Assembly: GCF_044704955.1 (NCBI RefSeq)
Contig: NC_091997.1
Span: forward strand, 5,952,001-6,016,000
Reading direction: 5' to 3'
DNA length: 64,000 bases
Source of the DNA: Pristiophorus japonicus
Lineage: Eukaryota
Part shown: positions 1-64,000 of the stretch, piece by piece
How positions within the stretch are numbered: position 1 is the first letter of the stretch
How the letters are laid out: each line of letters opens with the position of its first letter
Program-made: the position numbers and the translations under genes
The notes under the pieces: generated by a model
Databases searched by the model: none
The model's input: the letters and a program-made list of their open reading frames with translations, nothing else
What the model was told of the DNA's origin: nothing

Positions 1-794
1 TCACCTAACCTAGCCAAGTCACTCTGCAGCCTAATAGCATCCTCCTCGCAGCTCACACTGCCACCCAACTTAGTATCATCCGCAAATTTGGAGATACATT
101 TAATCCCCTCGTCTAAATCATTTGTAAACAGCTGGGGCCCCAGCACAGAACCTTCCGGTACCCCACTAGTCACTGCCTGCCATTCTGAATAGTACCCATT
201 TACTCCTACTCTTTGCTTCCTGTCTGCCAACCAGTTCTCAATCCACGTCAACACGCTACCCCCAATCCCATGTGCTTTAACTTTGCACATTAATCTCTTG
301 TGTGGGACCTTGTCGAAAGCCTTCTGAAAGTCCAAATACACCACATCAGCTGGTTCTCCCTTGTCCACTCTACTGGAAACATCCTCAAAAAATTCCACAA
401 GATTTGTCAAGCATGATTTCCCTTTCACAAATCCATGCTGACTTGGACCTATCATGTCACCTCTTTCCAAATGCGCTGCTATGACATCCTTAATAATTGA
501 TTCCATCATTTTACCCACTACTGATGTCAGGCTGACCGGTCTATAATTCCCTGTTTTCTCTCCCTCCTTTTTTAAAAAGTGGGGTTACATTGGCTACCCT
601 CCATTCCATAGGAACTAATCCAGAGTCAATGGAATGTTGGAAAATGACTGTCAATGCATCCGCTATTTCCAAGGTCAACTCCTTAAGTACTCTGGGATGC
701 AGTCCATCAGGCCCTGGGGATTTATCGTCCTTCAATCCAAACAATTTCGCAACACAATTTCCCGACTAATAAGGATTGCTTTCAGTTCCTCCTT
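1..794 (-). mobile_element. CR1-clade LINE fragment (RT region), antisense insertion in HSP30 copy A
   Basis: ORF 541-744 (KSPGPDGLHPRVLKE...[13 protein letters not shown]) is a CR1 ORF2 motif; near-identical to 15552-16341. Confidence 0.9.
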
Positions 795-1247
795 ATGAAG
801 ACGGTCAATGAAGACGGTAAAAGCCAATCAGAGGGCAAGGATGGAGATGGCTTTTCTCTGTCCCTGGATGTTCAGCGGCTCTCCCCAGAAGAACTGAAGG
901 TGAAAGTACTTGGAAGAAAAGTGCTGGTGACAGGAAAACACGAGAAGAAAAGTGATGATGGGAGCGGCTCTTACAGCTACAAATATGAAGAGTTCAGGAG
1001 AGAATTTCAGCTGCCAGAAGATGTCGATGCTCAAGCTCTTAACTGCTGTTTGTCACAGGACGGTCGGTTAAAGGTTCAAGCCCCACGCCTGGCACTGCCA
1101 GCTGTGAATGGACGAACCGTCCCCATCAACATCACCTCTGATACAACAACCGCTCCCCGACTAAACCCAGGCAAAGAGGCACAGAAACAGGACGGTGGAA
1201 AGGATGAGGGGAACAAGGAAGAGGCGGAAGGAAAAAAGGACATTTAA
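795..1247 (+). pseudogene. HSP30/HSPB9-like small heat-shock gene copy A: 3' part (ACD plus tail) downstream of a CR1 insertion; 150-aa ORF still open
   Basis: FSLSLDVQRLSPEELKVKV...GKHE...FRREFQLPEDVD...LSQDGRLKVQAP is an ACD, followed by a V-P-I motif; AATAAA at 1431-1436; 5' part lies outside the window. Confidence 0.85.
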
Positions 1248-1594
1248 GACTCATTTACATTAATATTTTCTCATATATAAGAAACAATATATGCAGAAAT
1301 TAGTTTAAGACAATGATATGAAGTCACAATGATAAACATTAATTCTTGTTTTTATCTTGTATTTCTCAAATTGTTCACTATGCCATTATTCACATTAGAC
1401 GGTATTATAATTATATATGTGTATTGAGCCAATAAATATTTTGGAACAGTGATGTCCATGATTCACCTTGTTAACTTGTTAAATAGATAATATTACACAA
1501 TTCAAAAACTAGCCACTTACTTCCTTTCACTCTCAGTAAAGGCACTCATTTGAATTTGGCTTAACTTAGAAACAGAAACAGGATTCAAAAAGTT

Positions 1595-2275
1595 AGTATG
1601 CAGATAGAGCAAGTAATCAGGAAGGCAAATGGAATGTTGGTCTTTATTGCAAGGGGGATAGAGTATAAAAGCAGAGAAGTCCTGCTACAACTGTACAGGG
1701 TATTGGTGAGGCCACACCTGGAGTACTGCGTACAGTTTTGGTCTCCGTATTTAAGGAAGGATATACTTGCATTGGAGGCTGTTCAGGGAAGGTTCAGTCG
1801 GTTGATTCCGGGGATGAGGGGGTTGACTTTTGAAGCTAGGTTGAGTAGGTTGGGCTTATACTCATTGCAGTTTAGAAGAATGAGAGATGATCTTCTCGAA
1901 ACATATCAGATAATGATGGGGCCCGACAAGGTGGATACAGAGAGGGTATTTCCACTCATAGGGGAAACTAATACTAGGGACATAGTCTCAGAATAAAGGG
2001 CCGCTCATTTCAAACTGAGATGAGAAGGAATTTCTTCTCAGAGGGTTGTAAATCTATGGAATTCTCTGCCCAGAGAGGTGTTGAGGCTGTGTCATTGAAT
2101 ATATTTGAGGCTGAGATAGACAGATTTTTGAGTGATAAGGGAATAAAGGGTTATGGGGAGAGGGCAGGGAATTGGAGCTGAGTCCATGATCAGATCAGCC
2201 ATGATCTTATTAAATGGCAGAGCAGGCTCAAGGGGCCAGATGGCCTACTCCTGCTTCTATTTCTCATGTTCTTAT
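1595..2275 (+). mobile_element. CR1 LINE 3' fragment (paralogues 17142-17822 and, inverted, 27377-27794)
   Basis: LYRVLVRPHLEYCVQFWSP CR1 C-terminal motif followed by the CR1 3' UTR. Confidence 0.9.
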
Positions 2276-2733
2276 ATGTAAAGATCTGCCTCAGACTGAA
2301 CTCAGTCCGGTAAAACGTGTGAAAACATTGTACAGACCCACTGCACCAATAGCTGAGTACATCTCTGTGCCCAGAGACATTCACTGCAGCCTCACAATGA
2401 CCAGCAATAACAGCCCATCTTCCAACACAGGCACCAGACGGCCCACCATTCATTTAGTGCATGGTCGTAACCCTTTCATTGGCGTTATCTGCTCAATATA
2501 AATAACTGGGAGGAAAAGCAAAGTTACTTGCTGTGTAAGCATGTTTCTTAAAGTTTAAGTTAAATAGTATTACCAATCCTTCACCCTTCAGCCCTCTATC
2601 TTTAAGTATCAATGAGATCATAAAACCATGCAATAGTACAGCACAGAAGGACATTTGGCCCATCGTGTCTGTGCTGTCTCTTTTGAAGAGTAATCTAGTT
2701 AGTCCCTTTCTTGCTCTTTCCCCATATCCCTGC

Positions 2734-2945
2734 TGTTGTATATGGAGAAAGAGTCAAACTGAACACTGTGAGCTCAAAGTAAAGTGTTACCTTCGTCTTT
2801 TACTGCAGGTCTCCAGAGTACCTCTCCTACCTGTGAAGCCTCCTTCAATACCTGTGCTCCCAAGGGATTATGGGATCCCTTGGGACTCCAGGAGATGAGC
2901 CCTCTGGTGGCTGTACAGAGTAGATGCAAGTTTACCTATATAACA
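2734..2945. mobile_element. Solo LTR, 212 bp (paralogue 18281-18491)
   Basis: TGTTG...TAACA termini; 5-bp TSD CCTGC at 2729-2733 and 2946-2950; empty site in the inverted paralogue at 26921-26925. Confidence 0.85.
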
Positions 2946-3937
2946 CCTGCAATTTTACCTCCTTCAAACATTTATCCCATTCACTTTTGAAGGCTACGAC
3001 TGAATCTCTCTCCATCAGCCTATCAGGCAGTGCGACCCAAATCCTAACCAGGCGTCGAGTTAAAACGGTTTTTCCTCACGTTGCCTCTTGTTCTTTTGAT
3101 AATTTTCTTAAATCTGTGCCCTCTCCTGATCGACCCTGTGTAATAATTCTCGCAGTGTCAGTCAGCGGTGAGATTGCTTCGGTAAATTTACTGTGTTACA
3201 GCATCGGACAAACTGCTCGTGTTTAGGCTGCTGCAGGACAGCTGGAAACATCAGTAACCGTATCACAGCTCCCAGAGTACACATGAGCAATGCCACAGGA
3301 GGTCAAGAAGTAAAGTATTAAATGGTGTACAGTCTGTAAACTCAGAATATGAACTTAAGTCAACCCTGGAATATATTTAATTGTTACACTAGCCAAACAC
3401 AGCAAGGAATAAAGATTCATGTTGCAGTCCATAGGAGACGGGTTTGTGTATGGATACAGTCAAGGAACCATTTACCAAGTTATGGTGTTGGGAGTGGGGT
3501 TACCAACTCTCCTTGAAGGCATTCCTGGAGATTTGATCATGTCACATTCTGATCACATGACATCTGAGCATGTGATGCCGGATCATGTGTCATCTGATCA
3601 CATGATCCAATGTCTATCCCATTCACTTTGAAATGTAGTTTTAGTCACTACCTCAATAGCCACATGTGGTGAAGGATCCCACGGTCCAATAGCCGTCAGT
3701 TGAAGAAGCTCCCTCCTCCCTTCCACCTTGTTTCTTTCAGTGTGAACTTTTGGTTTCCGTTCCTAAATTCCCCATTTGCCTACCAGTGTAATCAACCTCT
3801 CACTATTTACCTACAGTGAAGTCTCCAGGTTTCACGCAGCCCTTTATTGGCTGCTGCTCTCTCAATACCGCTCGCACTCATCACCTTGCTGCTGTTGCTC
3901 CCGCTCTGCGGAAAATGCTGGTCCCCACCTGCCATGT

Positions 3938-5702
3938 ATAATGAGGAACAAAGAAATGGCAGACCAATTGAACAAATACTTAGGTTCTGTTTTCACGAAG
4001 GAAGACACAAATAACCTTCTGGAAGCACTAGGGGACCGAGGGTCTAGTGAGAAGCAGGAACAGAAGGATATCCTTATTATGCGGGAAATTGTGTTCGGGA
4101 AATTGATGGGATTGAAGGCCAATAAATCCCCGGGGGCCTGATAGCCTGCATCCCACAGTACATAAGGAAGTGGCCCTAAAAATAGTGGATGCATTGGTGA
4201 TCCTTTTCTAACAGTCTATTGACTCTGGATCAGTTCCTATGGACTGGAGGGTAGCTAATGTAACACCACTTTTTAAAAAAGGAGGGTGAGAGAAAACGAG
4301 TAATTATAGACCGGTTAGCCTGACATCAGTAGTGGGGAAAATGTTGGAATCAGTTATTAAAGATGAAATAACAGCACATTTGGAAAGCAGTGACAGGATC
4401 GGTCCAAGTCAACATGGATTTATGAAAGGGAAATCAGCTTGACAAATCATCTGGAATTTTTTGAGGATGTAACTAGTAGAGTGGACAAGGGAGAACCAGT
4501 GAATGTGGTGTATTTGGATTTTCAGAAGGCTTTTGACAAGGTCCCACACAAGGGATTGGTGTGCAAAATTAAAGCACATGGTATTGGGGTAATGTACTGA
4601 CGTGGATAGAGAACTGGTTGGCAGACAGGGAGCAGAGAGTCGGGATAAACGGGTCCTTTTCAGAATGGCAGGCAGTGACTAGTGGGGTGTCGCAGGGCTC
4701 AGAGCTGGGAACTCAGCTATTTACAATATACATTAATGATTTGGATAAAGAAATTGAGTGTGATATCTTAAAGTGTGCAGATGACACTAAGCTGGGTGGC
4801 GGTGTGAGCTGTGAGGGGGATGCTAAGAGGCTGCAGGGTGACTTGGACAGGTTAGGTGAGTGGGCAAACGCATGGCAGATGCAGTATAATGTGGATAAAT
4901 GTGAGGTTATCCACTTCGGGGGCAAAAACACAAAGGCAGAATATTATCTGAATGGCGGCAGACTAGGAAAAGGGGAGGTGCTCCGAGACCTGGGTGTCAT
5001 GGTACATCAGTCATTGAAAGTTGGCATGCAGGTACAGCAAGCGGTGAAGAAGGCAAATGGTATGTTGGCCTTCATAGCTAGGGGATTTGAGTATACGAGC
5101 AGGGAGGTCTTACTGCAGTTGTACAGGGCCTTGGTGAGACCTCACCTGGAATATTATGTTCAGTTTTGGTCTCCTAATCTGAGGAAGGACGTTCTTGCTA
5201 TTGAGGGAGTGCAGCAAAGATTCACCAGACTTATTCCCGGGATGGCTGGACTGATATATGAGGAGAGACTGGGCCTGTATTCACTGGAGTTTAGAAGGTT
5301 GAGCAGGGATCTCATATAAACATATGAAATTCGGACGGGACTGGACAGGTTAGATGCAGGAAGAATGTTCCCGATGTTGGGGAAGTCTAGAACCAGGGGA
5401 CACAGTCTAAGGATAAGGGGTAAGCAATTTAGGACTGAGATGAGGATAAACTTCTTCACTCAGAGAGTTGGTAACCTTTGGAATTCCTGCCGCAGAGAGT
5501 GGTTGAGGCCAGTTCGTTAGATATATTCAAGAGGGAGTTAGATATGGCCCTTACAGCTGAAGGGATCAAGGGGTATGGAGAGAAAGCAGGAAAGGAATAC
5601 TGAGGTGAATGATCAGCCATGATCTTATTGAATGGTGGTGCAGGTTCGAAGGGCCGAATGGCCTACTCCTGCACCTATTTTCTATGTTTCTATATTTCTG
5701 TG
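3938..5702 (+). mobile_element. 5'-truncated, decayed CR1 LINE (paralogue ~19482-21252)
   Basis: RT motifs SGVSQGSxLG and (F/C)ADDTKL, CR1 C-terminus, TTTCTATG tail. Confidence 0.92.
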
Positions 5703-5925
5703 TATGTAAATTATTTGTATTCACTATGTAACTATGTACGATGTACCACCTGAGGGCGCTGCTGTTGGAGGCCCCAGGGGTTTCCTGCCCTGGTGTGCAG
5801 GGGCATAGACAAGGCAGCCAGCCATGCTGCCCCTCACTTTGCAGTCGTATAAAATGGACTGAAATCACACAGCTCTCATGGTACAAGGCCTCGTGGAGTT
5901 ATTCGATGGTAATTGCAGACATAAT
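5703..5925 (+). mobile_element. Degenerate Gypsy-type solo LTR (paralogue ~21253-21476)
   Basis: Shares blocks CCACCxGAGGGCxCT, AAATGGACT and CCTCGTGGAGT with the LTRs at 9266-9537 and 13152-13445. Confidence 0.55.
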
Positions 5926-5946
5926 CCGACCATCACTCCACTTGCA

Positions 5947-6372
5947 CCTGAACCAGAAGGAGTTGGGTTCAAGCCCCAGTCTATCGGACTCAGCACATAA
6001 TTTAGGCTGACACTTCAGTGATGGAATGCTGCACTGTTGGAGGCGCCATCTTTCAGATGGGACATTAAACTCAAGCCCCATCTGCCCTCTTGGGTGGAAG
6101 TAAAAGATCCCATGACACTATTCAAAGAACAGCTGCAGAATTCTCACAGATTCCTGGCCAACATTGGCCCCTCAACCAAACCCAACAAAAACAGATTATC
6201 TGCTCATTTCTCACATTGTGTGTGTGAGACTCTGCTCGTTGTAACATGTGCTGCTGCATGTGGCTACATTGCAACAATGACCGCACTTCAAAAGGATCTA
6301 ATCGGATGTGAAGCACTTTGAGATATCCTGAGTGCATGGAAGGTGCTATATCAATGCAAATTCTTGCTTTCT
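5947..6372 (+). mobile_element. DeuSINE (SacSINE1-like) SINE
   Basis: tRNA-like GGGTTCAAG box, Deu-domain block (GCTGCACTGT...TAAAAGATCCCATG), L2-like tail GCTATATxAATGCAA; family recognised from memory. Confidence 0.75.
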
Positions 6373-6743
6373 TTATACAGAAATAATATATTTTTAAACA
6401 TAAATTCGTGGAAAATAAAGCTGCGATGAGTTTAGAAAGAAATTATATATTTTGTTATGAGATTCGCAAATACAACAAAAATATAATAAAATTCTCATGA
6501 ATATAGAATCATACAGCATAGATGGATTCCATTCAGAGATTTGTACTTTAGTCCCACAATATGCAACTTAAAATATAACGCTCGTAATCAAGAAAAGATA
6601 TTGTTAACAGAAAGCATTTTTCAGACATACAGAATGAACAGAATGATTCACTTTCTCAGTTTTACACAAATTCACTTGAAGCTCATTTCCCCCAGTATAA
6701 AATTTCTCTGTGATGTGCGGCACAAGTTCACTGTAAATGAGTA

Positions 6744-7406
6744 TCAACAGTCCTCATTCCTTTCAGCCTGTGTCTTGTTCTCAACAACCAGGCCCCTGTC
6801 CTGTTTCTGTGCCTCTTTGCCTGGGTTTAGTCGGGGAGCGGTTGTTGTATCAGAGGTGATGATGATGGGGACGGTTCGTCCATTCACAGCTGGCAGTGCC
6901 AGGCGTGGGGCTTGAACCTTTAACCGACCGTCCTGTGACAAACAGCAGTTAAGAGCTTGAGCATCGACATCTTCTGGCAGCTGAAATTCTCTCCTGAACT
7001 CTTCATATTTGTAGCTGTAAGAGCCGCTCCCATCATCACGTTTCTTCTCGTGCTTTCCTGTGACCAGCACTTTTCTTCCAAGTACTTTCACCTTCAGTTC
7101 TTCTGGGGAGAACCGCTGGACATCCAGGGACAGAGAAAAGCCATCTCCATCCTTGTCCTCTGATTGGCTTTTACCATCTTTATTGTCATCAGGTCTGTTG
7201 TCCTGATATTTTGGTCTTCCCTCCCAGAATTCTTTGGCCAGCTCCCCAAGAACTCGGTTCATGAAGTTCATGCTCTTTCTCACTTCTTCCTCCTGTTCCC
7301 ACCTGTTGCATTGAAACGGCTCAAAGACTGTGTGTGGGACAGGCCACAATGTGCACACAGGCTGCTGGCACAGACGTGAAGGGTGGACAGCCCGACAGCT
7401 CAGCAT
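6744..7406 (-). CDS. Intact intronless HSP30/HSPB9-like small heat-shock protein, copy B (220 aa)
   Basis: ATG at 7406 (MLSCRAVH...), complete ACD, TATA box and HSEs upstream; the ORF-track start at 7427 is a GTG. Confidence 0.9.
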   Translation of the reverse strand: MLSCRAVHPSRLCQQPVCTLWPVPHTVFEPFQCNRWEQEEEVRKSMNFMNRVLGELAKEFWEGRPKYQDNRPDDNKDGKSQSEDKDGDGFSLSLDVQRFSPEELKVKVLGRKVLVTGKHEKKRDDGSGSYSYKYEEFRREFQLPEDVDAQALNCCLSQDGRLKVQAPRLALPAVNGRTVPIIITSDTTTAPRLNPGKEAQKQDRGLVVENKTQAERNEDC

Positions 7407-7500
7407 TGTCTCTGCCTCTTCTATCACTTCTCACAAACACGACTGATGTGAACTCCCGGTCTTCAGTCTCTGATCTGCTACAGCACTCAGAACACCCGCC

Positions 7501-7672
7501 TTATATATTGCACTCCCAGAACTCCAGACACTTCCAGAATTAGCTCAACATTGCTGGGGTTATGACACGTGAGCAGAAAATAACCGAGGTCTCATCTCAG
7601 CCTTGCTTTAAACAAGAATGACTGGGATTCAGTGACACCCACTGGTGCAATTCCAGAGACTTGTGGAATGTA
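7501..7672 (-). promoter_or_regulatory. Heat-shock promoter of copy B
   Basis: TATATAA 7501-7507; HSE-like TTCtgGAAgtGTCtgGAG at ~7518-7540; CACGTG E-box; distal HSE-like array at ~7650-7670. Confidence 0.8.
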
Positions 7673-8273
7673 CTCACCCAGTGACAGCACAGGTGGGAGG
7701 GGCAAATGATTGACAGCCCAGTACAAGGCAGACTGTGTGGTGAAGGGGTGTTTGCTGAGAAATGGATGTGTTCAACTTAGTGAATGATAAACTAACTTTG
7801 TGAGATAATGAAGAGTCGGTCAGTGACTTTCTAGCTTGCTATTTTCAGTCATGTTCAAGATATTAAAGTGATATTTAACCACAGCAGAGCAGAGTGATCA
7901 GAAAGAATGAAATTCAGATCAGTTTGGTTTAAATTAAGTGGTGTTCTGATTCTGCCCAATAGAGGGCCATTAATTCCCTTGTAATTTGATTAATTTGTGT
8001 GAGACTTATCTTCAGTTTACAGAATTGAGTCTTGTGAAACCGACAATTCAAAAGAGATGGATATAACTTTTACCCTCACGGGGTAATCCTTACTTAAGAA
8101 CAATAACACTGGTACAAGTAACAGTAATAGTATGGCTAACAGTTTATCTACTTTACATTCAAGCAATTTTAAGCAAAAACCCACGTGTAGCTAATACCAA
8201 CGGTGGTCAGGTTCTCAGTGATCTACTCGGTGGCTCTCCACAGCCCCGTATCACTTTCTTCACAGCGCAAGTG

Positions 8274-8945
8274 CATCATCATTATCATCATCAGAGGCAG
8301 TCCCTCGGAATCGAGGAAGCCTTGCTTTCACTCTAAAAGTGAGTTCTCAGGTGACTGAGGAGTCCAAGGCGGGAATTACAGTCTCTGTCGCAGGTGGGAC
8401 AGACAATGGTTGAAAGAAAGGGTGGGTGGTGAGTCTGGTTTGCCGCACACTCCTTCCGCTGCCTGCACTTATTTTCTGCCTGCTCTCACCGCCGGGATTC
8501 GAGGTGCTCAGCGCCCTCCCGGATGCTATTCCTCCACTTATGGCGGTCTTTGGCCAGCGTCTCCCAGGTGTCGGTCGGCATGTTGCACAATATCAAGGAG
8601 GCTTCGGGGGTGTCCTTGAAACGTTTCCTTTGCCCAGCTGGGAGTTCCAAGTAGAACGCTTGCGTTGGAGTCTTGTGTCGGGCATACGAACAATATGGCC
8701 CGCCCAACAGAGCTTGTCGAGTGTGGTCAGTGCTTCTGACGTTGGCCTGATCGAGAACACTGACGTTGGTGCGTCTGTCATCCCAGGGGATTTGTAGGCT
8801 CTTGCGGAGACACCGTTGGTGGTATTTCCCGAGCGATTTGACCATAAGCTTGGTGCCAGATTTGAGGTGACCGAAGGCTGCGCTGTTGCACTGGAGGCAG
8901 TGTTGAACCTCGTCGCCAATGTCTGCACTTGCTGATAAATGCAAG
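8274..8945 (-). mobile_element. RTE-clade LINE 3' fragment (inverted paralogue 22580-23258)
   Basis: KYHQRCLRK..QIPWDDRRTNVSVL and WAGHIVRMPDTR motifs; (ATG)n tail. Confidence 0.85.
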
Positions 8946-9265
8946 TACTGCTAAAACTTGGCAACTGGCCCACTACGTGCGTGTGTTTTTCTTCATTTTC
9001 TGATTATCAATAGTCCTTTCATTAAAAGAAAAAGTAATGTCTGAGAAAAGGTTGTTTTCACTCAGCTTTATCGGGACCCAAGTGGTGAGAATAGTCTGAA
9101 GAACGGTTGGTTGAATAGCTTTCCTTTTCTCACAGACACTTCCCAAGGTCTCCTTTCTGAAAAGCGGTCTTGCAGCTGCAATATTTCTCACCTGGCCTCG
9201 CCAGGTATACTGGGTTATCAGAATTTGGTCAGCTTTTAATTTCGGCCATTTTAAAGCACAGTGAC

Positions 9266-12200
9266 TGTCATATATCGAGACATGTGATGTGCCACCAGAG
9301 GGCACTACTATGGGAAACTTGTACAGCAGCTGTATGGTCACTAAGGTGTGCCACCAGAGGGCACTGCAGTGGGAGACTTGTAGGTTACCTGTACAGGTGT
9401 GCCTGGCCTAGTATAAAAGGCAGGCCGCCATGTATGATCTTCACTCAGGAGTTATATTAAATGGACTTAGGTCACTACAGTTCAGGTGCAATACATTGCC
9501 TCGTGGAGTCATTATCAGAGCATCTAAAGATATAACAATTGGCGACGAGATTATGGACTTTCACGCGAAAATGGCTACCCTTGGTACGTTGCAGCAGTTC
9601 GCCGATGGTGACAATTGGGATGCCTTTGTGGAGAGGCACGACCATTCCTTCACAACAAACGACCTGGCAGACGATAATTTGGACACACTGGCTGCTCACC
9701 AGTTGTGGGCCCACCGTCTATGGCCTCGTCAGGGACTTGCTGGCACCAGCGAAGACAACGACCAAGACGTACGAGGTGCTCGTAACTCTGATCCAAGAAC
9801 AACTCAAGCCCAAAGTGAGCATCCTCACAGCCAGACACCGGTTTTATACCCACCGACGGCCCGAAGGCCAGGAAATCGCAAAACATGCTGCAGACCTCAG
9901 GAGGCTGACGGCAACGTATGATTTCGGCGGACACCTCACCGAAGCGCTGTGGGATATCTTTGTCATCGGAATCGGCCACGAGGGCCTTCTTCACAGGCTA
10001 CTGTCGGCGGATACCACAGTCACACTGCAGAAGGCCATCTCCGTGAGCCAGACATTCATGACCTCGACCTGCGGCTTTAGGCAGATGACTCATCCTCAGG
10101 ACTCAAACCCGGCAAGTACCAGCACAGCACCCGAGGCACAGAGCGCTCAGCACGACTGCGTGGAGATGATCCAGCTGAGACAACCCAAACGCACCTTCCG
10201 GGCTCCAGTGGCAGGACTCCGGAGGAAGAAAACCGGATCCAAAGGCGACTTCCCAGCATCGGTGGCAGAACCCGGGAAGAAGAGGATCACAGCAGTCGGC
10301 ATCGTGGATGGAAGAAAGATGGCGCCCAAACCACGAGGTGAATCGCTGAAGAAAAAGATAGCGGCAGCCAGACCACGAGGTGCAGCGCTGATGGAGCAAC
10401 ACGTGGTACCAAGCGAAGAAGAGGATTGGGGTAAAGATAGCAAGGCTCCCATAAAGGAGGCCCCAGCAAACCACCACACTTAAAGGGACAGTCTACAGTC
10501 TCAATCAATGTAATAGTAACTGTGAATTCAATGTAAAGCTTGTAATTGATGATCAGAGTTTTATACGTGTAATAAGCAAAGAAAAGTCATGTGATTGCGA
10601 TCGGAGCTACAGTTTATCTACAATAAGTAATGAAACGCTGTGCGATGTAGGATTTCAACAGTATTCAGATAATGTAGCGGGCAAACACCCATCGGGAGCA
10701 CACAAGTTCAGCGGGCTAACCAATGCTGTTGCCTGTGTCCCTGGGACCAGAGTGATGCACCACGGAGTGTGGCCAAAAGCGGCTAATATAGACAAGCTGC
10801 AGAGCACGCGATCTCAGGAGGGCAATGGCACCGGTATCGATACCCTGCCCCTGATCGGCTCCACGTCTCAGGCACCCGATGGCACCAACCGCCACGAGCC
10901 TGAAAGAGCAAACTGCGCTAAGGCGCAGTCCCCAGACCCTATTGCCTCCAAGGCTACACCTGCAATGGTTCTCCCAAATGGGACCGGGACCAGCCAGCAT
11001 CCCAAACCAAGTAACGCCCAGGCAAGCGAATCATAGAAACATTGAAAGTAGGTGCAGGAGTAGGCTAGTCAGCCCTTCAAGCCTGCACCACCATTCAATA
11101 TGATCATGGCTGAACATGCAACTTCAGTACCCCATTCCTGCTTTCTCTCCATACCCCTTGATCCTTTTAGCCGTAAGGGCCACTACTAACTCCATTTTGA
11201 ATATATCTAACAAACTGGCCTCAACAACTTTCTGTGGTAGAGAACTCCACAGGTTCACAATTCTCTGAGTGAAGAAGTTTCTCCTCATCTCAGTCCTAAA
11301 TTGCTTACCCTTTATCCTTAGACGGTAACCCCTGCACTTCCCCAACATCGGGAACATTCTTCCTGCATTTAACCTGTCCAATCCCGTCAGAATTTTATAT
11401 GTTTCTATGAGATCACCTCTCATTCTGCTAAATTCCAGTGAATATAAGCCTAGTCGATCCAGTCTTTCTTCATATATCAGTCCTGCCATCCCAGGAATCA
11501 GTCTGGTGAACCTTCGCTGCACTTCCTGAATAGCAAGAATGACCTTCCTCAGATTAGGAGACCAAAACTGAACACAATATTCCAGATGTGGCCTCACCAA
11601 GGCCCTGTACAACTGCAGTAAGACCTCCATGTTCCAATACTCAAATCCTCTTGCTATGAAGGCCAACATGCCATTTGCCTTCTTCACCGCCTGCTGTACC
11701 TGCATGCCAACTTTCAATGACTGATGTACCACGACACCCAGGTCTCATTGCACCTCCCCTTTTCCTAATCTGTCACCATTCAGATAATATTCTGCCTTCC
11801 TGTTTTTGCCACCAAAGTGGATAACCTCACATTTATCTACATTATACTGCATTTGCCAAACATTTTCCTACTCATCTAACCTGTCCAAGTCACCCTGCAG
11901 CCTCTTAGCATCCTCCTCACAGCTCACACTGCCACCCAGCTTTGTGTCATCTGCAAACTTGGAGATATTACATTCAATTCCTTCGTCTAAATCATTAATG
12001 TATATTGTAAAGAGCTGGGGTCCCAGCACTGAACCTTGCGGTACCTCACTAGTCACTGCCTGCCATTCTGAAAAGGACTCGTTTATTCCTACTCTTTGCT
12101 TCCTGTCTGCCAACCAGTTCTCTATTCACGTCAATACATAACCCCCAGTACCATGTGCTTTAATTTTGCACACTAATCTCTTATGTGGGACCTTATCAAA

Positions 12201-13445
12201 AGCCCTTTGAAAGTCCAAATACACCACATCCACTGGTTCTCCCTTGTCCACTCTACTAGTTACATCCACAAAAAATTTTAGAAGGTTTGTCAAGCATGAT
12301 TTCCATGCTGACTTGAACCGATCCTGTCACTGCTTTCCAAATGTGCTGCTATTACATCTTTAATAATTGATTCCAACATTTTACCCACTACCGATGTAAG
12401 GCTAACCAGTCTATAATTCCCTGTTTTCTCTCTCCCTCCTTTTTTAAAAAGTGGGGTTACGTTAGCTACCCTCCAGTCCATAGGAACTGATCCAGAGTCG
12501 AGAGAATGTTGGAAAATGACCACCAATGCATCCACTATTTCTCGGTCAGCAGTTCCCTGCGCACTGCTAGATGACTGCCCCTCAGGGAGCAGCAACGACC
12601 CGGGGCAGAAGGAAAGAACAGGGAGATCACAGGCATCTGTGAACTTGCCCTATGCTAGGAGCAACAGCATAGGCCCAGAGAGCAGGCAACTTGAGCCACC
12701 CGGGCCCCCACTGCCAGCACTGGGCACTGCGCCACCACCAGACTACCTGGACACCATCCAGCAGTTTTGGTACTAGCTTGTCCTCACGCACCGGTGCTGA
12801 CACCAGTACTGAGTCCAACTATGTATCAAGAATGTATCTCACCAGTCAAGTGTACTTGCCTCACAACTGTACCACAAATGTAATGATGTAAATGCAAATT
12901 AATTTTTTTCTGGACTTGAATGTATATGAATGTAACTAGCCACCGGCATAATCTATATGTGGGGCGGGGGTGGAGAGAATGGAATGGTCATGGACTCACA
13001 AACAGAAACCACCAGCACCTCTACTGCCAACGAAACACCACCTACTCACCCAAGATGGAAACGACCCTCCAAGCGTCAATCAGATAGAGCTAAGCCCAGA
13101 GCACAGTCGATGTATGAAGGCGATTTGCAACAAGGACTTAGGCGAGAGTGATGTCATGTATCTAGACATGTGTACTGCTTGTACTATTACATATGATGTG
13201 CCACCGGAGGGCACTACTATGGGAAACTTGTACACCAGCTGTAAGGTCACTAAGGTGTGCCACCAGAGGGCACTTCAGTGGGAGACTTGTAGGTTACCTG
13301 TACAGGTGTGCCTGGCCTAGTATAAAAGGCAGGCCACCATGTGTGATCTTCACTCAGGAGTTATATTAAATGGACGAAGGTCACTACAGTTCAAGTGCAA
13401 TACATTGCCTCATGGAGTCATTATCAGAGCATCCAAAGACATAAT
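9266..13445 (+). mobile_element. Gypsy-type LTR retrotransposon, non-autonomous (gag remnant, no pol), carrying a nested CR1
   Basis: LTRs 9266-9537 and 13152-~13445; PBS TGGCGACGAG 9540-9549; purine tract before the 3' LTR; frameshifted gag from 9571 (WDAFVER; ARHRFYTHRRPEGQ); no TSD found. Confidence 0.85.
11032..12542 (-). mobile_element. 5'-truncated CR1 LINE nested in the Gypsy element
   Basis: [17 protein letters not shown] and CR1 C-terminus; CATAGAAA tail. Confidence 0.93.
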
Positions 13446-14264
13446 TTACAGCAAAAGAAAATGCTGTAGTCTTACATTTGCTCAGGTGCTTTGCTATGGG
13501 AATGTTTTGCTGACCAGTTTTCCGAGATGATGGAGTGATGGCTTTCACATTCCTACAGTCTGGAGGAGATGTTCCATGGACATTGTTTTGTAGCCAGAAA
13601 TTACACGGTTTGATAATGTTTATAAGTCTATCATAATAAATAGTTTGGTAGTTACAGAAAATTCAGCCAAACACTGACTGCCGGACAGACTAACGTTTCA
13701 CCAGATGTGAGCATGAGGATATTTATATTCCAAGGGATACCCCACTCAATGGATGGCCCAGCCCACTGAGTTCCCTATCTCAGGCAGCTTTCAGTGAACC
13801 TAATCCCCGATTGATCCCAAACTATCTCCCAGTGTAATTCTTTGTGCCGTAGCGAGCTTGAAATTTGTTGCTATATCTCTATTCTTGTTTCCTCCATGCC
13901 CGTCCCTAATCCTGAAATTAGTTTTTCATAAATAAGTAAAATTATATCATGATTCCCTTTTGTTATTCAGTATCCTAAAATCCGTTAACAACATAAATGC
14001 ACATTTTCTTAAACAGGTTTCCGATGAGAACTGGTGATGAGGACAATAGTGAACCCCATGGCTGAATAACCTCCTGTTTAAGTCACTCCCTGCTTCTTTA
14101 CTGGGAGGCAAAGATACTGAGAATTCAACTGAGCCATTGTCACAAACTAAGAATTCTGGGAGACAAAAGATCCTCGATTGCATTTATTGTATAAACACAA
14201 AATCATCTGAGGCAGAGCTCCAGGTAGGCCCCTCCCACCTGTGATGTCACTCAGTCAGGACATG

Positions 14265-14390
14265 CCAGAAGTCTCTGGAATTGTGCCACAATGTCATTGG
14301 GTGAAGTCATTCTTTCCTGCTCACCTGACATGAACCCAGCAATCTTCATTGTGGAAGTGTGTGGATTGCTGGGAGTGCAATATATAAGGC
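14265..14390 (+). promoter_or_regulatory. Promoter of HSP30 copy A'
   Basis: TATATAA 14381-14387 in the same GGGAGTGCAATATATAAGGCGGG context as copy B; distal GAAgtCTCtgGAA; proximal HSE degraded. Confidence 0.7.
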
Positions 14391-14482
14391 GGGTGTTCTG
14401 AGTTCTGCAGCAGATCAGAGACTGAAGACTTGGAGTCGACAGGATTCGGGTTTGAGAGAAGTGATACTTAGAACAAACAGCC

Positions 14483-16794
14483 ATGGTGCTGAGCTTTCAG
14501 GCGTCCCAGTCTTCACATGTGAGCCAGCAGCCTGCAGTCACTCTGAGGCTGCTCCCACACAGTGTCTTTGAACAGCTCGAACACAACAGGCCGAAAGCAG
14601 TGGTGGAAGCAAGGAAGACCATGTATTGGCTTCATGAGCTGCTGGCAAAAGGATTGTCGGAGCTAAGATCAAAATATCAGGACAATGGTACTGATGTCAT
14701 AGAAACATAGAAACATAGAAAATAGGTGCAGGAGTAGGCCATTCAGCCCTTCGAGCCTGCACCGCCATTCAATGAGTTCATGGCTGAACATGCAACTTCA
14801 GTACCCCATTCCTGCTTTCTCGCCATACCCCTTGATCCCCCTAGTAGTAAGGACTACATCTAACTCCTTTTTGAATATATTTAGTGAATTGGCCTCAACA
14901 ACTTTCTGTGGTAGAGAATTCCACAGGTTCACTACTCTCTGGGTGAAGAAGTTTCTCCTCATCTCGGTCCTAAATGGCTTACCCCTTATCCTTAGACTGT
15001 GACCCCTGGTTCTGGACTTCCCCAACATTGGGAACATTCTTCCTGCATCTAACCTGTCGATACCCATCAGAATTTTAAACGTTTCTATGAGATCCCCTCT
15101 CATTCTTCTGAACTCCAGTGAATACAAGCCCAGTTGATCCAGTCTTTCTTGATATGTCAGTCCCGCCATCCCGGGAATCAGTCTGGTGAACCTTCGCTGC
15201 ACTCCCTCAATAGCAAGACTGTCCTTCCTCAAGTTAGGAGACCAAAACTGTACACAATACTCCAGGTGTGGCCTCACCAAGGCCCTGTACAACTGTAGTA
15301 ACACCTCCCTGCCCCTGTACTCAAATCCCCTCGCTATGAAGGCCAACATGCCATTTGCTTTCTTAACCGCCTGCTGTACCTGCATGCCAACCTTCAATGA
15401 CTGATGTACCATGACACCCAGGTCTCGTTGCACCTCCCCTTTTCCTAATCTGTCACCATTCAGATAATAGTCTGTCTCTCTGTTTTTACCACCAAAGTGG
15501 ATAACCTCACATTTATCCACATTATACTTCATCTACCATACATTTGCCCACTCACCTAACCTAGCCAAGTCACTCTGCAGCCTAATAGCATCCTCCTCGC
15601 AGCTCACACTGCCACCCAACTTAGTATCATCCGCAAATTTGGAGATACATTTAATCCCCTCGTCTAAATCATTAATGTACAATGTAAACAGCTGGGGCCC
15701 CAGCACAGAACCTTGCGGTACCCCACTAGTCACTGCCTGCCATTCTGAATAGTACCCATTTACTCCTACTCTTTGCTTCCTGTCTGCCAACCAGTTCTCA
15801 ATCCACGTCAACACGCTACCCCCAATCCCATGTGCATTAATCTCTTGTGTGGGACCTTGTCGAAAGCCTTCTGAAAGTCCAAATATACCACATCAGCTGG
15901 TTCTCCCTTGTCCACTCTACTGGAAACATCCTCAAAAAATTCCACAAGATTTGTCAAGCATGATTTGCCTTTCACAAATCCATGCTGACTTGGACCTATC
16001 ATGTCACCTCTTTCCAAATGTGCTGCTATGACATCCTTAATAATTGATTCCATCATTTTACCCACTACTGATGTCAGGCTGACCGGTCTATAATTCCCTG
16101 TTTTCTCTCCCTCCTTTTTTAAAAAGTGGGGTTACATTGGCTACCCTCCACTCCATAGGAACTAATCCAGAGTCTATGGAATGTTGGAAAATGACTGTCA
16201 ATGCATCCGCTATTTCCAAGGTCAACTCCTTAAGTACTCTGGGATGCAGTCCATCAGGCCCTGGGGATTTATCGTCCTTCAATCCCAACAATTTCGCAAC
16301 ACAATTTCCCGACTAATAAGGATTGCTTTCAGTTCCTCCTTATGAAGACGGTCAATGAAGACGGTAAAAGCCAATCAGAGGGCAAGGATGGAGATGGCTT
16401 TTCTCTGTCCCTGGATGTCCAGCGGCTCTCCCCAGAAGAACTGAAGGTGAAAGTATTTGGAAGAAAAGTGCTGGTGACAGGAAAACACGAGAAGAAAAGT
16501 GATGATGGGAGCGGCTCTTACAGCTACAAATATGAAGAGTTCAGGAGAGAATTTCAGCTGCCAGAAGATGTCGATGCTCAAGCTCTTAACTGCTGTTTGT
16601 CACAGGACGGTCGGTTAAAGGTTCAAGCCCCACGCCTGGCACTGCCAGCTGTGAATGGACGAACCGTCCCCATCAACATCACCTCTGATACAACAACCGC
16701 TCCCCGGCTAAACCCAGGCAAAGAGGCACAGAAACAGGACGGTGGAAAGGATGAGGGGAACAAGGAAGAGGCGGAAGGAAAAAAGGACATTTAA
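14483..16794 (+). pseudogene. HSP30-like copy A', interrupted by an antisense CR1
   Basis: 5' part 14483-14698 (MVLSFQ...KYQDNGTDV) joins in frame to 16354-16794 (NEDGK...KKDI) to rebuild a 218-aa sHSP; AATAAA at 16978-16983. Confidence 0.9.
14700..16341 (-). mobile_element. 5'-truncated CR1 LINE inserted in copy A'
   Basis: (CATAGAAA)3 tail, RT ORF pieces 14798-16291; GTCA duplicated at 14696-14699 and 16351-16354. Confidence 0.95.
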
Positions 16795-19700
16795 GACTCA
16801 TTTACATTAATATTTTCTCATATATAAGAAACAATATATGCAGAAATTAGTTTAAGACAATGATATGAAGTCACAATGCTAAACATTAATTCTTGTTTTT
16901 ATCTTGTATTTCTGAAATTGTTCACTATGCCATTATTCACATTAGACGGTATTATAATTATATATGTGTATTGAGCCAATAAATATTTTGGAACAGTGAT
17001 GTCCATGATTCACCTTGTTAACTTGTTAAATAGATAATATTACACAATTCAAAAACTAGCCACTTACTTCCTTTCACTCTCAGTAAAGGCACTCATTTGA
17101 ATTTGGCTTAACTTAGAAACAGAAACAGGATTCAAAAAGTTAGTATGCAGATAGAGCAAGTAATCGGGAAGGCAAATGGAATGTTGGTCTTTATTGCAAG
17201 GGGGATAGAGTATAAAAGCAGAGAAGTCCTGCTACAACTGTACAGGGTATTGGTGAGACCACACCTGGAGTACTGCGTACAGTTTTGGTCTCCGTATTTA
17301 AGGAAGGATATACTTGCATTGGAGGCTGTTCAGGGAAGGTTCAGTCGGTTGATTCCGGGGATGAGGGGGTTGACTTTTGAAGCTAGGTTGAGTAGGTTGG
17401 GCTTATACTCATTGCAGTTTAGAAGAATGAGAGATGATCTTCTCGAAACATATCAGATAATGATGGGGCCCGACAAGGTGGATACAGAGAGGGTATTTCC
17501 ACTCATAGGGGAAACTAAAACTAGGGACATAGTCTCAGAATAAAGGGCCGCTCATTTCAAACTGAGATGAGAAGGAATTTCTTCTCAGAGGGTTGTAAAT
17601 CTATGGAATTCTCTGCCCAGAGAGGTGTTGAGGCTGTGTCATTGAATATATTTGAGGCTGAGATAGACAGATTTTTGAGTGATAAGGGAATAAAGGGTTA
17701 TGGGGAGCGGGCAGGGAAGTGGAGCTGAGTCCATGATCAGATCAGCCATGATCTTATTAAATGGCAGAGCAGGCTCAAGGGGCCAGATGGCCTACTCCTG
17801 CTCCTATTTCTCATGTTCTTATATGTAAAGATCTGCCTCAGACTGAACTCAGTCCAGTAAAACGTGTGAAAACATTGAACAGACCCACTGCACCAATAGC
17901 TGAGTACATCTCTGTGCCCAGAGACATTCCCTGCAGCCTCACAATGACCAGCAATAACAGCCCGTCTTCCAACACAGGCACCAGACGGCCCACCATTCAT
18001 TTAGTGCATGGTCGTAACCCTTTCATTGGCGTTATCTGCTCAATATAAATAACTGGGAGGAAAAGCAAAGTTACTTGCTGTGTAAGCATGTTTCTTAAAG
18101 TTTAAGTTAAATAGTATTACCAATCCTTCACCCTTCAACCCTCTATCTTTAAGTATCAATGAGATCATAAAACCATGCAATAGTACAGCACAGAAGGACA
18201 TTTGGCCCATCGTGTCTGTGCTGTCTCTTTTGAAGAGTAATCTAGTTAGTCCCATTCTTGCTCTTTCCCCATATCCCTGCTGTTGTATATGGAGAAAGAG
18301 TCAGACTGAACACTGTGAGCTCAAAGTAAAGTGTTACCTTCATCTTTTACTGCAGGTCTCCAGAGTGCCTCTCCAACCTGTGAAGCCTCCTTAAATACCT
18401 GTGCTCCCAAGGGATTATGGGATCCCTTGGGACTCCAGGAGATGAGCCCTCTGGTGGCTGTACAGAGTAAATACAAGTTTACCTAGAAACACCTGCAATT
18501 TTACCTCCTTCAAATATTTATCCCATTCCCTTTTGAAGGCTACGACTGAATCTCTCTCCATCAGCCTATCAGGCAGTGCGACCCAAATCCTAACCACGCG
18601 TCGAGTTAAAACGGTTTTTCCTCACGTTGCCTCTTGTTCTTTTGATAATTTCCTTAAATCTGTGCCCTCTCCTGATCGACCCTGTGTAATAATTCTCGCA
18701 GTGTCAGTCAGCGGTGAGATTGCTTCAGTAAATTTACTGTTACAGCAACAGACAAACTGCTCGTGTTTAGGCTGCTGCAGGACAGCTGGAAACATCAGTA
18801 ACCGTATCACAGCTCCCAGAGTACACATGAGCAATGCCACAGGAGATCGAGTAGTAAAGTATTAAATGGTGTACAATCTGTAAACTCAGAATATGAACTT
18901 AAGTCAACCCTGGAATATATTTAATTGTTACACTAGCCAAACACAGCAAGGAATAAAGATTCATGTTGCAGTCCATAGGAGACGGGTGTGTGTATGGATA
19001 CAGTCAACGAACCAGTTACCAAGTTATGGTGTTGGGAGTGGGGTTACCAACTCTCCTTGCAGTCATTCCTGGAGATTTGATCATGTCACATTCTGATCAC
19101 ATGACATCTGAGCATGTGATGCCGGATCATGTGTCATCTGATCACATGATCCAATGTCTATCCCATTCACTTTGAAATGTAGTTTTAGTCACTACCTCAA
19201 TAGCCACATGTGGTGAAGGATCCCACGGCCCAATAGCCGTCAGTTGAAGAAGCTCCCTCCTCCCTTCCACCTTGTTTCTTTCAGTGCGAACTTTTGGTTT
19301 CCGTTCCTAAATTCCCCATTTGCCTACCAGTGTAATCAACCTCTCACTATTTACCTACAGTGAAGTCTCCAGGTTTCACGCAGCCCTTTATTGGCTGCTG
19401 CTCTCTCAATGCCGCTCGCACTCATCACCTTGCTGCTGTTGCTCCCGCTCTGCGGCAAATGCTGGTCCCCACCTGCCATGTATAATGGGGAACAAAGAAA
19501 TGGCAGACTAGTTGAACAAATACTTAGGTTCTGTTTTCACGAAGGAAGACACAAATAACCTTCTGGAAGCATTAGGGGACCGAGGGTCTAGTGAGAAGCA
19601 GGAACAGAAGGATAACCTTATTATGCGGGAAATTGTGTTCGGGAAATTGATGGGATTGAAGGCCAATAAATCCCCGGGGGCCTGATAGTCTGCATCCCAG

Positions 19701-21498
19701 GCTATTTAAGGAAGTGGCTCGAGAAATATTGGATGCATTGGTGATCCTTTTCTAACAGTCTATTGACTCTGGATCTGTTCCTATAGACTGGAGGGTAGCT
19801 AATGTAACACCACTTTTTAAAAAAGGAGGGTGAGAGAAAACAAGTAATTATAGGCCTGTTACCCTGACATCAGTAGTGGGGAAAATGTTGGAATCAGTTA
19901 TTAAAGATGAAATAACAGCACATTTGAAAAGCAGTGACAGGATCGGTCCAAGTCAACATGGATTTATGAAAGGGAAATCAGCTTGACAAATCATCTGGAA
20001 TTTTTTGAGGATGTAACTAGTAGAGTGGACAAGGGAGAACCAGTGAATGTGGTGTATTTGGATTTTCAGAAGGCTTTTGACAAGGTCCCACACAAGGGAT
20101 TGGTGTGCAAAATTAAAGCACATGGTATTGGGGTAATATACTGACGTGGATAGAGAACTGGTTGGCAGACAGGAAGCAGAGAGTCGGGATAAATGGATCT
20201 TTTTCAGAATGGCAGGCAGTGACTAGTGGGGTGTCGCAGGGCTCAGTGCTGGGAACTCAGCTATTTACAATCTACATTAATGATTTGGATAAAGAAATTG
20301 AGTGTGATATCTTAAAGTTTGCAGATGACACTAAGCTGGGTGGCGGTGTGAGCTGTGAGGAGGACGCTAAGAGGCTGCAGGGTGACTTGGACAGGTTAGG
20401 TGAGTGGGCAAATGCATGGCAGATGCGGTATAATGTGGATAAATGTGAGGTTATCCACTTCGGGGGCAAAAACACAAAGGCAGAAATTATCTGACTGGCG
20501 GCAGATTAGGAAAAGGGGAGATGCACCGAGACCTGGGTGTCATGGTACATCAGTCATTGAAAGTTGGCATGCAGGTACAGCAAGCGGTGAAGAAGGCAAA
20601 TGGTATGTTGGCCTTCATAGCTAGGGGATTTGAGTATAGGAGCAGGGAGGTCTTACTGCAGTTGTACAGGGCCTTGGTGAGGCCTCACCTGGAATATTGT
20701 GTTCAGTTTTGGTCTCCTAATCTGAGGAAGGATGTTCTTGCTATTGAGGGAGTGCAGCGAAGATTCACCAGACTGATTCCTGGGTTGGCTGGACTGATAT
20801 ATGAGGAGAGACTGGATCGACTGGTCCTGTATTCACTGGAGTTTAGAAGGTTGAGAGGGGATCTCATAGAAACATATGAAATTCTGACGGGACTGGACAG
20901 GTTAGATGCAGGAAGAATGTTCCCGATGTTGGGGAAGTCCAGAACCAGGGGACACAGTCGAAGGATAAGTGGTAAGCCATTTAGGACTGAGATGAGGATA
21001 AACTTCTTCACTCAGAGAGTTGTTAACCTTTGGAATTCCTGCCACAGAGAGTTGTTGAGGCCAGTTCGTTAGATGTATTCAAGAGGGAGTTAGATATGGC
21101 CCTTACGGCTAAAGAGATCAAGGGGTATGGAGAGAAAGCAGGAAAGGTGTACTGAGGTGAATGATCAGCCATGATCTTATTGAATGGTGGTGCAGGCTCG
21201 AAGGGCCGAATGGCCTACTCCTGCACCTATTTTCTATGTTTCTATATTTCTGTGTATGTAAATTCTTTGTACTCACTATGTAACTATGTACGATGTACCA
21301 TTGAGGGTGCTGCTGTTGGAGGCACCAGGGGTTTCCTGCCTTGGTGTGCAGGGGCAGAGACAAGGCAGCCAGCCATGCTGCCCCTCACTTTGGAGTCAGA
21401 TAAAATGAACTGAAGTCACACAGCTCTCACGGTACAAGGCCTCGTGGAGTTATTCGATGGTAATTGCAGACATAATCTGACCATCACTCCACTCGCAC

Positions 21499-21816
21499 CT
21501 GAGCCAGAAGGAGTTGGGTTCAAGCCCCAGTCTATCGGACTCAGCACATGATTTAGGCTGACACTTCAGTGAGGGAATGCTGCACTGTAGGAGGTGCCAT
21601 CTTTCAGATGGGACATTAAACTCAAGCCCCATCTGCCCTCTTGGGTGGAAATAAAAGATCCCATTACACTATTCAAAGAACAACTGCAGAATTCTCACAG
21701 ATTCCTGGGCAACATTGGCCCCTCAACCAAACCCAACAAAAACAGATTATCTGCTCATTTCTCACATTGTGTGTGTGAGACTCTGCTCGTTGTAACATGT
21801 GCTGCTGCATGTGGCT
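21499..21816 (+). mobile_element. DeuSINE copy truncated at a duplication breakpoint
   Basis: Matches 5947-6265, then homology stops abruptly. Confidence 0.75.
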
Positions 21817-22579
21817 TGAAAACCCTTTGCACTAGACTGGGGCTTGAACCCAACTCCTTCTGGCTCAGGGGCGGGTGCTTCAACCAAGACTGCCACCTAA
21901 TTTAGGTAATAAACTTGTTCGGCATTGGACAGAACTAAAAGCATGAATATAATTGAGTTTATTGATAAAACATTGCAATGTTTTAAGTATCTAGTGAATT
22001 GTGATATTAAATGAACAGCAATGGTGGCCCTACAATTAATGTGGTTGTAACACTCCCAACTCGGCTTCCCAACCTTCCTGGAATGACCAGGAGTTTCCAG
22101 GAATCGGGTATTCCTCTCCCAAGCGCTGCTTCTATTGCTACTTGTCATCAGTGAATCCAATTATTTTCATGCTGTCAGTTTTATCCCTTGCCGACACACA
22201 TGTGAGGTGCTGTGAGTAGTTACCGACTGTTAGCCTGGAGATGGGAGTCAGAATGATCTTAAACCGTGTTAATTTTAATGAGAATCATTTGCCGGCGTTC
22301 CATGGAGCTTGTCACTGGGTGCTGCTCAGTGCCAGCTCAGGCAGAGATTCCCAACTGGCCGGGGAGAGTCGGGAATTGAGAGTGGGGGTAAAAACATACA
22401 GAAAGGGGAATGGGGGCTCAGGGAAAGAGAAGGAGAATGGGGAATGGGTGATCGGGGAGAGTGATCAAGACAGGGGAATGGGGTTTGGGGGATAGAAAGG
22501 GAGAGTGGGGTGGGGATGGGACCAGCATTTGCCACAGAGTGGGAGCAACAGCAGCAAGGTGGTGAGTGCAAGCAGCGAG

Positions 22580-23258
22580 TGGCACCAAGCTTATGGTCTA
22601 CAGGGCTGTAGTGATACCCACCCTCCTGTGTGGCTCGGAGACATGGACCATATACAGTAGACACCTGAAGTCACTGGAGAAATACCACCAACGATGTCTC
22701 CGCAAGATCTTGCAAATCCCCTGGGAGGATAGACGCACCAACGTCAGTGTTCTCGATCAGGATAACATCTCTAGCATCGAAGCACTGACCACACGCGACC
22801 AGCTCCGTTGGGTGGGCCACATTGTTCGCATGCCTGAAACAAGACTCCCAAAGCAAGTGCTCTATTCGGAACTCCTACACAGCAAGCAAGCCCCAGGTGG
22901 GCAGAGGAAACATTTCAAGGTCACCCTCAAAGCCTCCCTGATAAAGTGCGACATCCCCACTGACATCTGGGAGACCCTGGCCAAAGTGGTGGAAGAGCAT
23001 CCAGGAGGGAACATCGCCGAGAACATGCAGGAGGGAACATCGCCGAGAACATGCAGAAAACAAGCGCAGGCAGCGGAAGGAGCGTGCAGCAAACCAGACT
23101 CCCCACCCACCCTTTCCTCCTCCGATTGTCTGTCCCACCTGCGACAGAGACTGTGATTCCCACCTTGGACTCCTCAGTCACCTGAGAACTCACTTTTAGA
23201 GTGAAAGCAAGGCTTCCTCGATTTCAAGGGACTGCCTCTGATGATGATAATGATGATG
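22580..23258 (+). mobile_element. RTE-clade LINE 3' fragment
   Basis: ORF 22566-23156: YRAVVIPTLLCGSETW...LRWVGHIVRMPETRLPKQVLYSEL; (ATG)n tail. Confidence 0.88.
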
Positions 23259-23860
23259 TACTTGCGCTGTGAAGAAAGTGATACGGGGCTGTGGAGAGCC
23301 ACCGAGTAGATCACTGAGAACCTGACCACCGTTGGTATTAGCTACACGTGGGTTTTTGCTTAAAATTGCTTGAATGTAAAGTAGATAAACTGTTAGCCAT
23401 ACTATTACTGTTACTTGTACCAGTGTTATTGTTCTTTAGTTAGGATTACCCCGTGAGGATAAACATTATATCCGTCTCTTTTGAATTGTCGGTTCCACAA
23501 GACTGAACTCTGTAAACTGAAGATAAGTCTCACACAAATTAATCAAATTACAAGGGAATTAATGGCCCTCTATTGGGCAGAATCAGAACACCACTTAATT
23601 TAAACCAAACTGATCTGAATTTCATTCTTTCTGATCACTCTGCTCTGCTGTGGTTAAATGTCACTTTAATATCTTGAACATGACTGAAAATAGCAAGCTA
23701 GAAAGTCACTGACCGACTCTTCATTATCTCACAATGTTAGTTGATCGTTCACTAAGTTGAACACATCCACTTCTCAGCAAACACCCCTTTACCACACAGT
23801 CTGCCTTGTACTGGGCTGTCAATCATTTGCCCCTCCCACCTGTGCTGTCACTGGGTGAGT

Positions 23861-24031
23861 ACATTCCACAAGTCTCTGGAATTGCACCAGTGGGTGTCAC
23901 TGAATCCCAGTCATTCTTGTTTAAAGCAAGGCTGAGATGAGACCTCGGTTATTTTCTGCTCACGTGTCATAACCCCAGCAATGTTGAGCTAATTCTGGAA
24001 GTGTCTGGAGTTCTGGGAGTGCAATATATAA
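23861..24031 (+). promoter_or_regulatory. Heat-shock promoter of copy B'
   Basis: Distal HSE-like 23863-23882, E-box CACGTG 23961-23966, proximal HSE ~23992-24014, TATATAA 24025-24031. Confidence 0.8.
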
Positions 24032-24125
24032 GGCGGGTGTTCTGAGTGCTGTAGCAGATCAGAGACTGAAGACCGGGAGTTCACATCAGTCGTGTTTGTG
24101 AGAAGTGATAGAAGAGGCAGAGACA

Positions 24126-24788
24126 ATGCTGAGCTGTCGGGCTGTCCACCCTTCACGTCTGTGCCAGCAGCCTGTGTGCACATTGTGGCCTGTCCCACAC
24201 ACAGTCTTTGAGACGTTTGAATGCAACAGGTGGGAACAGGAGGAAGAAGTGAGAAACAGCATGAACTTCATGAACCGAGTTCTTGGGGAGCTGGCCAAAG
24301 AATTCTGGGAGGGAAGACCAAAATATCAGGAAACCAGACCTGATGACAATGAAGACGGTAAAAGCCAATCAGAGGGCAAGGATGGAGATGGCTTTTCTCT
24401 GTCCCTGGATGTCCAGCAGTTCTCCCCAGAAGAACTGAAGGTGAAAGTACTTGGAAGAAAAGTGCTGGTGACAGGAAAACACGAGAAGAAAAGTGATGAT
24501 GGGAGCGGCTCTTACAGCTACAAATATGAAGAGTTCAGGAGAGAATTGCAGCTGCCAGAAGATGTCGATGCTCAAGCTCTTAACTGCTGTTTGTCACAGG
24601 ACGGTCGGTTAAAGGTTCAAGCCCCACGCCTGGCACTGCCAGCTGTGAATGGACGAACCGTCCCCATCAACATCACCTCTGATACAACAACCGCTCCCCG
24701 ACTAAACCCAGGCAAAGAGGCACAGAAACAGGACAGGGGCCTGGTTGTTGAGAACAAGACACAGGCTGAAAGGAATGAGGACTGTTGA
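24126..24788 (+). CDS. Intact intronless HSP30/HSPB9-like protein, copy B' (220 aa)
   Basis: ATG at 24126, full ACD, near-identical to copy B. Confidence 0.9.
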   Translation: MLSCRAVHPSRLCQQPVCTLWPVPHTVFETFECNRWEQEEEVRNSMNFMNRVLGELAKEFWEGRPKYQETRPDDNEDGKSQSEGKDGDGFSLSLDVQQFSPEELKVKVLGRKVLVTGKHEKKSDDGSGSYSYKYEEFRRELQLPEDVDAQALNCCLSQDGRLKVQAPRLALPAVNGRTVPINITSDTTTAPRLNPGKEAQKQDRGLVVENKTQAERNEDC

Positions 24789-25159
24789 TACTCATTTACA
24801 GTGAACTTGTGCCGCACATCACAGAGAAATTTTATACTGGGGAAATGAGATTCAAGTGAATTTGTGTAAAACTGAGAAAGTGATTCATTCTGTTCTTTCT
24901 GTATGTCTGAAAAATGCTTTCTGTTAACGATATCTTTTCTTGATTACGAGCGTTATATTTTAAGTTGCATATTGTGGGACTAAAGTACAAATCTCTGAAT
25001 GGAATCCATCTATGCTGTATGATTCTATATTCATGAGAATTTTATTATATTTTTGTTGTATTTGCGAATCTCATAACAAAATATATAATTTCTTTCTAAA
25101 CTCATCGCAGCTTTATTTTCCACGAATTTATGTTTAAAAATATATTATTTCTGTATAAA

Positions 25160-25608
25160 GAAAGCAAGAATTTGCATTGATATAGCACCTTCCATGCACT
25201 CAGGATATCTCAAAGTGCTTCACATCCGATTAAATCCTTTTGAAGTGCGGTCATTGTTGCAATGTAGTCACATGCAGCAGCACATGTTACAACGAGCAGA
25301 GTCTCACACAATGTGAGAAATGAGCAGATAATCTGTTTTTGTTGGGTTTGGTTGAGGGGCCAATGTTGGCCAGGAATCTGTGAGAATTCTGCAGCTGTTC
25401 TTTGAATAGTGTCATGGGATCTTTTACTTCCACCCAAGAGGGCAGATGGGGCTTGAGTTTAATGTCCCATCTGAAAGATGGCACCTCCTACAGTGCAGCA
25501 TTCCCTCACTGAAGTGTCAGCCTAAATTATGTGCTGAGTCCGATAGACTGGGGCTTGAACCCAACTCCTTCTGGCTCAGGTTAGAATGCCTCAGCCAAGA
25601 CTGCCACC
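25160..25608 (-). mobile_element. DeuSINE, near full length
   Basis: Reverse complement of 5947-6372 plus additional 5' head sequence. Confidence 0.75.
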
Positions 25609-26025
25609 TAATTTATGTTATAAACTTGTTCGGTATTGGAGAGAACTGGCAGCATGAACATAATTGAGTTTACTGATAACATGTAGCTATGTTTTAAGTT
25701 CTAGTGAATTATAATCTTAAATGAACAACAATGATGGCCCTACAATTAATGTGGTTGTAACACTCCCAGCTAGGCTTCCCAACCCTCCTGGAATGTCCAA
25801 GAGTTTCCAGGAATCGGGCATTACTATCCCTAATGCTGCTTCCATTGCGACATGTTATTAGTAAACCCAATTATATTCATGCTGTCAGTTCTATCCCATG
25901 CGAGGTACTGTGAGGTGCTGTGAATAGTTACTGACGGATACTCTGGAGTTGGGAGTCAGCACGAGGTTAAATCGTGTTAATTTTAATCAGAATCATTTCC
26001 CAGCCTCTTCCACAGAGCTTGTCAC

Positions 26026-28200
26026 TGAGAGAGCAGCAGCCAATAAAGAGCTGCGTAAAACCTGGAGACTTCACTGAAGGTAAATAGTGAAAGATTGATT
26101 ACACTGGAAGGCAATGGGGAACGAGGGAATGGAACCCAAACATTCTCACTGAAAGAAACAAGGGGGAAGGGAGGAGGGAGCATCTTGAACTGTGGGTTAT
26201 TGGACCATGGGATCCTTCACCACATGTGGCTATTGAGGTAGTGACTAAAACTTCATTTCAAAGTGAATGGGATGGATATTGGATCATGTGATCAGAGGTC
26301 ACATGATCTGCCATCACATGGGCAGCTGTCATGTGATCAAATCTCCAGGAATGCCTCCAAGGAGAGTTGGCAACCTCACTCCTAACATCATAAGTTGGTA
26401 AATGTTTCATTGACTGTATCCATACATACACCTGTCTCCTATGGACTGCAACATGAATCTTTATTCCCTGCTGTGTTTGGCTAGTGTAACAATTAAATAT
26501 ATTCCAGGGTTGACTTAAGTTCATATTGAGAGTTTACAGATTGAACACCATTTAATACTTTACTACTCAATCTCCTGTGGCATTGCTCATGTGTACACTG
26601 GGAGCTGTGATACGGTTACTGATGTTTCCAGTTGTCCTGCAGCAGCCTAAACACGAGCAGTTTGTCTGTTGCTGTAACAGTAAGTTTACTGAAGCAATCT
26701 CACCGCTGACTGACACTGCGAGAATTATTACACAGGGTCGATCAGGAGAGGGCACAGATTTAGGGAAATTGGCAAAAGAACAAGAGGCAACGTGAGGAAA
26801 AACCTTTTTAACTCGACGCGTGGTTAGGATTTGGGTCGCACTGCCTGATAGGCTGATGGAGAGAGATTCAGTCGTAGCCTTCAAAAGGGAATGAGATAAA
26901 TATTTGAAGGAGGTAAAATTGCAGGGATATGGGGAAGAGCAGGAATGGGACTAACTGGATTACTCTTCAAAAGAGACAGCACAGACTCGATGGGCCAAAT
27001 GTCCTCCTGTGCTGTACTATTCTATGATTCTATTACCTTACTGATACTGAAAGATAGAGGCCTCAAGGGCAAAGGATGAGTAACACTATTTAACTAAAAC
27101 TTTAAGAAACATGCTTACACAGCAAGTAACTTTGCTTTTCCTCCCAGTTATTTATATTGAGCAGATAACACCAATGAAAGGGTTACGACCATCCACTAAA
27201 TGAATGGTGGGCCATCTGGTGCCTGTGTTGGAAGACGGGCTGTTATTGCTGGTCATTGTGAGGCTGCAAGGAATGTCTCTGGGCACAGAGATGTACTCGG
27301 CTACTGGTGCAGTGGGTCGGTGCAGCGTTTTCATACGTTTTACCGGACTGAGTTCAGTCTGAGGCAGATCTTTACATATAAGAACATGAGAAATAGGGGC
27401 AAGATTAGGCCAACTGGCCCCTTGAGCCTGCTCTGCCATTTAATGAGATCATGGCTGATCTGATCATGGACACAGCTCCACTTCCCTGCCCGCTCCCCAT
27501 AACCCTTTATTTCCTTATCGCTCAAAAATCTGTCTATCTCCTCCTCAACCTATCTTCAAAAGTCAACCTCCTCATCTCCGGAATCAACTTACTGAACCCT
27601 CTCTGAACAGCCTCCAATGCAAGTATATCCTTCCTTAAATCAGGAGACCAAAACTGTACGCAGTACTCCAGGTGTGGCCTCACCAATACCCTGTATAGTT
27701 GTAGCAGGACTTCTCTGCTTTTATACTCTATCCCCCTTGCAATAAAGACCAACATTCCATTTGCTTTCCTGATTAGTTGCTGTACCTGCATACTAACTTT
27801 TTGAATTCTTTTTCTGCTTTTAAGTTAACCCAAATTCAAATAAGTGCCTTTATTGAGAGTGAAAGGAAGTATGTGGCTAGTTTTTCAATTGTGTAATATC
27901 ATTATTTAACAAACTAACAAGGTGAATCATGGACATCACTGTTCCAAAATGTTTATTGACTCAATACACATATATAAACATAACACAATCTAATGTGAAT
28001 ATTGGCACAGTGAACAATTTCAGATATACAACATGAAAACAAGAATTAATGTTTATTGTTATGACTTCATATCATTGTCTTAACTTATTTCTGCATATAA
28101 ACTTTCTTATATCTTACAAAACGTCATTGTAAATGAGTCTTAAATATCCTTTTTTGCTTCCGCCTCTTTCTTGTTCCTCTCATCCTTTCCACCGTCCTGT
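26026..28200 (-). repeat. Older inverted paralogue of ~1190-3864 (A-type tail and 3' flank)
   Basis: Reverse-complement match, visibly more diverged than the direct duplication; lacks the solo LTR. Confidence 0.88.
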
Positions 28201-28733
28201 TTCTGTGCCTCTTTGCCTGGGTTTAGCCGAGGAGCGGTTGTTGTATCAGAGGTGATGTTGATGGGGACGGTTCGTCCATTCACAGCTGGCAGTGCCAGGC
28301 GTGGGGCTTGAACCTTTAACCGACCGTCCTGTGACAAACAGCAGTTAAGAGCTTGAGCATCGACATCTTCTGGCAGCTGAAATTCTCTCCTGAACTCTTC
28401 ATATTTGTAGCTGTACACCTTCAGTTCTTCTGGGGAGAACCGCTGGACATCCAGGGACAGAGAAAAGCCATCTCCATCCTTGCCCTCTGATTGGCTTTTA
28501 CCGTCTTCATTGTCATCAGGTCTGTTGTCCTGATATTTTGGTCTTCCCTCCCAGAATTCTTTGGCCAGCTCCCCAAGAACTCGGTTCATGAAGTTCATGA
28601 TCTTTCTCACTTCTTCCTCCTGTTCCCACCTGTTGCATTGAAACGGCTCAAAGACTGTGTGTGGGACAGGCCACAATGTGCACACAGGCTGCTGGCACAG
28701 ACGTGAAGGGTGGACAGCCCGACAGCTCAGCAT
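28140..28733 (-). CDS. HSP30-like copy C (197 aa): chimeric, with an in-frame 23-aa deletion in the ACD; possibly a pseudogene
   Basis: ATG at 28733; EELKV|YSYKY junction at 28415/28416; TATA 28828-28834, HSE ~28845-28867; AATAAA on the minus strand at 27952-27957. Confidence 0.8.
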   Translation of the reverse strand: MLSCRAVHPSRLCQQPVCTLWPVPHTVFEPFQCNRWEQEEEVRKIMNFMNRVLGELAKEFWEGRPKYQDNRPDDNEDGKSQSEGKDGDGFSLSLDVQRFSPEELKVYSYKYEEFRREFQLPEDVDAQALNCCLSQDGRLKVQAPRLALPAVNGRTVPINITSDTTTAPRLNPGKEAQKQDGGKDERNKKEAEAKKDI

Positions 28734-29110
28734 TGTCTCTGCCTCTTCTATCACTTCTCACAAACACGACTGATGTGAACTCCCGGTCTTCAGTCTCTGA
28801 TCTGCTACAGCACTCAGAACACCCGCCTTATATATTGCACTCCCAGAACTCCAGACACTTCCAGAATTAGCTCAACATTGCTGGGGTTATGACACGTGAG
28901 CAGAAAATAACCGAGGTCTCATCTCAGCCTTGCTTTAAACAAGAATGACTGGGATTCAGTGACACCCACTGGTGCAATTCCAGAGACTTGTGGAATGTAC
29001 TCACCCAGTGACACCACAGGTGGGAGGGGCAAATGATTGACAGTCAAGTAGAAAGATAAGATGGTCTGATAAAGTGGGGTTTGTGAAGAAGCAGAAGTGT
29101 TTAACTTAAC

Positions 29111-32100
29111 TAATATGTCCTTACTACACAGTATAAATGCACACGAGGCCCATACTTGAGAGAAGGTCACTCTGTGACCAGTTACCTTTATTAGGAAGAC
29201 CTCAAGAGGCAGATGGTGGGTGGAGCTTCTCCTTTTATATCTGTAAGTCCAGGTTAGGAGTGTCTCCCACAAGTTCGCCCCCCTGTGGTCAGTGTTCTCA
29301 AGGTATACAACTTAGGTCAGCTTATACATGGGTTACAATGACAGTTGAATACATGACATCACCTTCCCCCCAAAGCCTTATTGGGATCACAGGTTGAGTC
29401 TCTCTGGTGGTTTACGCTCCCTTGTAGAGCGCCTGAGTTGGGGCTCCGGTTGTTTGGCGCTGGCCTGAGTGTCTGCTGTTTGCGGTGCCTCAGGCCTGTC
29501 CGGACTGCCCACAATGACTGGGCTCTCCTCCACTTGGTTCCGTTGTTCGGTCACCTGTGGTGGTGTGAACTCTACATCGTGTTCTTCCTCTGCTTCTTCT
29601 ATGGGGCTGCTGATACCTCCTTTTAGTTTGATCCACGTGTTTGCGGCAGATTTGTCCATTGGTAAGTTTAACTACCAAAATCCTATTCCCCTCTTTGGCA
29701 ATCACAGTGCCTGCGAGCCATTTGGGCCCTGCAGTGTAATTAAGGACAAAAACAGGGTCATTGACATCAATACATCGTGCCCTCGCATTCCTGTCATGGT
29801 AGTCACATTGTGACTGACGCCTGCTCTCAACAATTTCTTTCATGGTGGGGTGTATAAGGGATAACCTGGTTTTGAGCATCCTTTTCATTAGCAGCTCTAC
29901 AGGTGGAACCCCTGTGAGCGAGTGTGGTCGGGATCTATAGGCCAACTGGAGGCGTGATAAGCGGCTTTGTAGGGAACTCCCTTGGATTCTGAGCATCCCC
30001 TGTTTGATTATCTGCACTGCTCGTTCTGCCTAGCCGTTTGAGGCCGACTTGAACAGTGCCGTTCTGACATGGTTGATACCATTGCCTGCCATGAAGTCCT
30101 GGAATTCAGTGCTTGTGAAGCATGGGCCATTGTCGCTGACCAAGACATCTGGTAGACCGTGGGTGGCGAACATTGCTCGTAGACTTTCTACCGTGGCAGA
30201 GGATGTGCTTGAATTTAAAATGTCACACTCAATCCATTTAGAGGAGGTGTCCACTACAATCAAAAACATTTTTCCCATGAAAGGACCTGCGTAGTCCACA
30301 TGGATGCGTGACCATGGCTTGGCGGGCCAGGACCAGAGGCTAAGGGGGGCTTCCCTGGGCGCATTGCCCAGCTGGGCACACGTGTTGCATCTGCGAACAC
30401 AAAGTTCCAGGTCTGCATCTATCCCTGGCCACCAAACGTGTGACCTGGCAATTGCCTTCATCATGACAATGCCCGGGTGCTCATTGTGGAGTTCTCTGAT
30501 AAACACCTCTCTGCCCTTCTGGGGCATGACTACTCGGTTTCCCTACAGTAGGCAATCGGCCTGAATCGAGAGTTCATCCTTGCGCCTATGAAACGGTTTA
30601 AACTCCTCAGGGCATGCCCCATACGTGGCTGCCCAGTCCCCATTCAGGACACATTTCTTAACTAAAGACAGTAGCGGGTCTTTATTTGTCCAGACTTTAA
30701 TCTGACGGGCTGTCACAGGTGAGCCTTCGCTTTCGAAAGCTTCAACAGCCATGACCATTTCAGCATCATGCTCAGCTGCCCCCTCAGTGGTGGCTAGTGG
30801 GAGCCTGCTGAGTGCATCGGCACAGTTTTCAGTGCCTGGTCTGTGCCGAATTGTGTAGTCATAGACGGCTCACGTAAGTGCTCACCTCTGTATGTGGGCC
30901 GATGCATTCGCATTTATGGCCTGGTTGTCGGCCAAAAGGGACATTAGGGGTTTGTGATCTGTTTCCAGCTCAAATTTCCTGCCAAACAGGTACTGGTGCA
31001 TTTTTTTTACTGCACATACACATGCTAGCACTTTCTTTTCTACCATCCTGTATCCCCTTTCTGCCTGGGACAGACTCCTGGAGCATAAGCTACCGGCTGT
31101 AACTGACCTTTGACATTCACATGCTGCAACACACACCCGACCCCATAGGACGACGCATCGCACGTTAAAACTAGTTTCTTACACAGGTCATATAACGTTA
31201 ACAGTTTGTTGCAGCATAACAAATTGCGTGCTCTATCTAAAGCCCTTTCCTGGCTGTCCCCCCAGACCCAATCGCGACCTTTGTGTAGGAGCACGTGTAG
31301 CGGCTCTAACAGCGTGTTCAATTTACGAAGAAAGTTGCCAAAATAGTTCAGAAGCCACAGGAACGAACGCAGCTCCATCGTGTTACGGGGACTGTGTGCT
31401 CTCTGGATCGCTTCCATTTTGGATGCAGTAGATCTGATCCCGCCTGCTGCTACCCTCCTCCCCAGGAATTCTAACTCTGGGGCTAAGAAGACGCACTTCG
31501 CCTTTTTCAGTCGCAGCCCTATCCGGTCCAGTCTGCGTAGCACCTCCTCCAGGTTGTGGAGGTGTTCTTCAGTATCGCGACCCGTGATGAGGATGTCGTC
31601 TTGAAAAACCACCGTCCTTGGAATCGACTTGAGGAGGCTTTCCATATTTTGCTGAAAGATCGCGGCGGCCGAGCGAATCCCGAACGGACATCTGTTGTAC
31701 TCAAACAACCCCTTGTGTGTCGTGATGGTGGTCAGCTTCTTCGACTCACTCGCCAGCTCCTGGGTCATGTAAGCTGAGGTCAGGTCCAATTTTGAAAAAG
31801 TTTGCCACCGGATGGTGTTGCAAAGAGGTCCTCTGCTCTCGGTAGCGGGTACTGGTCTTGGAGTGACACCCGATTGATGGTGGCCTTGTAATCGCCACAT
31901 ATTCTGACCGAGCCATCCGCCTTGAGCACCGGCACAATCGGGCTCGCCCAGTCACTGAATTCAACTGGTGAGATGATGCCTTCCCTCAGCAAGCGGTCCA
32001 ATTTGCATTCTATCTTTTCCCGCATCATGTACGGCACCGTTCTGGCCTTGTGGTGTACTGGCCTGGCGTCCGGGTTTATGTGAATCACTACCTTGGCCCC

Positions 32101-33882
32101 CATGAAAGTGCCGATGCCGGGTTGAAATAATGAGTCAAATTTGTCCAGGACCTGTGAGCATGATACTCGCTCGACAGAAGAAATTGCATTGACATCGCCC
32201 CATTTCCAGTACATGACAGCAAGCCAACTCCTCCCCAGTAGTGCGGGACCATCCCCCGGGACAATACAGAGTGGCAACCTGTTCTCCGAATCTTTGTGGG
32301 TCACAACTACCGTGGCACTGCCTAGCACCGGAATTATCTCCTTTGTATATGTCCGTAGCAGTTCGTCAATCGGCAATAATTTTGGCCTCCTGGCCTTGGA
32401 CACCCACAACCTTTCAAACTGTTTGATATTCATCAGGGATTGGCTGGCCCCTGTGTCTAGCTCCATTAATACTGGGATGCCATTGAGGAGCACTTTCATC
32501 ATTATCGGTGGGGTCCTGGTGTATGAACTGTACACGTGCTCCACATGAACTCGCTGAACTTCAGCTTCCAGCGATTTCCCCCAGTGTCCATTTGGCCTCG
32601 TAGGGCTTACATCGGGCCCGTCCTCCTCGTACATCAACCTGGCTGCAGGCTTCCTGCACATACGCGCCAAGTGACCACTGACGTTGCAGTTTCTGCAGGT
32701 ATATTGCTGACATATTGCTGATATCTGCAAGCTCTGGCTGGGTGTTTGCCTCCACACCTCCAGCATGAACTGGAGGCCCCATTGTTGGAAACAAAAGGTC
32801 CATTACCAGTCGATCGTCTCTTACTGTTTCTGTGACTGTCCTAAAACGCACCATTAACAGGTGTTGATGGCCCCATTACTGACCGCATTGTCCATTGCGA
32901 TGCATGAATCGCCGTTCAGCTAGCCATTGTCTCTGTTGAATTCCCCCTTTGGGTTCGACTGCATGCTGGGGCATGTCCGATTGCCCCTGTCTGCCTCGAG
33001 AACTGTGTGCCGCATTAACAATGTTGACTCCCTGGTCGTTTGCTGTATTTGAGCCAAGATTTTTGTCATGCATCATTCTGATCTCTTCCTCCCCTGAGAT
33101 AGTTGTCTGGGCTATCAGAGCCGCCGCTTCCAAGGTCAAGTCTTTGGTCTCAATCAGTTTCCTGAAAACCCCAGTGTGCCCGATGCCCTCAATAAAAAAG
33201 TCTCGCAGCATCTCCGCTCTGCATGCGCCTGGGAACTTACATAGTCTCGCCAGTCGCCGGAGATCTGCCACAAAGTCTGGAACGCTTTGCCCTTCTTGCC
33301 GCCAGTGCGTGTAAAACCGGTGTCTCGCCATGTGCATGCTGCTCCTCGGTTTAAGGTGTTCTCCGATCAACTTACTGAGCTCTTCGAACGTCTTGTCCGC
33401 GGCTTTTCTGGTGCTCGAAGGTCCTTCATCAGGGAGTACATTCTGGATCCACAAACCGTCAGGAGATGAGCCCTGCGTTTGTCGGTCGAATCCTGTCCCA
33501 ACTATTCCTTCATGACAAAACTTTGCAGTAGTCTCTCAATAAAGTCGTCCCAATCATCACCAACACAGTACCTCTCTTCTGTGCTGCTAGTGGCCATGCT
33601 CGCGTGGTTTAAATCCCAGTTTCTCGTCGCCAATAATATGTCCTTACTATACAGTATAAATGCACACGAGGCCCATATTTGAGAGAAGGTCACTCTGTGA
33701 TCAGTTACCTTTATTACCAAGACCTCAAGAGGCAGACGGTGGGTGGAGCTTCCCCTTTTATGCCGGAAAGTCCAGGTTAGGAGTGTCTCCCACAAGTTCG
33801 CCCCCCTGTGGTCAGTGTTCTCAAGGTATACAACTTAGGTCAGCTTATACCATGGGTTACAATGACAGTTGAATACATGACA
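29111..33882 (-). mobile_element. Full-length decayed Ty3/Gypsy LTR retrotransposon
   Basis: LTRs 33634-33882 and 29111-29358; TSD TTAAC; PBS TGGCGACGAG; PPT 29359-29374; gag (ATG 33597), protease ELDTGA, RT FQDD, RNase H CDAS, integrase HHCC plus DYAG/DNG, in PR-RT-RH-IN order. Confidence 0.96.
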
Positions 33883-34856
33883 TTAACCAATAGCAAATAT
33901 AAGCTGTCCAGGTTGAGAACATTCAGTCAGTTTTGATCTGCTTTTTGTGCCATCATTGTAAAGAAAATAATTTGATGTAATTATGAGCTGCAGTGGACTT
34001 GTGATCAGAAAGTGATATTCCGACCAGTTCGATGTGAAATACATAAATATTGTAATTCTATCCCATACAGAGTCATTAATTCCCTCGGTTTGTGTCTGTA
34101 ATTCACTGCAGTGATGACCCATTATTGTCCAGTTCTACAATCTTGTATCAAAACTCTGTGTTCTTTCCCATGTCAGTGGTCTCCTCTGCATACACTGTCA
34201 CTGAACTGTGACTTTGATATTGTTTACAAACTTTAAAGGGTGTTTTGTACAGTGCAGGAAGTATAGTGTTAATTAGTGGTCACTGTCTGCATGAGGAGAC
34301 TAGCAACACCCCAGTGGTTTCGCCCACAGTGAGTTGGAGGATACATATGTTTATCAGTGAAGTGTGAGGGGGCAGCTGCTGTAGGAAGGGTGATATTTAC
34401 AGGAACTTTGCACGATACACAAGACACTCAAATATATTATAGATGTAGAGATTGTGTAAAGGGTTTGGGGAAGGGCAACAAAGATCCCGGAGCAATAAAC
34501 AATCACTAAATATATACCCCTTTCAAAATGTTTTGAATATTTAAAAATAATAAAAGGGAATTGATGAGGTGGATGTGGAGAATTATGTTGTGCAGAATCA
34601 GAATACACCATTATAACCTAAAGAAATCACCAAACTCAGCTCATTTGTCGATTAATCATTAATTTATGGAACACTGCCACCTAGTGGAAAGAGCAGCAGT
34701 TACAGGATTAAAAAATAAGTTCCTTTCTCATTCCTGTCCTTGTAATAAACTGGGGACAGGGAGGGAGGAAATATTCAACAGACAATAATGGCCCAAAATT
34801 GCTGCCTAAGTAAAGGTGAGGCGAATAGCGCTCACCATTATTTATGTGTAAATGCC

Positions 34857-35412
34857 GTTCTTGAAGATGGTTATGATTACAGCGTCTCTGTGGTCACCCA
34901 GCATGCTCTCCTCCTTCCAAATAAGAAAAATGAGTTCATGAATTTGCGGCAATAGTGCTTCACTGCTCTGCTTTAGTGCTTCGGTGGGGATTCCAACTGC
35001 TCCTGAGGCCTTGTTGTTCTTCAATTGTCGGATGATCCTTTTCAACCTTGTGCCGGGCTGGGGTTGTGCTGAGATGGTGGCGGGTAGCATGCTGCGGGAT
35101 GGAGTCGAGGACACTGGTGTCAAAGGCAGAGTCTCGATTAAGGAGATCTTCGAAGTGCTCCTTCCAGCGGGCCCTGACTCTCTCTCTGCCCTTGATGAGC
35201 AGCTCTCCGTTCTTGGCCCTCAGTGGGGTAGGGCCGTAGGTGGTCTTGACTCCGCTAAAGAATTCACGCACGCCATGTCTGTCGACTAGCTGCTGGATCT
35301 CCTCTTTCGGTCACGAGTTTTCTGTGACTCATCAGTCAACTGAGAACTCATATTAGTGTGGAAGCATGTCATCATCGACTCCGAGGGACTACCTAAGAGT
35401 GAGAGAGAGAGA
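34857..35412 (+). mobile_element. RTE LINE insertion with an inverted 5' segment
   Basis: Minus-strand ORF (RWKEHFEDLLN, KNNKASG.VGIP.E) at 34857-~35325, plus-strand RTE 3' end with (GA)n tail; TSD GTAAATGCC. Confidence 0.8.
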
Positions 35413-35456
35413 GTAAATGCCACAAGAACTTCAGGCGAGGGCAGATGCGTGATTAA

Positions 35457-38400
35457 GGAGCTAGGAGCTAAATTAAAAAGTAGGACCTCAAAAGTAGTAA
35501 TCTCGGGATTGCTACCAGTGCCACGTGCGAGTCAGAGTAGGAATCGCAGGATAGCGCAGATGAATACGTGGCTTGAGCAGTGGTGCAGCAGGGAGGGATT
35601 CAAATTCCTGGGGCATTGGAACCGGTTCTGGGGGAGGTGGGACCAGTACAAACCGGACGGTCTGCACCTGGGCAGGACCGGAACCAATGTCCTAGGGGGA
35701 GTGTTTGCTAGTGATGTTGGGGAGGAGTTAAACTAATATGGCAGGGGGATGGGAACCAATGCAGGAAGACAGAGGGAAACAAAAAGGAGACAAAAGCAAA
35801 AGACAGAAAGGAGATGAGGAAAAGTGGAGGGCAGAGAAACCCAAGTCAAAGAACAAAAAGGGCCACTGTACAGCAAAATTCTAAAAGGACAAAGGGTGTT
35901 AAAAAAACAAGCCTGAAGGCTTTGTGTCTTAATGCAAGGAGTATCCATAATAAGGTGGATGAATTAACTGTGCAAATAGATGTCAACAAATATGATGTGA
36001 TTGGGATTACGGAGACGTGGCTCCAGGATGATCAGGGCTGGGAACTCAACATCCAGGGGTATTCAACATTCAGGAAGGATAGAATAAAAGGAAAAGGAGA
36101 TGGGGTAGCATTGCTGGTTAAAGAGGAGATTAATGCAATAGTTAGGAAGGACATTAGCTTGGATGATGTGGAATCTATATGGGTAGAGCTGCAGAACACC
36201 AAAGGGCAAAAAACGTTAGTGGGAGTTGTGTACAGACCTCCAAACAGTAGTAGTGATGTTGGGGAGGGCATCAAACAGGAAATTAGGGGTACATGCAATA
36301 AGGGTGCAGCAGTTATAATGGGTGACTTTAATATGCACATAGATTGGGCTAACCAAACTGGAAGCAATACGGTGGAGGAGGATTTCCTGGAGTGCATAAG
36401 GGATGGTTTTCTAGACCAATATGTCGAGGAACCAACTAGGGGGGAAGCCATCTTAGACTGGGTGTTGTGTAACGAGAGAGGATTAATTAGCAATCTCGTT
36501 GTGCGAGGCCCCTTGGGGAAGAGTGACCATAATATGGTGGAATTCTACATTAGGATGGAGAATGAAACAGTTAATTCAGAGACCATGGTCCAGAACTTAA
36601 AGAAGGGTAACTTTGAAGGTATGAGGCATGAATTGGCTAAGATAGATTGGCGAATGATACTTAAGGGGTTGACTGTGGATGGGCAATGGCAGACATTTAG
36701 AGACCGCATGGATGAAATACAACAATTGTACATTCCTGTCTGGCGTAAAAATAAAAAAGGGAAGGTGGCTCAACCGTGGCTATCAAGGGAAATCAGGAAT
36801 AGTATTAAAGCCAAGGAAGTGGCATACAAATTGGCCAGAAATAGCAGCGAATCCGGAGACTGGGAGAAATTTAGAACTCAGCAGAGGAGGACAAAGGGTT
36901 TGATTAGGGCAGGGAAAATGGAGTACGAGAAGAAGCTTGCAAGGAACATTAAGACAGATTGCAAAAGTTTCTATAGATATGTAAAAAGAAAAAGGTTAGT
37001 AAAGACAAACGTAGGTCCCCTGCAGTCAGAATCAGGGAAAGTCATAACGGGGAACAAAGAAATGGCAGACCAACTGAACAAGTACTTTGGTTCGGTATTC
37101 ACTAAGGAGGACACTAACAACCTTCCGGATATAAAAGGGGTCAGAGGGTCTAGTAAGGGGGAGGAACTGAGGGAAATCCTTATTAGTCGGGAAATTGTGT
37201 TGGGGAAATTGATGGGATTGAAGGCCGATAAATCCCCAGGGCCTGATGGACTGCATCCCAGAGTATTTAAGGAGGTGGCCTTCGAAATAGCGGATGCATT
37301 GACAATCATTTTCCAACATTCCATTGACTCTGGATCAGTTCCTATCGAGTGGAGGGTAGCCAATGTAATCCCACTTTTTAAAAAAGGAGGGAGAGAGAAA
37401 ACAGGAAATTATAGACCGGTCAGTCTGACATTGGTAGTGGGTAAAATGATGGAATCAATTATTAAGGATGTCATAGCAGTGCATTTGGAAAGAGGTGACA
37501 TGATAGGTCCAAGTCAGCATGGATTTGTGAAAGGGAAATCATGCTTGACAGATCTTCTGGAATTTTTTGAGGATGTTTCCAGTAGAGTGGACAAGAGAGA
37601 ACCAGTTGATGTGGTATATTTGGACTTTCAGAAGGCTTTCGACAAGATCCCACACAAGAGATTAATGTGCAAAGTTAAAGCACATGGGATTGGGGGTAGT
37701 GTGCTGACGTGTATTGAGAACTGGTTGTCAGACAGGAAGCAAAGAGTAGGAGTAAATGGGTACTTTTCAGAATGGCAGGCAGTGACTAGTGGGGTACCGC
37801 AAGGTTCTGTGCTGGGGCCCCAGCTGTTTACATTGTACATTAATGATTTGGACGAGGGGATTAAATGTAGTATCTCCAAATTTGCGGATGACACTAAGTT
37901 GGGTGGCAGTGTGAGCTGTGAGGAGGATACTATGAGGCTGCAGAGCGACTTGGATAGGTTAGGTGAGTGGGCAAATGCATGGCAGATGAAGTATAATGTG
38001 GATAAATGTGAGGTTATTCACTTTGGTGGTAAAAACAGAGAGACAGACTATTATCTGAATGGTGACAGATTAGGAAAAAGGGAGGTGCAATGAGACCTGG
38101 GTGTCATGGTACATCAGTCATTGAAGGTTGGCATGCAGGTACAGCAGGCGGTTAAGAAAGCAAATGGCATGTTGGCCTTCATAGCGAGGGGATTTGAGTA
38201 CAGGGGCAGGAAGGTGTTGCTACAGTTGTACAGGGCCTTGGTGAGGCCACACCTGGAGTATTGTGTACAGTTTTGGTCTCCTAACCTGAGGAAGGACATT
38301 CTTGCTATTGAGGGAGTGCAGCGAAGGTTCACCAGACTGATTCCCGGGATGGCGGGACTGACCTATCAAGAAAGACTGGATCAACTGGGCTTGTATTCAC

Positions 38401-38806
38401 TGGAGTTCAGAAGAATGAGAAGGGACCTCATAGAAACGTTTAAAATTCTGACGGGTTTAGACAGGTTAGATGCAATGTTGGGGAAGTTCAGAACCATGGG
38501 TCACAATCTAAGGATAAGGGGTAAGCCATTTAGGACCGAGATGAGGAGAAACTTCTTCACCCAGAGAGTGGTGAACCTGTGGAATTCTCTACCACAGAAA
38601 GTTGTTGAGGCCAATTCACTAAATATATTCAAAAAGGAGTTAGATGTAGTCCTTACTACTAGGGGGATCAAGGGGTATGGCGAGAAAGCAGGAATGGAGT
38701 ACTGAAGTTTCATGTTCAGCCATGAACTCATTGAATGGCGGTGCAGGCTCGAAGGGCCGAATGGCCTACTCCTGCACCTATTTTCTATGTTTCTATGTTT
38801 CTATGT
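35457..38806 (+). mobile_element. Long, young CR1 LINE: 3' part of ORF1 (SGNH esterase-like) and ORF2 (APE endonuclease plus RT)
   Basis: ORF1 ...PDGLHL...; ORF2 35814-38093 (LNARS, ITETW, VYRPP, GDFN, SDH, FADD), nonsense TGA at 38091, continuation to 38705; (TTTCTATG)n tail; possible TTAA TSD. Confidence 0.96.
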
Positions 38807-39563
38807 TTAAACGGGGAAATTGAAAAGTCTGAAATGCGCCGCTCCGCTGTTAACTTTGTGAAAACGGTATCTCCCCATTCAAATGCATTGAGCGGCGTAA
38901 AGGTCCTGTACTTATAAAGTAGATACAAAGTAAACTCGCCACAAGTTAAGTAATTTCATTTCAAGTCTAAGTATCCTTTTAACATGATAAATGTTAATTA
39001 CTGCCAGCCAACGTCTCTTGCACTGAAAATTAACTATTATATTTGCAAAGTCTCATTCCTTCAGGTTTTAATTATTGTTGGAGATTTGTTTTTTTTAAAC
39101 TTTATCTATCGCTCTCTTTTTTCTCAGTTAATCTAATCTTTCTTTCCCTCTTTATTTCTCTTTCTGTATCTGACTTGATATTGAATTCACCCATTTTAAA
39201 TTAAACTTCCTTGACAGTCTCTGTACTGTTAATTTCAGAATCTTTCAATCTGATTGGTGAAGGAGATATACACAGTCCCTTGCTCTGTTCACTCAGATCC
39301 CAGATCCCTGTAGAGGGGCCCATATCGTTTCCACCTCCCACTTCCAGCAACTTTAAGGGCAAAATATGGCCGATATTAAATGGGCAAGGGCACGTCTAAG
39401 TAACAGCGGGCGCCGTCTACTGGCTGCCGTAATGTCTGGGCCACTGTGCTTGCAGAAATCAGACCGTTTAAAAATGTTTAACCTTGTCCCATCACATTTC
39501 ACACTTTGTATTGTTTTAACAACAGAAAATCATCTAAAAGACAGGTTAATCCTATTGGACGAG

Positions 39564-40215
39564 TGTTAGCGCGAATGTTTTCCTGCAAGAATCACTCGAC
39601 ACTCTGGGTCGGTTCCAACGCCAAAACGGCTTTTATTACACCGGCGGGGAGAGAGCCTCTGGTCCAACTCCAGGCACTCCACTCCACTGAACAAAGAAAT
39701 TCATCGATATTTATATGTTTTACAATAGTTCATTACAGTTACTCAGCCCACTTCGGCTGGACACAATCCAATCATAACGATTATAGATTACATATAGGTT
39801 TCTTTAACCCAATAGAATTCCCCTGATACCTCAGGGGCTGTATGTTCCTTTTTTGTCAGCTCGGGCTGATTAATGACCTCGTTATGTGAGGTGGGCCCCC
39901 CTCATCTCTGTTCCTCGAGGCTCTGCTGTGTGAAGTCCTTGATTAAGGACATTCCATACCAGGTACTATAATGGTTCGTTATAGTTATCTTGTCTCAAGC
40001 GGATGCTCCAAGGCATTCCCGGCAGTGGGCCTCACAGGGTCATTACTCGGTCAGCCTCAGTCAACAGTTCATTGCTTGACTAACTGAGTTCCCATCATGC
40101 TTGGGCAGCCATTTTATATGTGGCCACTTTAAACCTATATGAGTTTAGATATATTTAGCAGGTGCCTAATGCCTAGTGTTTTGATATATTCAGCAGGTGC
40201 CTAATGCCTACAACA
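39564..40215 (-). mobile_element. Solo LTR, 652 bp
   Basis: TGTT...AACA termini; 5-bp TSD ACGAG (39559-39563, 40216-40220); TATA-like and AATAAA motifs on the minus strand; internal 28-bp duplication. Confidence 0.8.
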
Positions 40216-41464
40216 ACGAGATTAAGATCTGAATTAATTAAGGGCTGGATGATAAATTGGAGTTACCTGCATTGCGGAGCTCCCTGTCTCAGATACAGTC
40301 AACATATACCAGCTATCTTCCCACAGAGGGCAGAAGGTTCCTGCTCAAGTAGCCAGTATTCAAATGGTAGCTAAACAGTGATTGTTGGAAGACTGCAACA
40401 TTGAAGACCAATCAAATCCGTGCCCAATGTCTATACATCAACACTTCCATCAGGGGTCCACCCTATAGCAAGCAAGAGTGGAAAACTTTGCTGAGTTTTC
40501 CTTTCCAATCCCGGAGTTCTGCAAACATTCCTGGCGCTCCAATTCCTGTCCCACCCGAGACAATAGCTTTCGAGTTATCGCAGGAATCAGCAGACTTAAT
40601 TCAGCAATGTCACTGACAGACCAATACCCTAGTTTTCTGTTTGCAAGGAGTCCCATTATTCAGTATAATGCTTTGTTAGGGTGCCTGGTTTTATCTGTAT
40701 TTCTGATGTATTAATTTTTTCAAAAACTTAAAAATAAATACAAACACACTTAGCCTTCCTTATGCAATTTAAAACCTTTTTCAAGGTCTTCATTTTCTGC
40801 AAGAGTGTTAATGACACAAACATCCATTTTCTTAAACAACAGGGCCACAGAATTAAACTTTTAAATCAATGATTTAACTGACCTCAGTTTCTGGAAGTTT
40901 TGACTAATTTCCAAGCTGTGCATCTGATTTTCTGCACTAAAGTAGTAAATTGAATTTTAACTGCTTAAGTTTGAAAACTGCACTGAACTCCTGAGATATC
41001 CTGGTGTGAAAGGCAGCACAAAGCCATAAATGATTTCACTTCCTGTTTGGCCCACTCACAGACTGTGGGAATTAAACTGAGCCATTTTATACAAAAACTG
41101 ATTTTTTTTTTTATATAAACAATTTTTGAAGTATGAGGGTCTGGTACATTTGCAAAATCGAAAAGAGTCATCAGAGAAAGTGCTCCAGACAAGCTCCTCT
41201 TATTTTTGACGTCAATGAGCGAGCACATTCCAGAACCGTGCCTGCCTGTCACTGGCAGCAGTAATTCCTGTTCAAAGCAAGACTGAGATATCACAATCAA
41301 TTACTGCTCACGTGTCACACGCATTAAACTTCAGTTCATTCTGCAAGGTTATGCACTTCTCAGATTACAAGCCGTGCGTTCTGAACACTCAGAGACTGAA
41401 GATTGGGAGTTTCCAGCTGCCAAGGCTTTCTGAGAACTGCTAAGAGTCATGAGAGGCAGAGAAA

Positions 41465-42040
41465 ATGCAGTGTGGTCACATTTCCCACTCTTGATGCCTG
41501 TGCCAGCAGACTGTGTAAACACCGAGGACTATTCCGCACACCGCCTTTAAGCAGCTTGGGCACAACGTGCGGAAACAGATGGCAGAAGAGAGGAAGAGCT
41601 CGAGCAGCTCTTGCAAAGATTTTTGGAGCAAAAATGAGGAAATCAGGAAACCAGACCTGATGACAATGAAGACGGTAAAAGCCAATCAGAGGGCAAGGAT
41701 GGAGATGGCTTTTCTCTGTCCCTGGATGTCCAGCGGTTCTCCCCAGAAGAACTGAAGGTGAAAGTACTTGGAAGAAAAGTGCTGGTGACAGGAAAACACG
41801 AGAAGAAAAGTGATGATGGGAGCGGCTCTTACAGCTACAAATATGAAGAGTTCAGGAGAGAATTTCAGCTGCTAGAAGATTTGATGCTCAAGCTGTTAAC
41901 TGCTGTTTGTCACAGGACGGTCGGTTAAAGGTTCAAGCCCCACGCCTGGCACTGCCAGCTGTGAATGGACGAACCGTCCCCATCAACATCACCTCTGATA
42001 CAACTGTTACTCTCCAGTCAGAAGTTAGCACAGAGAAGTA
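41465..42040 (+). pseudogene. HSP30-like copy D, pseudogene
   Basis: ATG 41465 (MQCGHISHS*), early stops, frameshift before the ACD and a 1-nt deletion near 41881; ACD DNA 41641-42004 almost identical to the other copies. Confidence 0.9.
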
Positions 42041-42349
42041 GGGACAAAAGAACTGCAGCAGTGAAGTTAATGAGAGGAACAGGAGAAATGGAAGAGGACA
42101 ACTGGAACTGATTAATCCCACACATTGTCCTATTCCCACAGTCCTGAATCTGAGTAAATGTTACACAAAAATCTAATTACGTATGGATAATAAAGAAATT
42201 CACTTTGCATATCCCTAGTTATATGCTTCATTGTTCTATATCTCAGAATGTACAGTTTTATGTCTGCAGTAAATTGCTTCTCAAACGCTGGCACAAGGGG
42301 TCAAATGGAACAGTGTAAGTAACAGAAAGGAAAAGGGACACACAGAAAT

Positions 42350-43015
42350 GAAAAACAACAACTTGCATTGATATAGTGGCTTTAATGTAGTAAGATGTCT
42401 CAAGGCGCTTCACAGGAGTGTTATTGTTATGTCTTTAATACTCTTATGAATGAGGTCCTGGTATTGTACTTGAGCTGTTGTGACCTTAGTCCCATTTATT
42501 GTAACTCCAGAGTGAGGCATAAGCATTTTATACTGGGCCCTGCACACCTATGCAGGTGACCCTCAGGTCTCCCACCGCAGTGCCCTCTGGTGGCACACCT
42601 TATGTGACTATACAGTTAGTATACACGGTCTACATACATGACAGTTATCAAACAAAATTTAACACCGAGCCACATAAGGAGATATTAGGACAAGTGACCA
42701 AAAGCTTGGTCATAGAGCTAGGTTTTAAGGAGCGTCTTAAAGGAGAAGAGAGACATAGCGAGGCGGAGAGGTTTAGCGAGGGAATTTCAGAGCTTAGGGC
42801 CCAGCCAGCTGAAGGCACTGTTGCCAATGGTGGAGCGATGAAAATCGGGGGATTCACAAGAGGCTAGAAGTGGAGGTGCACACATATCCTGCCGGTTGTA
42901 AGGCTAAAGGAGGTTACGGGGATAGGGAGGGACGAGACCATGGAGGAATCTGAAAACAAGGGTGAGAATTTTAAAATTGAACTGTTGCAGGACCAGGAGC
43001 CATTGTAGGCCAATA
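42350..43015 (-). mobile_element. L2-like LINE 3' fragment interrupted by a solo LTR
   Basis: (TTG)n tail and CTATATxAATGCAAG end shared with the DeuSINE tails; family assigned from memory. Confidence 0.5.
42425..42643 (-). mobile_element. Gypsy-type solo LTR, 219 bp
   Basis: TG...CA termini, TSD GTTAT (42420-42424, 42644-42648), CCACCAGAGGGCACTGC block shared with the LTR at 9266-9537. Confidence 0.85.
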
Positions 43016-43871
43016 AAGGAATCAACCTAGATTCATTCAGAATATTACTAAACATTAGAATAAATACAAAACAAAATAATTTTACACTGAGTCCCAATTT
43101 CTTACATGATGTGTCACAAGAATTAGATTCCTACAAATCGTTTGCTACATCTGGGAAATGTATTCTATTTATTTACTTACTGGATTTGTGTGTATTTTAC
43201 AATATTTGCGAATAAAATGATATCCATTAAGCACCAAATTAGAGGTTGCACATTCAGTGTGCAGCAAAGAACGAGCGAGCGTGAAATGCCTGTGACTATT
43301 CAAATGCATTAAAAAAAAATCGCAGTTCCTGTCTTTGGTTTGCACGTCTCATGTGACAGCCTTTGCTCCACAAAGATGCTGATTTATTTTCAGTTAGTGG
43401 TTTTACATTCAGTAGGGGGCACCAAAGGAGCTGGTCAGAATGTTCACCAAGCATCAGGTGAGACATGAGCTGTCAGATAAAGGGACTTCTGGTGGACTGC
43501 AGCATAAGATAACAAGAGAATGCAATCATACAGAAACACCTGCTTCATGGGGGAGCAGTGTGGGGGCAAGGCCCAGGCCTGAGCACAGAGCACTAGCTGA
43601 AGGCAGGTGAGTCAGAACGTAGGTGGAGCCCAGGAAGCGAAGCATTCCAGCATAGTACAGGCGTGACATATTACAGCAACAAATACCGAGGAGAAAATTT
43701 CTAATTTTCATAGCTATAATTTCAATTATAGAATCATAGAATAGAATCATAGAATGGTTACAGCACGGAAGGCGGCCATTTGGCCCGTCGAACCCGTGCC
43801 AACTCTCAGCTAGTCCTACTCCCCTGCCCTTTCCCCGTAGCCCTGCAATTGATTGGAAATTGTAACATGTC

Positions 43872-44535
43872 ATTGGTGCTTGGGTTCACTGACACCTCTC
43901 ACTGATTGGGGCTTGGGTTCACTGACACCTCTCACTGATTGGGGCTTGGGATCACTGACACCGCTCACTGATTGGTGTTTGGGTTCACTGACACCTCTCT
44001 GATTGGTGCTTGGGATCACTGACACCTCTCACTGATTGGGGCTTGGGATCACTGACACCTCTCACTGATTGGTGTTTGGGTTCACTGACACCTCTCTGAT
44101 TGGTGCTTGGGATCACTGACACCTCTCACTGATTGGGGCTTGGGTTCACTGACACCTCTCACTGATTGGGGCTTGGGATCACTGACACCTCTCACTGATT
44201 GGTATTTGGGTTCACTGACACCTCTCTGATTGGTGCTTGGGATCACTGACACCTCTCACTGATTGGTGCTTGGGATCACTGACACCTCTCACTGATTGGG
44301 GCTTGGGTTCACTGACACCTCTCACTGATTGGTGCTTGGGTTCACGGACACCTCTCACCGATTGGTGCTTGGGTTCGCGGACACCGCTCACTTATTGGTG
44401 TTTGGGTTCACCGACACCTCTCACTGATTGGGGCTTGGGTCCACAGCCATCTCTGATTGGTGCTTGAGTTCACTGACGTCTCGGATTGGCGTTTGGGTTC
44501 ACTGACATGTCTCTCTGATTGTTGCTTGGATTCAC
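43872..44535. repeat. 33-bp minisatellite, ~20 units
   Basis: Consensus ATTGG(G/T)GCTTGGG(T/A)TCACTGACACCTCTCACTG; 31-bp variants at units 4, 7 and 11; decays at the right end. Confidence 0.97.
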
Positions 44536-44914
44536 ATCTTGCACCTTTTTGGATAACATTCCATTCAATAAATAATGTTAGACTAATCAAATAAACCCAA
44601 ATTAACAGGCAGCCATGGTATTCACTACAGATTAAACTTCTAAACAGGTAGCGTTTTTACTTAAAAGTGATCAGCTACTTTTTTAAAAAATTGAGCATCT
44701 CAGAATTCCATAAATGTAAATTATAATTACAAATGTCCGAGATCTGTGAAAGTATTCAGTGCAATTTCAGTGTAGAGTATACTGAGACCTATTATTATTC
44801 AGCCAGTAGATGGGAGGTGTGCAGGGCATTCCACCAGAGTCAATTCATGTGAATTATGATAAAATAATAAATTACGCTGCAATTTTAAAGAGGTATTGTT
44901 GCTATTCTAAAAGT

Positions 44915-46525
44915 CATAGAATCATGGAATAGTTACAGAACAGAAGGAAGCCCATCAAGCCTGTGTCAGCTCTCTGCCAGAGCAGGTCAGCTAGTCCCAC
45001 TCCCCCGCCCTTTCCCCATAGCCCTGCAAATTTTTCCTTCGGGTACTTATTCAACTCCCTTTTGAAAGCCATGATTGAAGTCTGTCTCCACCACCCTTTC
45101 AGGTAATGTATTCCAGATCATAACCACTCGCTACGTAGAAAAGCTTTTCCTCACGTTGCCTTTGCTTCTTTTGCCAATCACCTTAAATCTGTGTCCTCTG
45201 GTTCATGACCCTTCCACCAATGGGAGCAGTTTCTCTCTATCTACTCTGTCTAGACCCCTCATGATTTTGAACAGCTCGATCAAATCTCCTCTTAACCTTC
45301 TCTGCTCCAAGGAGAACAGCCCCAGCTTCTCCAGTCTATCCATGTAACTGAAGTCCCTCATCCCTGAAACCATTCTTGTAAATGTTTTCTGCACCCTCTC
45401 TAAGGCCTTCACATCCTTCCTAAAGTGCGATGCCCAGAATTAGACACAATACTTGAGTTTAGGCTAAACCAGCGTTTTATTAAAGTTCATCATAACTTCC
45501 TTGCTTTTGTACTCTATGTCTCTATTTATGAAGCCCAAGATCCCGGATGCTTTGTTGACCGCTTTCTTAACCTGCCCTGCCACCTTCAACGATTTGTGCA
45601 CATATACCCCCAGGTCTCTCTGTTCATGCACCCCCTTTAGAATTATACCCTTCAGTTTATATTGCCTCTCCTTGTTCTTCCTACCAAAATGTATCACTTC
45701 TCACTTTTCTGCTTTAAATTTCATCTGCCACGTGTCCGCCCATTCCACCAGCCTGTCTATGTCCTCTTGAAGTCTATCACTATCCTCCTCACTGTTCACT
45801 ATACTTCCAGGTTTTGTGTCATCTTCAAATTTTGAAATTGTGCTCTGTACACCCAAGTTTAAGTCATTAATATATATCAAGAAAAGCAGTGGTCCCAGTA
45901 CCAACACCACTGTATACCTTTGTTGGAGTGGATTTTCGGACATAGCAAAGCATGATGGGGTAAGCCAACTATCTGCCTTTCCATTAAATGAACTTTGTAC
46001 CAAGAAGCCTATCTGCTGTCCCTGATATGAACTCTGCAGCAACAAGTGACTCCTGGCCAGGTGCAGGCCACTGTTTCATAGAAAGCTTTGCAACAGAAAA
46101 ACTAACCACAAAAGAAGATACAGAGGAAGGGCCCCCAAACTCGCGCCATGCTATCAGGTTTCACTGGGACTAAAAAGTTGTATGTAAATGAATTGCGTTG
46201 CCATATGGATTGATTGGTTGTATGTAAATGAATTTAAATGATTGTATTCCGCCCCCTGTAAACTGCTTATAACCCCACGGCACCAGGCACTCGGGGAGAA
46301 GGTGCTTCGCAGGTCACGGGGCCTCAACTCTTCTCCCAGAGCTGTTCGCAACAAAGTTGTCTCTCTTACTTTACTAGAGTCTATGTGAATTTATTTTCAC
46401 TAACACCTTCCTCCAGTCCGTAAAACAACCATTCACCACTACTCTCTGTTTGCTGTCACTTCGCCAATTTCATATCCATGTTGCCACTGTCCCTTTTATT
46501 CCAAGGGCTTCAACTTTGCTGGCAA
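44915..46525 (-). mobile_element. CR1 LINE 3' fragment (different subfamily) split by a solo LTR
   Basis: VLGPLLFLIYINDL, KFEDDTK and LGLFSLEQRRLRGDLI motifs. Confidence 0.88.
45921..46405. mobile_element. Solo LTR, 485 bp
   Basis: TGTT...AACA termini with a 4-bp TSD CCTT; interrupts otherwise contiguous CR1 sequence. Confidence 0.8.
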
Positions 46526-47452
46526 ATCATGGGCATTGCCTTGGATATCCATTGATGTCTTGATATAATTCACACTGCGTTGTTTGCGTGACTTCAAATT
46601 ATAGTTGAGGAAGATATCGGTCTCTTCCAGCAACATGCCAACCCCAAGCAGTTGAAAGTCCTTCATCAAGATGGTAATAATTTTCCTTTCAGTCCATCAA
46701 GGGATCAGACTTGGAGCTTAAAGCATACTACAAATTATATAATTGCAGCTTTTTGCATTATCCTTGTGCAGTTTCTTAAAGCATAGTTTTTGAAATGAAA
46801 TACTGAAAAATGAAGTATAAACTTTAAACCCAACGTAATGGTGAGTTTACAATTCCTGATAAAACATCTGTACGAATCCAACTGAAACCACTGAATCAGC
46901 AACGCTCCCTCAGCTATTGGGTTTTATCTCTCCTACGTTTGGTATTTTGTAGTTTCTCTTTCCACTTCAATGTATTTCTCTCTGCTCACCCAGGACAGTA
47001 TGAAGAGAGCACTGGCAGCAGGGGAGAGGGACCCAGAACAACAAATAATGCCGAGATGAGCCGATAGTCAGGAAAGGCCAAAGAAATGGTCACAGTAAGA
47101 CATTATCATGCTGTATTTATACTTTGCAATCAAGTCAACAATGGTTAATTATTAGTTAGACTGTTTGTTCTTAAGTGTATATTAATCAGGTAGGTTTCAC
47201 TGGAATAATTAAAATTATTTAAGTTCTGAAACAAATTCCTTGCACCCCGTCATACAGTAATTGCACATACGGAAATAAAGGCAAATATAATGAGTCTCAT
47301 TGCTGCTAATCTAAGGACATTTAGTATAGGCCAAAGAGGACTTAAGGAAAATATGATTGAAGATCAAGTAGTAGAAAAAGCTTGCATTTATATAGCGCCT
47401 TTCACAAGGGCAGCCAATTTGCACATAGCATTTTACACAATGATTTACTGTT

Positions 47453-47901
47453 GAAACATAGAAACATAAAAAATAGGTGCAGGAGTAGGCCATTCGGCCC
47501 TTCGAGCCTGCACCGCCATTCAATGAGTTCATGGCTGAACATGCAACTTCAGTACCCATTCCTGTTTTCTCGCCATACCCCTTGATCCCCCTAGTAGTAA
47601 GGACTTCATCTAACTCCTTTTTGAATATATTTAGTGAATTGGCCTCAACAACTTCCTGTGGTAGAGAATTCCACAGGTTCACCACTCTCTGGGTGAAGAA
47701 GTTCCTCCTCATCTCGGTCCTAAATGGTTTACCCCTTATCCTTAGACTGTGACCCCTGGTTCTGGACTTCCTGTCTAAACCCATCAGAATTTTAAACGTT
47801 TCTATGAGATCCCCTCTCATTCTTCTGAACTCCAGTGAATACAAGCCCAGTTGATCCAGTCTTTCTTGATATGTCAGTCCTGTCATCCCGGGAATCAGTC
47901 T
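47453..47901 (-). mobile_element. CR1 3' fragment
   Basis: Same 3' end as 14700-15185. Confidence 0.92.
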
Positions 47902-49139
47902 GAAGTTCAGTGACGGTTGTGTAGGCAAATGTAGCAGCCATTCTAGGTTAACAACTCACAAATAATGATGACATGAGTGCTTAGTTAATTTGTTTTCTAC
48001 TGGTGTTGGTTGAGAGAGGAATGTTGACCTAGAGAACCCCATATTTTTCTTCAAATAGTGCCGTAAGATCTTTAACATCCACCTGAACTATTGGCACACA
48101 ACCTAATTTATATGTTTTAATTAATTTGACTAGTCTTCACACACATTTTTACAAATTACAGATCCCAATGGTTTGTTGACTCTACAGGTTAGAGAGCAGT
48201 CAGGCATCAGATGTTTTACAGGACATCTAGATTAAAGGCTATCCACCTTGGCATTAAGGAAATGGATATAGCTCTTATTAGGAACTCCTTAAATACAGTG
48301 TCTGCACCACATTTTGATTACTCATTGTGACGTCAACCCTAAAAATGATAGCTGGTAGCTGCCCTGCTGGCTCATTGAATCATGTGCATGGTGCATCCCT
48401 GACTCATTGTACATGGTGCAACCCTGACTCATTGTACTGAACCAGTTTACATGGGGGGGGGGGGGGGAGCAAGAGCTAAGAGAATGACATAAGATACAGT
48501 TCTTTAAAATGTAGAAGTAAATTGGTTAATATAGATGGTGACCGTAAAACCAGACAAAAAAGTACAAAAGCCTCAGATAAAACTTCCCCATCCCTTACAT
48601 GAATAGTCGCATTTAAAAAAAAGCTTGCATCACATCCTGTACCTTTTAAAAACATCCCAAGTGTCTGGTTCGCAATTGGTTTACAAAGTTCTGAGAATAG
48701 ATGTCAAGTGCTCTACTGAAGGCAGTGCTTCCAAGTGAGTCACTCAAGGCGCAGGGGTGTCTGGAGTGCCCCACCCCCCCAGTAGCTTCAAGTGTCAGGA
48801 ATATTTCTGGAAACTCTGCCAGCAACTAAAAGCCTTTCTTAAGAAAGTAAGTGGATCACATCAGTTCCATGGCAAAGCCAAATGTACATAAGCTAGAGGT
48901 TATAGGTCTGATTAAGCAAAAGGAGTCACATATTACATTTCTCATTGGATCTCAGATGGAATGAGAGACAACTGGAATTAACAGTCTGTGATATGATATG
49001 ACTTTTTTTTAATGAAAAGTTTGAATGTAAACTTAGTTATATCTACAACCTCCAAATTAGGGGTGAAATGTTATGTTTACAAAATGGATTTGTAGATGGA
49101 AATAAAAATATTCTGAATAAAACCCAACATAAATAATTA

Positions 49140-49512
49140 GTCTGTCAGCCTCGCCTCAGAGTCGGAAGGCCCTAAGTTCAAGTTCCACTCCAGAGACTTG
49201 TGCACATAATCGAGGTGTATACCTCAGTGCAGTACTGAGAGTGTGCTGCACTGTTGGATGAGGCATTAAACCTTTCAGGTGGGTGTTAAAGATCCTGCCG
49301 TACTATTTTCAGTGTTCACCCAGTGTCCTGGCCAATATTTATCCCTCAAACAACATCACTACACTAGATATTATCTGGACATTTATTTCATTGCTCTTTT
49401 TGGGTCCTTGCTATGTATAAATTGGCTGTCACATTTCCTACATTACCATAGTGACTACACTTCAAAAGTACTTCATTGACTAAAGCATTTTGGTACATCC
49501 CAAGGTTGTCAA
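49140..49512 (+). mobile_element. DeuSINE, decayed
   Basis: AGTGCAGTACTGAGAGTGTGCTGCACTGT, TAAAGATCC and GTGACTACACTTCAAAAGTAC blocks. Confidence 0.75.
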
Positions 49513-49646
49513 ACTTAATTTAAAAAAAGTAACAGGACACAAGGACAGAGGTTTTGATTCAAGAGGGAAAAGCTTTGATTTTAGCACACGTTTTTTTAAT
49601 AAAAGCAACAGTAATTTATTCTTACACCCAATGTTCCCTTTAAGCT

Positions 49647-50003
49647 AAGGGGAGACCTGATATGAGGGGCCTGAACAGAGTGGATAGGAAGGGCCTATTT
49701 CCCTTGGCAGAGGGGTCAACAACCAGAGGGCATAGATTTAAAGTAATTAGGGGGAGGTTTAGAAGAGATGCGAGATTTTGTCACCCGTGGTGAGGGTCTG
49801 GAACTCATTGCCTGAAAGGGTAGTAGAAGCCTTCACCACGTTTAAAAGATACTTGGATATGCACTTGAAGTGCCGTAAACTACAGGGTTACAGACCAAGA
49901 GCTGGAAAGTGGAATTAGGCTGGATAGCTCTTGGTCGGCCGGCGCGGACACAATGGGCCGAAATGGCCTCCTCTCATGCTTAAAATTTCTGATTCTATGC
50001 TTC
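49647..50003 (+). mobile_element. CR1 3' fragment nested in the MITE
   Basis: CR1 C-terminus and 3' UTR; TSD TAAGCT (49641-49646, 50004-50009). Confidence 0.75.
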
Positions 50004-50543
50004 TAAGCTGCATGGCCACACAGTGCTCAGCAGCTTTTAAATCGGAAAAAATGCGCATGCACTGTAAGGGAAGGTGGGATGGGGGGTGGTGTTTGGGGTG
50101 TGTTGTGGTTTCTGTGAGGGGGTCAGGTTCCCTTCTGACAAACTTGAGCGGTTCGAATCGCTCCCCCTCCCTTGGGTTCTGTACTCTGGATTTATTTGGG
50201 GGGTGTGACAAAAGTGCAGAGGACACTGGTTTGATGCAAATAACTTTGGTTTTATTACAGTCAAAGTAATACAGGCTTATTACTCAGTAAGAAAATACAC
50301 AGCCAAACTTACAATCACTCTAATAAAGAACAAGACAAGGAAAGGTACAAAGTCAAACTTACAATCACTCTAATAAAGTACCATACACTACACATTCAAA
50401 GGGGGTTGCAGTAAAATTATACCCCCCACCTCCCAATACCTAATTCTAGCTAGGTTAGACTCCAGGGCAGGGAATTATGCTTACCACTCTTTTTGATAGC
50501 TAATGGTAGATGGTGATGTTCTTCCTTCCTTCAGGACTTCAAG

Positions 50544-50891
50544 ACTTCTTTTTTTAAATTTCAAAATATACTTTATTCATAAAAAAATCTGTACAGTACA
50601 TTCAAAGGCATTTCAATACATTTAGCTCCGGTCAGCAATCCCATACACTATTATTTGGGTGCTGACGGCAGTTCCGTTCGTTACATTTCCTTGTTTTCCA
50701 GTTCAAGTGCAATTCGGTCCAATACGGGATACCTTGTAGTACATTCAAACAAATTACATTTCATGTGTCACTATACAGTAGACTGAATGGGTGACGGTAT
50801 ATTTACATTTTTCTTTTCAACATGCATTTCGCAACAGACCTTGCATTGTACATGGCACTACATAGGTGTTTACAGATCATGGTGCTCCATG
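50544..50891 (-). mobile_element. Polyadenylated retroposed fragment (L1/Tx1-style 3' end)
   Basis: AATAAA and A-tail on the minus strand; 17-bp direct repeat TCCTTCAGGACTTCAAG at 50527-50543 and 50892-50908. Confidence 0.7.
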
Positions 50892-51064
50892 TCCTTCAGG
50901 ACTTCAAGGCTGGAGAGTCTCTCCCCTCTCTCTTCTCTGTTGAAAACAGTGGCCAGTTATACGATTTCAGTGTTCTAATCTTGCCACCAAATCTCTTCAC
51001 AATCCTTTGTATAATTTTGGCGGGCTTGGTTCTTCTTTGTAATATTTTGTCGGGCTCGTTGGAT

Positions 51065-51397
51065 TTTTTAATTTATTTATTCGTTGCCAATCTTTCCAAT
51101 TCTTTGTCAAATCACAAACGCCAGAGCTCACCCTGCACCTGTCAAGGATCACTCTGCGCCAATGCTCTTAGCCAAAAGGCCTAGAGCCACTGCACCGTTC
51201 CTGGAAGTACTGCAATACCAGGTTCGTGCCATGGAGGTGGGTGTGTGCCCCCCCACCCAAACCACCCCACCCACCTCCTATTTCCAAAAAGCATAGGAGA
51301 ACCACCTTCCTGATCCAGGGAGAATCACTTTCTGGTCATGGTTACTCCCCTGTCAGGTCAGTTACGCATGATCTTAGCCAAAAGGCCGAGAAGCGAT
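51065..51397 (-). mobile_element. U2/U1 snRNA-derived mosaic retroposon (SINEU-like)
   Basis: Starts with a perfect U2 nt 1-29; then U1 5'-like, U2 Sm-site-like and U2 3' segments, a second U2 5' copy and an A-rich tail. Confidence 0.8.
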
Positions 51398-52074
51398 GAT
51401 ATGTCTTGGATGGGTTGATCGTCGAAAAACTGTTTCCTGATGGAAATGTTAGTTTGGTAATTGCAATGTCTTTTTGTGTTTAGTTTTTTTGGATACAGGC
51501 TGGATTGGGCCTCTTTGTGATGCATATGTTGAAAATGGTTTGTCCAGACCCATGTTGATGGGGAGCTATCTCTGGGTGATACTGTGATGGTAATGTCTCT
51601 TGTGGAGGAAGAGTTCCAAATATTCATTCTTCCAGACAGGTTACCTCAGTCCTCACACCCAGACAGTTCCAATAATCAAGTGGGCTTCCTTTGTTCCCTA
51701 AGTCCGCCCACAGGCTTGAATTTGTTTTGTAAAAGTTCATAACTCTATTAAAGTTCGTAGTTTCTTCCATAAGCACTTTAGAGTTGCAAACTTTTCGGTA
51801 GATAGTCCCAAATTAAATTTCCTTTCGAATGAGCCCAAACACAGGCCGGGGGGGGGGGTCTAGTGAATTTAGCTCGCTGCGGCACAGTATTTTGAAAGGG
51901 CTGTGCACCCTCAAAAAACATTCAAGGGAACATTACTTACAACTTTGAATTTGTGCCTTCCATGACCTTGAGCTCATCCAGATTCCAAGTGAGCCCATAT
52001 TGCAACTCATACCAAGTTCTGTTTACCCATCACCCCAGTGCTTGCTGACCGATCACAGTTTACTAGGTTAACCG

Positions 52075-52260
52075 CGCAGAAATAAAGAGAGAAAATGCTG
52101 GAAACATTCCGGAGGTCAGGCAGCATCTGTGGAGAGAGAAACAGACTGTATGACCTTTTGTCAGAACTAGAAATAGTTAGAGATGTAACAGGTTTTAAGC
52201 AAGTAGAGGCAGAGAAAAAGGGAGGGGAGAGAAGCACAAAAGGGAGGGTCTGATAGGGTA
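52075..52260 (-). mobile_element. Penelope-like element terminal fragment
   Basis: CTGACAAAAGGTCA...TCTCTCTCCACAGATGCTGCCTGACCT resembles Penelope pLTR ends (from memory); hammerhead core decayed. Confidence 0.45.
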
Positions 52261-53559
52261 GAAAGCAAGACGATTCATCGCAGAGTAATCGTAGCAATAC
52301 ACAGACCCCCACCAACTTCCTTGACTTTCTCTTCAGCTCTCCGGCTGAAGAATTTGGCCGCCTTCCTTTTCCCAGAACTTTTATAGTAACCAGCATGCAT
52401 AACATAAATATGTGCTGGTCACTCAGGTTTCTCGGCATAGTTTAGTCAGGTCTGTTTACCATTCACAGCTTATTCAGATTTATATGCTGACAGAACTGGT
52501 TCTTCTATAAAAGGTCATGGGTCATACTAACTTTTCCCAAAGTGACCTGGGTGATATTTATCCAAGTTGATTCAGAACTGGTGCATACCACCTGCATAGC
52601 CACGATCATGACTGACTAATGTGCCCTCTCAGCTTCCTGGTTTTTGCAATGGTTGTTAAGTTTATAGTTACATTGCTGCTATCACTGTACATTAGTGCAT
52701 AGACAGATTGAATAAACTCCAGAATAAATCAAGTCAAGCCACTAATTTAGAGAATTTAAAATACTCAAGACTCAATCACTACTGCATGTTAATATACAAT
52801 GTTCTTTCAAAGTTTTTTTTGATAGCTAAATGAAATCTAACTACAACTTTTTAAATTAAATTAAAAAAGGTGAAAGTTAGAGCACTAATGGTACATTGTA
52901 GAAATTAGTCTTCATTCACGTGGTCTTGTAGGAGCTTGGCGCCACCTCTTAAGCCAACAGTTACTTTTGGCTTGCTCCACACATCCATCAGTCGACACCT
53001 CATCTCCAGTACAATTCCTAATGTTAGTGCATAAAATTTTCAAACAAAGCCGAGATATTATTTATCACTCATATGACAGCTGACAAAACGATGGAAAATG
53101 CTGGGCAGGTATTGAACCGTGGTGAGTGTACAAGCTGCAATAGCTGCTGAGTGATTTACAGAACACAATCAGATAGGGCAAAGTCCTGCAAGTTTTCAAA
53201 AGGTGCAATGGTAATCCGAAAAGTGGACAGAAAGCAAGACATCTCATCAGCTGTCACCTGCAGCACTTAGCACCTTGAGTCAAACAAGAAAACTGACCAC
53301 ACTGTCACTAATCAAGTGTTGAGGAAATGGCATGGTATTTCTAGATTATTGACTGATTTTGGAGGTTTTTTTTTTTTAAAACAAGGCAGGTTAAGATTGT
53401 ATCATCTTTTTTAGCAGGAGGTGGAGACTGGTGATAGATAGTCAGGTGGTTTGCTTCGGCATTAAATAAAGTATTTGCCCCAATACCAACAGTAAAAGCA
53501 CACAGAAGAAAATGCTGGTAATGAGTATGAACAGTTTATGCTGTAGAGCTACAAGTATT

Positions 53560-53935
53560 ACCTTGGCTCTCACTCGTGTCAAGTGGTCATGGGTTCAAGC
53601 CTCACTGCAGGACTTCAATACAATTTAGGTTCACATTTGATGCCAATGGAGTACTGCATTGTCAAGTGTTGCCTTTCTGATGAGATGTTAAACTGAGGAG
53701 CTGTTTGCCTCTTCAGATGAAATTAAAAGATTCAATAGCACTAATCAGTTCTCCTGGTGTCATAGCTAACATTCATCCTTGAATTAACTGCCAATAAATG
53801 AACTGGTCATATATTGCCATCAGCGAGAGTGTACGGTCCACAAAGTGACTGCCATGTTTGCCTACACAACTGACTACACTTCAACAGTTATTAATTGGTT
53901 GTGAAGAGCTTTGGGATAGCCAGAGGATATGAAAT
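53560..53935 (+). mobile_element. DeuSINE, old
   Basis: GGGTTCAAG box, Deu block, TGACTACACTTCAA. Confidence 0.65.
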
Positions 53936-55649
53936 CATTATTGGTTGGCTACCGTCAGAGCTCCTGTGACTGCCCTCCACACCATTTTAAGGCAAGTACA
54001 TGAACTCTGGTGTTGTGTTTCAGACTGTCCATGGTTGCTCTTTCATTGACTTGTGTACTGCAACTGTATCATGGCTTACAGGTTGGGGACATCGTTGGCT
54101 AATTTAAGGATTAGCTGATCAGATATTTGATGACATTTCTTCCACCAAGGGACCCACTATTCTCCTCCAGGCGCTACCCTTGCTGCAGATGGCCAGGTTA
54201 CTTATCCGCCATCCAACACTTGGCATTGACCAGTCACAGACAATAGTATCCATCTACATTACAGTAGGTTTTAACACGACACCAGAAGACAAGGTGCTAA
54301 CCAATGTAACTCCTTTCTTACAAATAGCTCAATTACTTAGCTATTACCTACACACTGAGGCATTGAAATGTTGCACAATGAATGAAACACTCCTCTTGCC
54401 AAAACTGTAGCTCAAAAGAAGTTAAATGGGTCAATGACAAAAACACTCAGCAAAATTTGATAAACTGTGTACATGCAATGAATCCCAACAAAATAGGAAT
54501 ACATTCCAGAGTGGGGTGAATCTCTTACAAATAAGAAATGAAAAATGAAACTTCACACCCAAGAAAATTTTTAGTTGCATTTAATTCATTCTCCTCCTCT
54601 CTTTCTGCTGCCAGATTTAAAAGGTAGTCATTCTACAATCTAAGAGGCACAGAGCAGAAAAATACAAGCTACAATATGGGAATACTTGTAATTCTGAGCA
54701 AGATTTCTCAGCTGGCTTCTCAGCCCAGCATGAGAAAAGTAGATACATTTTTCTTTAAACTACCATTTTGACACCCCCCAAAAAACTGCAATCATAGAAG
54801 AGATTCCCGATATCAAAGTGTCAGCCTTCTGCACTATAAATGCTTTTCCATACAATATAAAATTACAAAATCTGTCAATGCATTTATTGCTAATAGCACA
54901 TTTAGCAAACTATATATTATGCAATATTTTGTAACAGTGATTACTTTTACCAGTGATACATCATGACCTGTTTTAAAAGATCAGTGCTTGTACATCTAGA
55001 CTGCACAGAAAATTGCAAATGCCAGAATCCCCATCAGCATTTTGAAATGACACTCAATTTTACCAAACTCCAATAGAGTAATGTTTATCCAGAAATCGAA
55101 CTTGCTGACGTACTGAGGGCTATGCGGCCCTCGGAATAATCTGCCAGGTGAGGCAACTGACCAAATTGTTTTGAAAATGCAGCTGAATGCTTCAATGAGA
55201 ATGTTAGGAGAGTTGGGCAAACTGGCCTTCTGGCAATGTACTATTTTAATCCATTGGATTCTGAACCACCATATTTACATTTTAAACCTGATAATCTGGT
55301 TTCATTGCAACAAATCCAGTTTTCTAATTTCAGTAGCTCATCCATTACCCCTTTAATCAAACTTAGTTACTCCCACACATACATTAAAACATTTTTTTTT
55401 AAATCGGGATTAGAAAACAATCAAGTTTTGGAGCAAAAGGATTAAAGGAATTTGAACCATGACTGTAGATATGAGTAAATCCACCCCCACACATGCTAGC
55501 TGCAACAGGACCTCCTTTCTCTCCACCAAACGAGGCAGGGCAATGGAACTGTTGAAGGCAGCTCAAATTATAAAACAAGTTGAACAAAATATGCAACTCA
55601 ACAGAATATGGGCACATGAAATTTAATGGTGTCAGGGGTAAGTGCACAA

Positions 55650-56225
55650 AAAGAAAATTGGTTGATACTTATTCGAAGAATGAAACAACAAAAGATGACC
55701 CAGGAATCTTAGTCAATACTGAACATATTCAAGCAATGTGTCAAACAAAGTGTTGAATTAGAGTACAAGTCAGAGGATGTCACAAACTCTGGTCAGATGA
55801 CACCGTTTAGTTCTGATCACCGACATGGAGCAAGTTAAACATTGGAGACAATCCAGAGAAACCCACGCAGCTGATCCCTGCTGTCAAAGTTAGAGTTATG
55901 AGGGAGGCTTGGAGAAGCCTGGGCTTTTCAGTCTTCAAAAGAAACCATGGAGGTGATCTTAGAGGTACAAGATAACCATACGGCACAGGTAAAATCAGGA
56001 AAATTATTTTAAATTGTCAGCCTAGAACCAGAGGCCACAGATTCAAACCAATAAAAGGCAGATTTAGAAATGATAGTGAAAATTCTTCTAACAATGCACT
56101 CGGAGTGGTGGGAGTGAAGTCCTGGAATAATTTAAACAGTCTGACACTGCAATAGGGTAACTACATTTTTTCTGGATGGATTAAAGATGGGTTGAATGGT
56201 CTTTCCCATCTGTAAATATCTTGTG
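55650..56225 (+). mobile_element. Very old CR1 3' fragment
   Basis: Decayed TATGAGG..AGGCTTGGAGAAGCCTGGGCTTTTCAGT and AGAACCAGAGGCCACAG blocks. Confidence 0.5.
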
Positions 56226-58515
56226 GTCAACCTCTCAACTAAATTGGAGAACTTTTCTAGTTATTTTTCTGCATTCAAAACTGGCCCTTGTAAATCAAGA
56301 CATGGAGTACAAGGACCATGACAGATTTCACTTTACATTAGGAATTAGTATCTGGTCATTTACTATAATGTAGTCAAAAAGCTATAATGAAATGTTCTGC
56401 ATTTCTCTCAATGAGCTTTTCCACTCTAAAATATTCCATTCCTAAAGACCAGTCACCCAGTTACACTGAATGGGAAAGGGTAAAATAAAGTTAGAGATGC
56501 TAGTGAAGTCATCAGAGGTCAACACTAACTTATGTAGTTAATAAAATTATTTAGCAATATTCCCCCTTTACTCCATAAAGAGCTCATTCCCTGTTGTACA
56601 CAGGTGGAGTGAGTGAGTGTGAGGTGAGCGAAGGTGTGGTGGGAGGAGAGGAAGAAACAGTCGATCTATATGGCTCAGATGGGAAGAATGAACATAAGCA
56701 TTGCCCTGAAGATCCTGCACTCTCATCCAGCTCGTGTCACACAATGCTAGGTTTCTAACTTGATCTCTGATCCAAACCCATTAGGTTGCTGATTTCAAGC
56801 CAGGTGCTGAAAGTGATAGCATGTCATGGTTATTCTGTCAAGTGTTTCTTCAAGCTTTTTGCACGAACAATTCAGAGTTCATAGATCAACGTCCTCTGTA
56901 CGTTTAATCCACCTAGGTTTTATTTCAGGAAACCACCGCACCTCACTTTGAACCGGGGTGGTTGTGTTTGTTGCAAGTTCACAATGTTACCAAAAGGAAG
57001 CTAGATACAACCATTTTTTGAAGTTGATTAGTTTATTAGAAGTAATTAGCACTCATCTGTGGGATACTAAACCACTCGTGCTTGGCTATCAAAATGTGCC
57101 TCAGTTCCAGAATGTTAAGGGCTGTTGCACAATAGTGTGTCCAAGTCCACATTTGATACCAGTAGGATACACTCGTATGGAAACTACAGATTGAGATACT
57201 GCAAGGTACCAGTTACAGGATGAGCCCTGTGAGCATTGTATTCCGCACAAGTCAACCTAGGACAACTTACTGAAGTTAGTGAAAATGAAGTTACTCACTG
57301 GGGAGAACGAAATGGAGTTTCATTAATCACTACCGATTTAAAAAGTCACTCTCAACCTTTTACATTCTAAATCCTCGTCACATTAGCTCATTTTATCTCA
57401 AGCTAGCTGGCAGCAACGTCTTAAGATGCAATTAACACTTCCAGTGTGCAATACTGTACTTGAAGCATACTTTATACCAAATTGTTATATTAGTTCTACC
57501 ATATGCATTTGCAAAGTTGTGAAATTAATACTTCAATACATAAGATACCGTTGGTTAATTGTCACTTGTATTACTACAAGTATTGCAACCGCAAGGGAGT
57601 CAGTAATTAAAAAGTTAGAGATACTCTTATTACAGAACAAATACAAACTGGAATTAATTGATACCTCCCTCTATTTTTATTTGTCAAATTACAGATTTTC
57701 GTATTACAGAATGGTATTGCTCACAGGCAAGCTCGCTCTTTTCACTGCCAACAGTCACAGTGTGACTGAACACGCTCCACAAATCTGAGCATCGTGTGAG
57801 ATCGTAATTACGGGCATTCGTGACATCACATCACCTCCAAGGACATCAAAATTTACAAGATATTGCAAAAATCTGAACAGAATAGTGCATTACACTAGAA
57901 ACCAAAAAGAAAACTCCATGCTTTCTGAACACAAAGAGGAAGAGCAAAATAGGTATATTGGAAGGTGCTGTATGGACATAATGGTTTACTGATTGAATAC
58001 ATGGTAAAGAAAACTTACATTACAAATACAGAGAGAAATCCTTTTCAAAATTCATAATTGCAATTTGGTCAAAACCACGAGCATTTAACCGCTGATGCCC
58101 ATGTTAAATTAATATTTGTTACATTTATTGGATGGGCTGTGTACTATGTAAGTAGTTCTTTAGGCAGATTTTCACAAAGACACCTAATCTATTTTTTTTT
58201 AATCTTCTCTCCAGAATATTATACAAGATTGTAGAGTCTGAAAATGAAGGAGTCGCCCAGATAAAGTTGGGTCAAAATAACTGGTACATGCATCCGCCAC
58301 CGGAATTTGAAGGGAAGAGCAAAGATTCATATTAAAAAAGTGATTTAAGACTTTTAAAATTTATTTCATATGGAAAACGTATTGGCGGATTTCCTCCAGT
58401 CTGATCGGAGTGGTGTGAAGAATCAATGCAGCGACCTGTGGCCGCTCTTGCGGTAAGTGCGAGTGGGAAAGGGGATTCCGTTCGGGGTTGTGAGAAGACA
58501 CCTGCCAGTTACAAT

Positions 58516-58631
58516 TTAATTACTGCAGCACTGGCTCCGACTCTGTGGACTGGTCTCCTGGAGGTCCACGCCCCTGGTTCGGCCCGAGGTTCCACCTGCG
58601 TTCTGAGGTTCATTCTTCGGCAGCTTTTTGG
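58516..58631 (-). CDS. RAB5C: RAB5C last coding exon
   Basis: Acceptor tttaaacAG; (A)[37 protein letters not shown] with the CCSN prenylation motif; VDLQE and SRSQCCSN fit RAB5C better than RAB5A or RAB5B. Confidence 0.92.
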
Positions 58632-59429
58632 CTGTTTAAAAAAGGGTTAGAAAAAGACGTAATAAGTTATCCCAGACCTTCCTCTACTTTCACACAAAAA
58701 AAAAAAATTCAGTCATGCACAAACTATTGAGAAATGAGAGATACAGCTTTCAGATGACAGCTTCCCAGTAAAAGACAGACATTTCAACTCTGGTATGGAA
58801 GTTAAGGCCAAGGTGATGGCCTGAAGGCTGCAAGATAGACCTATGACAGTGCACTTTGTTTCCACACAGATTGAGGAACATCTTTGGATTTCCACCCAAC
58901 CTGGAGATGCCCCCTCCCAACTCTGGTTGTTTTTCTAGCCCCAAGTACATTTACATGCAGGAAGCCAGCACACAGGCCTCTACCAGAAAGTCACACCAGT
59001 CTAGACTTGTGGCAGCAGGCCACAAAAGGGAGTTAAAACCCCCCTCCAAGAAAATGTGATGGTGTCTGTTCACTGCTATGTTCAGAATACTTTTCTTTGC
59101 CAAGGCTAGCCCCACTAACCTTTAATCACTGGGGCCCCAACAGGCAGCTTCGGTGTCCAGTGTTTGAAGAGTACAAATGGCAGGAAATATAGACGCATGG
59201 TTTACATACATCTACCCATCGAGGGGGTGGGGCAGGGTGGAAGATACAAAGCCTCAGCGATGAAGTTCAGACAAAGATGGCACAAGTGTTGAAAGCTTGG
59301 AGTAAAAGGCCTGCTCAGAGATTACTGCTAAACCTCAACATGAGTGTGTGTGCTCTCTCATGGAATATATAAAGAATACAGCCAAGTTTTAGGTGCCTGA
59401 GGATCTTCTACCTGATATTACATGCCTTT

Positions 59430-60530
59430 AGAGTTACATTGAATATATGACACAGAAACAGGCCATTCGGCCAAACCAGTCCATGCCTGCATTTATGCTC
59501 CACTTCAGCCTCCTCCAGTCTTTCCTCAACTAAATCCATCAGCATAACCCTCTAGTCCCATCTCCTCATACGCTTGTCTAGCCTCCCCTTAAATGCATCT
59601 AGACTATTCGCTTCAACCACTCCCTGTGGTAGCAAGATCCACATTCTCACCACACTCTGGGTAAAGAAGTTTCTTCTGAATTCTCTTGGATTTCTTGGTG
59701 ACTATCATATATTGATGGCCTCTAGTTATGCTCTTGCCATAAGCGGAAACATTCTCTGTATCCACTCTATTTAAAATTATATAAAAGGTTTTAATACCTC
59801 TATTTGGTCACCCCTCAGCCTTCAGTTTTTTTAAGGAGACCCAGCCTGTTCACCCTTTGAATGGTTACCCTTGCATTTCTGGTATCATCCTTGTAAATCA
59901 TCTCTGCAACCTCTCCAGTGCCTCTATAATCCTTTTTATAATATGGCGACCAGAACTGTACACTGTACTCAATGTGTGGTGCAACCAAGGTTCGATAGAG
60001 GTTTAGCATAACTTCCCTACTTTTCAATTCTATACCTCTAGAAATAAACCCTAGTGCTTGGTTTGCTTTTTCATGGCCTTGCTAACCTGTGTTGCAATTT
60101 TAAGTGATGTGTATTTGTACTCATAATTTTGTTCCTCTACCCAACCTAGACTCGCACCCTCCAAGTACTAAGTGACATCTATTGCATTCCCATTGTCTAC
60201 TGTTACATCTTCAAAAAAATTCAACGAGGTTGGTCAAGCAAGAATTTCCCTTTTGAAATCTGTGCTGACTATTCGTTATTAGATTTTTTGATTTTTAGAT
60301 GGTCCTCTATTTTCTCCTTTAGTAGGGATTCCATTATTTTTCCTACCACCAATGTTAAGCTGACTGGTCTATAATTCCTTTGACATGTTTTATCCCACTT
60401 CTTAAATATAGGTATTACACTAACTATCCACCAGTCCTCTGGCACTACACCTTTTTCTAATGAATTATTAAATAGGTGTAGTAATGCCTCTGCTAACTCT
60501 TCCCTATGTTCTTTTAAAATGTGAGTACAT
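59430..60530 (-). mobile_element. Decayed CR1 fragments in the RAB5C intron
   Basis: [16 protein letters not shown] and LYRTLVAPHIEYSVQFWSP motifs. Confidence 0.85.
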
Positions 60531-61442
60531 TTTTCTAGATACAAGAATGCATCTATTACATAAGACCGAGCTTCAGTTGGCCTTTTGCTCAAAAACAGAG
60601 CTATCCGTGGAAGGTTTTGAAGGGAACTATTTTGATAGAATACTCATTTTATGATAATCCGCCCAGTTTTGAGGAAGAGCTGGAGGTCTTGATATACAGC
60701 TTTAAACTACCCAGGAACCAAAGCTTCATAAGTGGAACAAATTCTGCTTAGCTTAGAGATTTTGAAGGATATTTAGGTTCTGAAGCCCTAGTGGGAATAT
60801 TTGAAGAATCAGAGCTTGCACTCATTAACATTGTTCATGGAAATAGGTGGGAATTCCATCCAGTTTCACGATTTTGGATTAGATTAAAACACGTGGCATT
60901 TACATTGAACATCAGGTTGCAACAAAAAAAAAGTCTTAAATTTCTAGGTTAGTCCAACTCCGAGGCACTACATAAACATTTTTTAAATAGCTGTCAGCAC
61001 TGCAAATTGTATTTTTGTTTTGATCATTGGTTTTTGTCATAGAATAGTACAGCACAGGAGGCCATTTGGCCCATCGAGTCTGTGCTGGCTTTTTCCAAAG
61101 AGCAATTCATTCATTGCTTTCTACCCAAAACTGGATAGCGGTTCTGCAATCAAACAGCATTCTAGTCAGAGGAAGAAGCGGAAAAAAGTTAGCAGCACTT
61201 TGGATGGGAGCGGAAGCAAAGAGCCAGCGTTAATCGAAGATGGAGGTGGTTTTGGGGGGGGGGGGGGGGGGGGCGAGGAAGGACCAGTTTGAATTGAAGA
61301 GTCTCAACTTGAGCTGGATTGGAGGGCAGTAGAGTGCCAAGTTCAATTCAAATCAATTGTTTGTTAAAAAATCTAATTACATTTGTGTTTACAATTAAAA
61401 AAGTATCAATGCTGAAGCCTAAATGTTGAAAATTAACACCTA

Positions 61443-62415
61443 GGCCCCAAGTTTCCACATGATTTGCACCTGATTTTTTAGGAGCAACTAGTGGAGAATG
61501 AACTATCTTAGAAATCGCAATTCTCCACATTTTTTTTTCTGCAGTTCTAGTCAGTTAGAACAGTTTCACTTTGGAACAGAATTTTTTCTTCAAAAGGGGG
61601 CGTGTCCGGCCACTGACGCCTGATTTCAAAGATTCCACAGTGAAAATGTACTCCAAACTAACTTAGAATGGAGCAAGTGAAGATTTTTGTAGAACTGAAA
61701 AAACCTGTTCTACACATTAAAAAAAATTAGGCGCAGGTTACAAATTAGGCGTCCAGAACGAGGTGGGGGGGGGGCGGGGGGGGGGGAAAAAGAGAAGTCA
61801 TTAAATTCTATAATAAATCCTTATTTATACTTCTACAAATAAATCCAACCTGAATAAAAATTTATAAGGAAAGAAAAGATTAAATAAACCATCTTCCTAC
61901 CTGTGTGAAAGTGCTTCAGCCAGGGAGAATGCTGCAGGAAGCCTCACAAGTTGAGGCAGCCGTTCCCGCGGGGGGGGGGGGGGGGGGGGGGGGGGAGGAA
62001 GCCGGGAAACGACTGCCTCAACTTTGAGCCTTCCTGCAGCCTTCTCACTGCTGCAGGAAGCCTCAGTGCTGATGGCAATGTGCTTTTATTAAAAAAATGT
62101 TCAAAAATTAAACAGCTACAAAGAACTACAAAAATGGCCGAGTGCCAATGTTTCCTTCACACTGCGCGTGCGCAAACGCTCCGACGCGCAGGGTTGCCGG
62201 CAGGAAAAAAACTAACTTAAATGATACCCGCCCCCTCCCACTTACAAAATCGGCGCGAGTGGTAGGCTCCGCCCCCCTGGGCGCCGCGCCAAGCAGACAT
62301 GGAGCTGCAGGGCGCTCCAGAATCGCGCTTTTTTTTCCGGTGCTGTTTTCGGCGCGAAAAACGGGCGCCCAGCTCGGAGGGGCGCCCGTTTTGTAGCGTG
62401 TGGAAACTTGGGGCC
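61443..62415. mobile_element. PIF/Harbinger-like MITE, 973 bp
   Basis: Perfect 17-bp TIR GGCCCCAAGTTTCCACA; 3-bp TSD CTA. Confidence 0.8.
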
Positions 62416-62760
62416 CTAGAATGTAAAAATTCTAACTTTTCACAAGAACCGCCTAGAAATGTATAAGTTTGCAGGAATGCACTCAATTCATACCCAAACG
62501 ACAAGCAGTTTTCAATAAAACTCAGCACATTTCTTTATCCTTGAATTTTTGATGGAAAAAAGTAAGTCTTTTGTAATTCCAAAATACTGCAAAATTTACC
62601 AACTATAAAATCAAAAATCAACATTTCCAGGTTGGGGGTGAAATAATATAAACTCTATTCAAATTTGTATTTCCCTTCAGGCTTTCATATATGTAAGATT
62701 TTCTCTTTTCTTCAATACAAGCAAAGGATGTGAGGTGTAGTACCAACAGATGTTGAGACA

Positions 62761-63420
62761 GGCATGCAGGTTCAGCAGGTGGTGAAGGAGGCAAATGGTA
62801 TGTTGGCCTTCATAGCTAGGGGATTTGAGTATAGGAGCAGGGAGGTCTTACTGCAGTTGTACAGGGCCTTGGTGAGGCCTCATCTGGAATATTGTGTTCA
62901 GTTTTGGTCTCCTAATCTAAGGAAGGACGTTCTTGCTATTGAGGGAGTGCAGCGAAGGTTCACCAGACTGATTCTGGGGACGGCAGGATTGACACATGAG
63001 GAGAGACTGGATCGACTGGGCATGTATTCACTGCAGTTTAGAAGGATGAGAGGGGATCTCATAGAAGCATAAAAGATTCTGACGGGACTGGACAGGTTAG
63101 ATGCAGGAATAATGTTCCTGATGTTGGGGAAGTCCAGAACCAGGAGACAGTCTAAGGATAAGGGGTTTAGGATTGAGATGAGGAGAAACTTCTTCACTCA
63201 GTTGTTAACCTGTGGAATTCCCTACCGCAGAGTGATGTTGAGGCCAGTTCATTGGATATATTCAAGAGAGAGTTAGATATGGCCCTTACGGCTAAAGGGA
63301 TCAAGGGGTATGGAGAGAAAGCAGGAAAGGGGTACGGAGGTGAATGATCAGCCATGATCTTATTGAATGGTGGTGCAGACTCGAAGGGCCTACTCCCGCA
63401 CCTATTTTCTATGTTTCTAT
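62761..63420 (+). mobile_element. CR1 3' fragment
   Basis: ORF 62764-63072 encodes the CR1 C-terminus; TTTCTATG tail. Confidence 0.92.
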
Positions 63421-63918
63421 TTGTGTTCACAGGTTATCGGATTATAATTGGAGCAGTTTTGAAGTAGCTTTTACTAGTCTAGCATAAATGCACAATGCTA
63501 CCACAAAAGATTTTACTTGAAATTAGCTTATCTAAAGAAGTGATTCAGTATTTCTCCTGAGGGACAGCAACAGCAAGATCCTGTTAATAAGAGGATGATG
63601 CAACGTCAGATAGTGGAAAATCTCTGCAGAGATACTGGCTAGTGATTTACCTTTAATGATTGCTATCTCAATGTATGTGGAGGATAAATGGATGAACATT
63701 AAGTGCATTACAAAAGTTACACTAAGCACCTTAAATAAATCAATGCCCAACTCTCTGCCATGAATCACCAGGGCTACAAAAGGGCTAAACTAACCCATGT
63801 CGCAGAAAAAGCAGTTCCAGAGAAGACAACATAAATGCAATTGTCAAAAGGCAAAACCAATAATGACAGTTGATCAGAAAACACGAGAATCTGGCTGTGT
63901 ACATCAATAATAACATAC

Positions 63919-64000
63919 CTATGGCCATAAATATTTCATTCACATTCATTGCAGTCTTTGCTGATGTCTCCATGAACAGCAAGCTGTTGTCTTCTGCATA
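63919..64000 (-). CDS. RAB5C: RAB5C penultimate coding exon (runs off the window)
   Basis: [27 protein letters not shown] (G5 motif ETSAK), phase-1 donor AG|GTATGT matching the phase of the last exon. Confidence 0.93.

Follow-up and report, generated by a model that had tools for sequence, protein, structure and literature searches.

In Drosophila Cid1 and Cid3, according to the available part of PMC5435080, one domain is homogenised by recurrent gene conversion, the terminal regions form old separate clades and the trees of individual segments disagree; IFIT1/IFIT1B is cited there as a comparable case. Conversion among clustered paralogues encoding small heat-shock proteins (sHSPs), in direct and inverted orientation, is reviewed for Caenorhabditis hsp16 in the accessible part of PMC3966223, where the tracts listed for C. 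briggsae measure 44-1113 bp (mean 416) and conversion from pseudogene to gene is raised as a possible mutational load. Chicken HSP25, belonging to the same group as HSP30/HspB11, is intronless (PMC5101479, in the part available). No report of gene conversion in shark hsp30 was found in the literature.

The locus analysed here, a window of 64,000 nt from the shark Pristiophorus japonicus, resembles Cid1/Cid3, as portrayed in that part of PMC5435080, in its homogenised domain and discordant segment trees. Its genes are, like other vertebrate HSP30/HspB11 genes, single-exon, about 220 aa long and equipped with one alpha-crystallin domain, but they differ in being arranged in tandem, in having two N-terminal classes that are old, and in their mosaic history. 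Very likely, the window holds part of a tandem array of single-exon hsp30/hspb11 genes shaped by birth-and-death and frequent ectopic gene conversion. The sequence is a mosaic with a strong synonymous contrast, and copies A, C, F and G are broken; conversion as the process, with its direction and timing, is the reading that the pattern suggests.

The nhmmer search of the window gave seven matches, which represent six copies, one being found as two pieces; no seventh hsp30/hspb11-like copy was detected in the window by this search. The copies were labelled by their order (letter D was skipped):

795-1247, forward strand, open reading frame (ORF): copy A, core and GGKD..KKDI tail.
7406-6744, reverse strand, ORF: copy B, intact hsp30/hspb11 of 220 aa with type I MLSCRA N-terminus and RGLV..NEDC tail.
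14483-14697 plus 16342-16794, forward strand: copy C, N-terminal piece and core piece on either side of a CR1 element.
24126-24788, forward strand, ORF: copy E, intact hsp30/hspb11 of 220 aa with type I N-terminus and RGLV..NEDC tail.
28733-28140, reverse strand, ORF: copy F, type I N-terminus and GGKD tail.
41465 to about 42100, forward strand: copy G, pseudogene with decayed type II MQCGHI N-terminus.

Two of the six copies, B and E, are intact, with identical terminus types. The Pfam HSP20 family (PF00011) was above cut-off in all four copies scanned, at 71.3 bits in E (aa 85-182), 71.2 in B, 70-71 in C and 38.2 in F, and aa 85-184 of E aligned with residues 70-164 of alphaB-crystallin (E=1.2e-17). 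A C-terminal I/V-x-I/V motif is a feature of sHSPs; V-P-I at aa 179-181 of E, present in all six copies, aligned with I-P-I of alphaB-crystallin. B, E and F are each a single ORF without introns, C is broken only by CR1, and 61 of the 74 database matches were chondrichthyan sHSPs, mostly labelled 'HSP30C-like' or 'beta-11-like'. Judged from sequence, the six copies belong to the HSP30/HspB11 group of HSP20/alpha-crystallin sHSPs. A predicted heat-shock element (HSE)-like site and a TATA box lie upstream of B, E and F. Copies outside the window are known only as database proteins, and other species were compared only as proteins.

The segment common to the six copies is:

24348-24686 (aa 75-187 of E), forward strand: 339-nt core, NEDGK..ITSDT.

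It opens with 10 codons that precede the Pfam match and includes the alpha-crystallin domain as well as V-P-I. As the initial annotation had noted, the core is nearly identical in all copies (97.0-99.6% over 339 nt in all 15 copy pairs; the domains are 95-99% alike), and the N-terminal, core and tail motifs that it quoted were all found in the window. A pseudogene does carry the core, but the label 'pseudogene D' could not be assigned: E, fourth in order, is intact, and the pseudogene with a frameshift is G, at the end of the series. Between types, identity was 61.9-68.8% in the N-terminal region and 43-63% in the distal tail, and at the edges divergence stepped from 30-40% to 1% within a few bases. 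Synonymous divergence (dS), proposed earlier as a check, was 0-0.05 in the core against 0.46-0.76 in the N-termini and at least 0.6 in the tails between types, which favours conversion. E and C had no synonymous differences at 78 core sites against 14.5 at 41.5 N-terminal sites (Fisher p ~6e-8 with rounded counts), and E and G none at 77.5 against 11.7 at 34.2 (p ~6e-7, likewise rounded); the N-terminus of C differed from that of E by dN 0.40 and dS 0.47. The core of G was 98.5% identical to that of E, and that of C 99.6% identical to that of F; private core variants numbered seven in B, four in G and two in E.

The separate trees that had also been proposed disagreed, the cores grouping by species and one N-terminal class joining Heptranchias. 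In the N-terminal tree a single clade for the seven Pristiophorus japonicus rows was rejected (AU p=0.0057), and C and G grouped with Heptranchias P0036/P0092 (98/98), with a long-branch warning on the C-G join. The core tree placed the seven rows together (92/88; support not starred), and a clade of C and P0036 was not rejected by the AU test (p=0.058). In the tail tree B/E joined Heptranchias P0004/P0005 (97/86), and a Pristiophorus japonicus clade was not rejected (AU p=0.087). The linker-plus-tail tree rejected the C and P0036 clade (p=0.013), so the 3' end of C has a history unlike that of its 5' end. By these groupings the paralogue classes are old, as had been suggested: the type I (MLSCRA) and type II (MVLSFQ, MQCGHI) N-termini and the two tail classes are placed before the Heptranchias split. 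Fewer N-terminal DNA sites joined G and C against E (21) than joined E and G (25) or E and C (33), so the site counts do not support C and G as sisters; upstream, G and C share weak homology absent from E (score 46, shuffle maximum 39; E scores 30 and 34). A query with aa 1-72 of P0036 under a strict word filter recovered only itself among 6 candidates, which is no sign of absence.

At the protein level, P0026 (copy C) and a type I paralogue were identical at 96 of 98 domain positions and 26 of 63 N-terminal ones; P0026 and its putative Heptranchias orthologue P0036 shared 82 of 98 domain positions, and type I proteins of the two species 92 of 98. Heptranchias has an uninterrupted type II protein. 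Genome-wide, intact type I genes occur with either tail (P0001, P0075 and P0076 versus P0077 and P0078). Stingray P0057 shows the same split between domain and N-terminus: its N-terminus matches that of P0056 from another genus at 64 of 66 positions, and its domain matches an own-species paralogue at 94 of 98 and P0056 at 82 of 98, although a P0057 and P0056 clade was not rejected in the core tree (AU p=0.0997).

Four copies lie in larger duplicated segments:

15552-21816, forward strand: direct segmental duplicate of 1-6265, with C here and A in the partner (97.2% over 6283 columns).
22668-25581, forward strand: inverted segmental duplicate of 5946-8839, with E here and B in the partner (94.4% over 2931 columns).

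Because A is paired with C, and B with E, by segmental duplication, the copies do not amount to six independent samples. The direct duplicons differed at 26 of 2787 positions in the gene-bearing part and 115 of 3395 beyond, and the inverted ones at 40 of 2300 near the gene and 68 of 464 in the outer part.

Tract edges were set by a maximal-scoring-segment scan with author-set weights (+1/-6), giving the following candidate conversion tracts:

E 23816-24734 (forward strand), B 7716-6798, F 29043-28194: 919-nt tract with promoter, 5' UTR, N-terminus, domain and linker.
16353-16740, forward strand: core and linker of C, 388-nt tract with the CR1 insertion as its left edge.
41642-42004, forward strand: two-sided tract within G (364 nt by E coordinates).

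In E coordinates the left edges fall at 23816, 24325 and 24347 and the right edges at 24688 and 24734, that is, at aa 67, 74, 188 and 203 and in the promoter, against a Pfam match of aa 85-182; the 339-nt core is the intersection of these differing tracts. The sharp end of identity reported at the core edges was confirmed, but there is no single common edge, three being found on the left and two on the right. Conversion had also been called domain-restricted, which does not hold: the tracts extend past the Pfam domain at either end, one spans the promoter and N-terminus, and kilobases are homogenised between duplicons. The 919-nt tract in E includes an HSE-like site at 23993 and a TATA box at 24025, the proximal promoter showing no difference at 190 positions. 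As the tracts measure 364 nt (G), 388 nt (A/C) and 919 nt (B/E/F), the longest taking in the promoter, conversion appears to follow the remaining homology. Old flanks lie on both sides of the tract in G, the tracts of A/C and F are one-sided relative to each other, and A and C carry different type I alleles at 24701. Homogenisation of the core by gene conversion, the central proposal of the initial annotation, is well supported by the collapse of dS, the discordant trees and the two-sided tract in G.

Copy G has stops at 41492, 41516 and 41635 in its N-terminus, a 22-nt gap relative to E and a stop at 42039 in a decayed tail, and a TATA box was absent from the homologous place upstream. Its tract contains four private changes in 364 nt, one of them a frameshift, within 24 nt (about 41873-41895), and no more than 0.13% of simulations with 2-5 random substitutions produced three stops. 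These data argue strongly that type I sequence overwrote the core long after G died. Since G was converted yet dead, the process would run without selection on the recipient. The E69-T70 doublet occurred in one of 107 fetched proteins with the domain motif, E itself, and is also found in G, at most 10 nt from the tract edge; G probably gave this two-codon patch to the intact copy E. The participation of pseudogenes is thus strongly supported for the recipient and probable for the donor. The presumed patch falls in a variable linker ahead of the domain.

Copies A and C share a retroelement insertion:

1-794, reverse strand: CR1-type LINE fragment directly upstream of the A core, insertion shared with C.
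14483-14697, forward strand: 5' piece of C, type II MVLSFQ N-terminus, open frame.
14698-16341, reverse strand: 5'-truncated CR1-type LINE (1.64 kb), antisense in C at about codon 74.
16342-16794, forward strand: 3' piece of C, core/linker and GGKD..KKDI tail.

In alignment, positions 1-853 and 15552-16400 are 96.6% identical and have the same junction. Copy A begins behind CR1, its N-terminus lying outside the window; its 3' part is that of P0082, a database protein with an MVLSFQ N-terminus, and the N-terminus of A would accordingly be type II. In C the 1.64-kb element separates the MVLSFQ N-terminus from its own core; it has CATAGAAA tail repeats, short templated filler at the opposite junction and a probable 4-nt target duplication, and is 94.3% identical to a LINE at 37160-38805, part of an element with an endonuclease and RT ORF. 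The C promoter keeps a TATA box at 14381 and has a degenerate proximal heat-shock element, the C of the TTC-type consensus being changed in both units.

In three annotated database models (P0026, P0081 and P0082) CR1 is treated as intronic, and C may accordingly still be a live gene. P0026 is C read through an in-frame GT at 14696 and AG at 16346-16347, and its intron would join 14695 to 16348, a joint not among the 15 listed (493 more besides). The candidate donor, GTCATA, is far from the splice donor consensus GTRAGT. Among the runs listed for 14100-14700, none was recorded as RNA. Another joint, 14685-16353 in runs X5, X6 and X7, was rejected as splicing: it ends TG..GT and sits where B/F-type sequence departs from that of C. 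Among the contigs placed on 14050-16950, those of X5 and X7, whose kind is not on record, gave very high summed core depth and none on 14438-14631; the depth and uncovered parts of contigs rank nothing. C and F differed at 2 of 319 positions (p=0.001 against 3.4%, p=0.09 against 1.7%), which is suggestive of conversion of C after the CR1 insertion.

Copy F carries an in-frame 69-nt core deletion (junction 28416/28415) that takes out domain aa 107-129 (23 residues); the joint was also present in runs X5 and X7. F resembles B/E along its whole 5' side, and over kilobases its 3' side resembles that of C (88-93%). Upstream lies:

29111-33883, reverse strand: LTR retrotransposon, about 380 nt upstream of the F start codon.

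Its repeats (29111-29359 and 33634-33883) are 95.2% identical, and it has a zinc knuckle and gag/pol-like ORFs, from which we take it to be Gypsy-like.

In the proposed mechanism selection would first have limited divergence between the classes in the stretch encoding the alpha-crystallin domain; this stretch would have stayed similar enough for pairing in recombinational repair, and conversion would have kept resetting it. The termini may have drifted past pairing and so escaped, the tracts extending as far as homology lasts. Such a process would be blind to function, carrying type I sequence into dead G and the CR1-broken copies and probably once back from G to E. Working genes in the window make a single type of protein (B, E), to which a second tail type is added genome-wide.

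Purifying selection alone, holding the domain alike, is scarcely credible. The domain is conserved across species (92 of 98 for type I, this species against Heptranchias), but synonymous sites are homogenised like replacement sites, even the dead G keeps a core close to that of E, and the low core dS beside the high N-terminal dS refutes this explanation. An assembly or polishing artefact is very unlikely, even though the support comes from contigs instead of long reads, X1 may be the source sample and its contig passes the C/CR1 junction by fewer than 31 letters. Each core has private variants, a read-built contig of DNA run X1 runs from one core edge to the other (16353-16694), the F deletion recurs in two other samples, an 883-nt X6 contig links a type I 5' region with a GGKD-tailed core, and the independently assembled stingray shows the same pattern. 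Unequal crossing-over between neighbours with duplication could yield chimeric genes without conversion, and would explain the one-sided exchange in A/C and F equally well: F changes from B/E-like to C-like for kilobases, its 3' flank being 88% like that of C, and direct and inverted duplicons are present. As the sole cause it is nevertheless improbable, because the old sequence on both sides of the 364-nt tract in G demands two crossovers, and because the core of C is 99.6% like that of F against 88% in the flank after the tail, so that resetting of the core must postdate any crossover. Crossing-over probably had a share in F or C but cannot account for everything.

The initial annotation had suggested a combinatorial repertoire; in a functional reading of this kind selected, domain-restricted conversion would let identical domains co-assemble while the termini vary oligomers and clients, and CR1 in A/C would be spliced as a new intron. 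This is unlikely, although the N-terminal piece of C is open with its TATA box intact, in-frame GT and AG flank CR1 in C and are used in P0026, three such copies are annotated, both tails occur on intact type I genes genome-wide and the Heptranchias type II protein is uninterrupted. Four of nine possible N/C pairings were found, one of them in the intact window genes, B and E, and the copies that carry the two divergent N-termini are broken (CR1-split C and pseudogene G). The tracts ignore domain limits, G is dead yet converted, the N-terminal dN of C to E approaches dS, its heat-shock element is altered and its donor unlike the consensus; V-P-I lies inside the homogenised part, so that variation among intact genes is confined to the distal 17 residues. 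In a wider version, the old hsp30 paralogues of cartilaginous fishes would have N-termini that are distinct and under selection, and domains repeatedly returned to the major type of the species so that all subunits co-assemble; in this shark the type II gene would survive with the antisense CR1 as a new, spliced intron in a stress gene that normally has none, and a dead copy would feed variants to live ones. This version is doubtful, if somewhat less so; stingray P0057/P0056 would be its cleanest example. The best functional lead is P0057, not the shark window, and if it proves true, sHSPs would join the few families with a conversion-kept assembly domain and specialising tails.

Under birth-and-death with ectopic conversion the cluster offers a natural example of a self-maintaining conversion island, with a dead recipient, a retroelement bordering one tract and, probably, a transfer from pseudogene to gene. 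Alpha-crystallin-domain trees, primers and read mapping are unable to separate shark hsp30 paralogues, and the database proteins P0026, P0081 and P0082 may model broken genes. Conversion from pseudogene to gene is known in humans, e.g. from CYP21A1P; the shark cluster likewise has exchange between a dead and a live paralogue, the two-codon patch from G to E being a candidate. In Cid1/Cid3 each of the two partner genes has been retained, with the breakpoint at the transition from tail to domain (PMC5435080, part available), whereas in the shark the divergent partners are broken (G dead, A and C with CR1), the edges vary by pair instead of marking the domain boundaries, and tracts reach the promoter and linker. 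The shark tracts of 364-919 nt are bracketed by the 44-1113 bp of C. briggsae, and the available part of PMC3966223 does not describe for hsp16 either old terminal classes that are kept or conversion into pseudogenes, both of which occur in the shark. The shark hsp30 cluster adds another case to a process already known from Drosophila Cid1/Cid3 and Caenorhabditis hsp16.

A profile search gave seven matches in the window, corresponding to six hsp30/hspb11-like small heat-shock genes (A, B, C, E, F and G in window order), one of them in two pieces; the label D was left out since the "pseudogene D" of the initial annotation matches no identifiable copy. Residues 85-182 of copy E constitute a Pfam HSP20 match, and E also matches alphaB-crystallin. 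Named sharks and rays were the source of 61 of the 74 database matches to E, the nearest being named from Pristiophorus japonicus. The DNA is vertebrate, and CR1-type LINEs are abundant in it.

Small heat-shock gene copies (window positions)
7406-6744, minus strand: B, intact 220-aa ORF with MLSCRA start and RGLV..NEDC tail
14483-14697, plus strand: C, 5' piece, MVLSFQ N-terminus
14698-16341, antisense to C: CR1 in C, 5'-truncated, 94.3% identical to another LINE of the window
16342-16794, plus strand: C, 3' piece, core and GGKD tail
24126-24788, plus strand: E, intact 220-aa ORF, termini identical in type to those of B (MLSCRA; RGLV..NEDC)
28733-28140, minus strand: F, MLSCRA start and GGKD tail, in-frame 69-nt deletion
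41465 to about 42100, plus strand: G, pseudogene

Copy A is a duplicate of the 3' part of C with an identical CR1 junction, its N-terminus lying beyond the window edge. Since A/C and B/E lie in segmental duplicates, the six copies represent four lineages. In the frame of E, G has stops at codons 10, 18, 65 and 200, with a 22-nt gap and a 1-nt deletion in the core; TATA is absent from it at the homologous place and one TTCnnGAA is retained at 41228. The deletion in F removed aa 107-129 of the domain and lowered the Pfam score from 71 to 38 bits; such a domain-deleted subunit, with its promoter intact, could interfere with oligomers. In P0075, a seemingly intact database protein of the same cluster with the type I (MLSCRA) N-terminus, the SYSY stretch of the domain, adjoining the end of the F deletion, is shorter by two residues.

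The 339-nt core common to the six copies (24348-24686 in E; aa 75-187) is 97.0-99.6% identical in all 15 pairs, whereas N-terminal regions of different types share 61.9-68.8% and distal tails 43-63% identity. This contrast, already noticed in the initial annotation, is real and above chance. The idea that purifying selection alone keeps the domain alike was refuted by synonymous divergence, which is 0-0.05 in the core vs 0.46-0.76 in the N-termini and at least 0.6 in the tails (Nei-Gojobori, few sites). Between E and C, synonymous differences numbered 0 in 78 core sites and 14.5 in 41.5 N-terminal sites (Fisher p about 6e-8, rounded counts); between E and G, 0 in 77.5 and 11.7 in 34.2 (p about 6e-7). 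Near-identical cores might also come from assembly collapse, which is unlikely given the contig evidence and the private variants in each core. Contigs (not long reads) from four sequencing runs were compared with 14050-16950. Run X1 (DNA) possibly represents the source sample; in it, a 354-nt contig on 16353-16694 has both ends at the core edges of the assembly, and an 864-nt contig spans the 5' piece of C and extends past the CR1 junction by less than the 31-letter minimum of the tool. Runs X5 and X7, from other samples, show a 69-nt skip equal to the F deletion (junction 28416/28415), so this deletion exists beyond the assembly as well. In run X6, a single contig of 883 nt carries 5' letters of the B/E/F type, a core without the deletion and the GGKD tail. 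The mosaic is real, and gene conversion is its best and most probable account.

High-identity segments (E coordinates)
24325-24688, aa 67-188: tract in G
24347-24734, aa 74-203: tract in A and C
23816-24734, promoter to aa 203: tract in B, E and F

The core described initially is the intersection of these three segments. The proximal promoters of B, E and F show 0 differences in 190 positions, whereas 9 differences separate B from E over the 339 core sites. The A/C duplicons differ at 26 of 2787 positions in the gene-bearing part and at 115 of 3395 beyond it (p=2.5e-11); the B/E values (40/2300 around the gene, 68/464 outside) are less safe, the outer part containing a repeat fragment. The left tract edge in A and C adjoins the CR1 insertion, but with that of G just 22 nt off, this coincidence is suggestive and does not prove CR1 to be a barrier that stops tracts. 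Conversion had been called domain-restricted; with edges at aa 67, 74, 188 and 203 and in the promoter, against an HSP20 match of aa 85-182, this description is not supported, and tract extent follows homology rather than the domain.

The database model P0026 equals C spliced from a GT at position 14696 to an AG whose last base is 16347, the CR1 being the intron, and P0081 and P0082 are two further such models. Either a stress gene without introns has gained one, or the annotation rescues a pseudogene. The candidate donor, GTCATA, is far from the GTRAGT consensus. Judged by the heat-shock element consensus with its TTC-type units, the proximal element of C has the C altered in both. Copy C retains TATA and an open N-terminal frame, with dN 0.40 and dS 0.47 against the N-terminus of E. 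That C is spliced and functional is improbable. At the CR1 junction (16342-16366; 795-819) a short duplication of host sequence creates an in-frame ATG, from which an ORF of 150 aa comprises domain and tail without the N-terminus. The closest relative of this CR1 within the window is a long CR1-type LINE at 35814-38805 with a 759-aa endonuclease/RT ORF.

The age of the terminal classes was assessed by trees of separate segments. The alignment comprised 52 of the 123 fetched proteins and G (53 rows), of which 27, hand-picked for species and class coverage, were used for trees (LG+G4); AU test groups were set after inspection of the alignment and before that of any tree. In the N-terminal tree a single clade for the seven P. 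japonicus rows was rejected (AU p=0.0057), and Heptranchias P0036/P0092 grouped with C, its sibling P0081 and G (98/98), with long branches meeting at the C/G join according to a tool warning. A 3-residue gap is common to C and P0036. The core tree united the seven rows in one clade (92/88), and the linker-plus-tail tree grouped Heptranchias P0004/P0005 with B/E (97/86). Besides the long-branch warning, further results weigh against old terminal classes: a clade of C and P0036 was rejected by the tail (p=0.013) and not rejected at 0.05 by the core (AU p=0.058), and N-terminal DNA site counts were 21 for G with C, 25 for E with G and 33 for E with C. Weak upstream homology is common to G and C and lacking in E; it scored 46, the highest value in 100 shuffles being 39. 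Of the three N-terminal types proposed initially, the divergence and age were borne out, and it is concluded with moderate confidence that there are two old classes, type I and a type II uniting MVLSFQ and MQCGHI.

The proposed participation of pseudogenes was upheld for G as a recipient. The 364-nt tract of G contains four private changes, a rate at which about 2 are expected in its N-terminus; three stops, the number present there, arose from 2-5 random substitutions in no more than 0.13% of the simulations (20,000 each). G had therefore died well before the overwriting of its core. The four changes fall within 24 nt (p=0.0008) and may mark a patch that predates newer tracts on its two sides, or a single error-prone repair event. 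As a donor, G probably gave E the E69-T70 patch, two replacement changes 2 nt apart, common to E and G alone and no more than 10 nt from the tract edge of G: two such changes are expected in a 35%-diverged copy, not in a live gene that differs from its siblings by about 1%. Among 107 fetched proteins that passed the domain-motif filter, E69-T70 occurs in one (E itself) and D-N in 48. Over 319 tract sites C and F show two differences (p=0.001 when tested against 3.4%, 0.09 against 1.7%), and at 24701 A and C each match another type I allele. C shares F109 with the intact P0078 and not with A or P0081, although its presence in 10 carpet-shark proteins makes recurrence possible. These observations are only suggestive of C and A having received sequence after the CR1 insertion.

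Other elements were also noted. An LTR retrotransposon (29111-33883; terminal repeats 95.2% identical, gag/pol-like ORFs fragmented) lies about 380 nt upstream of the F start. A second LTR-bounded element (9280-13444; 256-nt repeats at 9280-9535 and 13189-13444, 94.9%) contains a LINE at about 11028-12544, and a tandem repeat array with staggered self-matches of 85-90% occupies 43872-44536.

Oligomers of sHSPs are shaped by the termini, and a combinatorial repertoire had been envisaged. It is not supported in the window, where the intact B and E have the same termini, the divergent partners are broken and the V-P-I motif (aa 179-181) falls within the homogenised segment. The mosaic pattern recurs in the stingray protein P0057 of Hemitrygon; as this model is intact and its N-terminus conserved, it is the better candidate for a functional version. 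Its N-terminus matches Hypanus P0056 at 64 of 66 residues and its own paralogue P0042 at 30, while its domain matches P0042 at 94 of 98 and P0056 at 82; for aa 183-203 the values are 21/21 and 12/21. The P0057 and P0056 clade was rejected by the tail tree (p=0.0026) and not by the core tree (p=0.0997). In Heptranchias the type II core has undergone much less homogenisation, matching P0002 at 84 of 98 residues; conversion is thus stronger in some lineages than in others.

No published description of conversion in shark or ray hsp30 was found, though older work on fish and Xenopus hsp30 clusters may have been missed. A study of the avian HSP25/HSP30 group describes intronless genes with N-terminal subfamilies (PMC5101479), and a review reports conversion among clustered sHSP genes for Caenorhabditis hsp16, with C. 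briggsae tracts of 44-1113 bp (PMC3966223). In Drosophila Cid1/Cid3, according to a paper that also cites IFIT1/IFIT1B, homogenisation is limited to the domain and the tails are old and divergent (PMC5435080). The shark cluster shows a similar mosaic pattern; unlike in Cid1/Cid3, its tract edges lie off the domain boundary and its divergent partners are broken.

What the first reader, a model, noticed from the sequence alone, without database searches (positions are those of the whole stretch)
51065..51397. Mosaic U2-U1-U2 snRNA-derived retroposon: a possible SINEU-like family in a cartilaginous fish
Seen on the minus strand, in order: exact U2 nt 1-29 (51369-51397, ATCGCTTCTCGGCCTTTTGGCTAAGATCA); a U1 5'-like block (51316-51358, ACCTGACAGGGGAGTAACCATGACC..., vs U1 ACCTGGCAGGGGAGATACCATGATC); a second partial U1 block (GATCAGGAAGGTGGTTCTCC); a U2 Sm-site-like TTTTTGG; the U2 3' end (51191-51240, ACCTGGTATTGCAGTACTTCCAGGAACGGTGCA); a second degenerate U2 5' (51163-51188); ~80 nt of unique sequence; and an AATAAATAAATTAAAAAA tail. 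A GAT triplet flanks both sides. The U2 branch-point arm is missing and the U1 5'-splice-site arm is altered. Known: U1/U2-derived SINEs (SINEU) were described in crocodilians, and Keno/Utopia elements target U2 genes. Inference: this is an independently assembled snRNA-mosaic SINE, not a simple pseudogene. Novelty was not verified.
Basis: partly seen in the sequence, partly recalled or inferred. Interest (0 to 1): 0.82.

Follow-up and report, generated by a model that had tools for sequence, protein, structure and literature searches.

The report
Shark snRNA-mosaic retrocopy, SINEU-like
A 334-base insertion in a shark genome is stitched together from pieces of the splicing RNAs U1 and U2 and ends in an A-rich tail, much like the SINEU jumping elements described from crocodilians, but whether it belongs to a many-copy family is still untested.

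Summary
The mosaic is real. On the minus strand, 51397-51064 scores as U2 (62.4 bits), but a U1 5' end replaces the U2 middle and a second U2 5' block follows. Neighbouring HSP30 genes cluster with sawshark proteins, so the shark setting holds. Corrections: the two U1 blocks are one 22-nt-period duplication; the first ~30 nt of the 'unique' part look like a decayed repeat of the element's own U2-U1 junction; the Sm site lacks its invariant A; the target-site duplication is short and has two readings. The parts differ in age: U2 nt 1-29 keeps 19 of 19 invariant positions, while adjacent U2/U1 parts and the internal repeats differ by about 20%. That argues against a one-step chimera and for a copy of a source element built in rounds, as crocodilian SINEU were. 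Copy number, the defining test, could not be run: one copy in 64 kb, no eukaryote genome collection, and protein-proxy searches failed together with their control. No held paper links SINEU to sharks; Repbase and Dfam are unchecked. Verdict: probable SINEU-like retroposon copy (about 0.7), a new variant of a known kind.

The parts
51064..51397 (-). Whole element, 334 bp: U2 5' / U1 5' / partial U1 repeat / U2 3' / older U2-U1 head / unique part / A-rich tail
   Evidence: single copy in the window
51369..51397 (-). U2 nt 1-29 (stem-loop I), starts exactly at U2 nt 1, undecayed
   Evidence: 28 of 29 identical to the Rfam consensus, 19 of 19 invariant positions (by eye)
51363..51368 (-). Decayed U2 nt 30-35; the branch-point recognition arm breaks off here
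   Evidence: 2 of 6 invariant positions changed, model 36-38 deleted
51317..51362 (-). U1 nt ~3-48: altered 5'-splice-site arm and stem-loop I
   Evidence: RF00003 19.8 bits, E 0.0011 in 79 nt; 18 of 23 invariant positions matched as printed
51296..51315 (-). Tandem repeat of U1 nt 28-47 (period 22); keeps the stem-loop I loop motif
   Evidence: 16 of 20 columns identical to the first unit, 3 of 5000 shuffles; 11 of 11 invariant positions (by eye, consensus)
51284..51293 (-). U2 Sm-site-like U run; the invariant A before it is C
   Evidence: alignment
51233..51278 (-). Hairpin in the place of U2 stem-loop III: perfect 11-bp outer stem, enlarged G-rich loop that also fits a four-G-tract pattern (51272-51248)
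   Evidence: -28.5 kcal/mol, z -3.64, 0 of 200 shuffles; pattern scan
51191..51229 (-). U2 stem-loop IV and 3' end, loop motif kept
   Evidence: alignment; fold on its own not above shuffles (30 of 200)
51133..51190 (-). Older, decayed copy of the element's own head (U2 5' plus start of the U1 part)
   Evidence: 44 of 56 columns identical to the head; U2 7-26 hit; junction tests; gap placement differs in MAFFT
51082..51132 (-). About 50 nt of unknown origin (candidate LINE-recognition tail)
   Evidence: no Rfam match of note; no significant likeness to the neighbouring LINE-end fragment (1657 and 1102 of 3000 shuffles as good)
51064..51081 (-). Polyadenylation-signal-like hexamers and short A tail (18 nt)
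   Evidence: sequence; one of 4 such signal-plus-A-run sites in the window
51398..51400 (-). TSD reading 1: flush 3-nt repeat, partner at 51062-51064
   Evidence: chance 0.014
51406..51411 (-). TSD reading 2: 6-nt repeat, partner at 51059-51064, leaving an 8-nt 5' extension (51398-51405)
   Evidence: chance 0.005

Best explanation
This is one retrotransposed copy of a short non-autonomous retroposon of SINEU type in a shark. Shown: it is a U1/U2 mosaic with an A-rich tail, no upstream snRNA promoter motifs and parts of unequal age. Inferred: a source element was built in rounds. A U2 5' end was joined to a U1 5' end; that head was placed again in front of an older head, with a U2 3' half between; U1 stem-loop I was partly duplicated; and nt 1-29 were refreshed late from a normal U2. 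The source is transcribed by RNA polymerase II from an outside promoter (three internal T runs argue against pol III), ends at its own polyadenylation signal, and is copied into new sites by an L1/Tx1-type LINE through target-primed reverse transcription. The fresh U2 start comes either from a template switch onto U2 RNA (Kojima's model) or from a source copy that sits in a U2 gene near the Keno/Utopia site and is read from the U2 promoter. This copy itself is most likely silent and not a working snRNA.
For: Unequal age: 0 of 19 invariant positions changed in U2 1-29 against at least 6 of 29 in the adjacent U2 30-35 plus U1 part (one-sided Fisher 0.039; counts by eye); internal repeats differ by 4 of 20 and 12 of 56 columns. 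The sequence after the second U2 block follows the element's own head (anchored: 2 of 2000 shuffles and 6 of 2000 random segments; 0 of 1500 for 25 nt, 1 of 300 for the U1 part alone) and not normal U2 30-46 (93 of 5000 against 3257 of 5000). Both heads carry the same departure from the consensus at U2 nt 30 and U1 nt 12 in both alignments, so the junction had diverged before it was repeated. Start exactly at U2 nt 1, tail, short flanking repeat. No octamer, proximal-element or 3'-box match beside it (recalled motifs). Crocodilian SINEU show the same moves: recurrent 5' addition of U1/U2 pieces, U1 5' plus U2 3' (SINEU-2), U2 cut after ~32 nt (SINEU-3), partial U1 duplication (SINEU-1G), dimer (SINEU-1D), internal oligo-T, poly(A) (PMC4494074).
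Against: No second copy: none in 64 kb by blastn or nhmmer (best E 1.2). Protein-proxy searches found nothing, though the control found nothing either. The repeat-of-junction test is modest: unanchored it is not significant (410 of 5000), and two of five scoring schemes give only 17 and 29 of 600; two of four apparent shared changes depend on gap placement. TSD is short and ambiguous. No partner LINE was found; the 3' part does not match the neighbouring LINE end. All comparisons use the pan-eukaryote Rfam consensus, not shark U1/U2.
Confidence: 0.7

Rival explanations
1. A one-off or few-copy retrocopy of a transcript from a composite source locus (for example a decayed or variant snRNA cluster), which never spread as a family.
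For: Explains the unequal ages and the tail equally well; only one copy seen. snRNA retrocopies with A tails are common in human (40 of 256 characterised copies, PMC4476161 table 1).
Against: A five-part source with a repeated, previously diverged junction is what SINEU lineages show. A random 64-kb window is far more likely to hold a copy of a family than a unique locus (inference; weakened because the scan selects oddities).
Confidence: 0.16
2. An internally deleted Tx1-type LINE with an snRNA-derived head: the last 50 nt plus tail are the LINE's own 3' end, so it is a non-autonomous LINE rather than a SINE.
For: Four crocodilian Tx1 families carry U1 or U2 heads (PMC4494074). Tail of signal-plus-A type.
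Against: Only about 50 nt are left for LINE sequence; no likeness to the LINE-end fragment 170 bp away or to anything else in the window.
Confidence: 0.07
3. A chimera made in a single reverse-transcription event by several template switches among normal U1 and U2 RNAs, then decayed in place.
For: Double and triple template-switch chimeras are known (PMC4476161 passage).
Against: Needs four or more switches; predicts equal decay of all parts, yet U2 1-29 is unchanged while repeats differ by about 20% (chance of 0 changes in 29 nt at 10% decay 0.047); does not explain changes shared by both heads.
Confidence: 0.05
4. A functional variant snRNA gene (a U1/U2 hybrid) transcribed at this locus.
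For: Passes the U2 gathering score; stem-loops I, III-position and IV can still form.
Against: Branch-point arm and stem-loop II lost, U1 5' arm altered, Sm A lost; no promoter or 3'-box motif nearby; A tail and flanking repeat mark an insertion.
Confidence: 0.02

Closest known systems
SINEU-1 (subfamilies C/H, D, G) of crocodilians, Kojima 2015, PMC4494074
   Same: U2 head added on a U1 head on an older short U2 head, then a unique 3' part and poly(A); partial U1 duplication; dimer-like repeat; internal oligo-T; under 500 bp.
   Different: Here a U2 3' half (Sm, stem-loops III and IV) lies between the heads and the unique part is only about 50 nt; shark, not crocodilian; copy number and sequence homology untested.
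SINEU-2 and SINEU-3 of crocodilians (same paper)
   Same: SINEU-2 joins U1 5' to U2 3' with the junction at nt 53-58; SINEU-3 keeps the first 32 nt of U2 and a later 83 nt. This element joins U1 nt ~3-48 to U2 3' and cuts U2 at about nt 35.
   Different: Both motifs are combined in one unit and followed by a second head. The one 26-nt SINEU-2 stretch printed in the text matches 13 of 26 positions here (by eye), mostly positions invariant in U1, so it shows no special kinship.
Keno (Tx1 clade) and Utopia, U2-gene-targeting LINEs (PMC4640811, PMC6136364)
   Same: They cut U2 genes at nt 37-39, within a few bases of where the U2 head breaks off here; Keno's relatives Tx1-Mar are the proposed SINEU mobilisers.
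   Different: No coding sequence here, and U2 nt 39 onward does not follow the element, so this is not a disrupted U2 gene.
snRNA processed pseudogenes and template-switch chimeras (U6-L1 type; PMC4476161)
   Same: snRNA 5' end at nt 1, A tail, flanking repeat, loss of promoter.
   Different: Those are one snRNA alone or fused to a LINE, SINE or mRNA 3' end in one step; this has five snRNA-derived pieces of unequal age.

Membership tests
SINEU | Head derived from U1 or U2 snRNA | tested here: met
SINEU | Short (<500 bp), non-coding, 3' poly(A) tail | tested here: met
   334 bp; 18-nt A-rich tail, only 6 terminal A; no stop-free frame over 77 codons across it
SINEU | Internal oligo-T, no tRNA/5S/7SL head | tested here: met
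   three runs of 4-5 T; no tRNA in the window; no 5S or SRP hit
SINEU | Many dispersed copies sharing one structure (retrotransposition unit, not a sum of chimeras) | not testable with these tools
   one copy in 64 kb; protein proxies empty together with their control
SINEU | Target-site alteration typical of LINE insertion (TSD, truncation or none) | tested here: inconclusive
   3-nt or 6-nt readings, chance 0.014 and 0.005, both post hoc
SINEU | Target preference shared with a Tx1 partner | not testable with these tools
   single site; host not identified; a separate LINE-end insertion lies 170 bp away in the same orientation
SINEU-1/-2/-3 (the described families) | Sequence homology to the published consensus sequences | not testable with these tools
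   figure 1B and supplements not held; Repbase and Dfam not on hand
SINEU-1/-2/-3 (the described families) | Found only in crocodilians | tested here: not met
   window is shark; the paper reports none outside crocodilians
U2 snRNA gene (RF00004) | Rfam gathering score | tested here: met
   62.4 against 46 bits
U2 snRNA gene (RF00004) | Branch-point arm, stem-loop II and intact Sm site | tested here: not met
   alignment
U2 snRNA gene (RF00004) | Upstream distal and proximal elements, downstream 3' box | tested here: not met
   no match upstream of 51397 within several kb and no 3'-box match in the window (recalled vertebrate motifs)
U1 snRNA gene (RF00003) | Rfam gathering score, full four-way junction | tested here: not met
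   19.8-20.5 against 69.5 bits; only nt ~3-48 present
One-step template-switch chimera | All parts start equal to their source RNAs and decay together | tested here: not met
   unequal divergence and shared changes between heads; support is moderate
Keno/Utopia-disrupted U2 gene | U2 nt 1-38, LINE, then U2 from nt 39 | tested here: not met
   no LINE coding sequence inside; no further U2 match in the window

The most novel reading that the evidence does not exclude
Sharks evolved, apart from crocodilians, a recently active family of U1/U2-mosaic retroposons that converged on the same design: drop the arms that pair with pre-mRNA, keep the protein-binding stem-loops, and keep renewing a U2 5' end because source copies sit inside U2 genes at the Keno site and borrow the U2 promoter. 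That would give a direct test of the open question of how SINEU elements are transcribed.
Probability: 0.25. Interest if true: 0.75.

Novelty: new variant of a known kind. Interest (0 to 1): 0.55.

Why it matters
snRNA-headed SINEs are reported, in the papers held, only from crocodilians, and how they are transcribed without an internal promoter was left open by their describer (PMC4494074). A second lineage in sharks would show that the design recurs, and its undecayed U2 start at nt 1 offers a handle: source copies should lie in or behind U2 genes if they borrow that promoter. Practically, such copies pass the Rfam U2 cut-off and would be miscounted as U2 genes in shark annotations. If it proves single-copy it is an odd pseudogene of little weight.

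Tried and rejected
Copy number by proxy: two stop-free antisense frames of the element were searched in protein sets in the hope of spurious translations of other copies; 0 hits at E 0.001 among 1.84 billion representatives and no candidate in the word search. A control frame over another shark repeat (its high copy number is recalled, not shown) also gave no candidate, so these blanks say nothing. Stop-free runs on each side (82 codons upstream; 28 and 54 downstream) hint at one decayed coding sequence but do not choose between the TSD readings. A shared 3' end with the neighbouring LINE fragment was tested and rejected. The anchored comparison with U2 30-46 was unfair to U2 (first-base mismatch) and was redone unanchored. 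A proximal-element-like match inside the U1 block is at chance level (7 found, 8.5 expected). miRNA, snoRNA and sRNA hits over the element are below their cut-offs and rejected. Whole-element folding is better than shuffles (z -3.16, 1 of 100), but of six sub-folds only the stem-loop III-position hairpin (0 of 200) and stem-loop I (7 of 200) stand out. CpG retention as a clock was considered: the element's CpG ratio equals background (0.41 against 0.39), so it is not used as evidence. The bacterial promoter scan does not apply.

Full report
Observation. The only Rfam match at gathering score in the window is U2 at 51185-51397 (62.4 bits, cut-off 46, E 6.2e-10). Its alignment shows good ends and a foreign middle: nt 1-29 match at 28 of 29 positions and at all 19 invariant ones, nt 30-35 carry two changes, and the branch-point arm and stem-loop II are gone. 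The middle matches the 5' end of U1 (19.8 bits, E 0.0011 in a 79-nt scan; E 0.01 in 1.3 kb; E 0.52 over the whole window; cut-off 69.5). A second U2 5' block follows the U2 3' end (model 7-26, 19 of 20 identical, E 0.28 alone). Counts of invariant positions are by eye from the printed alignments, and the reference is Rfam's pan-eukaryote consensus, not shark U1 or U2.

Setting. The window carries a cluster of small heat-shock genes (Pfam HSP20) and LINE and LTR-type repeats. Two of these proteins fall in a 90% cluster of 7 members; 5 carry a name and all 5 are heat shock protein 30C-like of Pristiophorus japonicus. The window is therefore from that sawshark or a close relative.

The two U1 blocks are a tandem duplication of period 22: 16 of 20 columns are identical (3 of 5000 shuffles as good), and the second unit keeps 11 of 11 invariant positions of U1 nt 28-47 while the first keeps 18 of 23 over nt 3-47. 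The Sm-like run has C in place of the invariant A. A hairpin with a perfect 11-bp stem and an enlarged G-rich loop stands where stem-loop III belongs (z -3.64, 0 of 200 shuffles). The second U2 block is the start of an older copy of the whole head: 44 of 56 columns align with the first head. For the part after the U2 block, the anchored score is reached by 2 of 2000 shuffles and 6 of 2000 random segments, by 0 of 1500 for 25 nt and 1 of 300 for the U1 part alone, and by 1, 1, 1, 17 and 29 of 600 under five scoring schemes. Unanchored, it is not significant (410 of 5000). It fits the element's own head better than normal U2 30-46 (93 against 3257 of 5000). MAFFT places the gaps differently; two departures from the consensus, at U2 nt 30 and U1 nt 12, are shared by both heads in either alignment, two more only in one. 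So the truly unique part is about 50 nt. Its first bases also match U1 consensus nt 48-56 at 9 of 9 (by eye, post hoc, untested), a lead that U1 homology runs a little further.

Insertion marks. The element ends in polyadenylation-like hexamers and six A. The flanking repeat has two readings: 3 nt flush with U2 nt 1 (chance 0.014) or 6 nt with an 8-nt 5' extension (chance 0.005). Both were found after looking. No octamer, proximal-element or 3'-box match lies beside it (motifs recalled). Three internal runs of 4-5 T and the lack of any tRNA, 5S or 7SL part argue against pol III. The host sequence could not be named. A separate 345-bp fragment with its own A tail and a 20-bp direct repeat (one mismatch) lies 170 bp downstream in the same orientation; it resembles a Tx1/L1 3' end (recalled), but shares no significant sequence with the element (1657 and 1102 of 3000).

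What the ages say. A chimera made in one step from normal snRNAs should decay evenly. Here 0 of 19 invariant positions changed in U2 1-29 against at least 6 of 29 next door (one-sided Fisher 0.039), and the internal repeats differ by about 20%, under which 29 unchanged bases have a chance of 0.047. With the shared changes in both heads, this points to a source element that was built in rounds, with a late renewal of its first 29 nt. Each test is modest; together they make the one-step chimera unlikely. They do not separate a many-copy family from a rare retrocopy of a composite locus.

Copy number, the deciding test, stayed open. There is no second copy in 64 kb (blastn; nhmmer best E 1.2), which a family of a few thousand copies in a multi-gigabase genome would also give (inference). 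No eukaryote genome collection was on hand. Searches of two antisense frames in the protein sets were empty, and so was a control on another repeat, so they carry no weight.

Mechanism. Most likely (0.7): a SINEU-type non-autonomous retroposon, transcribed by pol II from an outside promoter, polyadenylated at its own signal and inserted by an L1/Tx1-type enzyme. Mosaic, tail, missing promoter and unequal ages are shown; family status, polymerase and partner are inferred. The renewed U2 start may come from a template switch onto U2 RNA, as Kojima proposed and saw for U1 extensions of SINEU-2, or from a source copy inside a U2 gene: Keno and Utopia cut U2 at nt 37-39, and both heads here break off from U2 at about nt 30-35. 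The second route would also supply the promoter; against it, nt 30-35 are not pristine. Rivals: rare retrocopy of a composite locus (0.16), deleted Tx1 with an snRNA head (0.07), one-step chimera (0.05), working variant snRNA (0.02).

Comparison. It works like SINEU: U2 on U1 on an older U2 head (SINEU-1C/H), U1 5' joined to U2 3' (SINEU-2), U2 cut after about 32 nt (SINEU-3), partial U1 duplication (SINEU-1G) and a dimer-like repeat (SINEU-1D) are all described in PMC4494074. No described family combines them as here, judged from the text alone. Membership of the class is met for head, length, tail and oligo-T, and untested for copy number and partner. Membership of the three described families is untested, as their sequences are in a figure and supplements that are not held; these could change the claim of independent origin. 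The one 26-nt SINEU-2 stretch in the text matches 13 of 26 positions (by eye), with one shared change at an invariant U1 position, which is no evidence of kinship.

Novelty. The paper reports no SINEU outside crocodilians. In the held library, SINEU with shark gave 1 unrelated paper; SINEU with crocodil from 2016 gave 7 and SINEU with SINEs gave 7, none on sharks by title; SINE, U2 snRNA, cartilaginous and retrotransposon gave 1 review, seen as a listing only; Tx1, shark, snRNA and SINE gave 1 review that places SINEU in crocodilians; searches added no shark case by title. Repbase, Dfam and most subscription journals were not searchable, so an existing library entry is not excluded. Papers seen: PMC4494074, parts 1-4 of 5 of the text, no figures or supplements; PMC4476161, passages and section 5; PMC4640811, PMC6136364, PMC5786205, PMC5381603, PMC4758252 and PMC5753468, passages only; a 2019 review asked for by DOI was not held; all others as listings.

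Verdict. A real snRNA mosaic with a layered history, probably a copy of an undescribed or little-noticed SINEU-like family in a shark. New variant of a known kind; interest 0.55, held down by the untested copy number and the unchecked repeat libraries.

Noticed in passing
window 50547-50891 (-), repeats at 50892-50911 and 50527-50546: A separate 345-bp insertion with signal-plus-A tail and a 20-bp direct repeat (17 exact, one mismatch in 20), same orientation as the mosaic and 170 bp from it; looks like a 5'-truncated Tx1/L1 3' end (recalled). Two insertions so close may hint at a preferred target.
   Followed up: partly
window about 50110-51950 (-), flanks of the element: Decayed host sequence with stop-free runs on both sides of the element and, by eye, a purine tract followed by an LTR-like stretch near 50430-50200 with a 25-bp internal repeat (50378/50328). 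No family could be assigned.
   Followed up: partly
window 687-1247, 6747-7406, 16234-16794, 24126-24785, 28140-28733, 41259-42004: Cluster of at least six single-exon HSP30C-like copies on both strands; those at 0.8 and 16.4 kb lack the N-terminal part and abut a CR1-type fragment, the one at 28 kb has an internal deletion, the one at 41-42 kb is only about 78% alike.
   Followed up: partly
window 1-6265 / 15552-21816 and 5946-8839 / 22668-25581: Recent segmental duplications: direct at 97% and inverted at 94%, carrying the HSP30 copies.
   Followed up: no
window 29111-33883 and 9280-13444: Two LTR-bounded elements (repeat pairs at 95.2% and 94.9%) with broken gag/pol-like frames, gypsy-like by eye.
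   Followed up: no
window 35715-38806 (+): Near-complete CR1-type LINE ORF2 with endonuclease and reverse transcriptase domains (792-codon frame); many shorter relatives across the window.
   Followed up: no
window 51248-51272 (-): Four-G-tract pattern overlapping the 5' arm and loop of the hairpin, so quadruplex and hairpin would compete; 11 such patterns occur in the window.
   Followed up: no
window 43872-44536: Minisatellite of period about 64-66.
   Followed up: no
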